Source of the DNA: Candidatus Nealsonbacteria bacterium CG11_big_fil_rev_8_21_14_0_20_37_68 | GTDB taxonomy: Bacteria > Patescibacteriota > Minisyncoccia > Minisyncoccales > GCA-002782225 | Assembly: GCA_002787295.1 (NCBI GenBank) | Contig: PCWJ01000024.1 | Span: 29,931 to 63,554 of the forward strand | DNA length: 33,624 nucleotides | Direction of reading: 5' to 3' | Shown here: in pieces, positions 1 to 33,624 of the stretch | Layout: the number at the start of each line of letters is the position of its first letter | How positions within the stretch are numbered: the stretch's first letter is position 1 | The notes under the pieces: generated by a model | Seen by the model: the letters and a program-made list of their open reading frames with translations, nothing else | Databases searched by the model: none | Told to the model about the DNA's origin: nothing | Program-made: the position numbers and the translations under genes

Positions 1-2054
1 TTCTTTGAGCATTTGATTTGTTTCCTTTTTGTTTCTACCAGTAAAGAACCGCATTTTGGACAGGTTTCATTAATGGGTTTATCCCATAAAGCAAAATCGC
101 ATTTTGGCCAATTGGAACAGCCATAAAATATTTTTCTCTTTTTAGTTCTTTTCTCCGTGATTTCTCCGCTTTTGCAGTTTGGACACTTAATGCCCAAAGT
201 ATTTTTTTCAAGGGACTCGGTGTATTTACACTTCGGGAATTTAGAACAGGCATAAAATTCTCCAAATTTCCCCAATCTGATTACCAAAGAAGCTTTGCAT
301 TTTGGACAGATTTTTTTAGTTGGTTTTTCGGTAAATTCTTTTTTAGAAACTTCCTCATATTTATGCTTCAGGTTTTCTTCGAAGGGGATATAAAATTCTT
401 GAATTATTGGCGTCCATTTTTTTGAACCTTTGGCAATTTCGTCAAGCGATTCCTCCATCTCGGCCGTAAATTTAATATCAACAATTTTTGGAAAGTGTTC
501 CACCAAAAGATCGTTAACTACGGTTCCAATTTCGGTTGGTTTAAATTTTCTATTTTCGTCTTTTTCAATATAATTTCTTTCCTGAACAGTAGATAATATC
601 GGAGCATAAGTTGAAGGTCTCCCAATTCCATTTTCCTCCAGAGCTTTAATTAGAGTGGCTTCTGAATAGCGAGGAGGGGGTTGAGTAAAATGTTGAGAAG
701 GGATTAATTTTAACAGCTCTAAAATTTCATCGTTTTCAAGCGGAGGCAGCTCGTTTTCTTCAAACTTGATTTGGTAAACCTTTAAAAAGCCATCAAATTT
801 CAAAATCTGTCCCGTTGCACGAAAGCCGTACCCCGCACCAGAACCTTCGGTTCGGTACGGGGCAGGATTTTTTGCCTCGATGTCAACAGTTGTTGAATCA
901 AAAATTGCCTGACCCATCTGGCACGCAATAAATCTTCGCCAAATTAAATCATAAAGTCGAAAACCTTGCTCATCTAATTTGGCTTTTAGTGTTTCTGGAG
1001 TTCCATCGGCAAAAGTCGGTCTTATTGCCTCATGGGCTTCTTGGACTCTACCTTTTGCCTTATATTTTCTCAAAAAGCCTGCCCAATAATTTTTGCCATA
1101 TTTTTCGGTAATAAATTTTTTAGCCGCAAATAAAGATAAATCAGAAAGATTTAGAGAATCTGTTCGGTGATACGTCGTTAGTCCTTTTTCATAAAGTTGT
1201 TGGGCAACCCCCATTGTAAATTTGGCTGGAAAATGAAATCTTTGCCAAGCTTCTTGTTGTAAAGTAGAAGTTGTAAAAGGCGGCAGGGGATTCCTTTTTA
1301 CCTCTTTTTTTTCAACGCTTTGAACTTTATATTCTGCTCCCTCCAGATCTTTTACAATTTCATCTGCCTCTTTTTTAGTTTTGATTCCCAGTTTCGGAAT
1401 AATTTTATCATCCTTTTTGACTAATATAGACTCAAACCAACGAGAAACGTTCTCGTTGGTTTTTTTGAGCTGGGCGATAATAGTCCAGTACTCTTGCGGT
1501 ATGAAATTTTGTATTTCTCGTTCGCGCTCAACAACTAACCTTACTGTCACCGATTGAACTCTTCCAGCAGAAAGACCCCTGGCTATTTTTTTCCATAAAA
1601 ATGGAGATAATTTATAGCCGACAATTCTATCCAAAATCCTTCTTGTTTGTTGAGCATCGACCAGATTCATATCAATTTTCCTTGGATTTTTAAGGGCTTG
1701 GTCAATTGCTGATTTGGTAATTTCATGAAAAACAATTCGCTGGTAAGGTTTTTCTCCGTCTAAATTCAAAATCTGAGCCAAATGCCAAGCAATGGCTTCG
1801 CCTTCCCGATCGGGATCAGTAGCCAAAATAGTGAGTTCGGCTTTTTGACTTTCCTTGGCTAAACTTTGAACAATCTTTTTAGCTTTTTCTGGGATAATAT
1901 ATTTTGGTTTAAAATTCTCTTCAATATCAATTCCAAGTTCATCTTCCGGTAAATCTCTAATGTGACCATAAGAAGAGAGAACCCGATATTTGGGACCCAG
2001 AAAATCCTGGAGAGTTCTTGATTTGGTTGGTGACTCAACGAGTATTAATTGCAT
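1..2054 (-). CDS. topA: DNA topoisomerase I (3' end runs off the window start)
   Basis: Absent from the ORF track because no stop codon lies inside the window. Hand translation of the minus strand from ATG 2054-2052 gives MQLILVESPTKSRTLQDFLGPKYRVLSSYGHIRDLPEDELGIDIE. It continues with TOPRIM DPDREGEAIAWH, the active-site Tyr region GLTTYHRTDS, then three C4 zinc ribbons (CPKCKAS..CSKFPKC, CPNCKSG..CSNWPKC, CPKCGS..). The start overlaps the dprA 3' end by 20 nt. Confidence 0.93.
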   Translation of the reverse strand, partial: MQLILVESPTKSRTLQDFLGPKYRVLSSYGHIRDLPEDELGIDIEENFKPKYIIPEKAKKIVQSLAKESQKAELTILATDPDREGEAIAWHLAQILNLDGEKPYQRIVFHEITKSAIDQALKNPRKIDMNLVDAQQTRRILDRIVGYKLSPFLWKKIARGLSAGRVQSVTVRLVVEREREIQNFIPQEYWTIIAQLKKTNENVSRWFESILVKKDDKIIPKLGIKTKKEADEIVKDLEGAEYKVQSVEKKEVKRNPLPPFTTSTLQQEAWQRFHFPAKFTMGVAQQLYEKGLTTYHRTDSLNLSDLSLFAAKKFITEKYGKNYWAGFLRKYKAKGRVQEAHEAIRPTFADGTPETLKAKLDEQGFRLYDLIWRRFIACQMGQAIFDSTTVDIEAKNPAPYRTEGSGAGYGFRATGQILKFDGFLKVYQIKFEENELPPLENDEILELLKLIPSQHFTQPPPRYSEATLIKALEENGIGRPSTYAPILSTVQERNYIEKDENRKFKPTEIGTVVNDLLVEHFPKIVDIKFTAEMEESLDEIAKGSKKWTPIIQEFYIPFEENLKHKYEEVSKKEFTEKPTKKICPKCKASLVIRLGKFGEFYACSKFPKCKYTESLEKNTLGIKCPNCKSGEITEKRTKKRKIFYGCSNWPKCDFALWDKPINETCPKCGSLLVETKRKQIKCSK
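831..862. repeat. GC-rich hairpin in-frame in topA
   Basis: CCCCGCACCAGAACC-ttc-GGTTCGGTACGGGG. The left end CCCGCACCAGA is identical to 14285-14295. Confidence 0.75.
1434..1462. repeat. 29-nt perfect palindrome in topA
   Basis: AAACCAACGAGAA-acg-TTCTCGTTGGTTT, with 13-bp arms. Confidence 0.85.
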
Positions 2055-2916
2055 AGATATTGTTTCCTAAGTTTCTTATCTTACCTTTTATTTCCAAAAT
2101 AACAAGGCAGCTTACAACTTTTTGTGGGGGTAACTTAGTTTTTTCAATAATTTTGTCGATGTATAATCCCTCCTCTTTTAATGAGTTCAAAATTAAATTT
2201 TCTTCGAGAGTCTCTCCGGTTACTTGCCTGTCGGAACTAGGTTCCGACAGGCCTAAATTTAGTTCTTTTAGAATATCATTAGCGTTTTCAGCCAACCATG
2301 CTCCTTGCTTTATTAAATAATGACAACCCTTAGAGTTTGAAGAATGGATTGGGCCGGGAACAGCAAAAACTTTCCTTCCTTGTTTTTTTGCCCACTCCGC
2401 GGTGATTAAAGCTCCTGACTTTTGCTTGGCTTCTATCACTAAAACCCCCAAAGAAAGACCGGAAATTATTCTATTTCTTTGGGGGAAAGTAAATTTGGAT
2501 CCGCAAGTTCCGGGTGGGTATTCAGAAATTAAACAGCCGCCAGATTCAATAATTTTTTCTGCTAATTTTAAATTGGTTTGAGGGTATATGCTTTTTTCGT
2601 CCAGGCCGGTTCCCAAGACGGCAATTGTTCTTCCTCCGCTTTCCAGGGCAGCCTGATGGGAAAATGTATCAATTCCCGGAGCAAGACCGGAGACAATTGT
2701 TAATCCAGCTTCAGCTAAATCACCGGCAATTTCCAGAGCCACCTGCTTTCCGTAGCTGGAGCACAATCTGGTTCCAACCACGGCAAAACAATTTTCCTCG
2801 GGCAAAATTTTTCCTTTAGCGTAAAGAATTTTTGGCGAGTTTTTTATTTTCTTTAAAATTTTTGGATAAGCTCCGTCTTTTATTGAAATTTCTTTGATTT
2901 CATTTAGCATTTCCAA
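2035..2916 (-). CDS. dprA: DNA processing protein DprA/Smf
   Basis: 293-aa ORF with the Rossmann-like DprA core (VVGTR..SYG, GLAPGIDTFSHQAAL, GGRTIAVLGTGLD, YPPGT, FPQRNRIISGLS, LVIEA..KSGALITA). The dprA-topA gene order is a common arrangement. Confidence 0.9.
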   Translation of the reverse strand: MEMLNEIKEISIKDGAYPKILKKIKNSPKILYAKGKILPEENCFAVVGTRLCSSYGKQVALEIAGDLAEAGLTIVSGLAPGIDTFSHQAALESGGRTIAVLGTGLDEKSIYPQTNLKLAEKIIESGGCLISEYPPGTCGSKFTFPQRNRIISGLSLGVLVIEAKQKSGALITAEWAKKQGRKVFAVPGPIHSSNSKGCHYLIKQGAWLAENANDILKELNLGLSEPSSDRQVTGETLEENLILNSLKEEGLYIDKIIEKTKLPPQKVVSCLVILEIKGKIRNLGNNIYAINTR

Positions 2917-3013
2917 ATCTTAAAACAATTTTTAAAATTCAACAAGTTTCGTATCGAAAATTGCGCCAAAAGTCCAACTTTCACTATGGGGCAAAATGAT
3001 TTAAAATATATTA

Positions 3014-5050
3014 ATGGCTGTGACCAAACAAGAAGTTAAACAGAGAATTGAGAAACTCAAAAAGGTGATTAACCATCATCGGTATTTATATCACGTATTG
3101 AATAAGTCCGAAATTTCTGATGCCGCCTTAGATTCTTTAAAACACGAACTTTATAAATTAGAACAAAAATTTCCAGAGTTTATTACTTCCGATTCTCCAA
3201 CTCAAAGAGTGGCTGGCAAACCCCTGGAAGGATTTGAAAAAGTAAAACATAAAGTTCCGATGCTTTCCATTGAGGATGTTTTCTCTGCTGAGGAACTTAA
3301 AGATTGGGAAGATTATTTAAAAAGATTAATTCCATCTACTGCCTTTGATTATTTTGCCGAACTAAAGATTGATGGATTTGCCATCACTTTAATTTATAAG
3401 AATGGCTTATTTACTACCGGAGCCACCAGGGGAAATGGTCTGGTGGGGGAGGATGTTACCCAAAATTTAAAAACAATCGAGAGCATCCCCCTGAAATTAG
3501 AGGTTCATGGTAAATTGCCAAATACAGAGATTGAGGAAAATCTTAAAAAATTAATCAAAAGAGGAAAAATTGAAATCAGGGGAGAGGTTTTTATGGGAAA
3601 AAAAGACTTTGGAAAGCTGAATGAAGAATTAAAAAAAAGAGGAGAAAAAATCTATGCTAACCCCAGGAATTTAGCCGCGGGTTCCATCCGACAATTAGAC
3701 CCAAAATTAGCTGCTTCTCGGCCCCTTAGATTTTTGGCTTACGATATAGTGACTGATTTTGGTCAAACCCAACACTCTCAAGAACATCAAATTTTGCCGG
3801 TCCTAGGTTTTATTACCGATCTGGGAAAAGAATGTAAAAATTTAAATGAGGTCGTAGATTATCGGAAAGAAATAGCCAAAAAAAGAGAAACTCTTCCTTT
3901 TCAAATTGATGGGGTGGTGGTGAACGTGGACAACAATTCGCTTTTTAAAAAATTGGGAGTGGTAGGGAAAAGCCCTCGGGGAATCAGGGCTTTTAAATTT
4001 TCTCCAAAACAAGCCACTACTAAAGTTTTGGATATAAAACTGCAGATAGGAAGAACGGGAGCTATAACACCGGTTGCTCACTTGGAGCCGGTTGAGGTTG
4101 GGGGGGTAACCATTACTCGAGCCACTTTGCACAATGAAGATGAAATAAAAAGATCGGGAGTAAAAATTGGAGATACGGTTATTGTTGAAAGGGCGGGCGA
4201 TGTGATTCCAGCCGTTGCTAAAGTTTTAAAAGAGCTCAGGACAGGAAAAGAAAAAGAATTTCATTTTCCCGAAAAATGTCCGGTTTGCGGCCGGAACTTA
4301 GTTAAACCATCTGGAGAAGCAGTTTGGCGATGCAAAAATCGAAACTGCGGAGCCATAAAAAGAGAATTTTTATACCATTTTGCTTCAAAAAAAGCTTTTG
4401 ATATCGAAGGATTGGGACCAAAGATTATTGATCAATTAATAGACGAGAATTTAATTTTTAGTACCCCTGATTTGTTTGAACTAAAAGAAGGAGACTTAAT
4501 TCCCTTGAAAAGGTTTGCCGAAAAATCAGCCAAAAATTTAATTGAATCTATTGAAATTGCAAAAAAAATCTCCTTGGCAAGGTTTATCTATGGCTTAGGG
4601 ATTCGTCACGTTGGCGAAGAGATAGCGATTGCAATATCTAATTATTTTGGTTCCCTTGATAAATTAAAAGAAGCTAACTTACAAGATCTTGAGAAAATTC
4701 CAGATATCGGCGAGGTGGTAGCTAAAAGCATATATTTTTGGTTTAGAGATAAGAAAAACTTAAAATTAATCAAAGATTTATTAAAAGCTGGAGTGAAAAT
4801 TATTTTTCCCCAAAAAATAAAAACTCAATTAAAAAGAAAAACTTTTGTTTTTACCGGAGCCTTAAAAACTATGGCTAGAGATGAGGCTGAAAACGAAGTG
4901 AGAGCATTTGGGGGGGCAGTTTCTTCTTCGGTTTCCAAAGAAACAGATTATGTAGTGGTGGGCGAATCCCCCGGTTCAAAAACAGAGAAAGCCAAAAAAT
5001 TAGGAGTAAAAATTATTTCAGAAAAAGAATTTTTAAAAATGATAAAATAA
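3014..5050 (+). CDS. ligA: NAD-dependent DNA ligase
   Basis: 678 aa. Adenylation motif ELKIDGFAI, OB domain, Cys4 zinc finger CPVCGRNL..WRCKNRNC, HhH region and C-terminal BRCT (FVFTGAL..). Confidence 0.95.
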   Translation: MAVTKQEVKQRIEKLKKVINHHRYLYHVLNKSEISDAALDSLKHELYKLEQKFPEFITSDSPTQRVAGKPLEGFEKVKHKVPMLSIEDVFSAEELKDWEDYLKRLIPSTAFDYFAELKIDGFAITLIYKNGLFTTGATRGNGLVGEDVTQNLKTIESIPLKLEVHGKLPNTEIEENLKKLIKRGKIEIRGEVFMGKKDFGKLNEELKKRGEKIYANPRNLAAGSIRQLDPKLAASRPLRFLAYDIVTDFGQTQHSQEHQILPVLGFITDLGKECKNLNEVVDYRKEIAKKRETLPFQIDGVVVNVDNNSLFKKLGVVGKSPRGIRAFKFSPKQATTKVLDIKLQIGRTGAITPVAHLEPVEVGGVTITRATLHNEDEIKRSGVKIGDTVIVERAGDVIPAVAKVLKELRTGKEKEFHFPEKCPVCGRNLVKPSGEAVWRCKNRNCGAIKREFLYHFASKKAFDIEGLGPKIIDQLIDENLIFSTPDLFELKEGDLIPLKRFAEKSAKNLIESIEIAKKISLARFIYGLGIRHVGEEIAIAISNYFGSLDKLKEANLQDLEKIPDIGEVVAKSIYFWFRDKKNLKLIKDLLKAGVKIIFPQKIKTQLKRKTFVFTGALKTMARDEAENEVRAFGGAVSSSVSKETDYVVVGESPGSKTEKAKKLGVKIISEKEFLKMIK

Positions 5051-5056
5051 AACCGA

Positions 5057-5073
5057 CGGAGAACAGTTCTCCG
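5057..5073. terminator. Hairpin between convergent ligA and mfd
   Basis: CGGAGAAC-a-GTTCTCCG. On the minus strand it is followed by tcggTTTTATTTTA, so it fits best as the mfd terminator. Confidence 0.6.
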
Positions 5074-5098
5074 CCGAATTAAAAGAGTTATATTTTTT

Positions 5099-7171
5099 TT
5101 AACTCCTTTTTAATTTCTCAATTGCTTCTGATAATATCTGACAGTATAAATTTAAGCCGACTTGATTTATATTTCCTGATTGCTCTTTGCCTAAAATGTT
5201 TCCGGCGCCGCGGATTTCTAAATCCTTTAAAGCAATTTTATAGCCAGAACCCAGTTCTTCAGCTTCTTTCAAAGCATCTAATCTCATTTCGGCTTTTTCT
5301 GAAAGGTGACTGCCGTTCACCTCCACACCATAACGAGGACTAACTTCGTTAATTTTATCGCCTTCGGCGATTTGTCCTCGTTTGGTGTGGGGGTAAAGAA
5401 AGTAAGCAAAGCTCTGAATGTGAGAACGGCCAATCCTGCCTCTGATTTGATAAGCTTCAGCTAAGCCTAATCTGGTTGAGTCAGCCACGATTAAAGTATT
5501 GACATTTGGCAAATCTAAACCATTTTCAATAATAGTAGTCGCTACTAAAACATCAATTTTTCTATTTTGAAAGTCTGCCATTACTTTTACCAATTCTTTT
5601 TCTTTCAGTCTTCCATGAGCAATCCCCAATTTTACCTCTGGTCTAAAACCCGACGTTAGTCCTTCTAAAAACTTTTTGGCTGTTTCGATTGTCTCTACTC
5701 GATTGTATAAAAAATAAACCTGTCCTCCTCGAGAAATTTCAGCCCAAATTGCTTTTTTAATAACGGTTTCCGACCAGGGCAAAATAAAGGTTTTGATGGC
5801 TAATCTCCCCAGTGGGGGAGTTTGAATTAGACTTATTTCTTTCAGAGAAGATAAGGCTAAATAAAGAGTTCTGGGAATGGGAGTGGCGGATAGAGACAAG
5901 ACATCCAAAGAGGTTCTTAATTTTTTTAATTTTTCTTTTTGGTTTACTCCAAATCTCTGTTCGTCATCAATTACCAAAAGTCCTAAGTTTTTAAATTCAA
6001 CGTCAGAAGATAAAAGCCGATGGGTTCCAATTACCATGTCTATTTGCCCCCGCTTTAAATTTTGAATTATCTTTTTTTGACCCGTTTTTGGCTGCAGACG
6101 ACACAATAACTCAATTCTTATGGGGAATTGCTTTAATCTTTTTTTAAAGTTGTGATAGTGTTGATTGGCTAAAATTGTTGTTGGGCAGATCATTGCTGTC
6201 TGATAACCTGAATTTACTTTTTTAACCATGGTTCTTAGGGCAATTTCAGTCTTTCCAAATCCAACATCGCCGCAAACAATCCTATCCATAGGCTCTAACT
6301 TTTTAAGATCTTGTTCAATTTCTTTCATTGTCTGGACCTGATCCGGAGTTTCTTCAAAGAGAAAAGTGCCGGCGAGTTTGGCATCTATTTCTGAATCGGG
6401 AAAGCAGGGAGGCCTTTGGGCAATTTCTCTTTTGGCGTAAATTTCTAAAAGCTCTTTTGCTAATTTTTCAGCCTCCTCTTTTATTTTTCTTTTAGTTTTT
6501 TGCCAGAAAGGACTGCTTAATCTTGAAATTTTAGGTTCGACAAACCCAATGTAACGTGATAGTTTTCTCTCTAAGCCAAATGGAACATATAATCTATCTC
6601 CTTGGGCATACGCGATCTGGTAGTAAGATAATGTCCGATCGGACATTTTTTGATTAAGGGGTTTTTCTTTTGTAAGGCCAATAAACTTTCCCACGCCGTG
6701 GTCTAGATGGACCAAATAATCTCCGGGTTTTAATCCTTTTAAGTCAGAAAATATTTTTTGAGATTTTAATCTCTTTTTTAAAATTTCTTTAACTGTCTTT
6801 TCGTCTTTGATTTCAATGGGCAATCTTTCAATATTTTCGATTAGGTTTCCGTAAAAATCAAAACGAATTGGATAATTTAAATTAATTGGGAAAACCTCAA
6901 TTATTCCTCCCCGGCGAGAAAATTCTCCGGGCTCTGAAACCCGAATTACTTTTTCATAACCCATTTCATCCAGTTTTCTTAAAAATTGAGAAAAATTACA
7001 GCTTTGATTTTTTTCTAAAAATATGGTGTTATCCTCCCAGAAAGTTTGGGTTTTTTGGGTTTGAAGAATTTTATTTAAATTTTTTTCAAACCAAAAATTA
7101 CTTTTTTCTAAAAAGTAGGGGGTAATACTGACAATCAGAAGTTTTGTGATGATCTGATCTGACATCTCCAT
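5099..7171 (-). CDS. mfd: Transcription-repair coupling factor, shortened architecture
   Basis: 690 aa. RNAP-interaction region GDYLVHLDHGVGKFIGL, SF2 motifs GDVGFGKTEIA and DDEQRFG, and the TRG-like region. Much shorter than the ~1150-aa canonical Mfd. Carries a palindromic insert at 5321-5393. Confidence 0.88.
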   Translation of the reverse strand: MEMSDQIITKLLIVSITPYFLEKSNFWFEKNLNKILQTQKTQTFWEDNTIFLEKNQSCNFSQFLRKLDEMGYEKVIRVSEPGEFSRRGGIIEVFPINLNYPIRFDFYGNLIENIERLPIEIKDEKTVKEILKKRLKSQKIFSDLKGLKPGDYLVHLDHGVGKFIGLTKEKPLNQKMSDRTLSYYQIAYAQGDRLYVPFGLERKLSRYIGFVEPKISRLSSPFWQKTKRKIKEEAEKLAKELLEIYAKREIAQRPPCFPDSEIDAKLAGTFLFEETPDQVQTMKEIEQDLKKLEPMDRIVCGDVGFGKTEIALRTMVKKVNSGYQTAMICPTTILANQHYHNFKKRLKQFPIRIELLCRLQPKTGQKKIIQNLKRGQIDMVIGTHRLLSSDVEFKNLGLLVIDDEQRFGVNQKEKLKKLRTSLDVLSLSATPIPRTLYLALSSLKEISLIQTPPLGRLAIKTFILPWSETVIKKAIWAEISRGGQVYFLYNRVETIETAKKFLEGLTSGFRPEVKLGIAHGRLKEKELVKVMADFQNRKIDVLVATTIIENGLDLPNVNTLIVADSTRLGLAEAYQIRGRIGRSHIQSFAYFLYPHTKRGQIAEGDKINEVSPRYGVEVNGSHLSEKAEMRLDALKEAEELGSGYKIALKDLEIRGAGNILGKEQSGNINQVGLNLYCQILSEAIEKLKRS
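5321..5393 (+). repeat. Family B element inside mfd
   Basis: CCACACCATAACGAGGAC..ATCGCC-ttc-GGCGAT..GTCCTCGTTTGGTGTGG. About 17-bp inverted termini with an inner hairpin. Confidence 0.85.
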
Positions 7172-7180
7172 TCAAGTAAG

Positions 7181-7753
7181 TTATATGTTGTATTTACTCA
7201 TTGTTTTTTCTAAATTGTGTTTCAAAAAAAACTCAATTGCTTTTATCGTTTTTTTAATAACCTCTTTAATGGTTTCTTCTTCTTCTTTTGTAAATTTTTG
7301 AAGAACAAATCTTTCAACGTTTTTAGGTTTACCAGTTTTTGGCTGAATACCAATTCTGAATCTGATAAAGTTTTTTGTTCCTAATTCTTTAATTATTGAC
7401 TCCACGCCTTTGTGGCCGGCTCCACCCCGGCCAATTGCTATTCTAATTTTTCCCAAAGGTAAATCAATGTCATCGTGGACAACCCATAAATTGAAAATTG
7501 AAAATTGAAAATTGAAAATTAATTTCTTTACCGCTTTTCCAGAAAAATTCATAAAAGTTTGAGGTTTGGCTAAGATAATTTCTTTATTATCTATTTTTCC
7601 TTTTGAGATTTCAGCTAATAATCTCTTTTCTTTTTTCCAATTTGTAAAGTTGTCAATTGTCAATTGTAAATTGTCAATTGTTATAAAGCCAACATTATGA
7701 CGAGTATTTTTATATTTTCCGCCGGGATTGCCAAGACCAATTACCAAAATCAT
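7181..7753 (-). CDS. pth: Peptidyl-tRNA hydrolase
   Basis: 190 aa. Motifs GLGNPG, TRHNVGF and VVHDDIDLPLGKIRI. Contains two heptanucleotide tandem arrays. Confidence 0.9.
   Translation of the reverse strand: MILVIGLGNPGGKYKNTRHNVGFITIDNLQLTIDNFTNWKKEKRLLAEISKGKIDNKEIILAKPQTFMNFSGKAVKKLIFNFQFSIFNLWVVHDDIDLPLGKIRIAIGRGGAGHKGVESIIKELGTKNFIRFRIGIQPKTGKPKNVERFVLQKFTKEEEETIKEVIKKTIKAIEFFLKHNLEKTMSKYNI
7491..7518. repeat. Heptanucleotide tandem repeat (TTGAAAA)x4 inside pth
   Basis: Four perfect copies plus partial flanks. On the minus strand it encodes FNFQFSIFN. Confidence 0.9.
7642..7684. repeat. Heptanucleotide tandem repeat TTGT(C/A)AA x ~6 inside pth
   Basis: TTGTAAA g TTGTCAA TTGTCAA TTGTAAA TTGTCAA TTGTTAT. 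Encodes TIDNLQLTIDNF. Confidence 0.88.
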
Positions 7754-7783
7754 AGATTTTTTAGTTTATTATATCATTTTCTC

Positions 7784-7811
7784 TTGCCAAACCGAAAGAT
7801 TTTGATATAAT
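7784..7811 (+). promoter_or_regulatory. sigma70-like promoter of lepB-hisS
   Basis: TTGCCA, 16-nt spacer, TATAAT. The -10 ends 9 nt before the ATG and there is no SD. Confidence 0.6.
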
Positions 7812-7820
7812 GATTAAAGT

Positions 7821-8363
7821 ATGAAAAACTTTCTTTCTTTCATCTGGGAAATTACAAAAATAGTTATCATTGCTCTGCTGATCGTAGTTCCCATTCGCTA
7901 TTTTATTTTTCAGCCCTTTTTGGTGAGGGGTCAATCAATGGAGCCAGATTTTCAAGACGGCAATTATTTAATTATCGATGAAATTTCCTACAGGTTTAAC
8001 GAACCCCAAAGAGGAGAGGTGGTTGTTTTTAAATTTCCAAATTTGCCTTCCCAGCGTTTTATAAAAAGAATAATTGGATTGCCGGGAGAGGTGATAAAGA
8101 TAGAGGATGGAAAAATTATAGTTTCCAAGGAAGGGGAAAGCCAGGTTTTAGATGAATCTAAATATCTTCCTTTAACTGAGACCCTGGGAGACTTTCAAAT
8201 TTCTTTAGCTGAAGGTCAGTATTTTGTGTTGGGGGACAATCGACCCTCTTCTTATGATTCCAGGCGGTGGGGCGTCCTTCCTAAAGAAAATATAATCGGC
8301 AAGGTTTTTATAAAACTCTGGCCACTTACTGCCTTGGCTAAAGTTGAAGTCCCCGAATACTAA
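7821..8363 (+). CDS. lepB: Signal peptidase I
   Basis: 180 aa. N-terminal TM segment, catalytic Ser box GQSMEPDF, Lys box KRIIGLPGE, and GDNRPSSYDSR. Confidence 0.9.
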   Translation: MKNFLSFIWEITKIVIIALLIVVPIRYFIFQPFLVRGQSMEPDFQDGNYLIIDEISYRFNEPQRGEVVVFKFPNLPSQRFIKRIIGLPGEVIKIEDGKIIVSKEGESQVLDESKYLPLTETLGDFQISLAEGQYFVLGDNRPSSYDSRRWGVLPKENIIGKVFIKLWPLTALAKVEVPEY

Positions 8364-8365
8364 AT

Positions 8366-9676
8366 ATGAAAAAACCCAAACTTCGGAGTCCTAGCGGAAT
8401 GCATGACATTTTACCAGAAGATCAGCCCCATTTTCAAAAAATTGAAAAGACCTGTGAAAGCATTGCCGGTTTTTATAATTTTCAAAAAATTGAAACTCCG
8501 ATTTTAGAAGAGGCAGAGCTTTTTTCAAAAGGAGTCGGGGTTTCTACCGATATTGTTGAAAAACAAATGTATACTTTTAGGACTAAGGGAGGAGATTTTT
8601 TGGCCTTAAGACCTGAGGGGACTGCCCCGGTAGTTAGGGCTTATCTTGAACATGGGATGTATAACCTTCCCCAGCCAGTAAAACTATGGTACTTTGGCCC
8701 CTTTTTTCGATACGAACGACCTCAGGCGGGCCGTTTTCGCCAGTTTTGGCAATTTGGATTTGAGATTTTTGGAGAACAGTCTTCGGTTATTGACATTCAA
8801 ATCATTCAAATTTTTTATAATATCTTAAAGGAGTTAAAATTTAAAGATCTAATAATTGAAATAAACAGCATCGGAGACAGACAATGCCGAGCTTACTATA
8901 AAAAATTATTAGTTAGCTATTTTAGATCCAGAGAGAGTTCTCTTTGTTTGGATTGCAGGAGAAGACTTAGAGAAAACCCTTTAAGAATTTTAGATTGCAA
9001 GGAGGAGAAATGCCGGAGGATTATTAGCCAAGCTCCCCAAATCATTGATCATCTTTGCGAAGAATGCAATTCTCACTTTAAGGAGGTGTTAGAATTTTTA
9101 GATGAGTTAGAACTGCCCTATCGTTTGAATCCTTATTTGGTGAGAGGGTTAGATTATTATACCAAGACTGTTTTTGAGATTTTTGACCAATCTTTAGCCT
9201 TGCAGTCTCCGGAAGAAAAAGAGCAGGGGCAAATTTCTCCTGCTTTGGTGGGCGGAGGAAGGTTTGATCTTTTGGTAAAGCTTCTGGGCGGTAGAGACAC
9301 CCCGGCTTGCGGAGGAGCTGGGGGAGTAGATAGGATAGTTCAGTCAATGAAAGCCAGGTCAATAAAATTTACAGCCAAGGTTCCCACTCATCTAATTTTT
9401 TTAGCTCAGCTGGGAGCGCTATCCAAAAAAAAGAGTCTCACTCTTTTTGAAAAATTTAGAAAAGCCGGTCTTCCGATAGCCGAAAGTTTTGGTAAAGACT
9501 CTTTAAAAACCCAACTTGGCCGGGCAGATAAAATCGGAGTAAGGTATTGTCTTATTCTAGGCCAAAGAGAGGCCCTGGAAGGGACGGTAATAGTTAGAGA
9601 TATGAAAACCGGGAAGCAGGAAACGGTGAAAATAGAAAAGATAGTGGAAGAAATGAAAAAGCGATTCAGAAAGTGA
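8366..9676 (+). CDS. hisS: Histidine--tRNA ligase
   Basis: 436 aa. Class II motifs (LRPEGTAPVVR, FRYERPQAGRFRQFWQFG, GGGRFD) and a C-terminal anticodon-binding domain. Confidence 0.93.
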   Translation: MKKPKLRSPSGMHDILPEDQPHFQKIEKTCESIAGFYNFQKIETPILEEAELFSKGVGVSTDIVEKQMYTFRTKGGDFLALRPEGTAPVVRAYLEHGMYNLPQPVKLWYFGPFFRYERPQAGRFRQFWQFGFEIFGEQSSVIDIQIIQIFYNILKELKFKDLIIEINSIGDRQCRAYYKKLLVSYFRSRESSLCLDCRRRLRENPLRILDCKEEKCRRIISQAPQIIDHLCEECNSHFKEVLEFLDELELPYRLNPYLVRGLDYYTKTVFEIFDQSLALQSPEEKEQGQISPALVGGGRFDLLVKLLGGRDTPACGGAGGVDRIVQSMKARSIKFTAKVPTHLIFLAQLGALSKKKSLTLFEKFRKAGLPIAESFGKDSLKTQLGRADKIGVRYCLILGQREALEGTVIVRDMKTGKQETVKIEKIVEEMKKRFRK

Positions 9677-9723
9677 GATTGTTGGATTGTTAGATCGCTC
9701 AATTCTTTCGCTTTGTTAGAATG

Positions 9724-9777
9724 AACATTCTAACACTCCAACATTCTAACCCTCCAACATTCTAACCCTCGAACATG
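9724..9777 (+). repeat. 16-nt direct repeat x3.4 ending in the hit start codon
   Basis: AACATTCTAACACTCC / AACATTCTAACCCTCC / AACATTCTAACCCTCG / AACATG. GTTAGAATG at 9715-9723 is the inverted complement of the CATTCTAAC in the first unit. Confidence 0.9.
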
Positions 9778-10134
9778 CAAGATTGTCTTTTTTGTAAAAT
9801 TATTAATAAAGAGGTGCCGGTAGAAATTGTTTACGAAAACAATAAAGTTGTTGCTTTCAAAGATATTCATCCTAAGGCCCCCATTCATCTTTTAATTGTT
9901 CCCCAAAAACATATTCCTTCCGTTGATCATCTAGAAATCCAAGATAAAGAATTAATTGGAGAATTATTTTTAACTGCTCAAAAAATAGCCAGAGAACAAA
10001 GGATTGCTCAAACGGGTTATAAATTAGTGTTTAATGTCGGAAGAGGTGGGGGACAGGTAATAGATCACTTGCATCTACATTTATTGGGAGGATGGAAGAG
10101 TGAAAAAGAAAGGGATATTCCCGGAATGCCTTAA
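9775..10134 (+). CDS. HIT-family nucleotide hydrolase (HinT-like)
   Basis: 119 aa. N-terminal CLFCKI and the histidine triad HLHLHLLGG. Confidence 0.88.
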   Translation: MQDCLFCKIINKEVPVEIVYENNKVVAFKDIHPKAPIHLLIVPQKHIPSVDHLEIQDKELIGELFLTAQKIAREQRIAQTGYKLVFNVGRGGGQVIDHLHLHLLGGWKSEKERDIPGMP

Positions 10135-10157
10135 AATAATAATTAACATCCCATATC

Positions 10158-10350
10158 GGAGAGGGGTCGGGACGGGTCGCAAGAGTTCTCCGCGAAGCGG
10201 AAACTCCCGACCTAGAACCTTTCGGTTCTCCCGTGTAGGAAAACAGGGAGCGAAGCGACCGCCAGAAACCGAGGGTTTCTGGAGAGCGAGCCCGAACCGA
10301 GCACATAAGTTATGTGCTCGGGCCAGCCGAAGGCTGGGGAGGGCGAGCGA
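10158..10350. repeat. GC-rich mosaic of at least 6 hairpins (hit-rpsU spacer); candidate structured RNA or nested REP cluster
   Basis: Hairpins seen: GGTCGGGA..TCCCGACC (10165-10212), CCGC-gaa-GCGG, AGAACC-tttc-GGTTCT, CCAGAAACC-gag-GGTTTCTGG (10262-10282), GAGCACATA-agt-TATGTGCTC (10299-10319) and CCAGCC-gaa-GGCTGG (10323-10337). Confidence 0.8.
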
Positions 10351-10369
10351 TTAATTTAGCGTTACCACT

Positions 10370-10582
10370 ATGGCCATTGAAGTAAGAAAACAACTAAAAG
10401 AATCTTCTCAAGGTTTGATTCACCGCTTTTCACAAAGAGTTCAGCAAAGCGGAGTTTTGATTCGGGCCAGAGGAAATAGATTTAAAATCAAGCCAAAATC
10501 AAGACAAATGAAGAGGAAAGCTGCCTTAAGAAGAGAGAAATTAAGAAAGGAATACGAAAAACTTAAGAAACTTTCAAGATAG
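10370..10582 (+). CDS. rpsU: 30S ribosomal protein S21
   Basis: 70-aa very basic protein with an S21-like layout (..RFSQRVQQSGVL.., Arg/Lys-rich C-terminus). Confidence 0.75.
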   Translation: MAIEVRKQLKESSQGLIHRFSQRVQQSGVLIRARGNRFKIKPKSRQMKRKAALRREKLRKEYEKLKKLSR

Positions 10583-10594
10583 TCTTGAATTAAA

Positions 10595-11098
10595 ATGCTA
10601 AAGAAAAAAATTCACAAAGATCTTAAAAGTGCCTTAATCGGGGGCAGAGAAATTGAGACCTCTACTTTACGAATGCTTTTGGCCGCCATTTTAAATAAAG
10701 AAAAAGAAAAGAGATACAAATTAAGCAAACAAAAGCCCGAGTTTGAAGAAAAAGATTTAGAAAAAGAAAGTCAATTAGGGGATGAAGAAGTAATTGAGGT
10801 AATATCTTCCGAAATTAAAAAAAGAAAAGAGTCAATTTTAGAGTTTGAGAGAGGGAAAAGGCAAGATTTGGTGGAAAAAGAAACAAAAGAAAAAGAAATT
10901 TTAGAAAAATATTTGCCGGAGCAATTACCCGAAAAAGAGGTTAAAAAGCTGGTTAAAGAAGCAATTGAAAAAACCGGAGCCAAGGAAATAAAAGATATGG
11001 GTAGAGTAATGGGGGAACTTATACCAAAAACAAAAGGCAAGGCTGACGGCAGTTTGGTTTCAAAAATTGTTAAAGAATTATTAAGTCCAAAAAATTAA
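10595..11098 (+). CDS. GatB/YqeY domain protein
   Basis: 167 aa. N-terminal L..DLK.AL..G......LR.L..AI pattern and C-terminal KDMGRVMGEL, both typical of the YqeY family. Commonly found next to rpsU. Confidence 0.75.
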   Translation: MLKKKIHKDLKSALIGGREIETSTLRMLLAAILNKEKEKRYKLSKQKPEFEEKDLEKESQLGDEEVIEVISSEIKKRKESILEFERGKRQDLVEKETKEKEILEKYLPEQLPEKEVKKLVKEAIEKTGAKEIKDMGRVMGELIPKTKGKADGSLVSKIVKELLSPKN

Positions 11099-11106
11099 AA
11101 TTTTTT

Positions 11107-11409
11107 GTGAATCAATCTTTTTCTAAAATTTGGATTATAGTTGTTCTTATTGTTTTAATTACCGGAGGAATTTTAGCTTGGAAACCCCCAATTTTAAAAG
11201 AAGTAATCACCGATTGTGTATTATCTTTGTGTGATTGCAAATGCCATCCAGAAGGTAAAACACCCGAGAAATTAAGAGGGGTGCTTTGCGGCGTTAATTG
11301 CGAAGGTATTTATGGAATCGAAGATTGTAAATTAAAAAGTGTATTTGGAATAAATTTTTGTGTTATAGAAAACTTATATTTCGGTTTTTTTAAGCAAAAA
11401 AGATTATGA
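11107..11409 (+). CDS. Hypothetical small membrane-anchored Cys-rich protein
   Basis: 100-aa ORF with a GTG start, one N-terminal TM helix and eight Cys. Its end overlaps the ybeY start by 4 nt. I recognise no family. Confidence 0.4.
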   Translation: MNQSFSKIWIIVVLIVLITGGILAWKPPILKEVITDCVLSLCDCKCHPEGKTPEKLRGVLCGVNCEGIYGIEDCKLKSVFGINFCVIENLYFGFFKQKRL

Positions 11410-11840
11410 TCGAGATTAATAATCTGACGACAAATCTGGTTGATGAGAAATTTTTGAAAAAGGTTGCTGGAAAAGTTTTAGAAGAAGAATCCGCCAGCTG
11501 GCGGAAAAAAGAGGCAGAGCTATCAATTGCTTTGGTTGGACAAGGAAGGATAAGGGAGTTAAATAAGAGATATAGGGGTAAAAATCGAGCAACCGATGTT
11601 TTGGTTTTTCCGGAACTAAAAGTAGTAAAAGCCCAAGAAGTTCAGGGTTTAGGAGAAATAATAATTTGTTTTAGAGAGGTCAAAAAAAATGCCAAAAAAT
11701 ATAAATCAAGTTTTGAAAAAGAATTAGCTCGAGTTTTGATTCACGGCATTTTACATCTATTAGGATACGACCACGAAAAGTCAAAAGCTACAGCCCTTAA
11801 AATGGAAGAAAAACAAAACTATTATCTTTCAAAAATTTAA
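11406..11840 (+). CDS. ybeY: rRNA maturation endoribonuclease YbeY
   Basis: 144 aa with the metal-binding motif HGILHLLGYDH. Confidence 0.9.
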   Translation: MIEINNLTTNLVDEKFLKKVAGKVLEEESASWRKKEAELSIALVGQGRIRELNKRYRGKNRATDVLVFPELKVVKAQEVQGLGEIIICFREVKKNAKKYKSSFEKELARVLIHGILHLLGYDHEKSKATALKMEEKQNYYLSKI

Positions 11841-11841
11841 A

Positions 11842-11925
11842 TAAGAACCTGCCTCGCTCCGCCAGTCGGCGGAGCTCGGCAGAACCTTGATTCGCTAAGG
11901 TATAGACATATAATCTTGAATTATG
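11842..11925 (+). repeat. Family A module, copy 1 (ybeY-ftsA spacer)
   Basis: TAAGAACCTGCCTCGCTC..GGCAGAACCTTGATTCGCTAAGGTATAGACATATAATCTTGAATTATG. Contains the hairpin CTGCC-TC-GCTCCGCC-agtc-GGCGGAGC-TC-GGCAG and a sigma70-like promoter. Confidence 0.85.
11887..11914 (+). promoter_or_regulatory. sigma70-like promoter of ftsA-ftsZ
   Basis: TTGATT, 16-nt spacer, TATAAT. The -10 ends 8 nt before the ATG and there is no SD. Confidence 0.6.
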
Positions 11926-13188
11926 CCCAAAAGCCACATCGTTACTGGGTTAGATATTGGCACCAGTGCAATTAAAGCCCTGACTGTTTTAAAAAAGAAA
12001 GGAAGCCAAGACCTCGAAGTTTTAAGTAAAGTTTTAAAACCCAATTCCGGAATGAGAAGAGGAGTGATAGTTAAACCGGAAGAGGTTTCACGGAACATAG
12101 CTTCAGTTTTGGATCAAATTCGAACCGAATCCGGGCAAAAAATTGACGGGGTTTATGTAAACATTGGAGGGAGCCATATTTTTTTAACTTCCTCCCGGGG
12201 TTCAGTCGTGGTTTCAAGAGCCGATCAAAGCATTTCCCGAGAAGACATAGAAAGAGCGATTCAGGCTGCTAAAACTTTTTCTTTGCCCCCAAACAGAGAG
12301 ATTATTGATTTCTTTCCAAAACAATTCATCATCGATAAAGAACCCGGGATTAAAGAACCCTTAGGAATGCGGGGGGTGAGACTGGAAGTTGAAATTTTGG
12401 CCATGGGAGCTTTTTCTCCTTATTTTAAAAATTTAACTACGGCAGTATTAAGCGCCGGAACCCAGATTTTAGATATAATCTGTTCTTCAATTTCTTCAGC
12501 AAAAGCCTGTCTGACTCCTCAGCAAAAAGAATTAGGAGTAGTGCTTCTGGATATTGGAGCCGGAACCACGGATTTGGCAATATATGAAGAAGGAGCTTTA
12601 ATCCATCTGGCAGTAATTCCCATAGGTTCTGGACATATCACCAATGACATTGCCATTGGTATTAGGACAGATATGGCGACAGCCGAGAGAATAAAAAAGG
12701 AATTCGTTCACTATCTTAAGGGAAACATTTTAAAAACCAAAAAAAAGGAGAAAATTGGGTCTTCCTTAAATCCTTTAACTTTTTCTCCCAAACTTTTGCG
12801 AAAAATCATTGAAGCAAGGGTTTGTGAGATTTTTGATTTAGTCCAAAAAGAGATCAAAAAAGTTTCTTCGGTGTTATTGCCTGCCGGAATAGTAATTACC
12901 GGAGGAGGAGCAAAATTACCCAATATTGTAGAGCTAGCCAAAAAAGAATTAAAACTTCCCTGTCGAATCGGAACTCCAATCTTCCACCAAATTTTGGCAG
13001 GAAAAGAGGATTCCGGTTTTTCACCGGAACCGGCGGAGGAAGGGGAAGACCCCGTCTTTAGCACGGCTTGGGGTCTGGTTTTATCTGCAATTGAGCAAAT
13101 TGAGCAAGAGCCAGAAAAAGGTTTCCCCGATTTTAGGAAAAGGGTTATAAATAGAATAAAAAGAACGTTGGGGGTATTTATCCCCTAA
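11923..13188 (+). CDS. ftsA: Cell division protein FtsA
   Basis: 421 aa. Actin-fold motifs (GLDIGTSAIK, DIGAGTTD, ITGGGAKL) and a C-terminal amphipathic basic tail FRKRVINRIKRTLGVFIP. Confidence 0.92.
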   Translation: MPKSHIVTGLDIGTSAIKALTVLKKKGSQDLEVLSKVLKPNSGMRRGVIVKPEEVSRNIASVLDQIRTESGQKIDGVYVNIGGSHIFLTSSRGSVVVSRADQSISREDIERAIQAAKTFSLPPNREIIDFFPKQFIIDKEPGIKEPLGMRGVRLEVEILAMGAFSPYFKNLTTAVLSAGTQILDIICSSISSAKACLTPQQKELGVVLLDIGAGTTDLAIYEEGALIHLAVIPIGSGHITNDIAIGIRTDMATAERIKKEFVHYLKGNILKTKKKEKIGSSLNPLTFSPKLLRKIIEARVCEIFDLVQKEIKKVSSVLLPAGIVITGGGAKLPNIVELAKKELKLPCRIGTPIFHQILAGKEDSGFSPEPAEEGEDPVFSTAWGLVLSAIEQIEQEPEKGFPDFRKRVINRIKRTLGVFIP

Positions 13189-13231
13189 ACCTGCCTAAGT
13201 TTTTCTTTGCAAAATTTAGGTAGGTAAACAT

Positions 13232-14164
13232 ATGACTAAAATTAAAGTAATTGGCGTTGGCGGATCGGGATCTAATACCGTTTCAAGGATGACTTCTTGT
13301 AAAATCCAGGGGGTAGATTTAATTGCGGTCAATACCGATCTCCAAGATCTTAAAAAAACTAAGGCGAATTTAAAAATTCAAATCGGAAAAAACTTAACCA
13401 AAGGATTGGGAGCGGGGATGAATCCCGAAATAGGTAAAAAAGCGGTTGAAGAACAAAGCAAAAATATTGAGGAGGTTTTAAGGGGAACAGATATGGTTTT
13501 TATTACCGGAGGTTTTGGAGGAGGAACCTGTACCGGTGCTGCTCCGGTTATAGCCGAAATTGCTAAATCCCTTGGGGTTTTAACTGTTGCCATAGTAACT
13601 AAACCTTTTGGTTTTGAGGGAGTTCCCCGAATGAAAATTGCCAAGGAGGGATTGGAAAACCTAAAAAGCAAAGTTGATACGCTGGTAGTGATACCCAACG
13701 ACAAACTTCTCTCTTTGGTTGATGAAAACACTACTTTGCTTTCAGCTTTTTGGTTAGCAGATGATGTTTTAAGACAGGCAGTGCAAGGGATCTCTGATTT
13801 AATCTTAGTTCCGGGAATTATTAATATTGATTTTGCCGATGTTAAAACCATTTTGGAAAATTCGGGTCGGGCAACTTTCGGTTACGGAAAGGCAAAGGGG
13901 TCAAAAAGAATGGCAGAAGCCGTAAATTTAGCCATCAATTCTCCTTTGGTTGATTTTTCCATCCGAGGGGCTAAAGGAGTTTTGTTTAATGTTTACGGCG
14001 GGGACGATTTGAGTTTGACCGAAATTGACGAGGCAGCAAAAATTATTACCAAAAACATTGAGCCTCAAGCCAAAGTAATTTTTGGGGCAGTTAAAGATTC
14101 GAAACTAAAAAAAGGAGAAGTAAAAATAATGGTAATTGCTACTGGATTTTTAACTTCCACCTAA
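13232..14164 (+). CDS. ftsZ: Cell division GTPase FtsZ (core only, no C-terminal tail)
   Basis: 310 aa. GVGGSGSN, tubulin signature GGFGGGTCTGAAP, and NDKL. It ends right after the last core strand (MVIATGF). Confidence 0.93.
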   Translation: MTKIKVIGVGGSGSNTVSRMTSCKIQGVDLIAVNTDLQDLKKTKANLKIQIGKNLTKGLGAGMNPEIGKKAVEEQSKNIEEVLRGTDMVFITGGFGGGTCTGAAPVIAEIAKSLGVLTVAIVTKPFGFEGVPRMKIAKEGLENLKSKVDTLVVIPNDKLLSLVDENTTLLSAFWLADDVLRQAVQGISDLILVPGIINIDFADVKTILENSGRATFGYGKAKGSKRMAEAVNLAINSPLVDFSIRGAKGVLFNVYGGDDLSLTEIDEAAKIITKNIEPQAKVIFGAVKDSKLKKGEVKIMVIATGFLTST

Positions 14165-14216
14165 TTAAATTTCTACCGGTTGAGTCAAGTCATTTTAATC
14201 CTTATTTATTTTTTGC

Positions 14217-14244
14217 GGAATTGATTAGATTTAATTCCTTTTTT
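14217..14244 (+). terminator. Possible weak intrinsic terminator after ftsZ
   Basis: GGAATT-gattagattt-AATTCC followed by TTTTTT. The stem is AT-rich and short. Confidence 0.35.
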
Positions 14245-14251
14245 ATTGAAG

Positions 14252-14458
14252 TAAGAACCTGCCTCGCTCAGCTCCGGCAGAACTCCCGCACCAGAGCAAA
14301 GCCCAGCACTAGAGCAGAGCTCAGTGCTGGACAGTCCCGAAGTGAGCTTCGCTCTACTTCGGGGCACGGTGCGGGACTAATCCCGAACCGTGTCGCCGAA
14401 GGCGACTCTGGTTCGGGGCTTGATTCGCTAATGTATAAACATGTAATCTTGAATTAAG
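14252..14458 (+). repeat. Family A module, copy 2 (ftsZ-nrdD spacer), split by a nested insert
   Basis: Same 5' end (TAAGAACCTGCCTCGCTC..GGCAGAAC) and 3' end (CTTGATTCGCTAATGTATAAACATGTAATCTTGAATTAAG) as copy 1. About 135 nt of extra GC-rich hairpins lie between them. Confidence 0.85.
14284..14418 (+). repeat. Nested GC-rich hairpin cluster
   Basis: Outer stem TCCCGCACC/GGTGCGGGA (14284-14292 / 14369-14377) encloses hairpins CCAGCACT..AGTGCTGG and CCCGAAGT..ACTTCGGG. A third hairpin follows: CCCGAACC-GTGTCGCC-gaa-GGCGAC-tct-GGTTCGGG (14382-14417). Confidence 0.85.
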
Positions 14459-14501
14459 TCTCCAATCAGAAAGTTTTAGGAAATTTTTTTAGATGTAGTA
14501 T

Positions 14502-14529
14502 TTGACTGGGGATTTTCTAAGGGTAAAAT
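14502..14529 (+). promoter_or_regulatory. sigma70-like promoter of nrdDG
   Basis: TTGACT, 16-nt spacer, TAAAAT. The -10 ends 6 nt before the ATG. Confidence 0.55.
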
Positions 14530-14535
14530 AAAATA

Positions 14536-16662
14536 ATGACCGAAAACAAAATCAAAAAAATCAAAAAAAGAGATGGGAGAATTGTTGATTTCGACCAGAG
14601 CAAAATTACTAATGCTATTTTTAAAGCCATCACTGCTACCGGTCAGGGGAACGGAAAGAGGGCAAAAAAACTTTCCGATAAAGTAGTCCAGATTTTAAAC
14701 CGTCGCTTTAAAAAAGATGAAATTCCTCAGGTGGAACAAACTCAGGACATTGTTGAAGAAGTTTTAATTTTAGCGGGCCTGGTTGAAACTGCCAGGGCCT
14801 ATATTTTATACAGGGAACAAAGAAGAAAAATAAGAGAGGCAGTGAAGGTAGCCGAGGAAGCGGTGGACCGAATTGATCAATATTTAGAAAAATTAGATTG
14901 GGAGGTTCAAGAAAATGCCAATATGGCCTTTTCTTTGCAAGGATTAAATCATTACGGAGTTTCTTATATTGTAAAAAAATACTGGCTAAACAAAATTTAT
15001 CCAAAAGAAATCAGAGAAGCAAATGAATCCGGAGATTTTCATCTTCATAACCTGGACACCCTTGGCGTCTACTGCGCAGGGTGGGATTTATACGACCTTT
15101 TATTAAAAGGTTTTGGCGGAGTTCCTGGAAAAGTGGCCACTGTGCCAGCTAAACACCTGAGAAGCGCCTTAGGACAGGCAATTAATTTTATATACACAAT
15201 TCAAGGAGAGGTGGCAGGTGCGGTCGCTTTTTCAAATTTTGATACATTATTGGCTCCTTTTATCCGCTATGACAATCTGAATTATCAGCAGATAAAACAA
15301 GCACTTCAGGAGTTTATGTTTAATATGTCGGTGCCAACTCGGGTAGGCTTCCAAAATCCATTTTCGAATATTACTTTAGACTTAAGACCCTCGCCGACTT
15401 TTGCTAAACAGCCGGTGATTATTGGTGGTAAACCCCAAAAGGAAACGTATGAAGAATTTCAAGAAGAAATGAAAATATTTGATAAAGCCCTTTATGAAGT
15501 GATGCTGGAAGGTGACAAGAATCAACGCGTCTTTTCTTTTCCTATTCCTACTATTAATATTACTAAGGATTTCCCCTGGGATGAAAGTGCTTTTGATGGT
15601 ATTTTCGAAGCTTCGGCAAAATATGGAACCAATTATTTTGCCAATTACATTAATTCGGAAATGAAGCCCGAGGATGTTCGTTCAATGTGCTGCCGGCTCA
15701 GATTAAATCTTACAGAACTTTACAATCGAGGTGGGGGAGGATTATTTGGCTCGGGAGCTTTAACTGGTTCGGTGGGTGTGGTTACAATTGACCTTCCCCG
15801 CATTGGTTATCTAGCAAAAACTAAAAAAGAATTTTTTGAGAGATTAGGAAAAATGATGGATTTGGCAAAAGAGAGTTTAGAAATAAAAAGAAAAACAATC
15901 GAGAACTTTATTGAAAAAGGTTTGTATCCTTATTCCAGATTCTATTTATCAGGGGTAAAGAAAATGAGGGGGCAATATTATGCTAATCATTTTTCAACGA
16001 TTGGTTTGGTTGGATTGAATGAAGCCCTTTTGAATTTCATTGGAGAAAATATTGGTTCAAAAAGAGGGAGAAGATTTGCTTTGGAAGTTTTAGATTTCAT
16101 GAGAGAGAGATTGGTTAAATATCAAAAAGAAACCGGTAGCATCTATAATTTGGAACAAACTCCGGCAGAGAGTACAAGCTATCGCCTGGCTTTAAAAGAC
16201 AAGGAAAGATTTCCAGATATAATTACTGCCGGAACAAAAAAAGTGCCATATTACACAAATTCAAGTCAATTACCTGTCAACTACACCGATGATATTTTCG
16301 AAGCCTTAAAGCTTCAAGACGAATTAACCTGTAAATATACTGGAGGTAGTGTTTTCCATATATTTTTGGGCGAAAGAATCTCTGACATTCAAACGGTGAA
16401 AAAATTAATTAAGAAAATTTTTGAGAATTTCAAGCTGCCGTATATCACTTTAACTCCGACTTTCTCAATTTGTCCCAGTCATGGCTATCTAGAAGGAGAA
16501 CACTTTTTCTGTCCAAAATGCACAATTAAACAACCTTGCGAGGTTTATTCAAGGGTTGTCGGGTACATTCGATTAGTGTCTCAATGGAATAGCGGAAAAG
16601 TTCAAGAATTCCACGAAAGAAAAGAATTTAAAATTAGAAAAACAGAATTAGCTAAAACTTAA
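14536..16662 (+). CDS. nrdD: Anaerobic ribonucleoside-triphosphate reductase (class III)
   Basis: 708 aa. N-terminal ATP-cone (KRDGRIVDFDQSKI), C-terminal Zn ribbon (CPSHG..CPKC) and glycyl-radical motif SRVVGY. Confidence 0.93.
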   Translation: MTENKIKKIKKRDGRIVDFDQSKITNAIFKAITATGQGNGKRAKKLSDKVVQILNRRFKKDEIPQVEQTQDIVEEVLILAGLVETARAYILYREQRRKIREAVKVAEEAVDRIDQYLEKLDWEVQENANMAFSLQGLNHYGVSYIVKKYWLNKIYPKEIREANESGDFHLHNLDTLGVYCAGWDLYDLLLKGFGGVPGKVATVPAKHLRSALGQAINFIYTIQGEVAGAVAFSNFDTLLAPFIRYDNLNYQQIKQALQEFMFNMSVPTRVGFQNPFSNITLDLRPSPTFAKQPVIIGGKPQKETYEEFQEEMKIFDKALYEVMLEGDKNQRVFSFPIPTINITKDFPWDESAFDGIFEASAKYGTNYFANYINSEMKPEDVRSMCCRLRLNLTELYNRGGGGLFGSGALTGSVGVVTIDLPRIGYLAKTKKEFFERLGKMMDLAKESLEIKRKTIENFIEKGLYPYSRFYLSGVKKMRGQYYANHFSTIGLVGLNEALLNFIGENIGSKRGRRFALEVLDFMRERLVKYQKETGSIYNLEQTPAESTSYRLALKDKERFPDIITAGTKKVPYYTNSSQLPVNYTDDIFEALKLQDELTCKYTGGSVFHIFLGERISDIQTVKKLIKKIFENFKLPYITLTPTFSICPSHGYLEGEHFFCPKCTIKQPCEVYSRVVGYIRLVSQWNSGKVQEFHERKEFKIRKTELAKT

Positions 16663-17394
16663 ATGCGAATTGGCGGACTCCAAAAAGTAACTTTGATTGA
16701 TTTTCCGGGCAAATTAGCCTGTACTGTTTTTTTAATTGGATGTCCATTTCGATGCCCTTTTTGCTATAATAGAGAGCTTGTTTTACCGGAACTAATTGAA
16801 AAACAGCCAAGAATTAAAAAAGAAGATTTTTTTGATTTTTTAAAAGAGAAAAAAGGACTTTTAGAAGGGGTTTGTATTACTGGGGGGGAACCAACGGCAA
16901 ATCTTGATTTGCCAGAATTTTGCCAAAAAATAAAAGAACTCGGATTTTTGGTGAAATTGGATACAAATGCCTATGACCCTGAAATGATGAAAAAATTGAT
17001 TGATGAAAAATTAATCGATTATGTGGCAATGGATGTTAAGGCCCCAAAGGAAAAATATGGAAAATTAATCGGAATTGAAAACGAAGTTTTTGTAAAAAGG
17101 ATAATTGAAAATATTGAAAGAAGTGTTGAAATTTTAAAGGAAGGAAAAATTGACTATGAGTTCCGTACTACGATGGTTCCGACCCTTTTGGAAAAGAAAG
17201 ATATTTTGGAAATTGGAAGATGGCTTTTCTCTCTCTCCCCAGGGCAAAAGCTTCCAAAATATTATTTGCAAAATTTCAGGCCAGAAAAAACAATTGACCC
17301 AAAATTTGAGAAAATTAAACCATATCCAAATGAATATTTATTAGAAATCCAAAAAGCCCTTTCTCCATTTTTTGAGGTTTGCCAGATAAGGTAA
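16663..17394 (+). CDS. nrdG: Class III RNR activating protein (radical SAM)
   Basis: 243 aa. CPFRCPFCYN radical-SAM cluster motif. Abuts the nrdD stop codon directly. Confidence 0.9.
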   Translation: MRIGGLQKVTLIDFPGKLACTVFLIGCPFRCPFCYNRELVLPELIEKQPRIKKEDFFDFLKEKKGLLEGVCITGGEPTANLDLPEFCQKIKELGFLVKLDTNAYDPEMMKKLIDEKLIDYVAMDVKAPKEKYGKLIGIENEVFVKRIIENIERSVEILKEGKIDYEFRTTMVPTLLEKKDILEIGRWLFSLSPGQKLPKYYLQNFRPEKTIDPKFEKIKPYPNEYLLEIQKALSPFFEVCQIR

Positions 17395-17470
17395 CCCCTA
17401 ACCATAACGAGGACTGATTTTGTTAACTGGGGGCGCTAAAGGCGCCTTGTTTTCGTTTGGTGTGTGGGGG
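17395..17470 (+). repeat. Family B element, nrdG-comEC spacer
   Basis: Shares ACCATAACGAGGACT, GTTAA, TTGT, CGTTTGGTGTG and GGGGTAAA in the same order and orientation as 5321-5398. The inner hairpin is replaced by GGCGC-taaag-GCGCC. Confidence 0.85.
17432..17460 (+). terminator. Intrinsic terminator after nrdG (embedded in the family B element)
   Basis: GGCGC-taaag-GCGCC followed by TTGTTTTCGTTT. Confidence 0.55.
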
Positions 17471-17482
17471 TAAAATAGGGGA

Positions 17483-19078
17483 ATGACCAAATCGAAGATT
17501 TTCCTCTATTTTTGTCTTTCTTTTATTGGGGGAATATTTCTGAGTTCTACTATCTTTGTTCCTGCGCTGGGATTCTCGCTAGGTAGTAGAGTTTATCTCT
17601 TACTACCGGGTTTAATTTTGGGGATTTTGCTAATTTCGATACTTTGGCAATATAAAAAAATTGTTGTTATTGGATTTTGTATTCTATTTTTGGTTGCCGG
17701 AATTTACCGTCACCAACAAGCCGAATTAAAAATTATAAATAACGAATTAAAATCCCACAACGATACCGGCAAAGAGATTATTTTAACAGGGGTAATTTCA
17801 AAAGAAGCCGACATAAGGTCAAATAATATAAAACTAATAATAACACCTGAAGAAATTCAAAATGCCGCAAACCTTCAAAATGCCGAGAACCGTTCTCGGC
17901 ATTTTGAAGGTAGGGTTTTGGTTACAACTAATCGATATCCTGAATATCAATATGGGGATAAATTAAAAATTACCGGAGAATTAAAAGCTCCCATCGAATT
18001 CGAAGATTTTAATTATAAAGATTATTTAGCTAAAGATGGAATTTATTCGGTAATGTACTATCCCAAAATTAAGCTATTAGAAAGAGAAAAATCCATAGGT
18101 CCGACCTATGTAATTTACAGCCAAATTTTATCTTTTAAAAATAAGTTGATGGAAAGCATTTATCAAAATCTTTCTCCGCCCCAATCTTCAATTCTGGGAG
18201 CGGTAATTTTGGGAGATAAAAGAAAAATTTCTGATGAGTGGAAACAAAAACTAAACATTGTCGGGGTGAGACACATTACTGCCGTTTCCGGAATGCATGT
18301 AGCAATTTTAACTACTATTTTAATGACTCTGTTGCTTGGTCTTGGTTTTTGGCGGCAGCAGGCTTTTTATTTTTCAATAGTCTTTGTTGCTTTTTTTGTA
18401 ATTATGACCGGTCTTCAGCCTTCGGCAATAAGAGCCGGAATTATGGGAGGATTGTTTTTGCTGGCCCAATATTTGGGAAGGCAGAAATTTGCCACCAATG
18501 CTCTTTTGTTGGCGGCAGTGGTAATGTTGGCAATTAATCCCTTGCTTTTAAAATTAGATGTTGGTTTTCAGTTATCCTTTTTGGCAGTTCTGGGAATCAT
18601 TTATTTAATGCCTATTTTTCAATATTATTTTCGAAAGTGGTTATCACCAGAGTGGTTTCAAAAATGTTGGTGGCTAAGTTGGCTACCGATAAAATCTATC
18701 GGCGACATTTTGGCTATGACCCTATCCGCTCAAGTTTTCACCTTGCCGATTTTAATTTATAATTTTGGCTATATGTCTTTAGTGGCTCCGATAACCAACC
18801 TTTTAATAGTTCCGTTTTTGTCCTACATTATGGGATTGGGTTTTCTTTTTGGAATTTTTGGAATAATCTCCCAGTTTCTGGGTTGGGTTTTTTCCTGGCC
18901 AGCCTGGTTACTTTTAACCTACTTAACAAAAATAGTAGATTTCTTTTCTCAAATTCCTTTGGCTTTTATAACCATAGAAAATTTGCATTGGGCATGGTTA
19001 ATAATTGCCTATTTAATTTTGGGCTATTTTACTTGGCGAATATCGCAAAAGCAAAAATTAAAGTTTTTAAATTATTAA
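17483..19078 (+). CDS. comEC: ComEC/Rec2-family DNA uptake channel (no C-terminal metallo-beta-lactamase domain)
   Basis: 531 aa, polytopic. N-terminal OB-like region (GRVLVTT..YGDKLKITGELK) then the competence domain (GVRHITAVSGMHVAIL). Contains a 39-nt palindrome at 17872-17910. Confidence 0.85.
   Translation: MTKSKIFLYFCLSFIGGIFLSSTIFVPALGFSLGSRVYLLLPGLILGILLISILWQYKKIVVIGFCILFLVAGIYRHQQAELKIINNELKSHNDTGKEIILTGVISKEADIRSNNIKLIITPEEIQNAANLQNAENRSRHFEGRVLVTTNRYPEYQYGDKLKITGELKAPIEFEDFNYKDYLAKDGIYSVMYYPKIKLLEREKSIGPTYVIYSQILSFKNKLMESIYQNLSPPQSSILGAVILGDKRKISDEWKQKLNIVGVRHITAVSGMHVAILTTILMTLLLGLGFWRQQAFYFSIVFVAFFVIMTGLQPSAIRAGIMGGLFLLAQYLGRQKFATNALLLAAVVMLAINPLLLKLDVGFQLSFLAVLGIIYLMPIFQYYFRKWLSPEWFQKCWWLSWLPIKSIGDILAMTLSAQVFTLPILIYNFGYMSLVAPITNLLIVPFLSYIMGLGFLFGIFGIISQFLGWVFSWPAWLLLTYLTKIVDFFSQIPLAFITIENLHWAWLIIAYLILGYFTWRISQKQKLKFLNY
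17872..17910. repeat. 39-nt perfect palindrome in comEC
   Basis: CCTTCAAAATGCCGAGAAC-c-GTTCTCGGCATTTTGAAGG, with 19-bp arms. TTCAAAATGCCG is also present as a direct repeat at 17856-17867. Confidence 0.9.
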
Positions 19079-19080
19079 AA

Positions 19081-19102
19081 AGAACTGACTTTCGTCAGCT
19101 CT
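19081..19102 (-). terminator. Hairpin between convergent comEC and lon
   Basis: On the minus strand: AGAGCTGAC-gaaa-GTCAGTTCT (one G-U pair), followed by TTTTTAATAATTT. Overlaps the lon stop codon. Confidence 0.5.
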
Positions 19103-21467
19103 TTAGTGCTATACTTAAAGCCTCCTTCATTTCAGAAATAAATTTAATTTCAATTTCTTTTCTCTCCAAAGCTTTTTTTACGCTTTCAGGTAAATCCTGA
19201 AGGTCTTTTTCGTTTTCTTTGGGTAAAATTATGGTTTTGATTCCAGCCTCTTTAGCTGCCAGAACTTTTTCTTTTATTCCTCCCACTGGCCGGACCACTC
19301 CTCTTAGAGTAATTTCGCCCGTCATCGCTAAGTCATCTCGAACTCTTTGTTTTCTAAGTAAGGAAACCAGAGCTACAAGCATAGCAATTCCAGCCGAAGG
19401 TCCGTCTTTTGGAACGGCCGCTTCCGGAACATGGATGTGAACTTTATTGCCGACCGGTGATCTATCTGAAGGAATTCCTAACATTTCCAGATTAGCTTCA
19501 ACAAAAGTAAGAGCTGCCATAGCTGACTCTTGCATTATTTTTTCGACATTTCCGGTAATTTCTAAGTTCGGCTCCCTAATTTCCCTTATCATTTCTGCTT
19601 CAATAAATAGAATTTCGCCACCAACCGGGGTCCAGGCTAAACCGATAGCTACTCCCGGCCGAGAAATTCTTTCTTTCAGCTGCGATATATATCTTTTTGG
19701 TCCCAAAGTTTCAAAAAGCTTATCTTCAGTAATTATCTCTTGGGAAATCTCATTTTTGGTAATTCTTGTTGCTATCCTTCGGCAGATTTTGCCAATTTCT
19801 CTTTCTAGATTTCTTACTCCCGCCTCTCTGGTATAGTCTCGAATTATAGATTGAAGACCTTTGTCCTTAAATTGAAGCTGTTCATTGGTAAGCCCGTTGG
19901 CTTCAACTTGCTTTGGCACTAAATACTTCTTAGCTATCATTAACTTCTCTTCCCGAGTATATCCTGGAAAATCAATAATTTCCATTCTATCCTGGAGGGC
20001 GGGCTGAATGGGATCGGCTAAGTTTCCGGTGCAAATAAACATTACTTTTGATAGATCAAAAGGAACATTTAGATAATGATCGGTGAATGCATAATTTTGT
20101 TCTGGGTCCAAAACTTCCAGTAAAGCTGACGAAGGATCTCCCTGAAGGCGCTGCGTTCCAATTTTATCAATTTCATCAATCATAAATACTGGGTTCATAG
20201 AGCCGGCTCGTTTGAGCTCCTGGATAATGATTCCCGGAAGGGCTCCGACGTAAGTACGTCTGTGCCCCCTGATTTGAGCCTCGTCATAGACTCCTCCAAG
20301 GGAGATTCTAATGAATTTTCTGCCCATAGCTCTAGCAATTGACTTTCCTACCGAGGTTTTTCCTGTTCCGGGAGGGCCAATGAAACAAAGCAGCGGTCCT
20401 CTTCCTTGCGGTTTTAATTTTCTTACCGCTAAGAATTCTATGATTCTCTTTTTAACATTTTCTAAGCCGTAATGATCTTCTTCTAAAATTTTCTCTGCCT
20501 CTGATATATCCAATCTATCCTCAGTACTTACACTCCAGGGTAGAGAAACCATCCAGTCCAGCCAACTGTCAATGTATTGGCGAGTTGGATCACGAGGGTC
20601 CATTCGAGAAAATTTTTCCAAATCTTCATCAAATGCTTTTCTTGCTTCCTCAGAAAGTTTAGCTAATTCAGCTGCTTTCCTGTATTTTTTTACTTCCTCC
20701 TGTTCTTCGCCTAATTCATCTTTGAGCTTTTTTATTTGTTCTCTGATTATAAATTTTCTCTGTTCTTCTCCTAATTCTTCCCCAATCTTCTTTTGGGTTT
20801 TTATTTTCAAGACCTCTCGATATAAAGTGGTAAGAACTTTCTCTAACCTCTCTCCAACATCGAGTGTTTCTAAAATTTCTTGTTTCTCTTCTATTGAAAT
20901 GAGTTCAGTGGGAATGGTGAATATAGCCAGATCTGCTATGTATCCCGGGTCTTGAGCATTTATCATCTCGGTTTTGAGCATGCCCATTTCACTACGCTTA
21001 AAAAGCTCCAAAAATTCTAAATAGGCCGCTCTTACTGCTCCAATACGGGCTTCGACTTGGTTTGGAGCCGCCTTAGATTGGTCTGACAGCAACTCTATTT
21101 CGGCTTTGTAATAAGGAGTATCTTGAACAATTCTTTTAATTCTAAATCGGCGAATTCCGTGAACATGAATCTGAAGTATAGCCTCTTTCTCCAGATAAAA
21201 TTCGGGAATAACCTGGATTGTTCTTTGAATTTCTGCTACCGTACCTACGCTATAAAACTCTTCTGAATCTTTCTTATAAATTACAATTCCTATTAATCTC
21301 TCTCTTTTTTTTGAGATCTCCCGTAATAATATTATGCTTTCTGCTTTAGAAATAAAGATATTATTAGGCAATTCAGGAAAAACGATTCCATCAAGGACTA
21401 TTAGAATAGGTATAATTTCAGGAATTTGAATGTTTCGATCTTTGTGTTTTCTCAATTCTTTTTCCAT
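19095..21467 (-). CDS. lon: ATP-dependent Lon protease
   Basis: Walker A GPPGTGKTS and the proteolytic Ser in PKDGPSAG. The track ORF extends to 21524. I place the start at ATG 21467-21465 (MEKELRKHK..), which is preceded by the strong SD AAGGGGGA and a TTGACA-16-TAAAAT promoter. Confidence 0.92.
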   Translation of the reverse strand: MEKELRKHKDRNIQIPEIIPILIVLDGIVFPELPNNIFISKAESIILLREISKKRERLIGIVIYKKDSEEFYSVGTVAEIQRTIQVIPEFYLEKEAILQIHVHGIRRFRIKRIVQDTPYYKAEIELLSDQSKAAPNQVEARIGAVRAAYLEFLELFKRSEMGMLKTEMINAQDPGYIADLAIFTIPTELISIEEKQEILETLDVGERLEKVLTTLYREVLKIKTQKKIGEELGEEQRKFIIREQIKKLKDELGEEQEEVKKYRKAAELAKLSEEARKAFDEDLEKFSRMDPRDPTRQYIDSWLDWMVSLPWSVSTEDRLDISEAEKILEEDHYGLENVKKRIIEFLAVRKLKPQGRGPLLCFIGPPGTGKTSVGKSIARAMGRKFIRISLGGVYDEAQIRGHRRTYVGALPGIIIQELKRAGSMNPVFMIDEIDKIGTQRLQGDPSSALLEVLDPEQNYAFTDHYLNVPFDLSKVMFICTGNLADPIQPALQDRMEIIDFPGYTREEKLMIAKKYLVPKQVEANGLTNEQLQFKDKGLQSIIRDYTREAGVRNLEREIGKICRRIATRITKNEISQEIITEDKLFETLGPKRYISQLKERISRPGVAIGLAWTPVGGEILFIEAEMIREIREPNLEITGNVEKIMQESAMAALTFVEANLEMLGIPSDRSPVGNKVHIHVPEAAVPKDGPSAGIAMLVALVSLLRKQRVRDDLAMTGEITLRGVVRPVGGIKEKVLAAKEAGIKTIILPKENEKDLQDLPESVKKALERKEIEIKFISEMKEALSIALKS

Positions 21468-21504
21468 CTCTTTCCCCCTTATTTTTAATGTGCTTAATCT
21501 TTTT

Positions 21505-21532
21505 ATTTTAAATAAAATACGCAAAATGTCAA
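21505..21532 (-). promoter_or_regulatory. sigma70-like promoter of lon
   Basis: On the minus strand: TTGACA, 16-nt spacer, TAAAAT. A ~35-40 nt leader follows with the SD AAGGGGGA before ATG 21467. Confidence 0.55.
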
Positions 21533-21560
21533 GAAGAAAAAAGTATGTTAAACTAAAACA

Positions 21561-22901
21561 ATGGAAAAGATAAATTCAATCAATCAAAAAGCTTGGGTAG
21601 TGGCAGTAAGTATGGGTTATGGTCACCAAAGAACCGCTTATCCTCTAAAATATTTAGCCACCGGGCAGAAGATTATTAATGCTAATGATTATGAAGGAAT
21701 TCCCAAAAAAGATTGGCTTTTATGGGAAAGAATTCGCAAATTTTACGAATTTATTTCAAGATTTAAAAGGGTTTCGATAATTGGCCAAGCCTCTTTTTTT
21801 ATCTTCGATCAATTCCAAAAAATTCTTAGCTTTTATCCCAAAAGAGATTTATCTAAACCTAATTTTTCCTTAAAACAGATATTTTCTCTGATTAAGAAGG
21901 GCTGGGGCAAAGACCTGATTAAGAAATTAGAACAAAAGCCCCTGCCCTTTATTACTACTTTTTTTACGCCGGCCTTTATGGCTGAAGTTTTTAATTACCC
22001 TGGAGAAATTTTTTGCGTTGTTTGCGATGCAGACATCTCAAGAAGCTGGGTTTTCTTGGAGCCCCAAAAAAGCAAAATTAAATATTTTGCTCCAACATCC
22101 TGGGCAGCCCATCGGTTAAAGCTTTATGGGGTAAAAGAAGAAAATATTTTTTTAACTGGCTACCCTTTACCTCAAGAAAATCTTGGCCACCCACCCTACG
22201 GGCGGGTACCCGATTTAGAAATTTTAAAATCTGATTTAAGTTACCGGCTTTTAAATCTTGATCCAGATAAAATTTATTTTCGGCGATACAAAGTGTTAAT
22301 CGAAGAATATCTTGGAAGTTTGCCCAAAAACTCAAATCACCCTTTAACAATAATGTTTTCGGTTGGGGGAGCTGGGGTTCAGAAAGAAATTGGAATTCAG
22401 ATTGTAAAATCCTTAGCCAGAACCATTGGGGAAAGAAAAATCAAATTAATTTTGGTCGCCGGCACCAGAGAAAAAGTTAAAGAATATTTTCTAAAAAATA
22501 TAAAAAAACTGGGCCTTGAGGACACTTTAGGGAAAGGCGTTGAAATAATTTTTGCCCAAAAAATCGACGACTATTTTCAAAGATTCAATCAGGCCCTGAG
22601 AACAACCGATATTTTATGGACAAAACCAAGCGAACTTTCTTTTTATACTGCTTTAGGATTGCCAATTATTATTGCTCCTTCGATTGGCTCTCAGGAAGAT
22701 TTTAACCGAAGGTGGCTCTTACATCTGGGTTCGGGAATAGCTCAGGAGAATCCAAAATATGTTCATCAGTGGCTTTTTGATTTTTTAGAATCGGGTCGTT
22801 TTGCCGAGGCTGCTATGCAGGGATTTATTGAAGGAGAAAAACTGGGAACATTTAAGATCAAAAAAATAATTTTTAATAAAAATTCGGTTTCCCCCGTGTA
22901 G
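21561..22901 (+). CDS. GT-B glycosyltransferase, MGDG-synthase/UgtP-like
   Basis: 446 aa. N-terminal SMGYGHQRTAYPL resembles the xGxGHxxxAxAL motif of the MGDG_synth/GT28 family, and a C-terminal GT-B half is present. The last residues and the stop codon lie inside a GC-rich repeat. Confidence 0.6.
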   Translation: MEKINSINQKAWVVAVSMGYGHQRTAYPLKYLATGQKIINANDYEGIPKKDWLLWERIRKFYEFISRFKRVSIIGQASFFIFDQFQKILSFYPKRDLSKPNFSLKQIFSLIKKGWGKDLIKKLEQKPLPFITTFFTPAFMAEVFNYPGEIFCVVCDADISRSWVFLEPQKSKIKYFAPTSWAAHRLKLYGVKEENIFLTGYPLPQENLGHPPYGRVPDLEILKSDLSYRLLNLDPDKIYFRRYKVLIEEYLGSLPKNSNHPLTIMFSVGGAGVQKEIGIQIVKSLARTIGERKIKLILVAGTREKVKEYFLKNIKKLGLEDTLGKGVEIIFAQKIDDYFQRFNQALRTTDILWTKPSELSFYTALGLPIIIAPSIGSQEDFNRRWLLHLGSGIAQENPKYVHQWLFDFLESGRFAEAAMQGFIEGEKLGTFKIKKIIFNKNSVSPV

Positions 22902-22952
22902 GAAATTATTCAAAACCGAGGGTTGTGAAAAGAGGGGGGTCGGGGGAAACCG
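22885..22952. repeat. Family C element (GT - DMT spacer)
   Basis: 12-bp perfect stem CGGTTTCCCCCG/CGGGGGAAACCG encloses 44 nt. Shares TTCGGTTyCyCCCGTGTAGGAAA, AAACCGAGGGTT and GAGGGGTCGGG with 10161-10282. Confidence 0.8.
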
Positions 22953-22961
22953 TGTGATCGT

Positions 22962-23903
22962 ATGCTGTGGTTAATCGTTGCCATTTCGGCTTATTTAATT
23001 TTAGCCATTGTTCAGTTGGTTGATAAATATCTTTTGGCAGGTCCCATTCCCAGCCCAAAGGTTTATTCTTTTTATGTGGGAGCATTGGGGATTTTAATTT
23101 TAATCCTTGCTCCTTTTGTTAATTTTTATGTCCCGGAAATTAAGCAAATTATTTTAAGTTTAGTGGCAGGCGCCATTTTTATTTATGCCCTTTTTTGGTT
23201 TTATAAAGCTCTTCAAAAATATGAAGCATCTCGGGTAGTGTCGGCTGTCGGCGGAATTTTACCAATCTTTACTTTCGGATTAGTTTATGTCTTTTCTGGC
23301 GGGAAAGAAATCCTTAAACCTTGGGAATTTTTATCCCTTATTTTGCTAATTTTAGGAGGCGTTTTAATTACGTATGAAAAATCCAAAAAAATTTCTTTAA
23401 AAAGTTTCCAGATTTCTGCCATAGCCGCTTTTTTCTTAGCCCTATCATTTGTTCTTTCTAAATATGTTTATATGGTTTTACCCTTCTGGTCGGGCTACAT
23501 CTGGATAAAAATTGGTGGATTTTTAATGGCAATAGGTTTTCTTTTAACCCGGGAAGTAAGAAGTAAATTATTTAAGGTAAAAATAGCTAGGGTGGTGGGC
23601 GGGTGGCGTCCAAAAAAGACGGCCGGTATTTTTCTTTCAAATCAAGCTGCCGGAGCCGGAGCTAATATCCTGCAGAATTGGGCAATCGCCTTGGCTCCAT
23701 TAATTTGTGTACCCTTAATAAATGCTCTCCAGGGAGTTCAGTATGTTGCTTTATTAATTTTCGTCACCTTACTTTCTTTAACCCGGCCCTTTTGGGCAAA
23801 AAAGGTTGGGCTAAAAGAAGAGATTTCCAAAGAAGTAATTTTTCAGAAGCTTTTTGCCATTTTGCTTATCGGGACAGGGCTTGCTTTATTGGTTCTAAAG
23901 TGA
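22962..23903 (+). CDS. Polytopic membrane protein, DMT/EamA-like
   Basis: 313 aa with ~10 predicted TM helices in two halves. Family assignment is tentative. Confidence 0.5.
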   Translation: MLWLIVAISAYLILAIVQLVDKYLLAGPIPSPKVYSFYVGALGILILILAPFVNFYVPEIKQIILSLVAGAIFIYALFWFYKALQKYEASRVVSAVGGILPIFTFGLVYVFSGGKEILKPWEFLSLILLILGGVLITYEKSKKISLKSFQISAIAAFFLALSFVLSKYVYMVLPFWSGYIWIKIGGFLMAIGFLLTREVRSKLFKVKIARVVGGWRPKKTAGIFLSNQAAGAGANILQNWAIALAPLICVPLINALQGVQYVALLIFVTLLSLTRPFWAKKVGLKEEISKEVIFQKLFAILLIGTGLALLVLK

Positions 23904-23939
23904 AAAACGGCAAAAAACCTTTCTCCACCTCTACTTTTT

Positions 23940-24929
23940 ATGAAAAAGATTTTAAAGCGAATTTTATTTGCTCTTTTGATTCTTTTTTTGGTTCTTTGCG
24001 GTTATTTTTTTATTGGTTCGGCTCCTCAGGCAGAAAAAATTAGCTGGGGAGTTAATTTTTCCCAAAAGCATGCTGAAAATTTGGGGATTTCGTGGCAGGA
24101 AACCTATTTGGCTCTGCTTGATGATTTGAAGGTAAAAAATGTAAAATTAATTACTTATTGGGATTTAATTGAGCCGGAGGAGGGACAGTATAATTTTAAA
24201 GATTTACACTGGCAGCTTAAAGAGGCCCAAAAACGAGATGTAAAAATTCTCTTAGTCATTGGTATGAAAACCGGTCGCTGGCCGGAATGTCATATTCCTG
24301 ACTGGGCAAAAAATTTATCAGAAGAAGAACAACAAGAAAAAGTTTTAAATTTGATTAAAAAAATCGTTCCAAGATTTCGCGAATACTCCTTTGTAAATAT
24401 GTGGCAAGTGGAAAACGAACCCTTCTTTCCTTTCGGAGAGTGTCCTAAAGTTGATAAAGATTTTCTAAGAAGGGAAATAAATTTGGTAAAATCCCTGGAT
24501 TCCAGCCGGCCGATTGTTATTTCAGACAGCGGTGAGTTTTCTTCCTGGTTTAATGCTGCCAGAACCGGAGATATAGTTGGCACAACCTTACATCGAAAAG
24601 TCTGGTTCAAAGAGCTTAAAATGTATGTTTCTTATCCATTCCGACCAATCTATTACTGGCGAAAAGCCCAAATTATAAAAAAATTATTTCAAAAAGAAGT
24701 AATCTGCGTCGAGCTTCAGGCTGAACCCTGGTGCCCGACGCTTCTTTACGATTGCTCGCTCGAAGAACAGAAAAAAACTATGAATTTGGAACAGTTTCAA
24801 AAAAACATTGAATTTGCCAAAAAGACCGGCCTGGATACATTTTACCTCTGGGGAGCTGAATGGTGGCAGTGGCTACGAATTAACCAAGGTGATTCTGCTA
24901 TTTGGGATGAGGCCAAAAAACTTTTCTAA
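23940..24929 (+). CDS. Membrane-anchored TIM-barrel glycoside hydrolase (GH5/GH42-like)
   Basis: 329 aa. N-terminal TM/signal anchor and WQVENEPFF (NEP acid/base Glu motif of clan GH-A). Confidence 0.6.
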   Translation: MKKILKRILFALLILFLVLCGYFFIGSAPQAEKISWGVNFSQKHAENLGISWQETYLALLDDLKVKNVKLITYWDLIEPEEGQYNFKDLHWQLKEAQKRDVKILLVIGMKTGRWPECHIPDWAKNLSEEEQQEKVLNLIKKIVPRFREYSFVNMWQVENEPFFPFGECPKVDKDFLRREINLVKSLDSSRPIVISDSGEFSSWFNAARTGDIVGTTLHRKVWFKELKMYVSYPFRPIYYWRKAQIIKKLFQKEVICVELQAEPWCPTLLYDCSLEEQKKTMNLEQFQKNIEFAKKTGLDTFYLWGAEWWQWLRINQGDSAIWDEAKKLF

Positions 24930-24930
24930 A

Positions 24931-26493
24931 ATGAACTTACCTTATTATTTAAAAATTGGTCGAGCCGTCGATCTTGCAGATCCTAAAGAAAGGAAAATTT
25001 ATCGGTTTTTTGAAATCTTGCCGGGAGCTATCTCCTGGTTAACTTTATTCTTAGTTATTTTTTTATCTTGGTTAAAACCGGTTTGGATGGCTTTCTTTAT
25101 TATCGGTTTTGTAATTTACTGGCTATGTCGGACAATCTATTTTTCTTTTCATCTCAGCGCTTGTTATCGCCAAATGCGAAAAAACGAAAAAACTGATTGG
25201 CTGGAAAAACTAAAGAAATTTGACGAAAATTGGCCCAAAATCTATCATTTGATTGTTTTGCCAATGCATAAAGAGTCATTAGAGATTATCAGAGAAGGCT
25301 TTATTTCTTTATTAAATTCTGATTGGCCAAAAGAGAAAATGATTGTGGTTCTAACCTGTGAGGAAAAAGGAAATAAAAAAGCCGCAGAGATGATTAAAAA
25401 TGAATTCAGTTCTAAATTTTTTAAATTTTTATTAACTTTCCATCCGGCGAATTTGCCTGGCGAAATTGCCGGCAAGGGCGCAAACGAAACCTGGGGAGCA
25501 AAAAGAACCAAAGAATTAATTATCGATCCGCTAAAAATTCCTTACGAGAAAATAATTTATTCTTCTTTAGACGCCGATGCCTGCGTTTTTCCAAAATATT
25601 TTAGTTGTTTGACCTATTATTATTTGACTCAAAAAAATCCAACCCTTTGTAGTTTTCAACCCGTTCCTCTTTTTATTAATAATATTTGGCAGACCCCTCC
25701 TATTTCTCGAATTTTTGCCTTTTCAGCAAGTTTTTGGCAGATGATGAGTCAGGAAAGGCCCGAAAAATTAATTACTTTTTCTTCCCATTCTATGTCCTTT
25801 AAATCTTTAGTTGAGGTAGGATTTAGGCAAACTAATGTAGTTTCTGATGACTCTCGAATTTTCTGGCAATGTTTTTTAAGGTATAATGGAGATTATCACG
25901 TTGTTCCTTTATATTATCCCATAGCCATGGATGCCAATTGTGCCCCAACTTTTTTAAAAACAATGAAAAATGTCTATAAACAACAGAGAAGATGGGCTTA
26001 TGGAGTAGGGGATGTTCCCTACTTTCTGTTTGGGTTTTATAAAGATTGGCAAAGATTTAGTTTTAGGAAGAGGGCGGAGAATAAAAGAATTCCCATTTCT
26101 AAAAAATTTTCTTTAGGATTTATCCTTATTGAAGGACATTGGTCTTGGGCAACTAATTCCATTATTATTTTTTTATTAGGCTGGTTACCATTAACGTTAG
26201 GAGGTCATGAATTTGGCCAGAGTCTTTTGGCTCATAGTTTGCCAGTTTTTGTTCGCAATGTCTTAACCTGTGCAATGTTGGGCTTAGTTGGTTCAGCCTA
26301 TTTTAATATTCTTTTACTTCCTCCCAAACCCCCGAATTACGGTAGTAAAAAATATTTTCTTTTTATTTTAGAATGGTTTTTGCTTCCGTTAATTATGATA
26401 TTCTTTACTGCTTTTCCTGCCCTGGATGCCCAAACCAGATGGATGCTGGGGAAATATATGGGTTTTTGGCCAACAGAGAAATTTCGAAGATAA
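24931..26493 (+). CDS. Processive family-2 glycosyltransferase (cellulose/chitin-synthase-like)
   Basis: The track ORF starts at 24808 inside the upstream gene. I start it at ATG 24931 (MNLPYYLK), 2 nt after the upstream stop. It has flanking TM helices, SLDADAC (DxD) and the QxxRW hallmark as QQRRWAYG. Confidence 0.7.
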   Translation: MNLPYYLKIGRAVDLADPKERKIYRFFEILPGAISWLTLFLVIFLSWLKPVWMAFFIIGFVIYWLCRTIYFSFHLSACYRQMRKNEKTDWLEKLKKFDENWPKIYHLIVLPMHKESLEIIREGFISLLNSDWPKEKMIVVLTCEEKGNKKAAEMIKNEFSSKFFKFLLTFHPANLPGEIAGKGANETWGAKRTKELIIDPLKIPYEKIIYSSLDADACVFPKYFSCLTYYYLTQKNPTLCSFQPVPLFINNIWQTPPISRIFAFSASFWQMMSQERPEKLITFSSHSMSFKSLVEVGFRQTNVVSDDSRIFWQCFLRYNGDYHVVPLYYPIAMDANCAPTFLKTMKNVYKQQRRWAYGVGDVPYFLFGFYKDWQRFSFRKRAENKRIPISKKFSLGFILIEGHWSWATNSIIIFLLGWLPLTLGGHEFGQSLLAHSLPVFVRNVLTCAMLGLVGSAYFNILLLPPKPPNYGSKKYFLFILEWFLLPLIMIFFTAFPALDAQTRWMLGKYMGFWPTEKFRR

Positions 26494-26497
26494 CGCT

Positions 26498-26657
26498 CGG
26501 GCATCTTGCCTCAGGGAGCACGGCATCAGCCAAGTGGTAATAAAGATTTTATCTTCGGCTGTGCCTATTACTCGCCAGTCTTCAGTGACTTTTATTAAAA
26601 GTGCAATACTTTCTCTGGCGACTGGCTGCGTAATGCTCCCTTCGGCAAGAATGCCCT
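26498..26657. repeat. ~160-nt element closed by ~23-nt imperfect inverted termini (MITE-like or structured ncRNA)
   Basis: GGGCATCTTGCC-tca-GGGAGCA (26498-26520) pairs with TGCTCCC-ttc-GGCAAGAATGCCC (26634-26657). Internal hairpins are GGCATCAGCC..GGCTGTGCC, AAGAT-ttt-ATCTT and ACTTTTA-t-TAAAAGT. Confidence 0.7.
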
Positions 26658-26690
26658 CGCTTATCTATTCCTATATTCGTATTAATTCGT

Positions 26691-26725
26691 CCTAGACCCG
26701 TTCGTCCCGAACGGGACGGACTAGG
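26691..26725. repeat. GC-rich hairpin with overlapping perfect palindromes
   Basis: CCTAG..CTAGG encloses CCCGTTCG-tcc-CGAACGGG and GTCCCGAACGGGAC. Ends 17 nt upstream of the GT2 start. Confidence 0.8.
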
Positions 26726-26741
26726 GTAATTCGTAGGGTTT

Positions 26742-27449
26742 ATGCTTTCAATCATTATTCCCACCCTAAACGAAGAGGTTTATCTTCCTCTACTGCTCAA
26801 ATCAATAAAAGAACAAAGCTTTAATGATTATGAGATTATTGTTGCTGATGGTGGCTCAGAAGATAAAACAGTAGAAATTGCTAAAGCTTACGGTTGTAAA
26901 ATTGTTTCCGGGGGTTTACCGGCCAAAGGGAGAAACGAGGGAGCTAAAGCTGCCGGAGGAGAGATATTTTTATTTATGGATGCTGACAATATTTATCTTC
27001 CTCCGAATTTTTTTGAAAAACTTTTAGAAGAATTTAATCAAAGGAATTTGAAAGTGGCTACTTTCCCAATTTATCCCGATGGAAATAGATTTGATAGGAT
27101 TGCTTACGGAGTCTATAATTGGTTTGTAAAATTAACTCAAAAATTTTTGGCTTTTGCTACCAATGCAGTTTTAGTCAGCCGAGAAATTTATGAAAAAATA
27201 GGCGGTTTTGATGAAGAAATAAAAATAGCCGAAGACCACGATTTTGCCAGACGAGCCTCAAAAGTTGGTAAATTTGGATTTATTAAAACCGAACCGGTCT
27301 TAACTTCTGCCAGAAGATTTAAACGAGACGGAAGATTTAAAACTTATTTAAAATATATTTTAGCCGGGATTTATATGATTTTTTTTGGCCCGGTAAAATC
27401 TAATATTTTCAAGTATCGTTTCAATCGCTTGAAAAACAAAGAAAATTAA
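26742..27449 (+). CDS. Glycosyltransferase family 2
   Basis: 235 aa. MLSIIIPTLNEE start and DAD in FMDADN. Confidence 0.85.
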   Translation: MLSIIIPTLNEEVYLPLLLKSIKEQSFNDYEIIVADGGSEDKTVEIAKAYGCKIVSGGLPAKGRNEGAKAAGGEIFLFMDADNIYLPPNFFEKLLEEFNQRNLKVATFPIYPDGNRFDRIAYGVYNWFVKLTQKFLAFATNAVLVSREIYEKIGGFDEEIKIAEDHDFARRASKVGKFGFIKTEPVLTSARRFKRDGRFKTYLKYILAGIYMIFFGPVKSNIFKYRFNRLKNKEN

Positions 27450-27457
27450 TATATAAT
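27429..27457 (+). promoter_or_regulatory. sigma70-like promoter of htrA
   Basis: TTGAAA, 17-nt spacer, TATAAT. Overlaps the 3' end of the GT2 gene. The -10 ends 10 nt before the ATG. Confidence 0.55.
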
Positions 27458-27467
27458 TTTTTAAGCT

Positions 27468-28955
27468 ATGTCAATATACGATTTGCCAAAATTTGACCCC
27501 GTTAGAAATTTTTTTAAAAAATTCAAAAAAGTAAAACTAACGGGAATTTCTAACGGGGTTGAATTACCCAAATTAAACCCTCCTAAGTTTTTTTTCAAAA
27601 AATTTGGGAGGGTAAAAGTCCCAAAACCCAGCACCAGAGCAGGGCTCGGTGCTGGACAGTCCCGAAGTGAGCTTAGCTCTAGTTCGGGGCTCGGTTCTGG
27701 ACCTTGGGGGAATAAAGCCGTTATTATTTTTTTGATAATTTTAATTTCTTTTATTTTTGGAGGCATAGGTGGAATCTTTACCGGCAGTTATTTTTATTCC
27801 CGGGTAGAAGATTACCTTAAAAAATTAAACATCCAGATTCCCCAGGTTGAAAAAGAAACAATAATCGAAAAAGAGTACGTTCCCGAGACCTCTCAAGAAG
27901 AAAAAACAATTAATGTGGTGAAAGAGGCATCCCCTTCGGTGGTAAGTATTATTATTACTAAAGACCTTCCAGTTGTTGAGCAATTCTACTATAACCCCCT
28001 TAAGGAATTTGAAGAATTTTTTGGGCCCCTTGGCCTTGAGTTTGAAGTTCCTCAGTATCAAGAAAAAGGAACCGAGAAAAAGGAAATTGGAGGAGGAACC
28101 GGTTTTATTATTTCTGAAGACGGAATGATTTTGACCAACCGCCATGTGGTCTTAGATAAAGAAGCAGATTACACTGTTTTAACCAACGAGGGTCAAAAAT
28201 ACCCGGCTAAAGTTTTAGCTCGAGACCCAATCAAAGATTTGGCTGTAATTAAGGTTGAAAGCGAAAAGAAATTTGAGCCCTTAAAATTGGGAGATTCCGA
28301 CAAACTTCAGCCGGGCCAGACCGTGATTGCGATTGGCAATGCTCTTGGAGAATTTCGAAATACGGTTTCTGCCGGCGTAGTTTCCGGGCTAAAGAGAACC
28401 GTTGCTGCTTCCGGCGGAGGCCAAACCGAAGTTTTAGAAAATGTAATTCAGACCGATGCCGCTATTAATCTAGGGAATTCCGGCGGTCCTTTGTTAAATT
28501 TACAAGGGGAGGTGATTGGAGTTAATGTAGCTGTGGCTCAGGTAGCGGAAAATATTGGTTTTGCTATTCCCATCAATGAAGCCAAAAAAGACATTGAGCA
28601 GGTTAAAACCTTGGGCAAAATTGTCTATCCCTTTTTGGGAATTTATTACATTGTGATTACCCCCGAACTTAAAGAAAAATTTAACTTGCCGGTTGATTAC
28701 GGAGCCTGGATTGGCAGAAATGAAAAAGGAGAATACACTGAAGAAGCAATTTTTTCCAATTCGGCCGCCGAGAAAATCGGTTTAAAAAGAGATGATATTA
28801 TTCTGGAGTTTGACGGCAAAAAAATTACTTCAGAAAATCCTTTAGCTAAAATTATTCTGGGATATAACCCGGGGGACAAAATTTCGTTAAAGGTTTTAAG
28901 AGACAACAAAGAGGAAATTTTTCCGGTTATTCTTGGCGAGAGAAGCGAAGATTAA
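27468..28955 (+). CDS. htrA: HtrA/DegP-type serine protease with PDZ domain
   Basis: 495 aa. Intact triad contexts (LTNRHVV, KDLAVIKV, GNSGGPL), a C-terminal PDZ domain and one TM helix. The N-terminal ~80 aa are encoded by repeats and palindromes. Confidence 0.88.
   Translation: MSIYDLPKFDPVRNFFKKFKKVKLTGISNGVELPKLNPPKFFFKKFGRVKVPKPSTRAGLGAGQSRSELSSSSGLGSGPWGNKAVIIFLIILISFIFGGIGGIFTGSYFYSRVEDYLKKLNIQIPQVEKETIIEKEYVPETSQEEKTINVVKEASPSVVSIIITKDLPVVEQFYYNPLKEFEEFFGPLGLEFEVPQYQEKGTEKKEIGGGTGFIISEDGMILTNRHVVLDKEADYTVLTNEGQKYPAKVLARDPIKDLAVIKVESEKKFEPLKLGDSDKLQPGQTVIAIGNALGEFRNTVSAGVVSGLKRTVAASGGGQTEVLENVIQTDAAINLGNSGGPLLNLQGEVIGVNVAVAQVAENIGFAIPINEAKKDIEQVKTLGKIVYPFLGIYYIVITPELKEKFNLPVDYGAWIGRNEKGEYTEEAIFSNSAAEKIGLKRDDIILEFDGKKITSENPLAKIILGYNPGDKISLKVLRDNKEEIFPVILGERSED
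27497..27558. repeat. 14-bp perfect inverted repeat in the htrA 5' coding region
   Basis: CCCCGTTAGAAATT (27497-27510) and AATTTCTAACGGGG (27545-27558), plus an extra CTAACGGG at 27537-27544. Confidence 0.85.
27625..27703 (+). repeat. Family A two-hairpin core, in-frame in htrA
   Basis: By hand alignment, 27627-27690 differs from 14302-14365 at about 5 of 64 positions. Confidence 0.85.
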
Positions 28956-29004
28956 AAATTTTTGAGTTGACTTTTTTGAAATTTATGACAAAATATAAAC
29001 AAAT

Positions 29005-31707
29005 ATGAATGGAGCTAATTTTACCCAAAAATCCCAAGAGGCAATATTAACTGCGCAAGACATTGCCGGACAAAAAGGGCAGCAGCAAATTGATGCCCTG
29101 CATTTGCTTTTGGCTCTAATTTCTCAGGAGGGAAGCGTGGTTTTAACCCTGCTTTTGAAGCTGGGAGTAGATATAGAAAACTTGAAAAAGAAAACCGAGT
29201 CTGCTCTCGGGAAAATTCCGGTTATTTTAAATCCCCAGAGTTTCGGCCAGTTTTATTTAACCCAGGATATGGCTAAAGTTTTGGATAGAGCCAGACAGGA
29301 AGCGCAGAAATTTGGAGACGAGTTTATTTCGGTAGAGCATTTGTTTTTAGCCCTCCTGGATACCGAGACCAGGAGTAAAGAAATTTTAAACACAGCTTCC
29401 TTTATAGAAGGCGGTGGTGCTGATTTAAAATTCGGGAAATTAAGTTACGAAAAAGCCTTAAAAATTTTAGTTCAACTCAGGGGAGGTCAAAAAATTACCG
29501 ATCCTCATCCCGAGTCAAAATATCAGGTATTAGAAAAGTATGCCAGGAATTTAACCCAGTTGGCAATTCAGGGAAAATTAGACCCGGTCATTGGCAGAGA
29601 AAACGAAATTAGGAGATTAATGCAGGTGCTTTCGCGGAGAACAAAAAATAATCCGGTGCTTATAGGAGAAGCCGGAGTGGGTAAAACGGCAATTGTTGAA
29701 GGTCTGGCTCAAAAAATCGTTAAAGGAGATGTTCCTGAATCATTGAAGGAAAAAGAAATTATTGGTTTAGATTTGGGGGCAATGGTAGCCGGAACTAAAT
29801 ATCGGGGAGAATTTGAAGACAGGGTTAAGGCTTTTTTGAAAGAAGTTAATCGGGCCGGCGGAAGATATATTTTGTTTATTGACGAACTTCATACCTTGGT
29901 GGGAGCCGGAGCTGCCGAGGGAGCAATTGATGCTTCAAATCTTTTAAAGCCTGCCTTGGCTCGGGGTGAGTTAAGGGCAATTGGAGCTACTACCTTGAGA
30001 GAATACCAGAAATATATTGAAAGAGATCCGGCTCTTGAAAGAAGGTTCCAGCCGATTTATGTCTCGGAACCCTCCATTGAAGACACCATTACCATTTTGA
30101 GGGGAATTAAAGAAAAATACGAACTCTATCACGGAGTAAAAATTAAAGACGTCGCCTTGATGGCAGCAGCCGAGCTCGGCGCTCGCTATATCACCGATAG
30201 ATTTTTGCCCGACAAAGCAGTTGATTTAATTGATGAGGCGGCTTCCGCTCTAAGATTAGAGATTGAATCTGAACCGGCCGAGTTCGACGAATTCAAAAAA
30301 GAAATTCAGAAACTGAAAATCGAAAAAGAAGCGATGATTGCCGAAAAGTCAACATCTGCAAAAAAGAGGTTAACGGCAATTAACCGAGCCTTGGCTGATC
30401 TGGGGGAAAAAGCAAAAAACATTGAGTTAAAATGGAAAACCGAAAAGGATTTAATTCAGGAAATAAGGAGCCTTAAAAAAGAAATTGATAATCTTAATTT
30501 TCAGGTTGAGGTTGCTCAAAGAGAGGCTGATTTACAAAAAATAGCCGAGATTAAATATGGTAAAATTCCCGAAATTTTAAAAAAAATTAGAAAAAAAGAA
30601 AAAGAATTAGCCAGATTTCAAAAAAAGCACCATATTTTAAAAGAGGAGATTTCGGGAGAAGATGTGGCTCAGGTGGTTTCAAAATGGACCGGAATTCCGG
30701 TTACAAGGTTGATGGAAGAAGAAGCTAAAAAATTAGAAAAAATGGAAGAAATTTTAGAAAAGCGGGTGATTGGTCAAAAAGAAGCAATTACATCTATTTC
30801 CAATGCTATTCGTCGCTCCCGGGCCGGAATTTCTGAAGAAAACAGGCCGGTTGGCTCTTTTATCTTCCTGGGTCCGACCGGTGTGGGAAAGACCGAAACC
30901 GCCCGGGCTCTTGCCCAATTCTTGTTCAACGATGAGAATGCCTTAGTCAGATTGGATATGTCAGAATATATGGAAAAATACAGCGTTTCTAAAATGATAG
31001 GTAGCCCTCCCGGCTATGTCGGCTACGAAGAAGGCGGTCAGTTGACCGAGAAAATTAGAAGAAGACCTTACGCGGTAATTTTGCTGGACGAAATAGAAAA
31101 AGCTCATCCGGAAGTATTTAATATCCTGCTCCAAATTTTAGAAGACGGTCGGCTAACCGATGCCAAGGGAAGAGTAACTTCTTTTAAAAATTCGATTTTG
31201 ATTATGACTTCCAACATTGGTTCCGAGTATATTTCCCAAATGGGTTCTCTGGGTTTTGTTGCCAGAGACGATCAAAAAAAAGAAAATTTAAAAGATAAAG
31301 TGAAAGATTCTTTAAAAGAGCATTTTCGACCTGAATTTCTAAACAGAATTGACGAAATTGTTATTTTCAATTACTTGGGAAAACCGGAAATTAAAAAAAT
31401 AGTGGAATTGGAGTTGGATAAGATTAAATCCCGACTTGAAAAGAAAAAAATCAAAATGGAAGTTACCTTACTGGCAAAAGAAATTTTCACCGAAAAAGGG
31501 TTTGACCAAAGTTTAGGAGCAAGGCCCCTAAAAAGGGTGATTCAAAAACTGATATTAGACCCGATATCTCTAAAAATTGTTTCCGGAGAGCTAAAAGAAG
31601 GAGAAAGAGTAGTAGTCGACGGCAAAAACGGTCAGATTATATTTAAAACCCCCCAGGATTTAATTAAAGCTGCTCTTCCCCAAAAAGAAGAAATTTTGGT
31701 TAAGTAA
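29005..31707 (+). CDS. clpB: Chaperone disaggregase ClpB
   Basis: 900 aa. Clp N-domain, two AAA+ modules ([18 protein letters not shown]) and a long coiled-coil middle domain. Confidence 0.95.
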
Positions 31708-31716
31708 GTTTTTGTC

Positions 31717-31748
31717 TTTGGCGGTATCATACCGCCAAATTTAAATTT
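31717..31748 (+). terminator. Intrinsic terminator after clpB
   Basis: TTTGGCGGTAT-c-ATACCGCCAAA (11-bp perfect arms) followed by TTTAAATTT. Confidence 0.6.
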
Positions 31749-32480
31749 GTGTTAAAAAATGTTTTTAAAATTTTAGCAGTGTTTATTGTTGGGATGGTTG
31801 GCGGAATTTTTGCTGACCAAATTTTATGGCCCTACTTTATAGAAAGGCCTCTTTTTTATGAATATAGATTAGAGCAGACCCCGGTTAATGTTATCGAAAA
31901 AAAAGAAATTTTTATTCAAGAAAACGTTGCTCTTCAGGAAGCAGTAAAAAAAGTAGAAAAAGCAGTGGTATGGGTAAGGACCGAAACTAAAACTGGAAAA
32001 ATTTTAGAGGGTTCGGGCTTGGTAATGACTTCGGACGGTTTAATTGTCACTCTGGCTGATTTAGTTCCGGCAGGTTCCGATTTTACTTTTTTAATTGAGG
32101 GGAAGCCGATGAGTTATCAAATTTTAGCTCGAGATTTTCAAAACAATCTGGCTTTAATTAAAGTTGAGGGAGCCAACTTATCTACGGCTAGCTTTGGTAG
32201 TTTGGATAAAATCAATACTGGAGAAAGAGTATTTTTGGTGGGGACGATTTCTCAGCAAAAGCCCGGTGGAGAAAAAGAGATTATAAAAATAGTAAACGAG
32301 GGGGTAATTAAATACTTTGACCAGAATTTAATTCATACCAATATCTTTGAGAAATATACATTAGCAGGTTCTCCTCTGTTTAACATCGAAGGAAATGTTT
32401 TGGGACTAAACGAAGTAGATAAAGAAGGGAAAATTATCGCCATTCCCATTTCCATCATCCGCGAATTCATCAAACTCTAA
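31749..32480 (+). CDS. Membrane-anchored trypsin-fold protein with all three catalytic residues replaced (pseudoprotease)
   Basis: 243 aa with a GTG start. Aligns by eye to the protease domain of the htrA-like gene. It has TLADLV for TNRHVV, NNLALIKV for KDLAVIKV and LAGSPL for GNSGGPL, and lacks a PDZ domain. Confidence 0.7.
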   Translation: MLKNVFKILAVFIVGMVGGIFADQILWPYFIERPLFYEYRLEQTPVNVIEKKEIFIQENVALQEAVKKVEKAVVWVRTETKTGKILEGSGLVMTSDGLIVTLADLVPAGSDFTFLIEGKPMSYQILARDFQNNLALIKVEGANLSTASFGSLDKINTGERVFLVGTISQQKPGGEKEIIKIVNEGVIKYFDQNLIHTNIFEKYTLAGSPLFNIEGNVLGLNEVDKEGKIIAIPISIIREFIKL

Positions 32481-32487
32481 TTTCCCG

Positions 32488-32504
32488 CCGGGAAGTCTTC
32501 CCGG
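32488..32504. repeat. REP-like palindrome, left of the RAYT gene
   Basis: 8-bp arms CCGGGAAG/CTTCCCGG around one central t. Lies 8 nt after the stop of the upstream gene. Confidence 0.85.
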
Positions 32505-32646
32505 TAGCAGTAGGCAGCATATATCTAAATCTAATATAGAAAATAATTTTTTACTTTTGGGCTTGACAGCTCTTTTTAATTCCCCAAGATAACAACTGTT
32601 GATTATTTTTTAGAAGTTAGCTAAATTGCTAATTGAGATAGTTTCC

Positions 32647-32682
32647 GGGATGGCTCCCCGGCACGTGCCGGGGAGCCATCCC
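32647..32682. repeat. Perfect 36-bp palindrome
   Basis: GGGATGGCTCCCCGGCAC|GTGCCGGGGAGCCATCCC, ending 33 nt upstream of the RAYT ATG. Confidence 0.9.
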
Positions 32683-32714
32683 AACTCTAGAGAAGCCATC
32701 TCTGTAATAAACCT

Positions 32715-33452
32715 ATGCCAATAAAACATCCACAATTTGTTAATGGAGAAATCTATCACATTATAGTTAGGGGAATTGCCGGTCAAAAAACTTTTTTAGA
32801 CGATAAAGATCGTCTGAGATATCTTTTTAATTTGTATAAATTTAATAATAAAAATATAGTTATTCGTAATCCCTCTTACCGGGAAGCCATCCCGGTAGTC
32901 TACCGGGATGGCTTCCCGGTGCTGTTGGAGACAGAAAGGGAAAAGCCAAGAGATTTATTAATTGAACTTTTAGCCGTTTGTTTAGTGCCCAATCATATTC
33001 ATTTATTAGTTCGTCAGGCTGACGACGGCGGTGTTTCTTTATTTTTCCAAAAAATGGGCGGTTATGCCAGTTATTTTAATAAAAAATACCAAAGATTTGG
33101 TTCTTTATTTCAGCGACCATTTAAAGCTATTCATATCAAAACTAATGACCAATTATTAATTGTCACTACCTATATTCATTTAAATTTAATTGATTTAATT
33201 GAGCCAAACTGGAAAATTAAGGGTATTTCCGATCCTCAAAAGATTATGGATTTTTTAGAAACTTATCCTTGGTCAAGCTATCCTTATTATTTGGGAAAAT
33301 CAAATCTTTCTTGGCTAATTAATTCTGATTTTCTAAATAAAATTTTAAAAAGGCCCGAGGATTTTCGGAATTTTGTTAAGGCTCGGATTTTTCAGAAAAC
33401 TGAACTAAAAAATTTTTTAAAGAAGACCAAAGAAATTGAGAAGTTTTTCTGA
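32715..33452 (+). CDS. REP-associated tyrosine transposase-like protein (HUH / Y1, IS200-like fold)
   Basis: 245 aa. N-terminal YHIIVRG, HUH motif in PNHIHLLV, and a Tyr ~57 aa downstream in TTYIHLN. No TnpB partner. Flanked and interrupted by related palindromes. Confidence 0.8.
   Translation: MPIKHPQFVNGEIYHIIVRGIAGQKTFLDDKDRLRYLFNLYKFNNKNIVIRNPSYREAIPVVYRDGFPVLLETEREKPRDLLIELLAVCLVPNHIHLLVRQADDGGVSLFFQKMGGYASYFNKKYQRFGSLFQRPFKAIHIKTNDQLLIVTTYIHLNLIDLIEPNWKIKGISDPQKIMDFLETYPWSSYPYYLGKSNLSWLINSDFLNKILKRPEDFRNFVKARIFQKTELKNFLKKTKEIEKFF
32878..32920. repeat. 43-nt palindrome inside the RAYT CDS
   Basis: ACCGGGAAGCCATCCCGGTA-gtc-TACCGGGATGGCTTCCCGGT, with 20-bp perfect arms. Each arm is itself a small hairpin. 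Confidence 0.9.
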
Positions 33453-33455
33453 TAG

Positions 33456-33480
33456 TCTACCGGGAAGACTTCCCGGTAGA
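33456..33480. repeat. REP-like palindrome, right of the RAYT gene
   Basis: 12-bp perfect arms TCTACCGGGAAG/CTTCCCGGTAGA around a central a. Starts 4 nt after the RAYT stop. Confidence 0.88.
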
Positions 33481-33624
33481 ATTTGTCAACAGGTTATCCA
33501 CAGCTAATGTACTTTTGGACTGTTTCTATTTGAAAATTAAGTGAATTTAAGTTGATTTGACAAATTTCTTTGAACCATTAATATCAAAATTGTCTGATTT
33601 TAAACTCTTAAAACCTAAAAAAAA

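Follow-up and report, generated by a model that had tools for sequence, protein, structure and literature searches.

The window, that is, the whole stretch of 33,624 nucleotides of Candidatus Nealsonbacteria DNA that was analysed, carries topA, dprA, mfd, ybeY, ftsA, comEC, htrA and a gene for a RAYT-like HUH transposase. A preliminary description had reported palindromic segments throughout it, in spacers and also, without loss of frame, in essential genes. Indeed, a hairpin was found at each coordinate it gave, and all the coding segments it named lay in open frames of topA, mfd, comEC, htrA and the Y1_Tnp gene; both locations were borne out. Eight hairpins had perfect stems of 10 bp or more, compared with 0.47 expected from dinucleotide shuffles, and five had stems of 12 bp or more, compared with 0. 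The recurrent building blocks that had been named all exceeded shuffle expectation (observed and expected numbers: CCGGGAAG, 8 and 1.05; CCCGCACCAGA, 2 and 0.01; GCCGAAGGC, 4 and 0.14; GAGAANNNTTCTC, 3 and 0.09; CCCGGTAG, 7 and 0.28; CCCGAAC, 8 and 2.55). Further elements had been overlooked: those at dprA 2226-2252, ybeY 11490-11505, htrA 27497-27559 and 27574-27616, the REP doublet at 32647-32682, and the C-terminus of topA, which is read from a hairpin module. The features are as follows, with the strand given for those within genes or with a direction.

831-866, minus strand: 36-nt hairpin element in frame in topA, encoding PAPYRTEGSGAG
1434-1462, minus strand: topA hairpin (perfect stem of 13 bp; core CGAGAA-ACG-TTCTCG), read as TNENVSRWF at a beta-hairpin turn
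2226-2252, minus strand: dprA linker hairpin, perfect stem of 12 bp, read as GLSEPSSDRQV
5057-5073: small hairpin CGGAGAA-CAG-TTCTCCG in the ligA/mfd spacer, core type as in the topA and comEC hairpins
5316-5397, minus strand: family M MITE-like element in frame in mfd, 74 nt (5320-5393) plus flanking 4-mers, encoding HTKRGQIAEGDKINEVSPRYGVEVNG
6630-6647, minus strand: small hairpin in mfd adjoining a 9-residue window-specific insert; ambiguous assignment, in a hypervariable loop and not a clean indel
10147-10355: GC-rich hairpin cluster filling the spacer between the HIT gene and a 70-residue gene, fold z-score -4.7
11490-11505, plus strand: 16-nt perfect palindrome TCCGCCAGCTGGCGGA in ybeY, a window-specific 4-residue insert (SASW)
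11841-11923, plus strand: 83-nt hairpin and promoter-like module in the ybeY-ftsA spacer, containing TTGATT-16-TATAAT
13186-13228: hairpin with an AT stem between ftsA and ftsZ, sister copy to htrA 27574-27616 (79% identity; family D10)
14284-14418: two hairpin elements (14284-14376 and 14382-14418) forming a 135-nt composite that interrupts a copy of the 83-nt module
17395-17470: family M copy in the nrdG-comEC spacer, sister of the mfd copy
17871-17911, plus strand: 41-nt perfect palindrome read in frame by comEC (stem of 19 bp; core GAGAAC-CGT-TCTCG, E-N-R-S-R)
22885-22952: GC-rich palindrome of 68 nt within a larger insert (22869-22961, about 90 nt) at a gene junction
27497-27559, plus strand: in-frame palindrome of the htrA tail, CCCCGTTAGAAAT..ATTTCTAACGGGG, encoding DPVRNFFKKFKKVKLTGISNGV
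27574-27616, plus strand: in-frame AT-stem hairpin of the htrA tail, encoding NPPKFFFKKFGRV
27622-27702, plus strand: in-frame GC-rich double hairpin of the htrA tail, 81 nt, encoding STRAGLGAGQSRSELSSSSGLGSG
32486-32507: REP unit CCGGGAAGTCTTCCCGGTAG upstream of the RAYT gene
32647-32682: inverted REP doublet (perfect stem of 16 bp) lying 33 nt ahead of the RAYT start codon
32715-33452, plus strand: RAYT-like HUH/Y1 transposase gene, 245 residues (Pfam Y1_Tnp, 29.9 bits; cut-off, 23)
32877-32920, plus strand: REPIN-like inverted REP doublet in frame inside the RAYT gene, 20-bp perfect stem, encoding SYREAIPVVYRDGFPV
33456-33480: REP unit TCTACCGGGAAGACTTCCCGGTAGA, 3 nt past the RAYT stop codon

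Comparison with orthologues showed that elements of this kind are insertions, and that empty sites exist in sister genomes. Not clean indels are topA 1434-1462, mfd 6630-6647 and the palindrome inside the RAYT gene, which lies in a hypervariable linker. The 36-nt topA element corresponded to a clean 12-residue gap relative to TopA of S. mutans and E. coli, and was present in 14 of the 120 orthologues, scattered across at least nine lineages. In the DNA comparison, the site was filled in the window, L010 and L024 and empty in L011; the element was identical at 36 of 36 positions between genomes with flanks 68-71% identical. Its inner stem had changed from GAACC/GGTTC to GAAAT/ATTTC, and the orthologue residue pairs T-G, N-I, N-V and A-G at the element fit reverse-complement codons. 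Neither a flanking duplication nor a GTAG tag was seen at this element. Furthermore, six more TopA inserts from other species all formed hairpins, and 74 of the 120 orthologues had at least one insert. The segment at 1434-1462 is not a clean indel because both length and sequence of this loop are hypervariable among the 120 orthologues, and the dprA linker is just one residue longer than those of the sister genomes. As for comEC, about half of the 101 orthologues had no insert at the turn, and at least 15 of them had the E-N-x-S-R core, whose middle codon varied.

The mfd insert comprises 78 nt (26 residues), and both sister genomes lack it. Its sequence (5316-5398) aligned with spacer positions 17390-17475, and the element was 94% identical to a copy in the relA-parB spacer. 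Nine further copies of this family, here called family M, were spread over four other species-level genomes; seven or eight of these lay inside real genes, including those for LeuRS, a DHH-family protein and an EPSP-synthase-family protein. Insert lengths within genes were 75, 78, 81 and 90 nt, all divisible by three, and one spacer copy measured 80 nt. Matching 4-nt flanks, differing in sequence from copy to copy, were observed at 9 or 10 of 12 copies; at the mfd site itself the flanking 4-mers mismatch (TTCA and TAAA). The outer helix, with 20-bp terminal inverted repeats, was invariant in sequence. The inner helices covaried, with seven pairs changed on both sides compared with 3.0 in shuffles, and none of 500 shuffles reached this value. 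By these sequence criteria, the invariant ends and the 4-nt repeats at the flanks, family M looks like a classical MITE. An autonomous element with family M ends was sought and none was found.

Three adjacent elements are inserted within the conserved N-terminal tail of htrA, relative to its orthologues. Nearly all of the 59 orthologues examined share the start MSIYDLPKF, and on this ground the htrA copy is considered truly coding. The palindrome at 27497-27559 occupied the same htrA site in some orthologues and a different site in others, and a spacer copy was found at L011 435-491. The 81-nt double hairpin was missing from all 59 orthologues, and it was 89% identical to the spacer segment 14297-14377.

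Gene junctions gave similar results. The spacer between the HIT gene and the 70-residue gene measured 235 nt, compared with 15 and 36 nt in the sister genomes, and the ybeY-ftsA spacer 82 nt, compared with 3-5 nt. The 83-nt module of the latter is repeated in reverse orientation, with 97.6% identity, just left of the window, where the last 11 codons and the stop codon of topA are read from it. The module occurs a third time at 14252-14456, in interrupted form: GCAGAAC and CTTGAT, which adjoin at the paralogous empty site (11841-11923, GCAGAAC|CTTGAT), are separated there by the 135-nt composite, which has neither a flanking duplication nor a GTAG tag. The two genes bordering 22869-22961 overlap by 13 nt in L021 and L022 and are kept apart by the element in the window, where it gives the upstream gene a new C-terminus and stop codon. 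Segments 10158-10350 and 22885-22952 have three blocks in common. Of the proposed sister copies in spacers, those pairing mfd with 17390-17475, htrA with 14297-14377 and 10158-10350 with 22885-22952 were confirmed. Segment 26498-26725 had no sister copy in any sequence examined, and its membership is not supported.

The presence of a RAYT-like HUH transposase in the window was corroborated. The protein has conserved HUH and Tyr motifs; its structure model (pLDDT 91.6) gave as top PDB match 4er8, E. coli RAYT bound to REP; and the gene occupies the same syntenic position in the sister species, with the same GTAG-tagged REP on both flanks. Its score is far under the NCBIfam equivalog cut-off (27 vs 80 bits). 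The internal doublet was identical at 42 of 44 nt to that of the sister species, compared with 77% over the whole gene, and residues 61-70 within this segment form a beta-hairpin in the model. REPs cognate to this gene were present, and some also lay inside genes: inverted doublets were dispersed at 28 further sites in related metagenome contigs with no RAYT nearby, some within uvrA, the trigger factor gene and a metallo-beta-lactamase-fold gene. In the window's own genome, over the 51 kb examined, the REP family occurred only within 1 kb of the RAYT gene.

The elements had been regarded as one modular network. As expected from that description, families recurred beyond the window, in other genomes and just to its left, and four had copies in genes as well as in spacers. 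They proved to be a mix of families, with just the CCGGGAAG/GTAG family linked to the RAYT. Their intragenic copies had lengths divisible by three and lay in loops or tails, and orthologous sites were filled in some genomes and empty in others. No presence/absence polymorphism was found among 99.9% identical contigs of the window's organism from many samples, and no transposition event was caught.

We consider it probable that short mobile elements of several unrelated families, non-autonomous, hairpin-forming and about 30-135 nt in length, have colonised this genome, whose relatives go under the names Nealsonbacteria, Parcubacteria or Minisyncoccales, and that their in-gene copies were retained in frame. 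The single syntenic RAYT-like transposase at 32715-33452 would most likely mobilise the GTAG-tagged REP units and their inverted doublets (REPINs) in the form of single-stranded hairpins, with the CTACCGGGAAGCCATCCCGGTAG hairpin as its putative substrate. Invariant 20-bp ends with 4-nt direct repeats are the footprint expected of a staggered-cut (DDE-type) transposase and not of an HUH enzyme, and we infer that such an enzyme, encoded outside the window, most likely moves family M in trans. A third group, to which no mobiliser is assigned, would comprise the 36-nt topA element, the 81-nt double hairpin, the E-N-x-S-R hairpin and the AT-stem hairpins. Since many spacers in these genomes measure just a few bases, many insertions would hit genes. 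Selection would then retain only inserts that add 3n bases, are stop-free in the frame used and fall at tolerant places, for example beta-turns, linkers, N-terminal tails and C-terminal ends, where they would be translated as extra loops. It is from frame and length alone that we take the inserts to be translated and not removed.

Coding palindromes might instead arise in place, template switching or hairpin-templated repair lengthening imperfect inverted repeats in loop-coding DNA and keeping the arms matched. The perfect stems of 19-20 bp within coding DNA, the compensated arm changes and the outer stems that differ at each site around the common CGAGAA-NNN-TTCTCG core are consistent with this, as are the palindromes at topA 1434-1462 and in dprA, which barely alter protein length relative to the sister genomes. 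Such a process could have produced several coding palindromes of the latter kind and may contribute to the smallest hairpins. However, it does not explain copies of 71-81 nt with 89-94% identity at unlinked loci, 36 fully identical nucleotides between divergent TopA flanks, the occurrence of family M in other species within genes unrelated to one another, or the 4-nt flanking duplications, and as a general account we regard it as unlikely.

That the hairpins are host regulatory structures under selection (terminators, RNase III or mRNA-stability sites, promoter-terminator cassettes), spread by recruitment and not by selfish mobility, seems highly improbable. The 83-nt module does join a strong hairpin to the promoter-like TTGATT-16-TATAAT and lies upstream of ftsA, nrdD and relA in one orientation; many spacer copies follow stop codons, spacer fold z-scores reach -4.7 and -7.2, and the REP doublet inside the RAYT gene is strongly conserved. 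Nevertheless, sister genomes do without the elements at the same junctions, with spacers of 3-36 nt or overlapping genes, orthologous coding sites are patchily occupied, and a promoter and terminator scan did not exceed shuffle expectation. Moreover, a function acquired after insertion fits the mobile-element explanation and is no true alternative to it. Assembly or binning artefacts are almost certainly not the cause. A chimeric join is possible in two strain contigs, L002 and L006, which part from the others at a point bearing a REP unit that the sister species has in identical form; yet more than 120 independent assembly blocks (JGI and ENA) gave the same insert-bearing proteins, overlaps are 99.9% identical, and related elements occur in independent genomes and projects.

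The mobile-element explanation has several known counterparts. The preliminary description knew of no account of RAYT-associated repeats together with in-gene insertion in a reduced AT-rich genome. As a claim of novelty this was too strong, as Di Nocera et al. (2013; PMC3733652) had already reported RAYT-associated GTAG REPs and dimers inside genes, many of them for replication or repair, such as uvrA, in a survey of eight phyla that included none of the CPR. As in REPIN/RAYT systems (PMC3733652; Bertels and Rainey 2011, PMC3116915; 4er8), the hairpin is GC-rich with a GTAG/CTAC foot and frequent inverted doublets, the Y1/HUH gene lies between its own REPs and is inherited at a fixed place, and units or dimers in genes, including uvrA, encode short extra peptides. 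Unlike in those systems, the host is a reduced, AT-rich member of the Patescibacteria, the RAYT is divergent, and a REP doublet conserved across species lies within its reading frame. Rickettsia palindromic elements (Ogata et al. 2000, 2002), according to the summary in PMC10969869, likewise comprise several palindromic families in frame in unrelated housekeeping genes of a small AT-rich genome, with apparently tolerated surface peptides and copies in spacers. Differences are that the host belongs to another lineage, many elements here are 36-81 nt and not about 100-150 nt, one family has terminal repeats and flanking duplications, and one has a candidate mobiliser. Family M resembles bacterial MITEs that fuse in frame, such as Coxiella QMITE (PMC5896051), in its invariant terminal inverted repeats, short direct repeats, non-coding nature and occurrence in both spacers and genes, as well as the Anabaena MITEs that fuse with host genes, as related in PMC10969869. 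It differs from them in having no known parent insertion sequence and in its very high in-gene share in other genomes.

The GC clusters of yeast mitochondria are GC-rich palindromes in an AT-rich organelle genome. Together with the coding palindromes of Nematomorpha mitochondria (PMC6649704), they share with the present elements GC-rich hairpins in a compact AT-rich genome, sometimes read as protein, and differ in being organellar, in their sequences and in that no transposase is implicated. In-frame hairpin elements in housekeeping genes are known from Rickettsia and some REP-rich bacteria, and we found no report in the literature for Patescibacteria. What is new here is the phylum, Patescibacteria/CPR, and the reduced, AT-rich setting.

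All of the segments reported as palindromic in the preliminary description folded as described, and the observation is real. In the window (G+C 37%), eight perfect stems of at least 10 bp were found vs. 0.47 in dinucleotide shuffles, and five of at least 12 bp vs. none; each building block named as recurring was also commoner than expected. An Rfam scan (E up to 1) and a tRNA/tmRNA scan of the whole window gave no credible match, indicating that the structured spacers correspond to no known RNA gene. The window carries the housekeeping genes topA, dprA, ligA, a short mfd, pth, lepB, hisS, HIT, yqeY, and ybeY, together with ftsA, ftsZ, nrdD, nrdG, comEC, lon, htrA, clpB, and a Y1_Tnp gene. More than 120 assembly blocks (JGI and ENA metagenomes) yielded proteins identical to those of the window, and relatives were labelled Patescibacteria, Parcubacteria, Nealsonbacteria, Pacebacteria, or Minisyncoccales. 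The window was lengthened to a 50.9-kb composite, in which the overlaps mismatched at 3 of 12,910 and 0 of 10,910 positions. The elements discussed below are as follows.

5320-5393: copy of family M, a MITE-like element, in mfd (74 nt)
17395-17470: the other copy of family M in the window
11841-11923: 83-nt module
14284-14418: 135-nt composite element
13186-13228 and 27574-27616: AT-stem hairpins
27622-27702: 81-nt double hairpin in htrA
32715-33452, + strand: RAYT-like gene (245 aa)
32877-32920: doublet of two inverted REP units inside the RAYT-like gene

The genes proposed to carry palindromes without losing their frame were compared with orthologues, and in topA, mfd, htrA, and comEC repeated palindromic elements indeed lay in frame opposite gaps, with the reading frame kept. 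In TopA, the insert KNPAPYRTEGSG faced a clean gap of 12 residues when aligned to solved TopA structures; the loop placement was taken from this PDB alignment instead of the AlphaFold model, which was poor (pLDDT 55.5). Of 120 TopA orthologues (73-80% identity), 74 had at least one insert, and PAPYR-xxx-SGAG occurred at exactly the matching position in 14 of the 120. These 14 carriers fell into at least nine separate places in a neighbour-joining tree, each beside sequences without the insert. In the DNA, 36 nt are inserted between AAAAAT and TAY, and the site was filled in the window and in the related contigs L010 and L024 and empty in L011. The element was identical in the window and L024 (36/36 nt), whereas the flanking 150 nt were just 68-71% identical. 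Furthermore, the inner stem GAACC/GGTTC of the window was changed to GAAAT/ATTTC in L010, and the peptide variants T-E-G, N-E-I, N-A-V, and A-E-G are compatible with reverse-complement codon pairs with a free middle codon. The second topA segment, 1434-1462, lies within a hypervariable loop and is a weaker case. Separately, residues 201-226 of TopA from another species (L023) contained, within a single loop, two neighbouring copies of a 29-nt hairpin, CCTATA-GGCCGAGCCTTCGGGCT-TAGG, each flanked by the direct repeat CAAAAAT, a pattern suggestive of recurrent insertion, or of tandem duplication, at a single site.

In Mfd, a 26-residue insert (HTKRGQ...VEVNG) corresponded to the family M copy and was missing from two sister genomes, an empty site like that of topA in L011; the segment at mfd 6630-6647 was ambiguous. 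This Mfd-like protein (5099-7171), comprising UvrB_inter, CarD_TRCF_RID, and helicase domains, is short, with 690 aa in the window and about 650 in sister genomes; E. coli Mfd is much longer. The tail of htrA contained three inserts (27497-27559, 27574-27616, and 27622-27702) that minimal orthologues lack. The possibility that the htrA copy lies 5' of the true start was ruled out, since the N-terminus MSIYDLPKF is kept in nearly all of 59 orthologues; the tail is therefore coding. In comEC, a perfect palindrome of 41 nt lay at a turn that is KLTIKPE-KIEG, with no insert, in about half of the 101 orthologues, the remaining ones carrying 10-25 residues of varied kinds. At least 15 ComEC orthologues had E-N-x-S-R with a free middle codon, and the hairpin core encoding it was also found in topA 1434-1462. 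The dprA palindrome, with a length change of one residue, was a weaker case; the called start of dprA is ATG at 2910, not TTG.

Spacers were enlarged as well. The spacer between HIT and the next gene was 235 nt in the window vs. 15 and 36 nt in sister genomes, and that between ybeY and ftsA was 82 nt vs. 5 and 3 nt; sister genomes had palindromic spacers of their own. The segment 22885-22952 belongs to an insert of about 90 nt that provides a new C-terminus to the upstream gene, and the two flanking genes overlap by 13 nt in the sister species L021 and L022. A second copy of the 83-nt module, reversed and 97.6% identical, was located immediately to the left of the window, at -93 to -11, and the last 11 codons and the stop codon of topA come from it. 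A third copy, 14252-14456, is broken by the 135-nt composite element, so that 14252-14456 and 11841-11923 represent a filled site and its paralogous empty site. The module consists of a strong hairpin and TTGATT-16-TATAAT and precedes ftsA, nrdD, and relA in one orientation, and it may represent a mobile cassette of terminator and promoter; a promoter and terminator scan gave no excess over chance.

Other features of these regions were also recorded. The 248-nt spacer 26494-26741, 5' of a GT2 glycosyltransferase gene, contains a long-range stem and folds with very low energy (z = -7.2). It had been listed (as 26498-26725) among the spacers holding sister copies of the modules, and for 26494-26741 neither a sister copy nor an Rfam match was found; it could be a structured RNA of a new kind or a cluster of elements. 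Both this spacer and the GT2 gene were missing at the corresponding place in L021/L022. In the window, ligA (3014-5050) lies between mfd and dprA, an arrangement not seen in the sister genomes L010 and L011, from which a 100-aa gene between yqeY and ybeY (11107-11409, no family match) is also missing. FtsZ (13232-14164) has 310 aa and stops directly after the FtsZ_C domain; it seems to have no usual C-terminal linker and tail, and FtsZ of L011 has 308 aa.

Subsequently, the RAYT-like protein was examined. It matched Pfam Y1_Tnp at 29.9 bits (cut-off 23), and among 44 homologues H94 and H96 of the Y1/HUH motif were invariant and Y153 and N157 nearly so; about 10,000 homologues were detectable, with the HUH and Tyr motifs conserved. 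Against NF047646, the curated RAYT equivalog model of NCBIfam, the score stayed below the cut-off (27.1 bits vs. 80). The protein is a divergent relative. A sequence search against the PDB returned nothing useful, and a fold search with the predicted model (pLDDT 91.6) was used. The best Foldseek match was 4er8_A, the E. coli RAYT with a REP hairpin (E 1.1e-6, target-normalised TM 0.67), with the TnpA proteins of IS608, ISDra2, and IS200 ranking behind it (E 2e-4 or weaker); the predicted fold is thus nearer to RAYT than to IS200/IS605 TnpA.

REPs are short GC-rich hairpins with the conserved tetranucleotide GTAG at the foot (PMC3733652, PMC6006769). The unit around the RAYT-like gene, CTACCGGGAAGCCATCCCGGTAG, is such a hairpin with GTAG at its foot, and cognate REPs flank the gene at 32486-32507, 32647-32682, and 33456-33480. 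In L021/L022, the RAYT gene follows a trypsin-like gene as in the window (76% protein identity), with CTACCGGGAAGCCATCCCGGTAG on both flanks. The internal doublet was the same at 42 of 44 nt in the window and L021/L022, vs. 77% over the whole RAYT gene. It encodes residues 55-70, of which 61-70 form a beta-hairpin in the model, within a linker hypervariable in the family. When metagenomes were scanned for the unit, at least 118 loci were obtained, including at least 30 of low GC, at least five of which were RAYT loci. At least 28 distinct low-GC sites had no RAYT nearby and were mostly doublets 24 nt apart. Some doublets were intragenic rather than extragenic, with uvrA (near residue 500), a metallo-beta-lactamase-fold gene, trigger factor (between the FKBP and C-terminal domains), and the RAYT gene as hosts. 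In the 51 kb of this organism, all REP copies were within 1 kb of the RAYT gene. To the right of the window lies a giant gene (more than 2,800 aa; L001 11629-20250), near the start of which co-occurring strain contigs diverge (L002 and L006, from 11678). Two variants match the sister species identically at the breakpoint, in a REP unit and in the sequence downstream of it; either recombination took place at a REP or the join is chimeric assembly. Contigs of the same organism were clonal up to this variable gene and showed no presence/absence polymorphism.

The lengthened composite contained three copies of family M: that in mfd and two spacer copies, of which one was 94% identical to the mfd copy. 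That this family recurs beyond the window was confirmed by nine more copies in four other genomes (scan with one genome per species), and seven or eight of the nine lay in long open frames that are real genes by Pfam. The host genes were as follows.

LeuRS
DHH-family protein
EPSP-synthase-family protein
metallo-beta-lactamase-fold protein
GH42-like proteins
FAD oxidoreductase
DUF6938

Gene inserts were 75, 78, 81, or 90 nt long, and that in the relA-parB spacer was 80 nt. The ends are conserved terminal inverted repeats, CCCCCACACCATAACGAGGAC and its reverse complement, and a perfectly matching 4-nt direct repeat, a target-site duplication, adjoined the CCCCC/GGGGG ends in 9 or 10 of 12 copies; its sequence varied by copy (TTTA, TCAA, TAAA, CTTG, TTAG, GTAA), and the 4-nt flanks of the mfd copy did not match. 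In the outer helix of 20 pairs, 12 were invariant across 11 copies from five genomes. RNAalifold recovered this invariant helix only, and the inner two helices were set by hand; they covaried, with seven pairs changed on both sides vs. 3.0 in shuffles (none of 500 shuffles reached seven). Separately, a copy in L020 (2097-2169) carries a loop mini-hairpin consisting solely of the family's own ends, CCCCCACACCAAAC-TTT-GGTGTGGGGG, and interpretable either as a nested insertion or as the footprint of an excision.

The preliminary description had joined these elements and the RAYT-like transposase into a single modular network. This has to be replaced by several co-resident mobile hairpin families. 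RAYT was rejected as serving all of them because the GTAG tag is missing in the others and family M has flanking duplications; the RAYT link would hold for the GTAG family only. The anatomy of family M appears to be that of a MITE mobilised by a transposase making staggered cuts, which points to an enzyme other than RAYT. No flanking duplication was observed at the topA element or the 135-nt composite element. The 36-nt topA element, the 81-nt double hairpin, the E-N-x-S-R hairpin, and the AT-stem hairpins are assigned neither to RAYT nor to the enzyme of family M. Ends CCCGCACC..GGTGCGGG common to the topA element, the 14284-14376 element, and a spacer element of L010 suggest a superfamily with variable interiors.

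Survival in frame is best explained by selection, which would retain insertions of 3n length, free of stop codons and located in loops, in a genome with hardly any spacer to spare. Occupation of the same loops recurred in separate lineages, the identical 36-nt element lying at one topA site in at least nine of them and varied hairpins at the turn of ComEC in roughly half of the species. Loops struck repeatedly in separate lineages would imply targeting by structure or sequence. A broader reading, in which hairpins of this Patescibacteria clade are not just tolerated passengers but the chief source of length differences among essential proteins, the same loops are struck again and again under targeting directed by structure or sequence, and the RAYT-internal doublet is a self-recognition or autoregulatory site, seems to us improbable as a whole.

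CPR genomes are very small and usually called repeat-poor. Here, short mobile hairpins have altered spacers and essential proteins alike; they affect gene calling, orthologue alignment, and phylogenetic markers and would account for many "CPR-specific insertions" in conserved proteins. To our knowledge, no mover of Rickettsia palindromic elements (RPEs) has been found so far; one family with a credible RAYT offers a route to asking how such in-frame palindromes move.

The elements resemble RPEs in architecture, as in-frame palindromic elements in functional genes are the hallmark of the latter (PMC10969869). The joint occurrence of REP/RAYT and in-frame insertion in a reduced AT-rich genome had been taken as apparently undescribed. 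This stands for the CPR, as a literature search combining CPR/Patescibacteria with palindromic, in-frame, or RAYT gave nothing relevant, but not in general: a 2013 survey of eight phyla, CPR not included, recorded GTAG and CGTC REPs within genes of several species, often as dimers and often in repair genes such as uvrA (PMC3733652). The present system differs from REP/REPIN-RAYT systems in that its protein is below the RAYT equivalog cut-off and some doublets are intragenic, although intragenic exceptions are on record (PMC3733652). Taken together, the finding is well supported and of a kind already known, in an unexpected phylum; its standout details are the recurrent occupation of one loop in separate lineages and the conserved REP doublet inside the RAYT gene.

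Follow-up and report, generated by a model that had tools for sequence, protein, structure and literature searches.

The palindromic feature inside the mfd gene of the stretch of DNA analysed here (the window, 33,624 nt from a Candidatus Nealsonbacteria assembly) is very probably a transposable palindrome of a MITE-like, non-autonomous type, one copy of an element found widely among the Parcubacteria (CPR). We regard the element as MITE-like and tolerant of translation because of the spread of its family, its target-site duplications, the existence of an empty site and the copies kept in frame within genes. The family is apparently new, of a known kind and not previously described for CPR bacteria.

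The window holds two copies of this element, one in mfd and one in the spacer between nrdG and comEC (Table 1). The element is built as a 74-nt palindrome, with an outer stem of 20 bp carrying a one-base bulge and enclosing two small inner hairpins. The first-pass annotation had located the mfd copy correctly and set its size at about 72 nt (5321-5393); its bounds are 5320 and 5393, with 4-nt flanks on either side. The related sequence that it had extended from 17395 to 17476 is a true sister copy, degenerate and ending at 17470. As that annotation had seen, the two copies share exact blocks at the same places: ACCATAACGAGGAC occurs in the window only at 5327 and 17401, and TCGTTTGGTGTG starts at 5378 and again at 17453. 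In the pairwise alignment of the two copies, the mean column identity is 79%. Both are predicted to fold strongly as RNA, the mfd copy at -43.3 kcal/mol on the plus strand (z -8.7) and -40.3 on the minus strand, the spacer copy at -34.1 (z -3.9) and just -21.7, respectively. A covariance model (R1), trained on 48 family members that include both window copies, gives them 98.4 and 56.3 bits.

Table 1. Coordinates of the two copies of the palindromic element, their parts and their host or neighbouring genes
Feature	Position	Strand	Remarks
mfd, short CPR form, 690 aa	5099-7171	-	UvrB_inter, CarD_TRCF_RID, DEAD, Helicase_C
26 inserted mfd codons, PHTKRGQIAEGDKINEVSPRYGVEVN	5315-5392	-	Codon alignment, filled versus empty orthologues
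mfd copy, left flank TTCA	5316-5319	.	Imperfect partner of TAAA; expected duplication TAAA
mfd copy of the palindromic element	5320-5393	+	74 nt; sequence, fold, family model R1, family alignment A2
mfd copy, left arm	5320-5340	+	Bulged T5331
mfd copy, small hairpin	5341-5351	+	TAAC-TTC-GTTA
mfd copy, GC hairpin	5357-5371	+	ATCGCC-TTC-GGCGAT
mfd copy, right arm	5374-5393	+	
mfd copy, right flank TAAA	5394-5397	.	Target-derived; complement in mfd codons CTT TAC (Leu-Tyr)
nrdG, radical-SAM activase	16663-17394	+	Stop codon within the left flank of the spacer copy
Degenerate sister copy (spacer copy)	17395-17470	+	76 nt; alignment, fold, 56.3 bits
Spacer copy, inner GC hairpin followed by T-rich mutated arm GTTTTCGTTT	17430-17448	+	Terminator-like, by a simple loose scan only
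comEC	17483-19078	+	Directly downstream of the spacer copy

The match between the two window copies is far beyond chance, since the same element is found at 90 or more other places in other Parcubacteria assemblies. Scanning of public genomes and metagenomes yielded 92 paired copies, 75 of them distinct, in Parcubacteria; a strict two-arm pattern matched 13 loci in eight Parcubacteria MAGs, and a single-arm match returned 83 metagenome loci. The length of the element has its mode at 74 nt, and most copies lie between 64 and 156 nt. The MAG RS_14_22 carries five copies by the exact two-arm pattern alone. The genome of the window has at least three, the third lying on a near-identical contig, L065, some 2.8 kb upstream of where the window begins; this contig is the one which matches window positions 1-4192 at 99.9%. 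The inner hairpin of this third copy (ATCGCGCC..GGCGAT) is nearly identical to that of the mfd copy (ATCGCC..GGCGAT). No copies are closer to the mfd copy than this one and its counterpart on L048, which share 93-94% identity with it. Nested and tandem copies are also present in the family.

The termini form inverted repeats, each about 20 bp long (CCCCCACACCA[N]AACGAGGAC / GTCCTCGTTTGGTGTGGGGG), and the ends of the element can also be written CCCCCACACC...GGTGTGGGGG. Across 48 copies, 97.6% of the outer-stem cells are paired. The inner hairpins covary, with 81 double-change cells against 25.7 +/- 4.8 after shuffling, a value reached in none of 500 shuffles. The exchange of the central hairpin for another, first noticed between the two window copies, is thus borne out as compensatory variation throughout the family. 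Such compensatory changes imply that something maintains the fold: the structure of the DNA or the RNA may be under selection, or one arm of the palindrome may serve as template for correcting the other. In the long stem, an extrahelical base is conserved in presence and variable in identity; 35 copies have it on the left arm and 11 on the right. The bulge and the inner hairpins thus come in two arrangements, which might suggest a 'flip/flop' inversion, but as the two forms differ in sequence too, they are better regarded as two subfamilies, of 35 and 11 copies.

The evidence for mobility lies in the flanks. In 39 of 74 copies the element stands between two identical 4-nt sequences, where shuffled pairings averaged 5.4 and never exceeded 13, and no other repeat length works as a duplication in these 74 copies. 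The identical direct repeats vary (TTGA, TAAA, TCAA, TGAA, CTTG, CCGG and others), with TNNA as their consensus. A clean pair of filled and empty sites is provided by L012, which reads TTGA-element-TTGA, and its orthologue L076, which has a single TTGA; the insert amounts to exactly 26 codons. Outside genes, the orientation of the element relative to that of asymmetric targets (9 versus 5) showed no significant preference. The family further displays the marks of a MITE in its small size without transposase coding, its terminal inverted repeats and its dispersed multiple copies. An autonomous insertion sequence with the same termini was not found in about 0.65 Mb of scanned loci, where no pair of CCCCCACACC termini lies 0.5-4 kb apart. 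Every exact match to an arm in the metagenomes came from a short element, and a scan of viral contigs for the termini returned no match.

Long open frames span 33 of the 75 distinct copies, and in all 33 the length plus four is divisible by three; the 17 copies of other lengths all lie outside such frames (Fisher p = 1e-5), and out-of-frame copies were seen only outside genes. Length variants of 68, 71, 77 and 86 nt within genes keep the frame in every case, and where an out-of-frame copy is bordered by open frames left and right, as in four cases, it has landed on a stop codon within its flank. The hosts confirmed by Pfam comprise UvrA, UvrB, UvrC, RecO, a RecJ-like protein, LeuRS, GatB, PGK, FtsZ, trigger factor, a Clp ATPase, PCMT and others, and altogether at least 26 distinct gene sites carry copies, which occur in both orientations and in spacers too. 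UvrB and a Clp-type ATPase each retain orthologous insertions in hosts that share 64-78% identity over the 120-aa flanks. The element is free of stops in three of the six combinations of orientation and phase, among which one hydrophilic frame is used in 19 in-gene copies against two and none for the other open frames. The peptide PHTKRGQ..SPRYGVGV recurs across many proteins, and other frames of this DNA are used as well, giving PHTITRT.., PPHHNEDK.. and PPHQTRT...

In mfd, the open reading frame is intact in spite of the element, and cluster P0001, which is 100% identical to the Mfd of the window, has ten member sequences. An in-frame insertion of about 24 codons had been proposed at first pass; the insertion is real and comprises exactly 26 codons (78 nt, 5315-5392) relative to orthologues. 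It follows helicase motif VI and precedes the TRG hairpin in the protein, and the HMMER alignment to E. coli Mfd breaks there (query 597/626, Mfd 920/925). The antisense reading HTKRGQIAEGDKINEVSPRYGVE given earlier for the element is correct, and GQIAEGDKINEVSPR is an example of the peptide derived from the insert; judging from intact reading frames, this peptide is presumably translated. The proposal would have failed if orthologues free of the repeat had the same linker; it stands, since the linker is short, FAYFLY-GSHLSEKAKMRLDAL, and free of any insert in 98 out of 120 close orthologues of Mfd (70-79% identity). Different small hairpin inserts occupy the same 9-codon linker in another 21 orthologues. 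The DNA of the empty site reads TTA TAC GGC in the orthologues L097 and L099, with the junction at TAC|GGC, and the ancestral empty site, as reconstructed from orthologues, would be GCCG^TAAAG. In the mfd orthologue of L099, a hairpin insert of 36 nt introduces a TTTA that the empty site does not have. The unequal flanks of the mfd copy, TTCA and TAAA, recur as the same pair in at least five independent insertions, a pattern that a simple model of duplication followed by mutation leaves unexplained. Other recurrent non-identical pairs (CTTG..TGAA, CTCG..TAAA) exist, and such pairs also surround other hairpin families. The AlphaFold2 model of this Mfd (mean pLDDT 59, residues 565-687 below 50) is too poor for the insert to be placed in the structure.

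The spacer copy begins right after the nrdG TAA (17392-17394) and ends in a right flank TAAA (17471-17474), 8 nt upstream of the comEC ATG (17483). In a relative (L005), the junction reads nrdG-TAA-GATA-ATG-comEC, an intergenic gap of 4 nt. The suggestion that this copy serves as comEC leader holds in the trivial sense that it fills this junction, and goes no further. As an nrdG terminator it is a weak candidate, the loose scan having returned one site (17430-17448 plus GTTTTCGTTT) where 0.8 would be expected in shuffled sequences. The wobble pairing on one strand, first taken as a hint that folding matters there, comes from a single degenerate copy (five G-T against no A-C), and among 23 in-gene copies the bias on the mRNA strand (24 G-U versus 15 A-C) is not significant.

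We picture the history of these copies as follows. Insertion occurs at TNNA targets with duplication of 4 bp, each event adding 78 bp, or 26 codons, because the 74-bp element comes with a 4-bp duplication. Whereas the duplication is shown by the flanks, the enzyme would presumably be a transposase acting in trans through 4-bp staggered cuts. Copies landing in phase within tolerant protein loops leave the gene unbroken, and would be kept and translated. In mfd, one copy very probably landed past helicase motif VI and ahead of the TRG helical hairpin, where it contributed PHTKRGQIAEGDKINEVSPRYGVEVN; in the spacer, an older and decaying copy very probably hit the stop codon of nrdG and separated this gene from comEC by about 80 nt.

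The same mobile hairpin might be driven by another engine, either an HUH/Y1 enzyme acting on a folded single strand (IS200/IS605- or RAYT-like) or a site-specific recombinase with a 4-nt crossover, one 4-mer being carried by the element and the other supplied by the target. The conserved extrahelical base of variable identity, the recurrent unequal flanks, the TTTA brought by the L099 insert and the hairpins upheld by compensatory change would all suit such an engine. A Y1 enzyme is, however, expected to leave no duplication and to use one fixed target tetranucleotide, whereas many different 4-mers are duplicated here and the flanks of 39 of 74 copies are both identical and varied; the clean L076/L012 pair also fits duplication, and no Y1 or RAYT gene was noticed in passing. 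We consider this explanation rather unlikely. Selection for a functional structured RNA (a cis-regulatory hairpin, a terminator or a small RNA), the location in mfd being incidental, would account for the strong folding of both copies, the covarying inner-helix pairs, the G-U pairs confined to the transcribed strand of the spacer copy and its terminator-like hairpin with a T tract. No Rfam 15 family matches at gathering thresholds, however, nor does any match either copy at E <= 1. Copies in both orientations at so many gene sites and in spacers, a G-U bias short of significance and a terminator scan at background speak against it as well, and target duplications, like copies nested or in tandem, are the signature of transposition, so that we give this explanation very little credence.

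CPR bacteria carry insertions in their rRNA genes that are excised, and an intervening sequence could likewise be removed from the mRNA, for example by cleavage at the foot of the long stem, followed by rejoining, the protein being left unchanged. The stem does juxtapose the ends and the duplicated 4-mers, and a loss of 78 nt would restore the original message. Such a sequence would nevertheless need neither a length in multiples of three nor freedom from stops, yet all 33 in-gene copies have both, their length variants keep frame, no gene is interrupted by an out-of-frame copy and one hydrophilic frame is favoured; removal from the message is thus scarcely credible. Equally improbable is a protein module selected for its function in Mfd, the DNA likeness to the spacer being secondary. 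The recurrence of the peptide in many proteins would agree with such a module, but the same DNA is found in other frames and in non-coding spacers, the host enzymes and insert positions are unrelated, and most Mfd orthologues lack the insert.

With a MITE-like palindrome as the preferred reading, the closest analogues are the Rickettsia palindromic elements (RPEs), an analogy that carries no claim of membership. RPEs are described as short palindromic stem-loop repeats found in spacers and in frame in housekeeping genes (Ogata et al. 2000, cited after PMC10969869 and PMC2229807). Both families have a long stem-loop, occur in spacers and in frame in many unrelated housekeeping genes (33 of 75 copies for the present one), add a conserved peptide, have roughly half of their copies in genes and live in bacteria with small genomes. 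They have no apparent sequence relation and differ in phylum (Alphaproteobacteria versus Parcubacteria/CPR) and in size (105-150 bp versus 74 bp). The CPR element also has an interior of two covarying mini-hairpins and a clear 4-bp target duplication, where Delihas's table gives '?' for RPEs (PMC2229807). The CPR element resembles bacterial MITEs (Correia/NEMIS, ERIC, RUP, Nezha) in being small and transposase-less, with terminal inverted repeats, target duplications and numerous copies, some of them nested or arrayed in tandem; the 107-bp Correia and 127-bp ERIC elements are also fused in frame to ORFs (PMC2229807). Long inverted repeats translated within protein-coding genes are likewise described for Nematomorpha, where they are mitochondrial and long, up to 284 bp (PMC6649704). 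Most described bacterial MITEs duplicate TA and have an identifiable parent, whereas the CPR element duplicates 4 bp (TNNA), its parent was not found in the scanned loci and its in-gene share is far above the usual. REP/REPIN (RAYT) and IS200/IS605-derived palindromes are extragenic, are not known to cause target duplications and use a fixed tetranucleotide. They share with the CPR element hairpin repeats, an asymmetric bulge and candidacy for recognition as a folded single strand; the latter differs in usually having duplications of variable sequence and in sitting in genes.

Going further, four kinds of hairpin, the CCCCCACACC, CCCCGTTAGA and CCCGCCTAAR types and minimal hairpins of 26-28 nt, share C-rich/G-rich termini and 4-nt TNNA duplications. 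They might, as a tentative proposal, form a CPR superfamily of 'codon-compatible' hairpin transposons moved by a yet-to-be-found, possibly hairpin-recognising enzyme, with length and open frame shaped by survival in genes. The length of 74 + 4 = 78, held by the conserved one-base bulge, and the hydrophilic frame may then reflect survival within genes, in genomes that seem poor in spacer DNA from the gene spacing in the window. Such a superfamily would be a major source of lineage-specific protein loops in CPR bacteria, with hotspots such as the linker between motif VI and TRG in Mfd.

Palindromic selfish DNA in frame in essential genes has been treated as a Rickettsia peculiarity (PMC10969869). 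The present family offers an independent and well-populated case in CPR bacteria, indicating that in-frame colonisation recurs in small, spacer-poor genomes, and its clear 4-bp duplications provide a handle on the insertion mechanism. For CPR annotation and phylogenomics, repeats of 26 codons in UvrABC, Mfd, LeuRS, GatB, FtsZ and others are liable to be taken for lineage-specific protein features and can break alignments, and assembly errors may also result. With at least five different hairpin insertions among related lineages, the Mfd linker constitutes a natural experiment on loop tolerance beside the TRG motif.

Elsewhere in the window, the best remaining match to R1 scores 23 bits, and the matches other than the two copies (2445-2485, 17870-17912, 32879-32919 and 830-863) are unrelated hairpins; that at 2445-2485 looks like a chance palindrome inside an ORF (2035-2916) which by eye resembles DprA. 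A 54-aa query with the peptide in tandem brought up no candidate protein in a word index. Searched with HMMER against 1.84 billion representatives, the 30-aa segment had seven weak matches, the query being too short to be informative, and among these only P0122 matches the peptide over nearly its full length (26 residues, 77% identity).

Pairwise comparison identified the palindromes in mfd and between nrdG and comEC as two copies of one element. Its outer stem pairs CCNCCACACCA[T]AACGAGGAC with GTCCTCGTTTGGTGTGGGGG and holds one bulged base; inside lie a small hairpin (TAAC-TTC-GTTA or TGAT-TTT-GTTA) and a GC hairpin that differs between the copies (ATCGCC/GGCGAT versus GGCGC/GCGCC). Folded as RNA, the mfd copy reaches -43.3 kcal/mol on the plus strand (z -8.7) and -40.3 on the minus strand, and the spacer copy -34.1 on the plus and only -21.7 on the minus strand. 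A scan with the family covariance model found no further full copy in the window, and neither copy matches Rfam, even at E <= 1. A third copy lies on contig L065 (L065:2977-3051), which is 99.9% identical to window 1-4192, so the genome carries at least three. The inner hairpin of this third copy, ATCGCGCC..GGCGAT, is almost the one found in the mfd copy, and the third copy and its counterpart in L048 are the mfd copy's nearest relatives (93-94% identity).

The nearest named proteins belong to Candidatus Nealsonbacteria and Paceibacterales, which places the window's genome in the Parcubacteria (CPR). A strict two-arm pattern recovered 13 loci from 8 Parcubacteria MAGs, five copies coming from a single MAG; Nealsonbacteria, Portnoybacteria, Minisyncoccales and one bin labelled Saccharibacteria are represented. 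With a single-arm pattern, 83 metagenome loci were obtained, and pairing of the arms yielded 92 elements, of which 75 are distinct; a length of 74 nt is much the most frequent. Two high-GC loci (L033, L096), which match one arm and have no partner arm, appear to be chance hits or else fragments from an unrelated organism.

The first-pass annotation had proposed an inserted element in mfd, and the comparison with the 120 closest Mfd homologues (70-79% identity) bears this out. The linker reads FAYFLY-GSHLSEKAKMRLDAL in 98 of them and FAYFLY-PHTKRGQIAEGDKINEVSPRYGVEVN-GSHLSEKAEMRLDAL in the window, exactly 26 additional residues. At the DNA level, TTA TAC is directly followed by GGC in two orthologues (L097, L099), and the window has CTT TAC [78 nt] GGC. 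The insertion is real and lineage-specific. When the protein is aligned with HMMER to Mfd of E. coli (6X26/2EYQ), the alignment breaks at the insert (query 135-597 to Mfd 465-920, query 626-688 to Mfd 925-987), which puts the insert immediately behind helicase motif VI, with the TRG helical hairpin following closely. The AlphaFold2 model of the window Mfd (mean pLDDT 59) was too poor to inform on the insert.

The flanks bear signs of transposition. Matching 4-nt sequences enclose 39 of 74 copies; shuffled pairings average 5.4, with a maximum of 13, and no other repeat length fits. The repeats vary by copy (TTGA, TAAA, TCAA, TTTA, TGAA, CTTG, CCGG and others; consensus TNNA). A filled site, GAA T-TTGA-[74 nt]-TTGA-T AGA (L012), and its empty orthologue, GAA TTT GAT AGA with a single TTGA (L076), differ by exactly 26 codons and directly demonstrate target duplication. 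Some copies are nested or in tandem (L006, L013, L062, L020, L067, L079). The mfd copy is flanked by TTCA/TAAA, its ancestral site GCCG^TAAAG predicting TAAA/TAAA; this pair and a few other non-identical ones recur in independent insertions, a hint that a simple cut-and-duplicate picture is incomplete. A search of the loci examined and of viral contigs turned up neither a transposase nor a long element bearing these termini.

Long open frames span 33 of the 75 distinct copies, at about 26 independent sites. Each of these 33, length variants of 68, 71, 77 and 86 nt among them, has a length that becomes divisible by three once 4 bp are added. The 17 copies of other lengths all lie outside long frames (Fisher p = 1e-5, in a test that is partly circular). 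Because of this circularity, out-of-frame copies were checked as well: the four with open frames abutting both sides each sit on a stop codon within their own flank and lie between genes. Pfam identifies as hosts LeuRS, GatB, PGK, FtsZ, trigger factor, a Clp-type ATPase, PCMT, a FakA-like protein, an amino-acid-kinase-family protein (PyrH-like; two copies) and a radical-SAM enzyme, and, in DNA repair, UvrA (two copies), UvrB, UvrC, RecO and a RecJ-like DHH protein. Together with mfd, the repair genes make up about 6 of the roughly 26 independent sites as a raw count (L001, L044/L069/L093, L062, L019, L008 and the window). Insertions in UvrB and the Clp-type ATPase are common to orthologues whose 120-aa flanks are only 64-78% identical, and copies are therefore retained for long.

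In a 48-copy alignment 94.9% of cells are paired (slid controls, 40-55%), and double-change cells number 81 against 25.7 +/- 4.8 after shuffling, none of 500 shuffles being as high. The small hairpin and the outer GC helix (helices 2 and 3) have eight pairs, every one of which has changed on both sides, as has one of the two innermost GC pairs; in the outer stem the sequence itself is conserved. The first-pass annotation saw a hint that folding matters on one strand. Mismatches on the mRNA strand of gene copies show no significant excess of G-U (24) over A-C (15), which leaves an RNA-level constraint without support; recognition of a DNA hairpin or templated correction between the palindrome arms could, equally well, have produced the covariation. 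The one-base bulge is nearly always present, although its identity and arm vary: two sequence subfamilies have it on the left arm (35 copies) or on the right (11 copies). If the palindrome were perfect, an insertion would add 77 bp; we infer that the bulge keeps it at 78 bp.

Three of the six orientation and phase combinations of the consensus lack stop codons. Of 44 copies, 37, 40 and 27 respectively keep these frames open, and gene copies use them 19, 2 and 0 times, a bias between the first two of p = 2e-4. The favoured peptide, PHTKRGQ.AEG.KINEVSPRYGVGV, is hydrophilic and Gly/Pro-rich (GRAVY -1.06). We read this bias as selection for loop-compatible peptides; an insertion preference could also account for it.

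Seven of 42 extragenic copies, the nrdG copy and the third copy among them, lie exactly at the stop codon that ends a long ORF, since TNNA often includes such a codon. In a relative (L005) the nrdG-comEC gap is only 4 nt (TAA GATA ATG), so the spacer copy inserted between two abutting genes and parted them. A terminator role suggested for the spacer copy has behind it one scan match, at background level. On a related contig, a copy at L080:1183-1256 sits directly on the comEC stop codon (TGA), mirroring the nrdG copy.

Of known elements, the Rickettsia palindromic element (RPE) comes closest as an analogue; it is a palindromic MITE-like repeat fused in-frame into many housekeeping genes (MITE review PMC10969869; Delihas 2007, PMC2229807). 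RPE target duplication is given as unknown in the latter, whereas here it is unusually clear. Full-text literature searches returned nothing relevant on such elements in CPR, Patescibacteria or Parcubacteria. We therefore regard the family as new and the kind of element as known, though apparently undescribed so far in this phylum.

Features of the window and related hairpins (L-numbers, other loci compared)
Feature	Position	Strand	Details
mfd, short form	5099-7171	-	Pfam UvrB_inter, CarD_TRCF_RID, DEAD, Helicase_C
Element, mfd copy	5320-5393
NrdD	14536-16662		Pfam
NrdG, radical-SAM activase	16663-17394		Pfam
Element, spacer copy	17395-17470
ComEC	17483-19078		Pfam
38-nt repeat	11886-11923; 14419-14456		92% identical; TTGATT..17 nt..TATAAT/TGTAAT
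35-nt hairpin	13186-13228; 27574-27616		TAAA both sides; Mfd-linker family
81-nt GC-rich repeat	14297-14377; 27622-27702		89% identical
HtrA-like protease ORF	27468-28955
Stacked palindrome 1	27497-27558		CCCCGTTAGAA..CTAACGGGG; flanks TTGA/TTGA; Mfd-linker family
Stacked palindrome 2	27578-27612		CCCTCCTAAG..GGGAGGG; flanks TAAA/TAAA
Stacked palindrome 3	27622-27702
Mfd linker insert, 39 nt			CCCACCAAAATTTTC-TGAC-GAAAAATTTAAGCGGG; nucleotide position identical to window element's
Mfd linker hairpin, 39 nt			CCCGCCTAAGTTTTGT-GAA-ACAAAATTTGGGCGGG; after GAAAAAG
Mfd linker hairpin, 36 nt			CCCCGTTAGAAGTC-GA-AGACTTTCTAATGGGG; after GAAAAAG
Mfd linker insert, 48 nt	L100
Minimal termini-only hairpins	L010:4602-4627; L066:5777-5804; L024:354-380		nested: L006, L013, L062

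The Mfd linker is an insertion hotspot. Within its nine codons a further 21 of the 120 homologues have short inserts of other kinds, and their hairpin nature is visible in the DNA of three. These hairpin families also occur in the window and elsewhere, and their 4-nt flanks are identical in 10 of 37 hairpins at the loci examined (1.2 expected), which points to a wider superfamily that would have one common insertion machinery. One window copy of the 35-nt hairpin lies between ftsA and ftsZ, and other lineages have a member of the family in-frame in their Mfd linker (peptide VYPPKFCETKFGR, L098). Minimal hairpins of 26-28 nt, made of the element termini only (CCCCCACACC-loop-GGTGTGGGGG), stand alone with 4-nt duplications or take the GC hairpin's place inside some full-length copies.

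Three different palindromes are stacked at 27450-27710, in the stretch separating a glycosyltransferase gene from the body of the HtrA-like protease. All are open in the frame of the protease ORF, where the Trypsin_2 domain does not begin before residue 210; the annotated N-terminus may consist of repeats, or translation may in truth begin further downstream. The 81-nt repeat, one copy of which is upstream of nrdD, has no Rfam match; with hairpins CCAGCACT..AGTGCTGG and CCCGAAGT..ACTTCGGG within an outer stem, it may be a further family of the same three-way layout. Finally, the 38-nt repeat upstream of ftsA and nrdD looks like a common promoter.

Follow-up and report, generated by a model that had tools for sequence, protein, structure and literature searches.

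A modular GC-rich interspersed repeat family of Patescibacteria with a core that looks suited to folding as single-stranded DNA

Short GC-rich palindromes that lie between genes, form mosaics and act as single-stranded DNA (ssDNA) hairpins make up the REP/BIME sequences of bacteria, in which GTAG adjoins the foot of the hairpin. GC-rich palindromic modules that look mobile and are often nested also occur in the very AT-rich yeast mitochondrial genome, where they are known as GC clusters; to our knowledge, these clusters have no conserved junction or triplex core. The BoxC/PIT/TMECO sequences, finally, are intrastrand triplex repeats of E. coli and other bacteria (Hoyne et al., 2000; Holder et al., 2015, PMC4666352). 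The element described here is an interspersed, structure-forming, non-coding repeat that resembles each of these in part, as well as MITEs and folded ssDNA recombination sites, and that fully matches neither BoxC/PIT/TMECO, nor REP/BIME, nor MITEs, nor such recombination sites.

The DNA that was analyzed, hereafter the window, is a stretch of 33,624 nt from Candidatus Nealsonbacteria bacterium CG11_big_fil_rev_8_21_14_0_20_37_68; the same sequence is found in contig PFRI01000017.1 of assembly GCA_002788455.1 and in many JGI and ENA metagenome contigs. With 37.0% GC over the whole window the genome is AT-rich, and a GC-rich island that reaches 67% GC in 60-nt windows spans positions 10139-10383. 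Several other GC-rich hairpin islands are scattered elsewhere in the window. The island largely coincides with the 235-nt spacer (10135-10369) between a gene that a previous sequence-only reading had named hit, an identity borne out by its Pfam match, and a gene for a 70-aa product that the same reading had named rpsU. This second name is less secure: the 17 PDB matches of the product are all bS21 proteins, all of them weak (top E = 0.006), and neither Pfam nor NCBIfam gave a match, hence the term S21-like used below.

The spacer folds as a row of consecutive hairpins, at least seven of which lie in 10147-10369. Folded as RNA, 10135-10369 reaches -96.3 kcal/mol on the + strand (z = -4.7) and z = -5.5 on the - strand, while 10147-10369 folded as DNA gives z = -5.4, with none of 200 shuffles being as good in any of the three cases. 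The GC-rich multi-hairpin mosaic suspected from the letters alone is thus real, and so are its GAA, GAG and AGT triloops, which are seen in the folded spacer, and its two exact copies of GCGAAGC (10192-10198 and 10250-10256), aptly said to form an unusually stable DNA mini-hairpin. A consensus scan of the + strand over 10135-10370 found neither a promoter nor an intrinsic terminator, and no tRNA or tmRNA was detected in the window.

Part of the spacer had been noticed to share blocks, in a different order, with positions 22885-22952, and these common blocks led to the definition of a family. The exact cores stand, namely CCCGTGTAGGAAA (at 10230 and 22893), AAACCGAGGGTT (10266 and 22913) and GGGGTCGGG (10163 and 22936), even if the longer strings first quoted are off by 1-2 nt. 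A pattern of 23 exact bases, CCGTGTAGGAAA-N(4-34)-AACCGAGGGTT, was scanned against one genome per species and matched at least 118 genome stretches, for a chance expectation of about 0.5 according to our own arithmetic estimate. Among the matches listed, all named hosts are Patescibacteria lineages (Staskawicz-, Nealson-, Lipton-, Colwell-, Wolfe-, Jorgensen-, Niyogi- and Harrisonbacteria, Paceibacterota, Minisyncoccia, and bins labelled Saccharibacteria), with several copies per genome. The pattern had no match in the viral contig collection and there is consequently no evidence for a phage vector. A covariance model, R1, was then built from 102 distinct copies, the window copy being excluded. 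R1 matches the window at 10159-10290 (58.2 bits, E = 3e-14, model positions 1-73) and at 22876-22937 (43.6 bits, E = 4e-10), and gives no significant match in the rest of the window nor in the related loci L018-L022; the window copy is therefore a member of the Patescibacteria core family that R1 defines. Altogether, 10147-10369 is one copy of a modular GC-rich interspersed family of about 100-230 nt, present in multiple copies in many Patescibacteria, and the family boundaries set the length of this copy at 223 nt, in place of the roughly 190 nt estimated before. A confident Rfam hit had been named as the result that would make the region a known RNA; Rfam 15 returned no match for the whole window at gathering thresholds, only noise for 10050-10450 at E up to 10, and only tRNAs for eight canonical family loci. 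No description of the family was found in the literature either, and it is apparently undescribed so far.

The conserved core of the family is a multi-helix junction, in which a closing stem and the helices P2 and P4 are connected by strands of fixed sequence, GTGTAGGAAA and GGAGCGA...GCGAC. In the consensus order, a purine tract and GGGG-TC-GGG are followed by P2, GTGTAGGAAA, an optional P3, P4 with its fixed C-GAG-G loop, GGAGCGA, variable hairpins and GCGAC, the GGAGCGA and GCGAC strands thereby framing a 3' domain, and the whole core is enclosed by the closing stem, whose sequence is locus-specific. Both helices covary across genomic copies, as had been proposed for examination: over the two helices taken together, 97.3% of cells are paired and 11 pairs have compensatory changes, and none of 500 shuffles equals the observed pairing or covariation score. 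Compensatory changes affect six of the nine P2 pairs (96.6% of cells paired), and in P4 (98% of cells paired) the outer pairs covary (UA/CG, AU/CG, AU/GC). The copy set was chosen by the two search blocks, whose own conservation cannot be judged from it; GGGTCGG, conserved at 98-100% in the 102 distinct copies, and the conserved GGAGCGA both lie outside the search pattern. P2 is followed by TGTAG, the GTAG of which is fixed by the pattern, and a diverged copy (L125) reads ATAG instead. The permissive, variable positions hold nested mini-hairpins with GNA caps. The idea of nested palindromic elements is hence correct for the optional hairpin modules, but these are inserted into an ordered composite element with a conserved core and do not form an unordered pile-up. 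A minority of copies (window 22885-22952, L064, L089, L110, L113) are circularly permuted, being open at the P2 loop and running straight from the 3' end of P4 into the purine tract. The reordered blocks at 22885-22952 are thus the same core in permuted form.

The window copy contains all the core parts plus four extras, i.e., a 42-nt module within P2, a P3 hairpin and the hairpins A and B (Table 1). Three of the four, the 10172-10213 module and hairpins A and B, recur in other species. The 42-nt module is missing from canonical copies and is treated by R1 as a 56-nt insertion; it contains a CCCGACC able to pair with the conserved GGTCGGG, and its 3' part is found again in L125 (second copy, 4621-4716 on the - strand), L055 and L100. 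P3 is present at this position in about a third of family copies, as ACAG-hairpin-CGYYAG, and the P3 module of the window copy is matched at 21 of 21 nt by L139. With its P2 split by the extra module, the window copy may not adopt the canonical fold. The second copy of the window has a near-identical counterpart in another species (L089), where it precedes a different gene, and is absent at the syntenic loci L141 and L142.

Table 1. Features of the window discussed in the text (positions are those of the window; L numbers designate loci of other genomes).
Feature	Position	Strand	Remarks
HIT-family gene	9775-10134		Pfam HIT match
Spurious ORF	10031-10306	-	Crosses the element; no Pfam match
Spurious ORF	10100-10354	+	Crosses the element; no Pfam match
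5' flank box CATCCCATATCGG	10147-10159	+	Candidate 5' strand of the closing stem
GAGAGGGG-TC-GGG	10159-10171	+	Purine "third strand", turn, start of the P2 purine strand; mirror covariation with the P2 purine strand
Extra module ACGGGTCGCAAGAGTTCTCCGCGAAGCGGAAACTCCCGACCT nested in P2	10172-10213	+	42 nt; holds the first GCGAAGC
P2 hairpin AGAACC-TTTC-GGTTCT	10214-10229	+	P2 covaries across the family
Joining strand CCCGTGTAGGAAA	10230-10242	+	Exact match at 22893-22905; half of the search pattern
Optional P3 module ACAGGGAGCGAAGCGACCG	10243-10261	+	Holds the second GCGAAGC
P4 hairpin CCAGAAACC-GAG-GGTTTCTGG	10262-10282	+	Inner AACCGAGGGTT is the other half of the search pattern
3' domain: AGAGCGAGCCC, hairpin A, hairpin B, GGAGGGCGAGCGAT	10283-10351	+	Family frame
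Hairpin A	10297-10321	+	Recurs in L103
Hairpin B, CCAGCCGAAGGCTGG	10323-10337	+	With closing GGGCGAGCGA, recurs in L133, L100, L139
3' flank box TAATTTAGCGTTACCACT and ATG of the S21-like gene	10352-10372	+	
S21-like gene, 70 aa	10370-10582		Weak bS21 likeness
Second copy, circularly permuted	22876-22964	+	P2 3' strand, CCCGTGTAGGAAA, P4, AAGAGGGGGG-TC-GGGGGAAACCG, GTGTGATCGT-ATG
RAYT-like gene (Y1 HUH transposase-like), 245 aa	32715-33452		

The 5' purine tract of the core mirrors the P2 purine strand: along six to seven positions, it changes together with the P2 pairs so as to give G.G-C, A.A-T or T.A-T at each of them. At least 12 distinct haplotypes display this mirror covariation, such as AGGAGGGG / CGGGAGGA / TCCTCCCG and AGGGTGGG / CGGAGGGA / TCCCTCCG. 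This code, which is that of the antiparallel purine-motif triplex, fits 86.1% of cells, as against 63.6 +/- 1.3% in column shuffles (maximum 68.3%, n = 1000) and 36-65% in slid registers. Antiparallel Watson-Crick pairing between the tract and the P2 pyrimidine strand was rejected as the origin of the mirror covariation, no register accommodating more than 72% of cells. By virtue of this mirrored tract, the family is an intrastrand purine-motif triplex repeat as far as the sequence code goes; the window copy has the tract, GAGAGGGG-TC-GGGA, together with its split P2.

In this respect the family comes close to BoxC/PIT/TMECO: it is likewise a G/C-rich intergenic interspersed repeat in which a C-rich strand goes with two G-rich strands, the second being mirrored, in a layout that fits a purine-motif triplex; like them, it occurs in multiple copies, differs between close relatives and has no assigned function. 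TMECO is however a bare unit of 34-36 nt in the order Y-R-R, whereas the order here is third strand, turn, R, loop, Y (or a permutation thereof), and the TMECO consensus CCCTCNCCC-N3-6-GGGNGAGGG-N3-GGGNGAGGG differs in both strand order and sequence. In contrast to BoxC/PIT/TMECO, moreover, the triplex here makes up a single arm of a larger conserved junction, which also has P4, the fixed joining strands and the closing stem; the hosts belong to another phylum, there is no sequence similarity, and the triplex is backed by covariation across many haplotypes. If the ssDNA triplex fold is true, it would represent, as far as we found, the first covariation-supported intrastrand triplex and would provide a handle on how triplex structures are used or propagated in vivo.

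Other features bear on the nature of the folded molecule. Purine-motif triplexes are stated not to form in RNA (PMC4666352), and the melting temperature of the GCGAAGC mini-hairpin is 76.5 C as DNA vs 39 C for the RNA r(GCGAAAGC) (PMC13037366). In the variable hairpins, C(GNA)G triloop caps are strongly enriched (60 observed vs 10.1 +/- 3.3 expected), which is true neither of GNRA tetraloops (24 vs 21.5 expected) nor of UNCG caps. The resemblance previously drawn between CCAGCC-gaa-GGCTGG and positions 14392-14406 belongs here: GTCGCCGAAGGCGAC is indeed present at these positions, but all that it has in common with CCAGCCGAAGGCTGG (10323-10337) is the style of a C(GAA)G-capped hairpin. G.U pairs represent about 0.7% of helix cells, and G.T is no commoner than A.C, i.e., the wobble signature of RNA was not detected. 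Although indirect, these sequence statistics (triplex code, C(GNA)G loops, scarcity of G.U) suit DNA better than structured RNA, and the conserved core has the look of one made for folding as ssDNA, with a predicted triple helix. As purine.purine-pyrimidine triples occur in tRNA cores, RNA keeps a place among the possible forms of this fold.

Comparison of the hit-S21-like junction between genomes indicates how the window copy came to lie there. Relatives whose HIT proteins are 78-81% identical keep the gene order hisS-hit-S21-like-yqeY, and only 5 nt (L019, L020) or 4 nt (L021, L022) separate their hit stop codon from the next ATG. In a closer relative (92%, L018), a different repeat follows hit and the contig ends there. 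Since relatives with the same gene order have a junction of 4-5 nt, the element is not a conserved leader, and an rpsU (S21) leader or cis-regulatory RNA, one of the possibilities raised by the sequence-only reading, was rejected: it is not kept upstream of the same gene in any of L019-L022, and the same element type adjoins the start codons of unrelated genes, those for NusG, L10, S18, NusA, ClpB, Hsp20, RpiB and HolA. The element is missing in these relatives, yet many copies exist elsewhere. Within the population, the spacer is identical in 17 of 17 contigs bar one SNP, and no empty allele with the exact flanks of the window and no insert was found in JGI metagenomes, so that the insertion appears fixed. 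On this comparison of loci, the element is a lineage-specific insertion into a junction of 4-5 nt in relatives; it puts 235 nt between hit and the S21-like gene, which has no Shine-Dalgarno sequence.

Across the family, 115 of 122 copies are intergenic. Single genomes contain near-identical cores with different flanks (L070, L055), and in a Leu-Val-Phe-Gly tRNA cluster the element follows different tRNAs in four species. Orientation is biased to the sense strand of the neighbours (79 vs 25 upstream, 69 vs 33 downstream), and 12 copies are antisense to both neighbour genes. Sixty of the 122 copies have, behind the core, a direct repeat (18 to >100 nt) of what lies upstream: the 3' part of a tRNA (T arm to end), the stretch coding for the C-terminus of a protein or, twice, the antisense 5' end of a GTPase gene. 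The start of this repeat has its reverse complement in the arm that immediately precedes the core. In the downstream copy of the repeat the reading frame is preserved, as is the stop codon in most cases, and repeat pairs from 15 loci differ by 40 synonymous vs 25 nonsynonymous codons. The element may bring a replacement gene end from another lineage, in the manner of integrative elements, or both ends may be used. Duplications of gene and tRNA ends that preserve the coding sequence in this way suggest a mechanism of integration or exchange unexplained by known transposases, and the mode of insertion bears on gene flow in a phylum thought to be dependent on DNA uptake.

These duplications also set the family against other mobile elements. 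MITEs such as Correia, ERIC, RUP and the Rickettsia palindromic elements are similarly non-coding and structure-rich, 100-250 nt long, located at gene boundaries, co-transcribed and present in copies that differ between relatives. Unlike them, the family has no fixed-sequence terminal inverted repeats, no short fixed target duplication and no known parent insertion sequence; its flanking stem is locus-specific and made of target sequence, and 18 to >100 nt of the neighbouring gene end are duplicated in half of the copies, with no such duplication in the others. Integron attC sites, the CTX phage attP and elements that integrate at tRNA or gene 3' ends likewise have a structure that outweighs sequence, an insert flanked by direct repeats of the target end, and an inserted side that restores the gene end, as seen for the 60 copies above. 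The differences are that no integrase or Xer site was found, that the insert is only about 150-250 nt, that targets are many, and that direct repeats are missing from the window copy.

The subfamily to which the window copy belongs lacks these repeats (best repeat score of the window copy, 9); it is its flanks that are conserved between species, with CATCCCATATCGG at the 5' side and ..TACCACTATG at the 3' side. CATCCCATATCGG precedes the core in L024, L051, L068, L084, L118 and others, whatever the neighbour genes, and (T/G)TACCACTATG ends the element right at the start codons of unrelated genes in at least 15 species. The two flanks are imperfectly complementary to each other; in the window copy, CATCCCATATCGG can be read as an imperfect complement of CCACTATGG at 10362-10372. 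Conserved flanks that end at an ATG are the best argument for a role in expression.

No gene stands out as the source of a mobility enzyme. The 758 ORFs located within 3 kb of copies cluster into housekeeping genes, with no recurrent transposase, integrase, recombinase or reverse transcriptase, and no transposition event was observed among the copies. The window does encode a RAYT-like protein (Table 1), with a Pfam Y1_Tnp score of 29.9 bits, above the cutoff of 23, and a best NCBIfam match to REP-associated tyrosine transposase that is below cutoff. This gene is single-copy and syntenic in relatives, and each genome has its own palindromes before, inside and after it, which resemble P2 and GTAG only loosely. 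In the window, its hairpins (CTACCGGGAAG-n-CTTCCCGGTAG / CCGGGAAG..CTTCCCGGTAG) are found only near the gene, and the syntenic relatives that carry it have no family copy within 62 kb. RAYT was on these two grounds rejected as the enzyme of the family and kept as a candidate lead. The GC-rich palindromic intergenic mosaics and the presence of a RAYT-like gene in the window are shared with REP/BIME and RAYT systems; but the hairpins of the gene differ in sequence from the family and stay local, so that the gene is not flanked by the same dispersed REP, and in place of a single palindrome the family has a core with several helices around a junction. With the GC clusters of yeast mitochondria, the family shares scattered, nested GC-rich palindromic modules in an AT-rich genome, although sequence and host are unrelated. 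Some other known systems were also discarded: template and variable repeats of DGRs do not suit, as the differences between copies are not adenine-specific and no reverse transcriptase is present; the core is too small for group I or II introns; the element is not tandem, unlike TIGR arrays; and the copies are too sparse for DNA uptake sequences.

We regard it as moderately likely that the family is a mobile DNA element, REP/BIME- and BoxC-like, that folds as single-stranded DNA. The element would work and spread in this folded form, as REP/BIME and BoxC/PIT repeats do, and would be handled in trans by the single-strand DNA or recombination machinery of the host. Inside the hit-S21 operon, it would be transcribed passively, its hairpins possibly serving as mRNA punctuation, whether stabilizer, attenuator or start-codon mask. 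The sense bias, the flanks ending at ATG and the lack of a recurrent mobility enzyme nearby speak against a DNA element.

A tentative variant, to which we give a minor but appreciable chance, takes the complementary arm as its starting point. The element would belong to a new class of self-folding nucleic acids, a triplex-clamped multi-helix junction with a guide-like arm, S', complementary to the target, and would integrate beside this target, duplicating and functionally replacing the end of a gene or tRNA. This would imply either guide-directed ssDNA integration without an element-encoded enzyme, or a minimal intron-like RNA that aligns both junctions via S'.

Somewhat less probable, and in our judgment unlikely, is a cis-acting structured RNA, riboswitch-like, self-cleaving or involved in processing, with the junction core as sensor or catalyst and a closing stem, including ACCACUAUG in the subfamily of the window copy, that controls translation or processing downstream. 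Invariant junction nucleotides beside covarying helices, a locus-specific closing stem, circular permutation with a variable closing stem, which is typical of functional RNAs, the sense bias and the subfamily that ends exactly at start codons in sense orientation would all suit such an RNA. It is harder to reconcile with the absence of the element from the same junction in relatives, with downstream genes that are unrelated, with the many copies located after tRNAs or terminators and with the 12 copies antisense to both neighbours. The fold itself also argues for DNA, with a triplex code that is the DNA-only purine motif (PMC4666352), an enrichment in C(GNA)G triloops not seen for GNRA or UNCG caps, and almost no G.U pairs; and no Rfam family was matched.

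A mobile expression cassette seems improbable. Here, a promoter or leaderless-start context in the 3' box (..TAGTATTACCACTATG) would now drive the S21-like gene, replacing a lost translational coupling to hit. The conserved 3' box runs up to the ATG of genes with high expression and up to one tRNA, a promoter box that adjoins the ftsA ATG suggests that leaderless mRNAs exist in this genome, and the S21-like gene is now both distant from hit and devoid of a Shine-Dalgarno sequence. Conversely, the + strand of the spacer has no consensus promoter, the -10-like hexamer of the window copy is poor (TAGCGT), and the distance from the TA-rich box to the ATG varies within the subfamily. Such a cassette would also leave unexplained the half of the family that is linked to gene 3' ends, and sits poorly with the missing element in relatives and the copies antisense to both neighbours.

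In AT-rich genomes, a GC-rich island is often the sign of an RNA gene, and the window has several such islands; even so, an independent small-RNA gene (a divergent 6S or SRP RNA) or a local pile-up of unrelated GC-rich hairpins is highly improbable and nearly refuted by the pattern matches across genomes and the full-length R1 match (E = 3e-14), as well as being at odds with multiple copies per genome, no Rfam match even at E = 10 and absence in close relatives.

Patescibacteria genomes are tiny and streamlined, and yet tolerate these conserved non-coding elements of 100-230 nt beside tRNAs and core expression genes. Since such repeats break metagenome assemblies and yield spurious ORF calls, a model of the family improves annotation. 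The window provides an example: the two ORFs that cross the element (Table 1), already suspected to be spurious, are so indeed, as family members vary there by hairpin-sized insertions.

At a number of loci of the GC-rich hairpin family, gene ends are duplicated on both sides of the core with reading frame and stop codon preserved, as seen in the stretches of other genomes L121, L087, L120, L062, L115, L097 and L140 and at other family loci. Across 15 loci, codon differences between the duplicated ends amount to 40 synonymous versus 25 nonsynonymous; at L087, all seven are synonymous (nonsynonymous, 0). Two antisense copies of the family, for their part, lie in genes for EF-G and for a TypA/BipA-like protein, with the junction within the IAH(I/V)D codons. 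Of note, the antisense of these codons, ATGAGCGAT, is similar to the GAGCGA end of the family element itself.

Within the window, a second, permuted family copy directly adjoins the ATG at 22962. In the syntenic relatives L141 and L142 the element is absent and the genes overlap at this site. The junction between hit and the S21-like gene also seems to be an insertion hot spot, because a relative whose HIT protein is 92% identical (L018) carries a different repeat, two copies of CGAATTACGAATCA (L018 2640-2699), after the hit stop codon. The L018 contig terminates at this repeat. Upstream, the AACATTCTAACCCTCC array is immediately 5' of hit and overlaps its start codon.

Features at the loci discussed (window positions unless a handle for another genome stretch is given)
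Feature	Position	Remarks
Tandem repeat of 16-nt unit AACATTCTAACCCTCC	9724-9780	~3.6 copies
Common hairpin AGAACCTGCCTCGCTC..GGCAGAAC	11843-11886; 14254-14284	3' of ybeY and ftsZ
Conserved promoter-like box CTTGATTCGC..TATAATCTTGAATTA	11886-11923; 14419-14456	also in L002 and L003
Further GC-rich hairpin repeat	14297-14377; 27622-27702	two copies, 89% identity
Circularly permuted family copy	22876-22964	between DUF6938 gene and EamA-like gene
Long imperfect hairpin, 165 nt	26496-26660	between two glycosyltransferase genes
RAYT-like Y1 HUH transposase gene	32715-33452	hairpins 32488-32507, 32878-32920, 33457-33478
Two family copies in antisense	L029; L116	in translational GTPase genes, at the 5' end of the coding region

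Other hairpins and repeats are present as well. Metagenome contigs stop or fork just 3' of the further GC-rich repeat at 14297-14377 (breakpoints 14397-14433), and their continuation into three downstream contexts indicates that this repeat is multi-copy in the genome. The long imperfect hairpin, whose RNA fold has a z-score of -7.9, gave nothing above noise against Rfam and may represent a divergent small RNA, 6S-like for instance. As for the RAYT-like gene, it is present in one copy with synteny kept in relatives, and a perfect palindrome, whose sequence is genome-specific, occurs at three places per genome: 5' of the gene, within its coding region (in frame, at about +175 nt) and 3' of it.

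The promoter-like box directly adjoins the ftsA ATG at 11923, an arrangement that suggests leaderless mRNAs. One of the two copies of the common hairpin additionally holds an extra hairpin, CCGCCAGTCGGCGG, inside its loop.

Follow-up and report, generated by a model that had tools for sequence, protein, structure and literature searches.

Candidate stacked repeat families at the ftsZ/nrdD spacer

Our analysis indicates that the spacer between ftsZ and nrdD in the window (the whole 33,624-nt stretch of DNA analyzed here) likely holds two stacked families of small, non-coding, non-autonomous repeats, whose anatomy and gains are described below. The outer repeat (family A) is a cassette that runs from a stop codon through a hairpin to a promoter-like sequence, and the inner repeat (family B) is a nest of GC-rich hairpins that splits this cassette. 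An unsplit copy of the cassette lies in front of ftsA. The features of the two spacers and of a further family B copy in the window, all on the forward strand, are as follows.

11842-11923 (+): cassette copy 1, the short form, occupying the entire ybeY/ftsA spacer (TAAG, hairpin, -35/-10, CTTGAATTA)
11849-11882 (+): hairpin of copy 1, CTGCC-TC-GCTCCGCC-AGTC-GGCGGAGC-TC-GGCAG, with an extra mini-hairpin at the loop; -28 kcal/mol, z -5.5
11887-11914 (+): sigma-70-type promoter-like site of copy 1, TTGATT-16-TATAAT, with the ftsA ATG 8 nt further on; function suggested by position
14215-14244 (+): canonical intrinsic terminator of ftsZ, GGAATT..AATTCC followed by a T-run, upstream of copy 2; homologous hairpin and T-run in two relatives (L045 and L047)
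14252-14283 (+): cassette copy 2, left part, comprising TAAG, the hairpin CTGCC..GGCAG, and AAC
14284-14418 (+): 135-nt insert splitting copy 2 precisely between GGCAGAAC and CTTGATT
14284-14376 (+): outer hairpin of the insert, stem TCCCGCACC/GGTGCGGGA, whose loop is taken up by the twin hairpin, so that a Y-shaped three-way junction results; predicted -59.3 kcal/mol, z -7.4
14302-14364 (+): twin hairpin, 63 nt, the unit that varies between strains; two hairpins of the same build in opposite orientation
14381-14418 (+): second insert hairpin, hpB variant 1, abutting the -35 region; predicted -26.8 kcal/mol, z -5.7
14419-14456 (+): cassette copy 2, right part, with -35 TTGATT intact (14420-14425), -10 TGTAAT (14442-14447), and CTTGAATTA, then AG
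14502-14535 (+): native nrdD promoter, TTGACT-16-(gGG)TAAAAT, 6 nt from the ATG at 14536; conserved in cassette-less relatives
27591-27704 (+): in-frame insertion of 38 codons in the N-terminal tail of an HtrA-like protease, consisting of a twin hairpin copy and part of the outer stem

The genes flanking both spacers are yqeY, ybeY, ftsA, ftsZ, nrdD, and nrdG, and their host is a tiny-genome groundwater bacterium. A preliminary description of this DNA had reported that 11842-11925 and 14252-14458 share both ends, which we confirmed. The left arm, TAAGAACCTGCCTCGCT, is the same in both copies and has exactly two matches in the window, at 11842 and 14252 (still two sites when up to three mismatches were allowed, against 0.03 expected), and the right arms, CTTGATTCGCTAA..CTTGAATTA at 11886-11923 and 14419-14456, are identical at 35 of 38 positions. 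The promoter-like TTGATT-16-TATAAT, its TGTAAT variant in copy 2, and the insert at the junction of GGCAGAAC and CTTGATT were also found as described. At nrdD, the -10 hexamer is TGTAAT in the window strain and TATAAT in L053 and L054, which are from the same population. The match was said to continue up to the ftsA start codon, and it does: the final A of copy 1 is the A of the ftsA ATG (11923-11925), and the corresponding position in copy 2 (14456-14458) reads AAG. Judged by its sequence, this AAG is the usual TAAG junction of cassette ends and of the boundaries between tandem cassettes. At its other end, copy 1 is preceded by the ybeY stop codon (11838-11840). The 207-nt region 14252-14458 has a predicted fold of -101 kcal/mol (z = -9.3 versus shuffles).

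The cassette as a multicopy repeat family

The cassette unit consists of TAAG, AACCTG, a short variable GC hairpin, and CAGAAC, followed by CTTGATTCGCTAAKGTATARAYATATAATCTTGAATTA, and measures approximately 62 to 80 nt. Scanning a species-representative genome set with a strict degenerate pattern for the right arm detected 16 stretches in at least 10 MAGs, which carry the labels Nealsonbacteria, Minisyncoccales, Paceibacterota, or generic CPR names. One single MAG contained six cassette copies spread over five contigs. A profile made from the copies on the 16 stretches and applied to all loci examined extended the family to at least 40 distinct downstream contexts, about half of them from the source community. 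These findings bear out the earlier suggestion that the outer module may be a mobile or duplicated promoter cassette, in that it belongs to a multicopy family whose members precede many unrelated genes across numerous genomes. By their sequences, the nrdD and ftsA copies of the window are two members of this large family, and the nrdD copy is not derived from the ftsA copy in particular.

Cassettes occupy a consistent position relative to genes. For 23 of the 30 cassettes that do not precede a further cassette, an ORF in the same orientation lies within 150 nt downstream, and in 19 of these 23 it starts at -1 to +18 nt from the cassette end. In eight cases the cassette is fused to the start codon as GAATTATG, whose last A is the A of ATG. 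Upstream, a co-oriented ORF ends within 25 nt of the cassette in 17 of 28 instances, and the TAA of the cassette itself is the stop codon of that ORF in 8 of the 17. The genes downstream are unrelated housekeeping genes, including ftsA, rpoD (sigma-70), adk, guaA, trxB, secE, nusG, the genes for S7, S9, S17, and L17, and others. A near-identical -35/-10 repeat before non-paralogous genes is the sequence pattern by which putative mobile promoters are recognized (Nijveen, Matus-Garcia and van Passel 2012; PMC3575422), and on sequence grounds the cassette would fall under this concept. Whole units also occur head to tail with one common TAAG (L002, L019, L026, and L034), and some cassettes, in L010, L011, L014, and L018, are placed where two genes converge and thus have no gene to drive. 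A scan for tRNA and tmRNA genes found none in the window and none beside these orphan cassettes; its sole call was a tRNA-Leu in L024, distant from the cassettes of that locus.

The hairpin varies in sequence, with pairing of the upper stem kept across CTGCC/GGCAG, CTGGC/GCCAG, CTCGCC/GGCGAG, CTGAC/GTCAG, and the fully paired CTGCCTCGC/GCGAGGCAG. The lower stem, AAGAAC.../...CTT, is paired in only 5 to 7 of 18 variants, and formal covariation support is modest. Where the lower stem does pair, three neighboring bases have changed together from AAC to GTT, in the left arm in L026 and in the right arm in L002. These triple changes look more like palindrome correction by template switching than like stepwise selection. 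The foot of the hairpin overlaps the first bases of CTTGATT. The preliminary description had noted that copy 2 lacks 13 nt of the copy 1 hairpin; copy 1 is indeed the longer form, but the emphasis belongs on copy 1, which holds an extra mini-hairpin in its loop (CCGCC-AGTC-GGCGG, recurring in the L025 cassette), whereas copy 2 is near the usual hairpin length of the family, with a loop of 2 to 3 nt.

Two other roles for this part of the cassette were considered and rejected. A canonical intrinsic terminator is contradicted by the lack of a T-run, with (CTT)GATTCGC coming next, and by the absence of the hairpin from the terminator scan. The AGAACCT sequence occurring twice as a direct repeat does not behave as a protein-binding site, with a spacing that varies from 17 to 36 nt and a right copy that is inverted in some variants.

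Lineage-specific gain of the cassettes and a leaderless promoter model

For comparison of the two spacers we used the related contigs L045, L047, and L048, with FtsZ at 72 to 80% identity, all of which retain the order ybeY-ftsA-ftsZ-nrdD-nrdG-comEC. No cassette, in long or short form, was present at ybeY/ftsA or ftsZ/nrdD in these three relatives. Given this absence despite the shared gene order, the cassettes at the two window spacers are lineage-specific gains. The preliminary description had named one outcome as speaking against its own reading, namely that only two copies exist and that the long form is ancestral at both loci in related genomes. The opposite was observed, with far more than two copies and with relatives that are cassette-less at both spacers.

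In the relatives, ybeY and ftsA overlap or lie 8 to 63 nt apart, and the ftsZ/nrdD spacer of 108 to 168 nt contains the ftsZ terminator with its T-run as well as a promoter for nrdD that reads TTGAnT-16-gGGTAAAAT-6-ATG. The window retains these two elements (14215-14244 and 14502-14535), and by their order the nrdD cassette is inserted between a pre-existing terminator and a pre-existing promoter. Since nrdD keeps its own conserved promoter at 14502-14529, the cassette there is probably accessory, redundant, or decaying. At the other spacer, expression of ftsA is now very probably driven by the gained cassette.

Native promoters in the window have TAAAAT exactly 6 nt ahead of the ATG at 3014, 14536 (nrdD), and 17483, and this spacing makes leaderless expression apparently the local norm. 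With TATAAT 8 nt before ATG, and with no Shine-Dalgarno sequence between the copy 1 TATAAT and the ftsA ATG, the cassette would fit this norm. A cassette end lying 0 to 18 nt before ATG implies transcripts that would be leaderless or near-leaderless, and we infer both the promoter activity and the leaderless starts of the cassette from sequence and position. In the model that we propose, the TAAG start of an inserted cassette would frequently supply the TAA stop of the upstream gene, and the near-consensus sigma-70 promoter (TTGATT, 16 nt, TATAAT) and invariant CTTGAATTA at its end would produce leaderless-type transcripts of the downstream gene. The cassette gained at ybeY/ftsA splits genes that overlap in relatives, and the one gained at ftsZ/nrdD lies between the ftsZ terminator and the nrdD promoter.

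The strongest competing explanation holds that the cassette does not spread as a repeat at all but is a normal promoter of this lineage under strong selection, which might include an operator for a global regulator. Consensus -35 and -10 hexamers at 16-nt spacing, a fixed distance to start codons, and the housekeeping nature of the downstream genes are all expected of such a promoter. Hairpin-less cassettes within ribosomal protein operons (L015, L016, L017, and L022) also favor it, as do the orthologous cassettes in the L13/S9 spacers of two related species (L015 and L017), which differ at 1 of 38 positions and would also fit simple vertical inheritance of a strong promoter. Nevertheless, identity between copies spans the spacer and 9 nt past the -10 hexamer, beyond what contact with RNA polymerase needs, and profile scores are bimodal, near-perfect or absent with no intermediates, leaving no graded series of weaker sites. 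Tandem arrays of whole units with the hairpin included, cassettes between convergent genes, and the absence of the cassette from same-order relatives in which ybeY and ftsA overlap also speak against a selected promoter. Furthermore, hairpin subvariants are common to several genomes while several variants occur within one genome, and contigs break or mis-join at cassette sequences. We therefore regard a selected promoter without spread as unlikely and favor a repeat family that carries a promoter.

A nested hairpin repeat at a fixed point of the cassette

The suggestion that the nrdD spacer records nested insertion, one element landing inside another, was upheld and can be extended by one level. 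The insert belongs to an independent repeat family, family B, found in at least nine distinct contexts that comprise cassettes and three coding sequences, and it is itself nested, with its 63-nt twin hairpin present or absent. The core pattern GGACAGTCCCGAAGTGAGC detected 21 metagenome stretches, many of them at contig ends, all from the JGI series Ga0100xxx and Ga0210xxx, both of which also supplied window-locus contigs. GAGCNNNGCTC was found only in family B elements.

In at least six cassettes, the insert lies at the identical point and in the same orientation as at nrdD. These cassettes precede nrdD, a gene for a 425-aa protein, trxB, guaA, a long FtsZ-like gene, and one other gene, and they differ among themselves in the left hairpin, the promoter variant, and the second hairpin (hpB1 or hpB2). 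Second-hairpin variants hpB2 and hpB3 occur at other loci. The nest measures 93 to 135 nt and has three layers: the outer hairpin TCCCGCACC...GGTGCGGGA encloses the twin hairpin at its loop, and another hairpin makes up the third layer. All units follow one build, with an 8-bp stem, a short inner stem of the GAGC/GCTC type, a 3-nt loop, and a bulged T, and the two halves of the twin hairpin repeat this build in opposite orientations. Compensatory changes were observed between copies, both for ACT/AGT versus ACC/GGT and for CCCGCACC/GGTGCGGG versus CCCAGCACC/GGTGCTGG.

Empty and filled alleles upstream of the 425-aa gene isolate the twin hairpin as a unit. L027 and L026 differ solely by the 63-nt twin hairpin, with left flanks of 400 nt and right flanks of approximately 140 nt that match at 100% identity, and no duplication beyond 1 to 2 nt was seen at the junction. 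Outer hairpins without the twin were found at three loci in all: L027, nrdD in another assembly (L052), and L024 together with L033. The L052 nrdD variant may be a real rearrangement or a chimera. The outer and second hairpins of family B occupy one fixed cassette point, lying between hairpin foot and -35 hexamer, and the twin hairpin in the outer-hairpin loop comes or goes from strain to strain.

In-frame copies of the nest in protein genes

Family B sequence is also present within protein genes. Window positions 27622-27702 are 89% identical to 14297-14377 and fall within the HtrA-like ORF 27468-28955. The resulting insertion of 38 aa, FFKKFGRVKVPKPSTRAGLGAGQSRSELSSSSGLGSGP, lies immediately ahead of a membrane helix and is missing from all 11 aligned homologues. 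Copies of 129 nt occur in UvrC and in the PolA 5'-3' exonuclease on community contigs, in the same reading frame as the HtrA copy, and alignment with solved structures places approximately 44 to 47 extra aa between conserved blocks. The UvrC and PolA contigs derive from the community that also yielded the window, and they may belong to the genome of the window host itself. The element can be read through in just two of its six frames, and the long ORFs around the coding copies are intact in three or four independent contigs each. The peptide segment SRTRAKPSTRAELSAGQSRSEL is encoded by the element in UvrC, PolA, and HtrA. A search of an index of 5.8 billion proteins with the element peptide returned no candidates, and one of a library of 1.84 billion representatives with its 45-aa translation gave 0 matches, so that these searches provide no count of carriers. 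Within protein genes, family B is tolerated in a single reading frame.

Such copies bear on whether the 135-nt nest could instead be a structured noncoding RNA gene or a cis-regulatory RNA for nrdD or ftsZ (a small RNA, a ribozyme, or a terminator or stabilizer). A very stable predicted fold (z -7 to -9), the compensatory substitutions together with one sense-strand polymorphism compatible with G-U pairing, and the orientation of all nine contexts with their flanking genes are what such an RNA would show. An RNA function is hard to reconcile, however, with the same element lying in frame in three protein genes, with parts that are dispensable between strains, and with placement before unrelated genes. 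At nrdD the nest sits downstream of the ftsZ terminator and upstream of the cassette -35, outside any obvious transcription unit. No Rfam 15 family matched the window and six loci at the gathering score, and permissive E-values over 14150-14540 gave a best score of 17.5 bits against a gathering score of 60, with no credible match. A functional RNA thus appears very improbable, and a repeat family remains our preferred account of the nest. A hammerhead-type three-way junction was also rejected, as the conserved core is absent.

Contig joins at the repeats

Several contigs with identical ftsA and ftsZ run past the repeat and reach nrdD in some cases and the 425-aa gene or trxB in others. The true neighbors upstream of the latter two genes are tandem cassettes, and the joins from ftsZ to other genes pass through approximately 166 nt of exact identity. 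These joins (L002 and L004) may be assembly chimeras or real recombinants. A wider rival reading would ascribe the spacer resemblance and the variable contexts as a whole to errors of metagenome assembly across repeated or low-complexity sequence, as these runs of identical FtsA/FtsZ contigs into three different genes and the many matches at contig ends might hint. It is scarcely credible given that independent assemblies from JGI, ENA, and NCBI reproduce both the ftsA and the nrdD arrangement, that diagnostic substitutions in the promoter part are specific to each locus, that cassettes are present in unrelated MAGs of other studies, and that every coding copy leaves its long ORF unbroken in three or four independent contigs.

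Comparison with known small repeats

Both the cassette and the nest fall within the classical size and copy range of MITEs (50 to 500 bp, non-coding, and multicopy). Terminal inverted repeats are absent; TAAGAACC and CTTGAATTA, at the two ends of the cassette, do not form a reverse-complementary pair, and each nest unit is a palindrome throughout, with no separate terminal inverted repeats. The sole feature of the cassette that resembles a duplication is TAAG (or TA), which many cassettes carry at either end and which could just as well belong to the unit itself or mark the boundary common to tandem copies. We noticed no transposase in the gene lists of window-locus contigs and relatives' contigs, blastn of the 207-nt region found no match in phage and plasmid collections, and IMG/VR scans with both family patterns gave 0 matches. 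Given the absence of terminal inverted repeats, of a clear target duplication, and of an identified transposase, mobility in the strict sense is putative. Our searches of a literature collection returned no description of such repeats in Nealsonbacteria or Patescibacteria and nothing relevant on leaderless promoters in CPR.

The closest parallel for the cassette is the Correia element (CREE/NEMIS) of Neisseria, a promoter-bearing MITE (PMC10969869). Like the cassette, Correia elements are short, multicopy, non-coding repeats with a sigma-70-type promoter directly upstream of unrelated genes and with a hairpin able to end up in transcripts. In contrast to Correia elements, the cassette has no terminal inverted repeats, TA duplication, or IHF site, and the likeness considered here is one of design. 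The cassette is also strictly directional (stop codon, hairpin, promoter) with its promoter end fused to start codons, is often found in head-to-tail tandems, and resides in Patescibacteria.

For the nest, the Rickettsia palindromic elements (RPE), as defined in PMC10969869, offer the nearest comparison. Both are palindromic repeats of approximately 100 to 150 nt in a reduced genome that occur in spacers and as in-frame insertions in housekeeping proteins without breaking the ORF, and the HtrA, UvrC, and PolA exonuclease copies show this RPE-type pattern of a palindromic repeat in frame with the ORF preserved. Unlike RPE, the nest is in an unrelated phylum and is GC-rich within an AT-rich genome, and the comparison with RPE is one of kind. 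The nest differs further in being modular and nested, with units present or absent and a preferred site inside another repeat, and its coding copies so far number only three.

The nest also resembles the REP/BIME repeats of enterobacteria and the REPINs of Pseudomonas, which are short imperfect palindromes of one design with variable stems and a mosaic arrangement, and the twin hairpin is REPIN-like in joining two similar units in inverted orientation. The nest does show a mosaic of similar hairpins, but it has no conserved head of the GTAG type, its twin units are unable to pair mutually as REPIN arms do, with three coding copies it is not purely extragenic, and its host genome is not known to encode a RAYT-type transposase. 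Pneumococcal BOX, RUP, and SPRITE repeats are modular small intergenic repeats that cluster and insert into each other, some being terminator-like (PMC10969869). The window families share this modular and nested character but differ in organism and sequence, in having one partner with a full promoter, and in using one insertion point in all composites.

An integron attC-like site was rejected as well. Integron attC sites have RYYYAAC/GTTRRRY cores; such cores are absent here, and the flanking genes are essential housekeeping genes.

Possible mode of spread and implications

Both families likely spread when single-stranded DNA undergoes template switching or insertions guided by hairpins, after which the copies would recombine with one another. 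A bolder reading, which we consider possible but doubtful, is that the two families together form a previously undescribed mobile-DNA system of Patescibacteria, in which a self-propagating cassette would split overlapping gene junctions into leaderless genes with transcription of their own and the nest would target hairpin loops and feet without terminal inverted repeats or target duplications. Template switching or an HUH-type single-strand transposase would be the candidate routes for the nest. If such a system exists, the same route would put disordered peptide loops in frame into essential enzymes, and both the transcription units and the proteins of ultra-small CPR genomes would be shaped by repeats.

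CPR/Patescibacteria genomes are regarded as streamlined and repeat-poor, and to our knowledge hardly any work exists on their promoters and translation starts. A near-identical cassette at the starts of ftsA, rpoD, adk, ribosomal protein genes, and others provides a testable promoter and leaderless model for this lineage and could serve as a ready-made part for genetics of the few cultured relatives. The cassette gains show operon junctions rewired through repeat insertion, and the nested palindromes, independently of RPE, are the second instance of selfish DNA of this type within the protein genes of a reduced genome. The live empty/filled polymorphism could reveal the mechanism. On a practical level, exact repeats of 140 to 170 nt break or mis-join short-read assemblies of these MAGs.

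A hairpin type common to the ftsA-ftsZ spacer and the HtrA gene

Apart from the cassette (a TAAG-containing repeat with a GC hairpin and promoter-like elements) and the nest (the GC-rich nested hairpin insert found within it), we observed a third hairpin type, with 79% identity between its two copies in the window:

13186-13228, hairpin in the ftsA-ftsZ spacer
27574-27616, hairpin in the HtrA ORF

Folding energies were -18 kcal/mol for the spacer copy and -21.7 kcal/mol for the HtrA copy, and the differences between these two window copies included compensatory ones. The 5' arm of the HtrA hairpin is ancestral coding sequence (LNPPKF) kept in homologues, and the 3' arm is part of the 38 inserted codons; the inserted DNA therefore holds an inverted copy of its own flank. 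The 3' arm of the spacer hairpin contains an SD-like AGGTAGGT located 6 nt 5' of the ftsZ ATG.

Variant cassettes and further hairpins at other loci

At loci outside the window we noted an interrupted and a read-through cassette:

L024, ~3893-3958, reverse strand, interrupted cassette with a G-rich 30-nt piece, GGATACCTTGTCGGGTGGTGGGTGGGTTGTAG, in the spacer/-10 region
L023, ~5249-5317, reverse strand, read-through cassette

The GGATACCTTGTCGGGTGGTGGGTGGGTTGTAG piece differs from the nest in both insertion point and insert. At L023, a 677-aa ORF with an acetyl-CoA-synthetase-like C terminus lies 5' of the cassette without a stop ahead of it; reading continues through the cassette to the TAA of GAATTAA, adding ~25 cassette-encoded residues. 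Apart from its palindromic element, the UvrC ORF of L024 has one more atypical stretch, QNQSTKQSFMLGRAHKIMCSGSKLSPATAPPINYGRGLGGQATQNHNSKVK, that separates the GIY-YIG domain from the remainder of the protein and may be another insertion.

GC-rich nested hairpins, GGGTCGGGACGGGTCGCGAGAG...CTCCCGACCTAGAACC..GGTTCTCCCG, were detected just 5' of cassettes at two loci, suggesting additional hairpin families in the community that includes them:

L052, 1-160
L024, ~7040-7100, reverse strand

We also observed a conserved structured region of ~170 nt:

L002, 19330-19500
L034, ~3370-3540, reverse strand, directly 3' of a tandem cassette pair

Its ends are complementary (CGGCAGGTTTG...CAAACCTGCC and GGAGAGCAC...GTGTTCTCC), and the two copies differ by changes. 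The region has no match in Rfam. It may represent an ncRNA that has escaped recognition, possibly one of a 6S-like kind.

Native promoters and other repeats in the window

At the window start codons 3014, 14536, 17483, and 21561, the native promoters have (gGG)TAAAAT or TAAACT exactly 6 nt 5' of the ATG, and a Shine-Dalgarno sequence is absent. This -10-to-ATG spacing without a Shine-Dalgarno sequence suggests that leaderless mRNAs are common in this genome.

Other repeats in the window were as follows:

32647-32682, GC-rich palindrome with the common GGGATGGCTYCCCGG, a perfect 36-nt copy 5' of ORF 32715
32878-32920, same family, a perfect 43-nt palindrome within ORF 32715
33440-33480, same family, a related copy at the 3' end of ORF 32715
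17871-17911, within the ComEC-like ORF 17483-19078, a palindrome of 20+1+20 nt without mismatches, ACCTTCAAAATGCCGAGAAC G GTTCTCGGCATTTTGAAGGT; part of a third arm lies at 17856-17872
9700-9775, directly 5' of the HIT-family gene, CAACATTCTAACCCTC-like direct repeats of ~16 nt in tandem

Follow-up and report, generated by a model that had tools for sequence, protein, structure and literature searches.

Inside comEC of a Candidatus Nealsonbacteria genome, a member of the Patescibacteria, a long perfect palindrome is read through in frame, and one of its arms is repeated directly upstream. What kind of sequence is this, how did it come to lie in a coding region, and does it serve the host? We addressed these questions with a stretch of 33,624 nt (contig PCWJ01000024.1, positions 29,931 to 63,554), hereinafter designated the window, with the genome it comes from, and with related genomes of the same order.

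The host gene comEC (17483-19078, plus strand) encodes a protein of 531 aa with a DUF4131/OB-fold domain (Pfam match at residues 36-198) and a Competence domain (residues 242-521). The palindrome occupies 17871-17911, has no strand of its own, and is 41 nt long. Specifically, two 20-nt arms (17871-17890 and 17892-17911) are 100% complementary and enclose a 1-nt centre, C17891. The preliminary description had given the palindrome 19-nt arms; it is real, and one base longer on each side. It is in frame within the comEC ORF, and the encoded peptide is NLQNAENRSRHFEG. Its centre, GAGAAC-C-GTTCTC (17885-17897, likewise without strand), is the core of the hairpin family described below, and is read as E-N-R-S-R, with only the first base of the last codon inside the core. 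The direct repeat, which had been described as 12 nt long, is also real and extends further. It is an 18-nt tandem copy of the left arm (17856-17873, plus strand), with 16 of 18 positions identical to 17874-17891 and with the core altered to GCAAAC. In the protein it amounts to a 6-codon tandem duplication (IQNAAN/LQNAEN), and by codon the region consists of three 18-nt units, IQNAAN, LQNAEN, and RSRHFE, which are direct, direct, and inverted, respectively. Compared with orthologues in which the site is empty, the complete in-frame insert spans 17858-17905 (plus strand), residues Q126-F141. Its 48 nt are made up of about 30 inherited nt and the 18-nt duplicate.

The calculated folding energy of the palindrome is −34.5 kcal/mol for RNA, with a z score of −6.3, and −24 kcal/mol for DNA, with a z score of −7.2. 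No intrinsic terminator was found at the ComEC copy, the terminator tail being absent 3’ of the hairpin, and the Rfam search returned no family match for the hairpin, only sub-threshold miRNA-hairpin noise. In the AlphaFold model of ComEC (mean pLDDT 74), residues 126-141 lie between the OB-fold β-strands 115-127 and 144-150, and pLDDT drops below 50 at residues 134-137. The predicted structure gives the picture of a tolerated, low-confidence surface loop of the OB-fold domain.

Amplified or misassembled DNA can yield long perfect palindromes, and a chimeric fold-back could look like the one in comEC. The 90% identity cluster of the ComEC protein has 19 members. All 12 that were examined contain the identical peptide QNAANLQNAENRSRHFEG, which is unchanged in the alignment of these 12 while point variants occur elsewhere in ComEC. 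The 15 cluster members listed account for more than 100 contigs, with NCBI, JGI, and ENA as sources, and the 483-aa forms in the cluster differ in the called start only. An independent contig, L153, differs from comEC of the window at 3 of 1596 bases, none of which is in the palindrome. In addition, the reading frame is unbroken, and many genomes carry orthologous inserts. Because independent assemblies carry the identical palindrome, the artefact reading is refuted, and we attach virtually no probability to it. In the sampled population, both the palindrome and the 18-nt duplicate are fixed.

The core recurs throughout the genome of the window (hereinafter G000; 645,630 bp in 60 contigs, 37% G+C, assembly 93.6% complete), in which the family has about 27-33 copies. 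Exact cores, GAGAACNGTTCTC, occur 17 times, against 0.0 expected from Markov simulations. One-mismatch cores occur 16 times against 0.8 expected, and about six of these have a true stem mismatch. GAGAA-NNN-TTCTC centres are present at 27 sites, all of which extend outward perfectly, to total arms of 7-20 nt; the extension beyond the core has a median of +6 nt, compared with about 0.4 nt by chance. More generally, perfect palindromes with arms of at least 12 nt number 84 in G000, against 1.8 expected from first-order Markov simulations, and the core did not appear in any of 100 shuffles of the window. The half-site GAGAAC is not enriched in G000 (292 observed versus about 280 expected). Since the half-site is at background, the unit is the palindrome and not the word.

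These counts bear directly on the preliminary description, which had made its reading depend on enrichment of the core over a shuffle. The core is enriched, and the definition of the family by GAGAAC-N-GTTCTC rather than by the flanks is supported. Window shuffles, genome-wide cores, and genome-wide palindromes together exclude a chance origin of such a palindrome in a coding sequence, as had been supposed. The claim that two sister copies in the window share the core holds for one of them. The copy in the convergent ligA/mfd spacer (5053-5077, perfect part 5057-5073, no strand) contains the exact core at 5059-5071, and scores as a terminator for mfd. The copy in topA (1434-1462, no strand, in a gene on the minus strand) is in frame as KTNENVSRWF and has 13-nt arms, but its core is the one-off variant GAGAA-ACG-TTCTC.

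About 12 of the G000 copies are located in short spacers, mostly 3’ of genes, and 14-15 of the 27 are located inside long ORFs. The coding copies have a marked frame bias, with 10 of 14 reading E-N-x-S-R. As judged by reading translations by eye, their hosts include enolase, a DegT-type aminotransferase, CTP synthase, a MurE-like ligase, MurC, TopA, a P-type ATPase, IspH, an ELP3-like radical-SAM protein, trigger factor, and MltG, together with ComEC and two unnamed proteins; the Pfam check of these hosts covers ComEC and TopA, the other names being readings of translations. A weaker and only partial duplicate, SRWL/SRWL, accompanies the DegT copy. A protein-level cause of the E-N-x-S motif was considered and rejected: most hosts are cytoplasmic enzymes (by eye), the core also occurs in spacers and in other frames, and bases are kept where residues vary. 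The arms in G000 are heterogeneous, with subfamilies TTAGCGAGAAC (7-8 copies), CTACGAGAAC (three copies), and others, plus singletons that include the ComEC copy.

Of the 151 genomes of the order, 55 contain the core, and the other 96 do not; by genus, it is present in 47 of 120, and the highest count in a single genome is 29 copies. The reversed control pattern gave counts of 0-2. The transposase domain Y1_Tnp (PF01797) was found in 77 of the 151. It is present in 21 of 26 genomes with at least five cores versus 56 of the 125 remaining genomes (odds ratio 5.2, p = 0.001, Spearman 0.34, all uncorrected for phylogeny). Five genomes with at least five cores gave no Y1 hit, and three RAYT-rich genomes have no core.

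RAYT loci were fetched from high-copy genomes, and their flanks were inspected directly. The RAYT ORFs (about 240-280 aa) of genomes G124, G134 (three loci), G092, G141, and G133 are flanked by GAGAAC-N-GTTCTC palindromes on one side or on both, contain such palindromes within the coding sequence, or combine the two arrangements. The single RAYT of G119 has cores on both sides, and many cores of G119 are paired, 30-70 nt apart. Six GAGAAC-associated ORFs match PF01797 above the cut-off. The outer arms differ from one RAYT locus to another, each locus having arms of its own. In G124, the single RAYT is bracketed by ..TTTTCCCGAGAACTGTTCTCGGGAAAA.., and the arms TTCCCGAGAAC..GTTCTCGGGAA of these RAYT-flanking copies recur in 10 of 10 dispersed copies. 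In G092, the dispersed copies match the RAYT-flanking arms partly and are more decayed. REP and REPIN sequences with their RAYT (TnpA-REP) transposases are known from Proteobacteria, and a repeat that flanks the RAYT gene is the defining feature of the relationship (PMC3116915; PMC3733652). The core that brackets or sits in RAYT genes, together with the arms that dispersed copies of G124 share with its RAYT copy, identifies the family as a probable REP-type repeat, the cognate RAYT transposases of which are encoded in related genomes. The preliminary description had left the identity of the family unsaid.

The genome of the window has one RAYT-like Y1 transposase gene (32715-33452, plus strand), which is bracketed by palindromes of a different type, CCGGGA..TCCCGG(TAG), at 32647-32682, 32878-32920, and 33456-33480. 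Its product is 40-47% identical to GAGAAC-type RAYTs and groups with the RAYT of G139, outside the clade that holds all GAGAAC-type RAYTs. A Pfam profile search and tblastn with 17 RAYT proteins revealed no second Y1 locus and no cognate RAYT or remnant in the 93.6% complete assembly; a cognate RAYT could be in the unassembled part. Because the lone RAYT of G000 belongs to a different REP family, the ComEC copy is most likely an immobile, slowly decaying orphan, neither active nor host-serving. The arms are heterogeneous in G000 whereas those in G124 are uniform, which fits an old population without its enzyme. REPINs are expected to decay slowly once their RAYT is lost (10.1101/2021.07.10.451892).

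Orthologues of ComEC define the history of the insert. Among 116 orthologues, 55 have no insert, 11 have an insert that reads ENxS, and 50 have other inserts, many of which look decayed (e.g., ETKENGGRLPPI, LTEDGPRTT, and NWNEKCSRSI). On a ComEC tree that was built leaving out the insert columns, presence and absence of the insert require at least 19 changes, compared with 38 with shuffled labels, and the intact ENxS state requires 9 changes for 11 tips. Given so many changes, clean gain or loss recurs; the occupied site may go back to a single ancient insertion or to recurrent insertion. TopA, compared across 30 relatives, shows the same pattern of patchy presence.

The clade of the window’s ComEC has a support of 96. 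The insert of orthologue P0010 is 30 nt long and has 6-nt arms, and that of P0004 is 33 nt long and has 9-nt arms, while P0003, the sister of P0010, is cleanly empty (..ATA/AAG GGC..). The insert of G028 has the same length and frame as that of the window without the duplicate (EEI-KTVENSSRPI-EGRVLV versus EEI-QNAENRSRHF-EGRVLV), and is palindromic over a 15-nt core only. The inserts of these relatives indicate that the insert is inherited, and that the long arms and the 18-nt duplicate, which is absent in P0004 and P0010, the nearest insert-bearing relatives, are lineage-specific. In the window lineage, substitutions lengthened the stem from about 6-9 perfect pairs to 17-20, while the length of the insert stayed the same. 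These comparisons show that an ancestor of this lineage had an in-frame copy of about 30 nt in a surface loop of the OB-fold domain of ComEC, translated as E-N-x-S-R plus flanks.

Two origins had been suggested for the upstream repeat, a slipped copy or a duplicated target. A slipped (tandem) copy is supported. Target-site duplication was rejected as the source, because by the criteria applied none of the 21 other family members with arms of at least 10 nt has an adjacent copy of its arm, and P0004 and P0010 have none either.

A relative from a different family, G030, the genome of which is complete, allows orthologous copies to be compared. G030 has 10 exact cores, three of which coincide in position with G000 copies, namely those in TopA, P-type ATPase, and ComEC. 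Copies specific to G000 are those in enolase, PyrG, MurE, MltG, and DegT. At the three shared sites, 12 of 12 nt of the core and 9 of 9 codons are identical, and the codons are minor ones, GAG accounting for 33% of Glu codons and AAC for 25% of Asn codons. With a background codon identity of 55% at conserved residues, the chance of this identity is about 0.003. Bases are kept even where residues vary, namely in the centre codon NGT and at the C that opens the codon following Ser. The pair flanking the core is C/G in 14 of 17 G000 copies and G/C or A/T, never C/G, in G030. The central base is also genome-specific, and at the ATPase site the flanking pairs change in a compensatory way. On the G030 chromosome the sites are scattered, and clustering at ori/ter or elsewhere, which would point to an organising site, was rejected on that ground.

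The conservation of the core at shared sites is in excess of the expectation for a neutral relic. Because orthologous copies resemble the paralogues of their own genome, they appear to evolve in concert. Concerted evolution needs either re-insertion at permissive sites after the split or copy correction; the alternative is purifying selection on a host function or on the DNA itself. Both G000 and G030 are without a GAGAAC-bracketed RAYT. Purifying selection is rated lower because sister lineages freely drop the element and two thirds of the order are without it. It is possible, although we consider it doubtful, that GAGAAC-N-GTTCTC hairpins are kept perfect and genome-uniform across the order by active copy correction or re-insertion, RAYT-driven or snap-back templated, even at fixed in-frame sites in essential genes. 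The hairpins would then not be decaying parasites, and each orthologous coding copy would undergo concerted evolution with the paralogues in its genome.

The family shares many features with REP/REPIN-RAYT systems. Both consist of short hairpin repeats, here in tens of copies and far above chance, with many copies 3’ of genes, between co-directional or convergent genes. In both, the same repeat brackets a Y1 gene that is usually single-copy (here in related genomes, not in G000), the master sequence is genome-specific, and doublets occur in some genomes (here G119). Decay without the RAYT is expected in both, and both include intragenic copies in some species; intragenic REPs have been documented in Opitutus, Rickettsia, and others (PMC3733652). 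Unlike in known systems, the invariant part is the tip of the hairpin and not a GTAG/CGTC tag at its base. Such a tag was found in or near 4 of 17 copies in G000, 2 of 10 in G030, and 5 of 23 at RAYT loci, with no fixed position. Assignment to the GTAG- or CGTC-tagged REP superfamilies (PMC3733652) was thus rejected, there being no consistent tag. Other than that, the stems here are perfect and very variable in length, intragenic copies, which have a strong frame bias, are in the majority, and GAGAAC-type RAYT genes have a copy within the coding sequence itself. The host is also different, being a member of the Patescibacteria, and G000 is without a cognate RAYT.

Rickettsia palindromic elements (RPE) are about 100-150 bp long. 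RPE are not known to have a transposase or to occur outside Rickettsia. The family described here is reminiscent of RPE in that both are selfish palindromes in frame in housekeeping genes, translated as surface loops in one preferred frame (RPE are cited in PMC3733652). This likeness is in behaviour only, as the element here is 15-41 nt long, RAYT-linked, and hosted by Patescibacteria. A different kind of comparison is with quasipalindrome correction by template switching, which is described for E. coli. Such correction would make an imperfect hairpin longer and perfect via clustered substitutions at constant length, as is observed for the window compared with G028, P0010, and P0004. It is a mutational mechanism and not an element family, and it leaves the conserved core unexplained.

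Taken together, we consider it likely that the comEC palindrome is an intragenic, translated REP-type copy, an ancestral insert that was elaborated locally and is probably orphaned. The tip GAGAAC-N-GTTCTC would be the invariant part of the REP-type hairpin. In related Patescibacteria, the repeat would be the cognate element of RAYT-type Y1 (HUH) transposases, with copies before, inside, and after the RAYT coding sequence. The pairing of RAYT with hairpin, and the mobility of the latter, are suggested by gene neighbourhood and, indirectly, by clean differences in presence and absence between sister genes, such as P0010 versus P0003, and by the copies specific to G000. In ComEC, the copy was probably tolerated in a loop without constraint. 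Subsequently, the stem would have been lengthened by substitutions, putatively through hairpin-templated (snap-back) copying from arm to arm, and one arm would have been duplicated in tandem, putatively through replication slippage at the hairpin. We infer the snap-back and slippage origins from comparisons of end states alone.

The most serious rival to this reading is that the hairpin is, regardless of where it came from, a host-serving cis element under selection, e.g., a site bound by a dimeric DNA-binding protein, or a hairpin that acts as RNA or DNA in termination, in mRNA processing, or in the control of supercoiling, and that the ComEC copy is maintained for that role. In favour of such a role is the nucleotide-identical core at three orthologous coding sites in different families, where neighbouring synonymous sites have diverged and the centre-codon and post-Ser residues vary, and the compensatory changes at the ATPase site, the invariance of the palindrome in the sampled population, and the terminator score of the ligA/mfd spacer copy point the same way. 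In number (10-30 copies per genome) and in the mix of coding and spacer locations, the family also resembles known chromosome-organising palindromic sites. However, the sites are scattered on the complete G030 chromosome, and 96 of the 151 genomes of the order manage without any copy. The ComEC copy has neither a terminator tail nor an Rfam match. Furthermore, the insert is cleanly lost or is decaying in sister lineages, and the genome-specific flank consensus is better explained by turnover from master copies particular to each genome than by static selection. A host-serving role is therefore unlikely in our judgement.

Two further readings deserve far less weight than a host-serving role. 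The palindrome could have been made within comEC by template-switch (snap-back) errors, without being a REP copy at all, its family likeness being due to chance. Unrelated perfect palindromes do occur at the same ComEC loop in different genomes, the arm length was reached by substitutions with no length change, and the arms are Watson-Crick-perfect without G-T pairs, which suggests DNA-templated copying. Snap-back copying accounts for the growth of the arms but not for the core, which is exact over 13 nt at 16 other sites in G000 and recurs at the same ComEC site in G028, G030, G037, JAHIOY01, and others, with a chance of about 0; a purely local origin is thus very improbable. Less credible still is that the core is a DNA uptake signal (DUS/USS-like) enriched through a ComEC-dependent uptake preference. 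The organism does encode ComEC, and uptake sequences of other bacteria are also found in tolerant coding frames and form inverted-repeat terminators. Yet an uptake sequence needs an over-represented word in a single orientation, and the full palindrome alone is enriched, not the half-site; copies are spaced at about 1 per 24-40 kb, and the majority of the genomes in the order contain none.

Under the REP-type reading, the comEC palindrome belongs to a class of selfish DNA that is already known, and does not represent a new type of system. Our literature searches found no earlier description for Patescibacteria, with no paper on RAYT together with Patescibacteria or CPR and nothing relevant on palindromic in-frame repeats in Patescibacteria. 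REP/RAYT biology would thereby be extended to the ultra-small Patescibacteria, in a form in which the tip of the hairpin is conserved, the GTAG tag is absent, and most copies are translated in essential genes. Lineage-specific loops in CPR proteins can derive from repeats rather than from adaptation, and such repeat-derived loops mark permissive sites, e.g., in ComEC, TopA, enolase, and PyrG. Long perfect hairpins in such genomes can also mislead gene calling, alignment, and assembly. Finally, the identical core at orthologous coding sites, combined with genome-specific flanks, offers a tractable case for how REP populations are maintained.

Perfect in-frame palindromes with arms of 10-15 nt, unrelated in sequence, occur at the same ComEC loop elsewhere in Patescibacteria (loci L011, L034, L052, L054, L057, L062 and L080). 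In a Moranbacteria genome, the loop contains GGACACTGGGTGTCC-TT-GGACACCCAGTGTCC, a REPIN-like double hairpin. In the ComEC of genome G034 (locus L015), the insert comprises nine codons and its core has diverged, yet this core remains a perfect palindrome with 11-nt arms. ComEC has a second indel hotspot, at the position after TP.VF. Some orthologues carry there a GC-rich insert of ~18 amino acids, for example P0003 (locus L186, around FDPKSLRATGSPATEGGVGED), which contains small palindromes such as GTCGCTGAGAGCGAC, while orthologues P0026, P0030 and P0055 have differing inserts at this site.

In the window's genome (G000), the palindrome AACCATCGAGAACAGTTCTCGATGGTT at contig C4:11279-11317 lies in a DegT-type aminotransferase gene, and its right arm is repeated directly after it in degenerate tandem form (SRWL|SRWL). 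Apart from this site, nothing else hinted at an arm duplication resembling that of ComEC.

The same genome contains composite double hairpins, in which a TTAGCGAGAAG/C palindrome is followed directly by a GC-rich hairpin, ACTGGCGGCGCC..GGCGCCGCCAGT (contigs C49:847-879, C49:1516-1544 and C18:3391-3415). A 128-aa ORF (985-1371) lies between the two C49 copies. In the relative G119, GAGAAC cores are arranged in pairs with a spacing of 30-70 nt, namely a REPIN-like doublet organisation (its contigs C1:14211/14241, C2:2484/2518, C6:17573/17640, C9:3837/3875, C11:9604/9670 and C36:30/70); GAGAAC doublets of this kind were not seen in the window's genome.

The RAYT-like gene of the window (window 32647-33480) carries palindromes of a type of its own, CCGGGA..TCCCGG(TAG): one precedes the coding sequence, one lies in frame within it (32878-32920) and one follows it. 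This three-copy layout is shared with the GAGAAC-type RAYT loci L142, L146, L147 and L148.

Two further palindrome families are present in the window's genome. The first, CCGAGCACATAA-N-TTATGTGCTCGG, has about seven copies there, at window 10297-10321 (C11:40227-40251) and on contigs C1, C7, C9, C13, C15 and C46, and also occurs in the complete genome of the relative G030 (356605 and 410612). The second, with arms CCCCGTTAGAAA..TTTCTAACGGGG, is found at window 27490-27565, within ORF 27468-28955, and at C4:12689, C30:12243 and C40:9223.

In several relatives' genomes, the palindrome ATTGAAGC..GCTTCAAT encodes the conserved TopA segment (I/V)EA.LQ (loci L160 in G022, L177 in G037, L159, L172 and L175). 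Its arms reach 12 nt in G022 and 11 nt in G037, and these longer arms suggest that seed palindromes tend to lengthen in these genomes.

What the first reader, a model, noticed from the sequence alone, without database searches (positions are those of the whole stretch)
27625..27703. Two-hairpin GC-rich module translated inside htrA, near-identical to a spacer copy, with compensatory stem changes
27627-27690 aligns to 14302-14365 with about 5 differences in 64 nt. In hairpin 1 the stems are CCAGCACT/AGTGCTGG versus CCAGCACC/GGTGCTGG. That is a T-to-C change matched by an A-to-G change, so pairing is preserved. Two further differences fall in triloops (AGA vs AGG, TTC vs TTA) and one weakens stem 2. 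In htrA the module encodes PSTRAGLGAGQSRSELSSSSGLGSG, between the start and the TM helix. The spacer copy is open in the same frame (PSTRAELSAGQSRSELRSTSGHGAG in track ORF 14221-14457). This suggests the element avoids stop codons in that frame, as in-frame colonisers do.
Basis: seen in the sequence. Interest (0 to 1): 0.8.

Follow-up and report, generated by a model that had tools for sequence, protein, structure and literature searches.

The report
In-frame hairpin repeat inside htrA
A 63-base GC-rich double-hairpin repeat, one of a family of small palindromic elements that look mobile in a Candidatus Nealsonbacteria (CPR) genome, sits in frame in the htrA protease gene and is most likely translated as a floppy linker, as Rickettsia palindromic elements are; I found no report of this in these ultra-small bacteria.

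Summary
27627-27689 (htrA) and 14302-14364 (ftsZ-nrdD spacer) are two copies of a 63-nt, 21-codon unit made of two hairpins. They differ at 5 of 64 bases, including one compensatory C-G/T-A stem change.

The unit belongs to a nested family of GC-rich hairpin repeats found in about 13 genomic contexts in related metagenome contigs. Six are intergenic, always between a post-stop hairpin and a conserved promoter-like 38-mer. Seven are inside unrelated genes (HtrA, UvrC, 5'-3' exonuclease, TsaE, YbeY, PCMT, an ABC/YebC chimera). All genic copies are sense-oriented and in codon phase 0. All six whose ends could be defined are a multiple of 3 long.

One locus shows a precise 63-nt presence/absence polymorphism. 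The window's own ybeY is an empty site, with no target duplication.

ATG 27468 is the real htrA start: the MSIYDLPKF motif it encodes is conserved across homologues. So the module is very probably translated, as a Gly/Ser/Ala/Arg-rich segment of the cytoplasmic tail.

A RAYT-like Y1 transposase gene flanked by REP-like hairpins lies 5 kb downstream. It is a candidate mobiliser; the link is unproven.

Best reading: an RPE-like / REP-like selfish element, a new member of a known kind, not described for CPR bacteria.

The parts
27627..27689 (+). 63-nt (21-codon) two-hairpin unit inside htrA, codons P54-G74. Hairpin 1 is 27628-27655, the ACAGT linker is 27656-27660, hairpin 2 is 27661-27688.
   Evidence: The same unit is the precise indel between L022 and L023.
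27690..27702 (+). 3' half (CTCGGTTCTGGAC) of the outer, host hairpin that encloses the 63-nt unit in all full copies. In htrA the 5' half is reduced to about GTCCCAAAA (27618-26) and hairpin 3 is missing, so the htrA copy is a decayed composite (inference).
   Evidence: Alignment of four copies; element table.
27468..28955 (+). htrA (Trypsin_2 + PDZ), 495 aa. The real start is ATG 27468. The TM helix follows the module.
14284..14418 (+). 135-nt intergenic composite: outer 5' arm 14284-14301, 63-nt unit 14302-14364, outer 3' arm 14365-14377, TAAT, hairpin 3a 14382-14418.
14254..14283 (+). 'Hairpin A' (AAGAACCTGCC...GGCAGAAC), which precedes every intergenic copy.
14419..14456 (+). Conserved promoter-like 38-mer (CTTGATTCGCTAATGTATAAACATGTAATCTTGAATTA) that follows every complete intergenic copy.
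   Evidence: family D14.
11843..11923 (+). The same hairpin A + promoter-like cassette without any module. L021 carries an identical hairpin A and a near-identical cassette, at a different locus, with a 127-nt element inserted at the hairpin A/promoter junction.
11775..11786 (+). Empty insertion site in the window's ybeY (GAAAAG^TCAAAA). The syntenic relative L041 has the 66-nt base element exactly here, with no target-site duplication.
27497..27558 (+). Second, unrelated in-frame palindrome in the htrA tail (CCCCGTTAGAAATT...AATTTCTAACGGGG; peptide PVRNFF...ISNGV).
27577..27613 (+). Third in-frame hairpin in the htrA tail (ACCCTCCTAAGTTTT...AAATTTGGGAGGGT), related to the intergenic 13186-13228.
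   Evidence: family D13.
32715..33452 (+). Y1 (HUH) transposase of the IS200/RAYT type. Candidate mobiliser of hairpin repeats in this genome; a link to the GC module is not shown.
   Evidence: Pfam PF01797 at 29.9 bits against a cutoff of 23. NCBIfam REP_Tyr_transpos at 27 bits, below its cutoff of 80. NHIHLLV and YIHLN motifs are visible in the translation.
32488..32507 (.). REP-like hairpin CCGGGAAGTCTTCCCGG+TAG upstream of the transposase gene.
33453..33479 (.). REP-like hairpin TAGTCTA+CCGGGAAGACTTCCCGG+TAG immediately after the transposase stop codon.
   Evidence: families D17 and I2.

Best explanation
The module is a copy of a small, non-coding, GC-rich palindromic repeat, of the REP / MITE-like 'selfish DNA' type, that has proliferated in an AT-rich Candidatus Nealsonbacteria genome.

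The family is modular and nested. A base element of 66-72 nt consists of a hairpin-1-type stem-loop plus a second CCCG...CGGGG hairpin. A 63-nt two-hairpin unit is inserted into the loop of the first hairpin of that base element. The unit's hairpin 2 has the same architecture as hairpin 1 but in inverted orientation.

Copies land after AAR without duplicating the target. In intergenic DNA they accumulate between a post-stop hairpin and a promoter-like box. In genes, only copies that are sense-oriented, in codon phase 0, 3n long and located in tolerant loops or tails survive.

In htrA a decayed composite lies in the cytoplasmic N-terminal tail between the conserved MSIYDLPKF... start and the TM anchor. 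It is translated as a Gly/Ser/Ala/Arg-rich, probably disordered and near-neutral linker.

What is shown: repeat family membership, in-frame occurrence in seven genes, empty sites, a 63-nt insertion/deletion polymorphism, stem covariation, and the conserved start.

What is inferred: actual translation; neutrality; and mobilisation on single-stranded DNA by a hairpin-recognising HUH/Y1 (RAYT / IS200-like) transposase such as the one encoded at 32715-33452.
For: Family and contexts. A metagenome scan with the 22-mer found 21 loci, which reduce to 6 intergenic and 2 genic contexts. At least 7 contigs end inside the element, as expected for a multicopy repeat.

Genic copies. Protein searches found the module in frame in UvrC (P0135), 5'-3' exonuclease (P0136), TsaE (P0139), YbeY (P0141), PCMT (P0138) and an ABC/YebC product (P0143). 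The DNA shows that every genic copy starts at a codon boundary. Outside htrA, whose decayed copy has undefined outer ends, each is 66 or 129 nt long. In the composite only frame 0 is stop-free. An intergenic variant of 127 nt is not 3n and carries a stop in that frame, which points to a selection filter.

Empty sites. The window ybeY has GAAAAG^TCAAAA where L041 has the 66-nt element. The TsaE of L015 lacks it. More than 100 HtrA homologues lack it. The exonuclease has 52 residues where solved homologues have 5.

Mobility. L022 and L023 have identical flanks and differ by a precise 63-nt indel.

Target preference. AAR lies immediately 5' of the element at 6 of 9 independent sites, against 9% expected (p about 3e-5).

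Structure. 99.3% of cells are paired and 3 of 12 pairs covary.

Relaxed protein constraint. 3 of the 8 variable residues among 10 htrA population variants fall in the 26-residue module.

Candidate enzyme. A Y1_Tnp gene flanked by REP-like hairpins lies in the same window.
Against: There is no expression, ribosome-profiling or proteomic evidence that the htrA module is translated.

Four of the seven genic hosts were found with a peptide profile in one frame, so the 'always the same frame' result is partly ascertainment. Only htrA, uvrC and the exonuclease came from frame-blind DNA matching.

The RAYT-like gene is flanked by a different hairpin family (CCGGGAAG...). It shares with the module only a TAGTC motif next to a hairpin foot, so its role in moving the module is unproven. 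No RAYT was seen in the other loci.

The 63-nt polymorphism could be a precise deletion rather than an insertion.

Compensatory stem changes in quasi-palindromes can arise from template-switch mutation without selection.

The copy number per genome is unknown. The genome-contig scan gave only chance hits in GC-rich genomes.
Confidence: 0.72

Rival explanations
1. The module is a functional structured RNA on the sense strand, such as an mRNA-stabilising or processing element or a cis-regulator of htrA translation. On this reading its presence in coding regions is secondary to an RNA role.
For: All roughly 13 copies are co-oriented with the flanking or host genes. All three one-sided stem changes are G.U on the sense strand and would be A.C on the other strand. 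Stems covary. The predicted folds are very stable.
Against: There is no Rfam match at gathering thresholds and only generic sub-threshold hairpin hits. Intergenic copies lie upstream of the promoter-like box, not in the 5' UTR of the downstream gene. The hosts are unrelated housekeeping genes, hit at protein-tolerant loops. The element is present or absent between strains and orthologues. The hairpins lack a U-tract and lie 160-220 nt after the start codon, which is too far and too stable for a thermosensor. Orientation bias is equally expected for strand-specific ssDNA transposition.
Confidence: 0.15
2. The module is not translated. htrA really starts downstream (for example at TTG 27739), and 27450-27738 is an ordinary hairpin-rich spacer like 14165-14535.
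For: The region resembles the intergenic spacers in composition and hairpin content. It is also open on the minus strand. An in-frame TTG exists inside the TM segment.
Against: The MSIYDLPKF... N-terminal motif encoded from 27468 is conserved in 90 of 120 homologues. The frame is kept through three separate palindromic inserts and in all 10 full-length population variants. A TATAAT box lies 10 nt upstream of ATG 27468. Starting at 27739 would remove the positively charged tail and part of the TM helix. The same element is unambiguously internal to conserved domains in other genes.
Confidence: 0.05
3. The two window copies are related by local gene conversion or duplication only, or by chance, with no mobile family behind them.
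For: Only two copies exist in the 33.6-kb window.
Against: About 13 distinct contexts exist elsewhere, with unrelated flanks. There is a precise indel polymorphism and there are empty sites. Shuffles give 0 matches.
Confidence: 0.02

Closest known systems
Rickettsia palindromic elements (RPE; Ogata et al. 2000; reviewed in PMC10969869)
   Same: Both are short palindromic repeats in a reduced, AT-rich genome. Both occur in intergenic DNA and inserted in frame in many unrelated housekeeping genes. Both are read in one conserved frame as an extra peptide at positions compatible with the fold. Neither encodes a transposase.
   Different: There is no sequence relationship, and the host is a different phylum (CPR/Patescibacteria). 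The units are much shorter (63/66/129 nt, against about 100-150 nt). The family is modular and nested, with element-in-hairpin-loop insertions. It is strongly GC-rich against the genome, and a within-population 63-nt presence/absence variant is seen.
REP / BIME / REPIN elements with RAYT (REP-associated tyrosine transposases)
   Same: Both consist of imperfect GC-rich hairpins of about 28 nt with a conserved stem, arranged as pairs in opposite orientation: hairpin 2 is an inverted hairpin-1-type unit. Both cluster after stop codons. A Y1/RAYT-like gene flanked by REP-like hairpins is present in the same window. Insertion occurs without target duplication.
   Different: Classic REPs are extragenic by definition, whereas here 7 of about 13 contexts are in frame inside genes. 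The RAYT-like gene is flanked by a different hairpin sequence family. A copy number of hundreds per genome has not been shown. The protein scores below the NCBIfam RAYT cutoff.
Mobile GC clusters and 'byp' elements of yeast mitochondrial genomes (from my own knowledge)
   Same: Both are GC-rich hairpin elements spreading in a very AT-rich genome, including into protein-coding genes.
   Different: Byps are skipped by translational bypassing and need matched take-off and landing codons. Here the elements are 3n long and stop-free, and no matching flanking codons are seen, so plain translation suffices.
IS200/IS605-derived palindrome-associated transposable elements (PATEs)
   Same: Both have a hairpin at each end, show no target-site duplication, insert next to a short specific sequence (here AAR), and show a strand or orientation bias.
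   Different: No cognate TnpA has been shown to act on the module. The cleavage and guide sequences have not been identified.
Pneumococcal BOX elements
   Same: Both have a modular build (here hairpin A, then variable hairpin modules, then a conserved terminal box) and lie in intergenic regions next to promoters.
   Different: There is no sequence similarity, and BOX elements are not known as systematic in-frame colonisers.

Membership tests
RPE-like in-frame palindromic repeats (behavioural class) | A repeated palindromic sequence present at many unrelated loci | tested here: met
   About 13 contexts with unrelated flanks.
RPE-like in-frame palindromic repeats (behavioural class) | Inserted in frame in several unrelated protein-coding genes and read in one conserved frame | tested here: met
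   HtrA, UvrC, exonuclease, TsaE, YbeY, PCMT and ABC/YebC all carry it in phase 0 and in sense orientation. Four of the seven were found with a frame-specific profile.
RPE-like in-frame palindromic repeats (behavioural class) | Insertion points compatible with the protein fold (loops or termini), with orthologues that lack the insert | tested here: met
   Exonuclease: 52 residues against 5 in PDB homologues. YbeY: empty site in the window. TsaE: empty in L015. HtrA: the tail precedes the TM helix.
RPE-like in-frame palindromic repeats (behavioural class) | The inserted peptide is actually expressed | not testable with these tools
   No transcriptome or proteome data were available.
Rickettsia RPE families proper (sequence homology) | Sequence similarity to RPE-1 to RPE-10 | not tested
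   No RPE sequences were at hand. The organism is a Nealsonbacterium, so homology is not expected.
REP / REPIN-RAYT system | Short imperfect palindromes with a conserved stem, often as inverted doublets | tested here: met
   28-nt hairpins. Hairpin 1 (+) and hairpin 2 (-) share the 7-bp stem / TAGAGC / loop / GCTC-A architecture.
REP / REPIN-RAYT system | Extragenic location | tested here: not met
   7 of about 13 contexts are inside coding sequences.
REP / REPIN-RAYT system | A cognate RAYT gene flanked by the same REP | tested here: inconclusive
   A Y1_Tnp gene lies at 32715-33452, but it is flanked by a different hairpin family. The NCBIfam RAYT score of 27 is below the cutoff of 80.
REP / REPIN-RAYT system | Tens to hundreds of copies per genome | not testable with these tools
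   No complete genome of this organism could be retrieved; the genome-contig scan gave only chance hits.
MITE (classical, DDE-transposase-derived) | Terminal inverted repeats plus a target-site duplication | tested here: not met
   The 66-nt element has 9-nt TIR-like ends (CCCAGCACC / GGTGCGGGG). No duplication is present at the ybeY filled/empty pair or at the L022/L023 pair.
Known structured RNA family (Rfam) | A match at the gathering threshold | tested here: not met

The most novel reading that the evidence does not exclude
The family may be specialised for life inside genes. On this reading its units are built as whole numbers of codons (63, 66, 129 nt) and carry one benign reading frame (PSTRAxLGAG...). 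They are inserted by a strand-specific, hairpin-recognising Y1/RAYT-type enzyme right after AAR, which in this genome is mostly an in-phase lysine codon. In-frame colonisation, and nested insertion into the loop of its own hairpin, would then be a property of the mechanism rather than only of selection. Such an element would be a natural 'linker-insertion' mutagen shaping proteins in ultra-small CPR genomes, and it might double as a sense-strand RNA hairpin.
Probability: 0.2. Interest if true: 0.78.

Novelty: new member of a known kind. Interest (0 to 1): 0.6.

Why it matters
CPR/Patescibacteria genomes are regarded as streamlined and poor in repeats. Here a Nealsonbacterium carries several families of palindromic repeats that sit both between genes and, in frame, inside essential genes: htrA, uvrC, ybeY, tsaE, a 5'-3' exonuclease and an ftsZ-like gene. 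The htrA tail alone holds three such inserts.

This extends the 'selfish DNA in protein-coding genes' phenomenon, known mainly from Rickettsia, to a second lineage with a reduced genome.

It also offers unusually clean material for working out the insertion mechanism: 63/66-nt units, filled and empty sites, a segregating indel, a target preference, and a RAYT-like gene nearby.

Practically, it warns annotators that odd low-complexity segments and 'long' N-termini in CPR proteins may be repeat insertions. It also warns that these repeats break assemblies and can create chimeric ORFs.

Tried and rejected
1. The genome-contig scan with a gapped pattern gave 14 hits, all chance matches in GC-rich genomes.

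2. A protein search with a six-frame concatenate joined by poly-G linkers yielded only two hits, and it missed even HtrA itself. The candidate list was probably swamped by low-complexity words. The absence of hits in the other frames is therefore not informative.

3. A word-indexed profile search with the peptide alignment collected only 83 candidates and gave 2 weak hits. The exhaustive HMMER search was needed.

4. Rfam at gathering and at E-value thresholds gave nothing meaningful.

5. A search of the phage collection gave no match.

6. Literature searches for palindromic, MITE or REP elements in CPR/Parcubacteria found nothing relevant.

7. A tblastn of the RAYT-like protein against all fetched loci found no second copy.

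8. I considered translational bypassing and rejected it. The elements are 3n long and stop-free, and there are no matched take-off and landing codons.

9. I considered an RNA thermometer for htrA and rejected it. The hairpins are too stable and lie far downstream of the start codon.

10. I considered integron attC-like sites and rejected them. No RYYYAAC/GTTRRRY cores are present.
Full report
**1. Observation**

The sequence at 27622-27702 is a direct repeat of 14297-14377 (81 nt, 89% identity). Neither the shared 26-mer nor the hairpin-1 pattern occurs once in shuffled windows.

Hairpin 1 is CCAGCACC-A-GAGC-AGG-GCTC-GGTGCTGG in htrA and CCAGCACT-A-GAGC-AGA-GCTC-AGTGCTGG in the spacer, a true C-G/T-A compensatory pair. 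Two differences are in triloops and one weakens stem 2.

The module is codons 54-78 of ORF 27468-28955. The spacer copy is open in the same frame. Both neighbourhoods fold far better than shuffles (z = -7.9 and -8.3).

The two-hairpin stretch alone is open in 4 of 6 frames, and the whole htrA leader is also open on the minus strand, a mirror effect of palindromes. Openness alone therefore proves little.

**2. Organism and the htrA start**

The HtrA protein is identical to proteins from Candidatus Nealsonbacteria MAGs. The window is about 37% G+C.

Among 120 homologues, mostly 420-450 aa, 90 carry a Y-x-L-P-K-type motif within the first 16 residues. A typical example is MSIYELPKFELPKLKAPRFWQNK followed by the TM helix. 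The window protein reads:

MSIYDLPKFD-[PVRNFFKKFKKVKLTGISNGV]-ELPKLNPPKF-[FFKKFGRVKVPK-PSTRAGLGAGQSRSELSSSSGLGSGP]-WGNK-TM

ATG 27468 is therefore the conserved start. It is preceded by TATAAT 10 nt upstream and has no Shine-Dalgarno sequence. The tail has been expanded by insertions. All 10 full-length population variants keep the frame.

**3. The module belongs to a repeat family that also lives inside other genes**

A six-frame protein query found the module in frame in a UvrC fragment and in a 5'-3' exonuclease. Their DNA copies are 92-95% identical to the window copies.

A metagenome scan with the invariant 22-mer returned 21 loci. None shares genes with the window. They collapse to six intergenic contexts plus uvrC and the exonuclease. 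At least seven contigs end inside the element, as multicopy repeats do.

An exhaustive profile search of 1.84 billion representatives added TsaE, YbeY, PCMT and an ABC/YebC product, plus two tiny ORFs. Their DNA was fetched.

**4. Anatomy**

The base element is 66 nt, 22 codons: CCC AGC ACC AGA GCR RAG CTC GGT GCT GGA CTA GTC CCG CAC CGA AAS GAA GTT TCT GGT GCG GGG. It encodes PSTRA[K/E]LGAGLVPHRNEVSGAG. It consists of two hairpins with near-identical 8-bp stems, which gives it 9-nt inverted termini.

The 129-135-nt composite is this base element, or a variant with a different second hairpin, with the 63-nt unit inserted after ...GCR AAG in the loop of its first hairpin. The 63-nt unit itself is hairpin 1 + ACAGT + hairpin 2. 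Read on the opposite strand, hairpin 2 has the same architecture as hairpin 1 (7-bp stem, TAGAGC, loop, GCTC, A, stem). The unit is therefore an inverted doublet, as in BIME/REPIN arrangements.

A further hairpin-in-hairpin nesting occurs in L020.

The htrA copy keeps the 63-nt unit (27627-27689) and the outer 3' arm (27690-27702). It has lost most of the outer 5' arm and the third hairpin, so it is a decayed composite (inference).

**5. Evidence for mobility**

- L022 and L023 are the same locus with 100% identical flanks, including the start of the downstream gene. They differ by exactly the 63-nt unit, with at most 2 nt of boundary ambiguity.
- L041 is syntenic with the window (S26 peptidase, HisRS, YbeY, FtsA, FtsZ, NrdD). 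Its ybeY has the 66-nt element between GAAAAG and TCAAAT. The window ybeY reads GAAAAG^TCAAAA at 11775-11786, with no target duplication.
- TsaE in L015 lacks the 43-residue insert that P0139 carries.
- The window cassette at 11843-11923 (hairpin A + promoter-like 38-mer) has no module. L021, a different locus, carries an identical hairpin A and a near-identical cassette with a 127-nt element at the junction.
- The base immediately 5' of the element is AAR at 6 of 9 independent sites, against 9% expected (p about 3e-5).

**6. In-frame behaviour**

Every genic copy is in sense orientation and starts at codon position 1. Every genic copy outside htrA, whose outer ends are undefined, is 66 or 129 nt long. 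In the composite only that frame is free of stops. The 127-nt intergenic variant is not 3n and has a stop in it. This fits a selection filter acting on insertions.

The exonuclease has 52 residues where solved homologues have 5, between two conserved blocks. In YbeY the insert follows the GYDHE motif. In HtrA it lies in the cytoplasmic tail.

Three of the eight variable residues among the htrA population variants fall in the 26-residue module, which indicates relaxed constraint on the peptide.

One caveat applies. Four hosts were found with a frame-specific profile, so the uniformity of frame is free of that bias only for htrA, uvrC and the exonuclease.

**7. Structure conservation**

Twelve distinct hairpin-1-type sequences give 99.3% paired cells. 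Three of 12 pairs change on both sides (A-U/C-G, C-G/A-U, C-G/U-A), and 0 of 500 shuffles reach the covariation score.

The three one-sided changes are all G.U on the sense strand. This weakly suggests that the sense strand, as RNA or as single-stranded DNA, is the one that folds. TsaE carries a variant unit whose stems differ by further compensatory changes.

Template-switch correction of quasi-palindromes could produce such changes without selection, so this is not proof of function.

**8. Candidate mobiliser**

ORF 32715-33452 is a Y1/HUH transposase. It matches Pfam PF01797 at 29.9 bits against a cutoff of 23, shows the NHIHLLV and YIHLN motifs, and gives a weak hit to NCBIfam REP-associated tyrosine transposase.

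It is flanked by REP-like hairpins CCGGGAAGWCTTCCCGG+TAG at 32488-32507 and 33453-33479. An inverted doublet of the same repeat sits in frame inside it at 32879-32919.

These REPs are a different sequence family from the module. They share only a TAGTC motif next to a hairpin foot. The lack of target duplication, the short target preference and the constant orientation are what a strand-specific ssDNA (IS200/RAYT-type) mechanism would give (from established knowledge of IS200/IS605). The link is an inference.

**9. Comparison and verdict**

There is no Rfam family, no phage match, and no literature on such elements in CPR bacteria in the library searched.

The behaviour matches Rickettsia palindromic elements, which insert in frame in many unrelated genes (review PMC10969869). 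The hairpin-doublet design and the neighbouring RAYT match REP/REPIN systems. The module fails the 'extragenic' criterion of REPs and the target-duplication criterion of classical MITEs.

I file it as a new member of the known kind 'in-frame palindromic selfish repeats', in a phylum where I found none reported.

Noticed in passing
window 27497-27558; also L015 about 10464-10521 (intergenic), L024 about 5674-5734 (start of a gene), L045 end: A second palindromic family (CCCCGTTAGAAATT...AATTTCTAACGGGG with a variable AT-rich core) is translated in htrA as PVRNFF...ISNGV. The same peptide occurs in many other Parcubacteria HtrA homologues at two different positions: after PKF[D/E] in P0002, P0007, P0062, P0088 and P0113, and after ELPKL in P0031, P0042 and P0069. 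This points to independent in-frame insertions.
   Followed up: partly
window 27577-27613 and 13186-13228; L026 about 1769-1803: A third hairpin family (ACCTNCCYAAGTTTT...AAAAYTTRGGNAGGT) lies in frame in the htrA tail, in the ftsA-ftsZ spacer of the window, and in frame in the C-terminal linker of a 635-aa FtsZ-like gene.
   Followed up: partly
window 32715-33452, with 32488-32507, 32879-32919, 33453-33479 and the long perfect hairpin at about 32645-32684: A RAYT-like Y1 transposase gene is flanked by REP-like hairpins. An inverted REP doublet is inserted in frame in its own coding sequence, where the Pfam match is interrupted (residues about 45-73).
   Followed up: partly
window 11886-11923 and 14419-14456; L020, L022, L023, L024, L026, L030: A nearly invariant 38-mer (TTGATT, then 16-17 nt, then TATAAT, then CTTGAATTA, often running straight into ATG, which suggests leaderless mRNAs) forms a 68-nt unit with hairpin A. 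That unit occurs singly or as 2-3 tandem copies upstream of many genes. In L035 it is followed directly by a terminator and no gene, so the cassette itself looks like a repeat.
   Followed up: partly
window 10144-10362: A 219-nt array of at least five GC-rich hairpins (58% G+C, -95 kcal/mol) lies just upstream of the S21 (rpsU) gene. It has no Rfam match. Several stems share the CCCGAAC / GAGC motifs of the module family.
   Followed up: no
L041/L042 7734-9803, compared with window 13232-14164: FtsZ of the syntenic relative carries an intein (Intein_splicing + LAGLIDADG; 689 aa). The window FtsZ (310 aa) has none.
   Followed up: no
L045 270-938 (P0143): This ORF joins an ABC-ATPase N-terminus to a YebC-like C-terminus exactly across the 66-nt element. 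It is either a repeat-mediated misassembly or a real fusion created by the repeat.
   Followed up: no
L026, L028, L030 and L040: C-terminal linker of the FtsZ-like gene (L030 203-2110, minus strand): GC-rich in-frame repeats (GRGVSLGRGVSL..., RESASRPD...) differ in copy number between contigs from different samples. A decayed SRAKLGTG remnant of the hairpin-1 peptide is present.
   Followed up: no
window 27461-27766, minus strand: This 101-aa antisense ORF over the htrA leader is a by-product of the stacked palindromes and is not a gene.
   Followed up: yes
P0127 and P0134 (one 64-kb contig): One population variant has htrA split into 182-aa and 276-aa ORFs. The break is well downstream of the module, so it is a frameshift or a sequencing error.
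   Followed up: no

What the first reader, a model, noticed from the sequence alone, without database searches (positions are those of the whole stretch)
32488..33480. RAYT-like HUH/Y1 transposase gene bracketed by inverted copies of one palindrome
The 245-aa protein has the IS200-like layout: YHIIVRG, HUH as HIH in PNHIHLLV, and a Tyr in TTYIHLN about 57 aa later. It has no TnpB or second ORF. It is flanked by CCGGGAAG-t-CTTCCCGGTAG (32488-32507) and TCTACCGGGAAG-a-CTTCCCGGTAGA (33456-33480). The complementary central base and the flanks show opposite orientation. A single-copy Y1 gene flanked by inverted REPs is the defining arrangement of REP-associated tyrosine transposases. The string CCCGGTAG recurs at three hairpin feet (32500-32507, 32891-32898, 33472-33479).
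Basis: partly seen in the sequence, partly recalled or inferred. Interest (0 to 1): 0.8.

Follow-up and report, generated by a model that had tools for sequence, protein, structure and literature searches.

The report
RAYT-like gene with cognate REP palindromes
This is a domesticated "hairpin-cutting" transposase gene of an ultra-small (Patescibacteria) bacterium that sits at a fixed chromosomal position and carries copies of its own private DNA palindrome before, inside and after its coding sequence. This layout turns out to be shared by a large, undescribed family of such genes.

Summary
ORF 32715-33452 (245 aa) passes Pfam Y1_Tnp, has HUH (H94, H96) and Tyr153, and its AlphaFold model matches the E. 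coli REP-associated tyrosine transposase (4ER8) best.

It is flanked by CCGGGA-N5-TCCCGG palindromes in opposite orientation.

Orthologues (58-77% identity) sit at the same syntenic position (ClpB, Trypsin_2, gene, ~200-aa protein, LTD giant protein). Each has its own stem variant at all three places, with compensatory changes.

In 70 of 81 related Patescibacteria loci the same leader, intragenic (+165 to +215 nt) and 3' layout recurs. Each gene has a private palindrome, and its divergence tracks protein divergence.

Dispersed cognate copies exist in relatives at low density, some in-frame inside unrelated genes. A 76-78% relative has the identical 48-nt doublet at three or more other loci. 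None lies in the other ~42 kb available for this genome.

Verdict: a REPtron-type RAYT/REP system. It is a new variant (CPR family, intragenic site before HUH) of a known kind. Nuclease activity and copy number in this genome are untested.

The parts
32488..32507 (.). Far-upstream REP-like hairpin CCGGGA-AGTCT-TCCCGG plus a GTAG foot. It lies 8 nt after the stop codon of the upstream Trypsin_2 gene.
   Evidence: dG -7.4 kcal/mol, z -3.6. Orthologues have an equivalent site 130-225 nt upstream of the ATG.
32645..32684 (.). Leader REP doublet (REPIN-like). The 36-nt perfect palindrome 32647-32682 is made of two inverted CCGGGr-N5-yCCC(GG) units.
   Evidence: dG -22.9 kcal/mol, z -8.3.
32689..32705 (+). 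Degenerate leader hairpin TAGAGA-AGCCA-TCTCTG, ending 9 nt upstream of the ATG. It is at the position of the single leader hairpin of orthologues L013 and L015.
   Evidence: family D1; dG -2.9 kcal/mol; weak.
32715..33452 (+). RAYT-like Y1/HUH gene, 245 aa.
   Evidence: - ORF confirmed.
- Pfam Y1_Tnp match.
- More than 370 full-length homologues.
- AlphaFold model with pLDDT 92.6.
- Foldseek top hit 4er8_A.
32994..33002 (+). HUH motif codons (H94-I95-H96 in PNHIHLLV).
   Evidence: H94 and H96 are invariant in 120 homologues.
33171..33173 (+). Codon of the candidate catalytic Tyr153 (YIHLN). The family consensus is YIHxNP; this protein has L at the P position.
   Evidence: Y153 and N157 are invariant.
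32877..32920 (.). Intragenic REP doublet: TACCGGGA-AGCCA-TCCCGGTA, then GTC, then TACCGGGA-TGGCT-TCCCGGT. The 43-nt perfect palindrome spans 32878-32920. It is in frame and encodes residues 55-69 in the variable insert between helix A and strand 2.
   Evidence: - (dG -27 kcal/mol, z -12.6).
- The site is conserved in 61 related loci.
- These residues are modelled as a small beta-hairpin.
33440..33480 (.). 3' REP. The 25-nt palindrome spans 33456-33480 and starts 4 nt after the stop codon. It is preceded by a decayed left half that overlaps the last codons and the stop. The region 33440-33477 is 79% identical to the intragenic doublet 32883-32920.
   Evidence: D3, I1, I25; dG -11.6 kcal/mol, z -5.3.
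33493..33503 (+). GTTATCCACAG, a perfect DnaA-box consensus, 13 nt downstream of the 3' hairpin. It may belong to the element or to the promoter region of the next gene.
   Evidence: - Conserved as GTT(A/T)T(C/T)CACAG in L011, L013, L015, L016 and L114.
- TTATCCACA is 12-fold enriched within 200 nt of family genes.
- Boxes elsewhere are not linked to hairpins.

Best explanation
The locus is a REPtron. It is a vertically inherited, fixed-position gene for a RAYT-type (TnpA_REP-like) Y1 HUH single-strand DNA nuclease/ligase, surrounded and interrupted by its own cognate REP or REP-doublet palindromes.

Inferred mechanism, by homology to E. coli TnpA_REP and IS608 TnpA:
1. The hairpins extrude on single-stranded DNA, for example on the lagging-strand template.
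2. The protein recognises the GGGA-N5-TCCC apical stem-loop together with the co-varying basal stem and foot.
3. It cleaves and rejoins next to the hairpin through a Tyr153 5'-phosphotyrosine intermediate, with metal held by H94 and H96.
4. This occasionally copies the palindrome to new sites, including in-frame positions in permissive protein loops.

The copy inside the gene's own variable loop is an ancient resident of that site. It is kept matched to the flanking copies, either as one more substrate or as an autoregulatory site.

Shown here: the fold, the motifs, the synteny, the three-site layout, compensatory and concerted hairpin evolution, co-divergence with the protein, and low-copy dispersal in relatives.

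Inferred only: binding, cleavage, mobilisation and any regulatory role.
For: Protein:
- Pfam Y1_Tnp is above its gathering score, and all 120 homologues match it.
- H94, H96, Y153 and N157 are invariant.
- The AlphaFold model has pLDDT 92.6. Its best PDB match is 4er8_A, a RAYT bound to a REP hairpin, at E = 9e-7 and TM 0.66 on the target. IS608 and ISDra2 TnpA follow.

Inheritance:
- Eight orthologous loci at 58-77% identity keep the order ClpB, Trypsin_2, gene, ~200-aa protein, LTD giant protein.

Hairpins in orthologues:
- Each orthologue carries one stem variant at the leader, intragenic and 3' sites: TACCGGGA, GCTCGGGA, CTACTCGGGA, TGTCCGAGA, CCAGGGA or CGACGGGA.
- On 24 hairpins, 87% of cells pair and 7 of 10 pairs show double changes. 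No shuffle out of 500 reaches the observed covariation.

Family-wide pattern:
- 70 of 81 loci have a locus-specific palindrome at the leader, at +165 to +215 nt, and 3-60 nt past the stop.
- Paralogues within one MAG have different palindromes.
- Palindrome similarity rises with protein identity. Arms are identical in 4% of pairs at 40-50% identity and in 73% of pairs above 80%.
- The intragenic hairpin is read in different frames in different subfamilies (REQFS against ENSSR). It is therefore the DNA, not the peptide, that is conserved.

Dispersal:
- Full cognate copies lie far from the gene in L016, L032, L041, L059, L061 and L063, several of them inside large ORFs.
- The identical 48-nt doublet of a 76-78% relative occurs at three or more other intergenic loci from the same samples.
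- A family-type palindrome sits in a presence/absence indel site of ComEC in this very window.
Against: - No cognate copy occurs outside the 1-kb locus in the ~42 kb of this genome that could be read. Dispersal here is therefore unproven.
- The density of dispersed copies in relatives is low, roughly 20 true copies in 808 kb of flanks. This is far below classical REP systems.
- NCBIfam REP_Tyr_transpos scores 27 bits against a cut-off of 80.
- By its motifs (NHIH, FQ, YIHLNP, WSSY, ~240 aa) the family resembles subclass 2.1 of Quentin et al. (PMC6006769). That subclass was reported to have no REPs.
- The protein has YIHLNL where the family has YIHLNP.
- No activity data exist.
- The contigs carrying dispersed doublets could not be assigned to the same genome as the relative's gene. 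The only links are shared samples, shared G+C content and an identical sequence.
Confidence: 0.7

Rival explanations
1. The gene encodes a domesticated Y1 protein whose hairpins are private cis-sites only. The protein binds its own leader, coding and 3' hairpins, on DNA or on the mRNA, for autoregulation or for some host function. It does not mobilise REPs. The few distant copies would be relics.
For: - There are no cognate copies in the other ~42 kb of this genome.
- The positions of the three sites relative to the ORF are constant in 70 of 81 loci.
- All three sites would lie within a transcript if the TTGACA-type promoter between 32488 and 32645 is used (sequence inspection).
- Copy density in relatives is low.
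Against: - Exact cognate hairpins occur kilobases away, in intergenic DNA and in frame inside unrelated ORFs.
- ComEC homologues show presence/absence of a family-type palindrome at one site.
- Autoregulation alone does not explain how three copies stay identical while diverging between lineages.
Confidence: 0.15
2. The palindromes are RNA-level elements unrelated to the enzyme's catalysis. They would act as a 5'-UTR structure controlling translation, an intragenic attenuator or stabiliser, and a 3' terminator or mRNA-stabilising stem, as proposed for some REPs.
For: - The hairpins lie just upstream of the ATG and just after the stop codon.
- G-U-compatible pairs occur in a minority of cells.
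- The leader loop (AGCCA) is complementary to the intragenic and 3' loops (UGGCU) in orthologues.
Against: - None of the palindromes has a T-tail, and none was called terminator-like.
- There is no Rfam match.
- The same sequence is needed at all sites and co-diverges with the protein.
- Copies occur in either orientation and inside unrelated genes.
Confidence: 0.08
3. The locus is an active IS200-like insertion sequence. The flanking hairpins would be its left and right ends, and the whole gene would transpose.
For: - It has a Y1_Tnp domain and subterminal hairpins.
- Some MAGs carry 2-5 family members.
- In a few paralogues, such as L081, the two flanking copies are direct repeats.
Against: - The chromosomal position is the same in species whose proteins are only 58-77% identical.
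- Paralogues within one MAG are only 40-50% related to the query and have different hairpins.
- The flanking copies are inverted in the orthologues.
- The Tyr motif is Y-x3-N(P), typical of class 2 (RAYT), and not Y-x3-Q as in IS200.
- There is no tnpB.
Confidence: 0.03

Closest known systems
E. coli TnpA_REP / RAYT (YafM) and its REPtron (PDB 4ER8; Nunvar 2010, Ton-Hoang 2012, Messing 2012, cited from my own knowledge and via PMC6006769)
   Same: - It is the best structural match.
- It has HUH plus a single Tyr.
- It is a low-copy, vertically inherited gene.
- It is flanked by inverted REPs and REP doublets, and the hairpin has a GTAG-type foot.
   Different: - The window protein is 245 aa, with an ~80-residue helical C-terminal extension and a 28-55-residue variable insert before the HUH motif. 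The E. coli protein is 165 aa.
- Sequence similarity is too low for NCBI's equivalog model.
- GTAG lies at the 3' foot, with CTAC at the 5' foot.
- Cognate copy number appears to be tens at most, not hundreds.
- A cognate hairpin lies inside the gene.
TnpA_Y1 subclass 2.4 of Quentin et al. 2018 (Bertels group 4; Cyanobacteria and Bacteroidetes)
   Same: REPs are inserted in frame within the tnpA_REP gene itself, and the palindromes are 'double foot' REPs.
   Different: [quoted passage not shown] Here the site lies between helix A and strand 2, before HuH, at a constant position across the family.
- The subclass 2.4 motifs (WQ, YIxNNP, ~194 aa) do not match.
TnpA_Y1 subclass 2.1 / Bertels group 1 / TIRYT
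   Same: Length (~238 aa) and motifs agree with the published table: NHxH, FQ, Y[IV]HLNP, a conserved SS after the Tyr helix (WSSY here), and a helical C-terminal tail. This was judged by inspection only.
   Different: - That subclass was reported to have no REP-like sequences nearby.
- It often has Bac_DnaA_C or HTH tails. None of the 120 members here hits Bac_DnaA_C.
- Membership was not tested with the authors' profiles.
IS200/IS605 TnpA (IS608, ISDra2)
   Same: It shares the fold and chemistry, and it recognises subterminal ssDNA hairpins.
   Different: Those are multi-copy mobile elements, often with tnpB, with a Y-x3-Q motif and hairpins in the same orientation at both ends. None of this applies here.
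Rickettsia palindromic elements and REP insertions in coding genes (my own knowledge; REP insertions in genes are also noted in PMC6006769)
   Same: Short palindromes are inserted in frame into permissive loops of unrelated proteins. Examples here are ComEC in this window and the large ORFs in L016, L059 and L061.
   Different: Here each palindrome family has an identifiable cognate Y1 gene.

Membership tests
Y1 HUH transposase superfamily (Pfam PF01797) | Profile match above the curated threshold | tested here: met
   The score is 29.9 bits against a cut-off of 23, over residues 74-155. All 120 aligned homologues match. The N-terminal strand is missed by the profile because of the insert.
Y1 HUH transposase superfamily (Pfam PF01797) | HUH motif and one catalytic Tyr on the following helix | tested here: met
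   H94, H96 and Y153 are invariant in 120 sequences. Y153 lies on helix 144-161 of the model.
Y1 HUH transposase superfamily (Pfam PF01797) | TnpA/RAYT fold | tested here: met
   Foldseek hits are 4er8_A (E = 9e-7), 2a6o, 2vjv and 2xm3.
RAYT / TnpA_REP (REPtron) | Low-copy gene, vertically inherited, not an insertion sequence | tested here: met
   Synteny is conserved in eight orthologues at 58-77% identity. Copy number in this genome itself is not testable, because only ~43 kb is held.
RAYT / TnpA_REP (REPtron) | Gene flanked by REP or REPIN palindromes in inverted orientation | tested here: met
   Searches show this for the window. In orthologues with 5-nt asymmetric loops the upstream copy is AGCCA and the 3' copy is TGGCT.
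RAYT / TnpA_REP (REPtron) | Cognate REPs dispersed in the same genome | tested here: inconclusive
   There are none in the other ~42 kb of this genome. They are present at low density in relatives. The window's own contigs were not in the scanned metagenome collection.
RAYT / TnpA_REP (REPtron) | GT[AG]G guide tetranucleotide at the 5' foot of the hairpin | tested here: inconclusive
   The palindrome reads CTAC-stem-loop-stem-GTAG. GTAG is at the 3' foot on either strand, unlike the canonical 5' position. Several paralogues have GTAA or other feet.
RAYT / TnpA_REP (REPtron) | NCBIfam NF047646 REP_Tyr_transpos equivalog score | tested here: not met
   The score is 27.1 bits against a cut-off of 80.
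RAYT / TnpA_REP (REPtron) | Sequence-specific binding and cleavage of the REP hairpin on ssDNA | not testable with these tools
   This needs purified protein and oligonucleotides.
IS200/IS605 insertion sequence | Several near-identical copies, a Y-x3-Q motif, and often tnpB | tested here: not met
   The gene has a fixed position and divergent paralogues, the motif is YIHLN, and the neighbour has no Pfam hit.
TnpA_Y1 subclass 2.4 (REP inside tnpA_REP) | [quoted passage not shown] | tested here: not met
   The insert lies before HuH, at residues 55-69. The motifs are FQ and YIHLN.
TnpA_Y1 subclass 2.1 (Bertels group 1) | Match to the subclass profile; motifs NHxH, FQ or W[EQ], Y[IV]HLNP, SS; C-terminal HTH; no REPs | not tested
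   The motifs agree by eye with Table 1 of PMC6006769. The authors' HMMs were not available. The 'no REPs' property does not hold here.

The most novel reading that the evidence does not exclude
A Patescibacteria-wide family of RAYT-like genes has an obligatory three-site architecture. The family holds at least 730 clusters at 50% identity. Each gene's private palindrome sits in the 5' leader, at one fixed place inside the coding sequence and just past the stop codon, and the three copies are kept identical while co-diverging with the protein. On this reading the intragenic site is a functional cis-element and not an accidental REP insertion. It could be a self-targeting, autoregulatory or copy-correction site of a domesticated ssDNA nuclease. 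In a subset of loci it may be coupled to an adjacent DnaA-box-like GTTATCCACAG motif. That would be a mode of transposase-substrate co-evolution not described for REP/RAYT systems.
Probability: 0.3. Interest if true: 0.75.

Novelty: new variant of a known kind. Interest (0 to 1): 0.55.

Why it matters
REP/RAYT systems are the standard example of a domesticated bacterial transposase living with its own non-autonomous repeats. So far they are known almost only from Proteobacteria, Cyanobacteria and Bacteroidetes.

This locus extends the same logic to the streamlined ~1-Mb genomes of the Candidate Phyla Radiation. There it takes a minimal, low-copy form: each gene has a private hairpin whose stem co-varies at three sites. 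That gives a natural data set of about 70 protein-hairpin pairs for working out how Y1 enzymes read hairpins.

The conserved intragenic site offers a direct handle on how a RAYT and its REPs stay matched. It also helps explain short in-frame palindromic inserts in CPR proteins such as ComEC here, which can confuse annotation and alignment.

Tried and rejected
1. Dispersal within the window. Pattern searches with mismatches found nothing outside 32488-33480.

2. Metagenome pattern scan. The window's own contigs are not in that collection, so the scan could not count copies in this genome. It did recover a close relative and its dispersed doublets.

3. Terminator reading. None of the palindromes has a T-tail.

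4. Known RNA family. There are no Rfam hits above noise.

5. DnaA-domain idea. The GTTATCCACAG box next to the 3' hairpin suggested a DnaA-box-binding C-terminal domain, as in subclass 2.1.2.
- No member hits Bac_DnaA_C.
- TTATCCACA boxes elsewhere in these genomes are not next to hairpins.
- The box may simply be a common regulatory or DnaA motif, and the link is left open.

6. PDB sequence search. It gave only weak ISDra2 and IS200 matches, so the structure comparison was needed.

7. Strain comparison as evidence of recent REP activity. L118 (98% identical protein) is 99.8% identical up to ~33419 and then switches to the 3' end of the 77% relative. This could be recombination or a chimeric metagenome assembly, so I do not use it as evidence.

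8. Literature. No paper in the held library links RAYT or REPIN with CPR or Patescibacteria.
Full report
**1. The observation**

The window holds an ATG-started ORF at 32715..33452 on the + strand, 245 aa.

The two flanking palindromes are at the stated coordinates. As an inverted pair they are 20/20 complementary. As a direct pair they match 19/20. In this window alone, orientation therefore rests on the central base.

The motif is far from chance. CCGGGAAGNCTTCCCGG with up to 3 mismatches has 5 matches against 0.06 expected, and all 5 lie within 1 kb.

All copies share the core CCGGGA-N5-TCCCGG, and there are five sites:
- a far-upstream hairpin (32488-32507);
- a 36-nt perfect palindrome in the leader (32647-32682), which is a REP doublet;
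- a weak hairpin just before the ATG (32689-32705);
- a 43-nt perfect palindrome inside the ORF (32878-32920), a doublet that encodes REAIPVVYRDGFP;
- the 3' palindrome (33456-33480), whose decayed left half overlaps the last codons.

These are documented. As ssDNA the sites fold at -7.4, -22.9, -2.9, -27.0 and -11.6 kcal/mol. The four strong ones have z-scores of -3.6 to -12.6 against shuffles.

**2. The protein**

- Pfam Y1_Tnp is passed at 29.9 bits against a cut-off of 23. The match covers residues 74-155 only, because a variable insert separates strand 1 from the rest.
- NCBI's REP_Tyr_transpos equivalog model is well below threshold, at 27 against 80 bits.
- More than 370 full-length homologues of 230-250 aa exist. 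The sources that name them call them only 'transposase' of Patescibacteria or Parcubacteria.
- A profile search of 1.84 billion cluster representatives finds 730 at E <= 1e-30 and about 10,000 at E <= 1e-10.
- H94, H96, Y153 and N157 are invariant.
- An AlphaFold model built on 120 sequences is confident, with pLDDT 92.6.
- Its best PDB match is 4er8_A, the E. coli REP-associated tyrosine transposase bound to a REP hairpin (E = 9e-7). The IS608, ISDra2 and IS200 TnpA structures follow.
- The residues encoded by the intragenic palindrome (55-69) form a small beta-hairpin. It sits in the 28-55-residue variable insert between helix A and strand 2.
- Residues 166-244 form an extra helical tail. 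No member of the family hits Bac_DnaA_C or any other Pfam domain there.

**3. Inheritance**

The exact protein occurs in many metagenome samples, always in the same context. Orthologues at 58-77% identity all lie between ClpB plus a Trypsin_2 protease gene and a ~200-aa protein gene plus a giant LTD-domain protein gene. These orthologues are L011/L014, L013, L015, L016/L116, L106, L114, L115 and L117.

This is long-term vertical inheritance at a fixed site. It is the hallmark of RAYTs and not of insertion sequences (PMC5581495). The downstream gene has no Pfam hit and is not tnpB.

**4. The hairpins co-evolve with the gene**

In each orthologue the same hairpin type appears in the leader, inside the ORF at +165 to +195 nt, and just after the stop codon. 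The apical part, GGGA-AGCCA-TCCC, is conserved. The basal stem differs between genomes and changes at all sites together:

| Locus | Basal stem |
|---|---|
| window, L106, L011 | TACCGGGA |
| L013 | GCTCGGGA |
| L016 | CTACTCGGGA |
| L015 | TGTCCGAGA |
| L114 | CCAGGGA |
| L115 | CGACGGGA |

I aligned 24 of these hairpins and counted pairs:
- 87% of cells pair.
- 7 of 10 pairs have changes on both sides.
- No shuffle out of 500 reaches the observed covariation, and all slid registers score far lower.

One caveat applies. The inner four pairs were partly fixed by the regular expression used to collect the sites, so the outer six pairs carry the test.

Where the 5-nt loop is asymmetric, the upstream copy reads AGCCA and the intragenic and 3' copies read TGGCT.

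**5. The layout is general**

A scan of GTDB species representatives returned 79 loci, mostly from Nealsonbacteria, Parcubacteria and Paceibacterota MAGs. Several MAGs carry 2-5 divergent paralogues.

- In 70 of 81 loci a locus-specific palindrome recurs at three places: 20-60 nt upstream of the ATG, at +165 to +215 nt inside the ORF, and 3-60 nt after the stop.
- The cores differ from locus to locus: GAGAAC|GTTCTC, GAGGTC|GACCTC, GAGACC|GGTCTC, GAAGCC|GGCTTC and others.
- Paralogues within one MAG have different cores.
- Core similarity follows protein identity outside the insert. Arms are identical in 4% of pairs at 40-50% identity and in 73% of pairs above 80%.
- The intragenic core is translated in different frames in different subfamilies, for example REQFS against ENSSR. 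Lineages that lost the perfect palindrome keep a decayed remnant.

Conservation therefore acts on the nucleic acid and not on the peptide, and the site is ancestral to the family.

**6. Dispersal**

Within the window plus L001, about 43 kb of this genome, the cognate palindrome occurs only at the locus.

Across 808 kb of flanks of the related loci, a 13-mer core search with up to 2 mismatches gave 42 distant hits. About 20 of these are full cognate hairpins: L016 (2), L032, L041 (4), L059, L061 and L063 (7). Some are inside ORFs of 800-1900 aa.

A metagenome scan for TACCGGGAWGNCWTCCCGGTA did not include the window's own contigs. It did recover the gene of a 76-78% relative (L096, L102, L106, L107). 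Its intragenic 48-nt doublet occurs identically in intergenic DNA at three or more other loci from the same samples (L097/L098/L101/L104/L105, L111 and L094). A tandem pair occurs in L100. Assignment of those contigs to one genome rests only on shared samples, shared G+C content and sequence identity.

The window itself contains orphan palindromes with cores typical of paralogous family members:
- 1434-1462, in topA;
- 2226-2252, in dprA;
- 5057-5073, intergenic;
- 17871-17911, in comEC;
- 18094-18110, also in comEC.

The comEC palindrome lies in a presence/absence indel site. Many homologues encode EN.SR there (GAGAACnGTTCTCG), and others lack the segment.

These palindromes therefore behave as low-copy mobile REP-like elements that can insert in frame.

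**7. Mechanism**

The best-supported reading is a REPtron: a domesticated Y1 HUH enzyme with its cognate REP or REPIN hairpins.

By homology to E. coli TnpA_REP and IS608 TnpA, the protein should bind the hairpin on single-stranded DNA. It should read the apical stem-loop together with the co-varying base and foot. It should cut and rejoin through Tyr153, with metal held by H94 and H96. This step is established knowledge for those homologues and an inference for this protein.

How the copies are kept identical is not shown. RAYT-mediated replacement, gene conversion and selection are all possible.

The rivals are weaker:
- A cis-only, autoregulatory role fits the low copy number but not the distant copies or the in-frame insertions.
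- An RNA-only role is undercut by the absence of terminator features and of any Rfam match. The private, co-diverging sequences also argue against it.
- An active IS200-like element is contradicted by synteny, by the divergent paralogues and by the Y-x3-N motif.

**8. Comparison with known systems**

Quentin et al. 2018 (PMC6006769) divide TnpA_Y1 proteins into 12 subclasses.

In-frame REP insertions inside the tnpA_REP gene, and 'double-foot' REPs, are described there as unique to subclass 2.4. [quoted passage not shown]

The present family has the phenomenon at a different and constant position, before HuH. By inspection its motifs (NHIH, FQ, YIHLNP, WSSY, ~240 aa, helical tail) resemble subclass 2.1, which was reported to lack REPs. 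I could not score the authors' profiles, so subclass membership is untested.

Bertels et al. 2017 (PMC5581495) report only about 12-14 genome-wide occurrences of flanking 16-mers for groups 1 and 4. Low copy number is therefore not unprecedented.

No paper in the held library connects RAYTs or REPINs with CPR or Patescibacteria.

**9. Verdict**

The locus is a new variant of a known kind. It is a CPR-wide RAYT-like family in which each gene carries its private palindrome in the leader, inside the coding sequence and after the stop codon.

Three things remain open: enzymatic activity, copy number in this genome, and the role of the intragenic site and of the adjacent GTTATCCACAG box.

Noticed in passing
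window 17871-17911 (in ORF 17483..19078, ComEC/Rec2): A 41-nt perfect palindrome, ACCTTCAAAATGCCGAGAAC-c-GTTCTCGGCATTTTGAAGGT, lies inside comEC and encodes ..NLQNAENRSRHFEG.. Its core is the type used by paralogous family members. Homologues either lack the segment or carry EN.SR at the same site, so it is an in-frame palindromic insertion hot spot.
   Followed up: yes
window 1434-1462 (topA, minus strand); 2226-2252 (dprA, minus strand); 5057-5073 (intergenic); 18094-18110 (comEC): There are further short G+C-rich palindromes with family-type cores: ACGAGAA..TTCTCGT, GTCGGAAC..GTTCCGAC, CGGAGAACaGTTCTCCG and CATAGGTCcGACCTATG. They may be orphan REP-like copies belonging to paralogous Y1 genes elsewhere in this genome.
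   Followed up: partly
window 33493-33503; also L011, L013, L015, L016, L032, L070, L073, L081, L084, L114, L117 next to their hairpins: GTTATCCACAG, a perfect DnaA-box consensus, follows the 3' hairpin. TTATCCACA is about 12-fold enriched within 200 nt of family genes (11 in 31.6 kb against 27 in 960 kb). The same extended motif also occurs elsewhere without hairpins. Its function is unknown.
   Followed up: partly
L118 3700-3804 compared with window 33419-33500: A strain with a 98% identical protein is 99.8% identical through the leader and the 5' part of the gene. It then switches abruptly to the C-terminus and 3' REP doublet of the 77% relative. This is either recombination at the REP-bearing 3' end or a chimeric metagenome assembly.
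   Followed up: partly
L016 10781-10812; L025, L088, L047, L077, L075 flanks: Tandem repeats of one hairpin arm or foot lie directly beside many cognate hairpins, for example gcgagtagtt three times in L016 and ctcccaataat repeats in L088. They look like slippage or repeated cut-and-join footprints.
   Followed up: no
L094 2090-2788 (minus strand) and 1940-1990: A distant 232-aa Y1 paralogue (27% identity to the query; MPRPLRITLPNLPFHILNRGNN..) lies about 100 nt from a copy of the 48-nt REP doublet of the 76-78% relative.
   Followed up: no
window 33186-33188 (codon 158): This protein and its 98% relative have Leu where the family Tyr motif has Pro (YIHLNL against YIHxNP). The effect on activity is unknown.
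   Followed up: no
window 32877-32920 / residues 55-69: The DNA palindrome encodes two peptide halves related by reverse-complement translation (REAIP and RDGFP). AlphaFold models them as a beta-hairpin. In L011 the pair is REVIP/RDNFP, a compensatory change visible at the protein level.
   Followed up: partly
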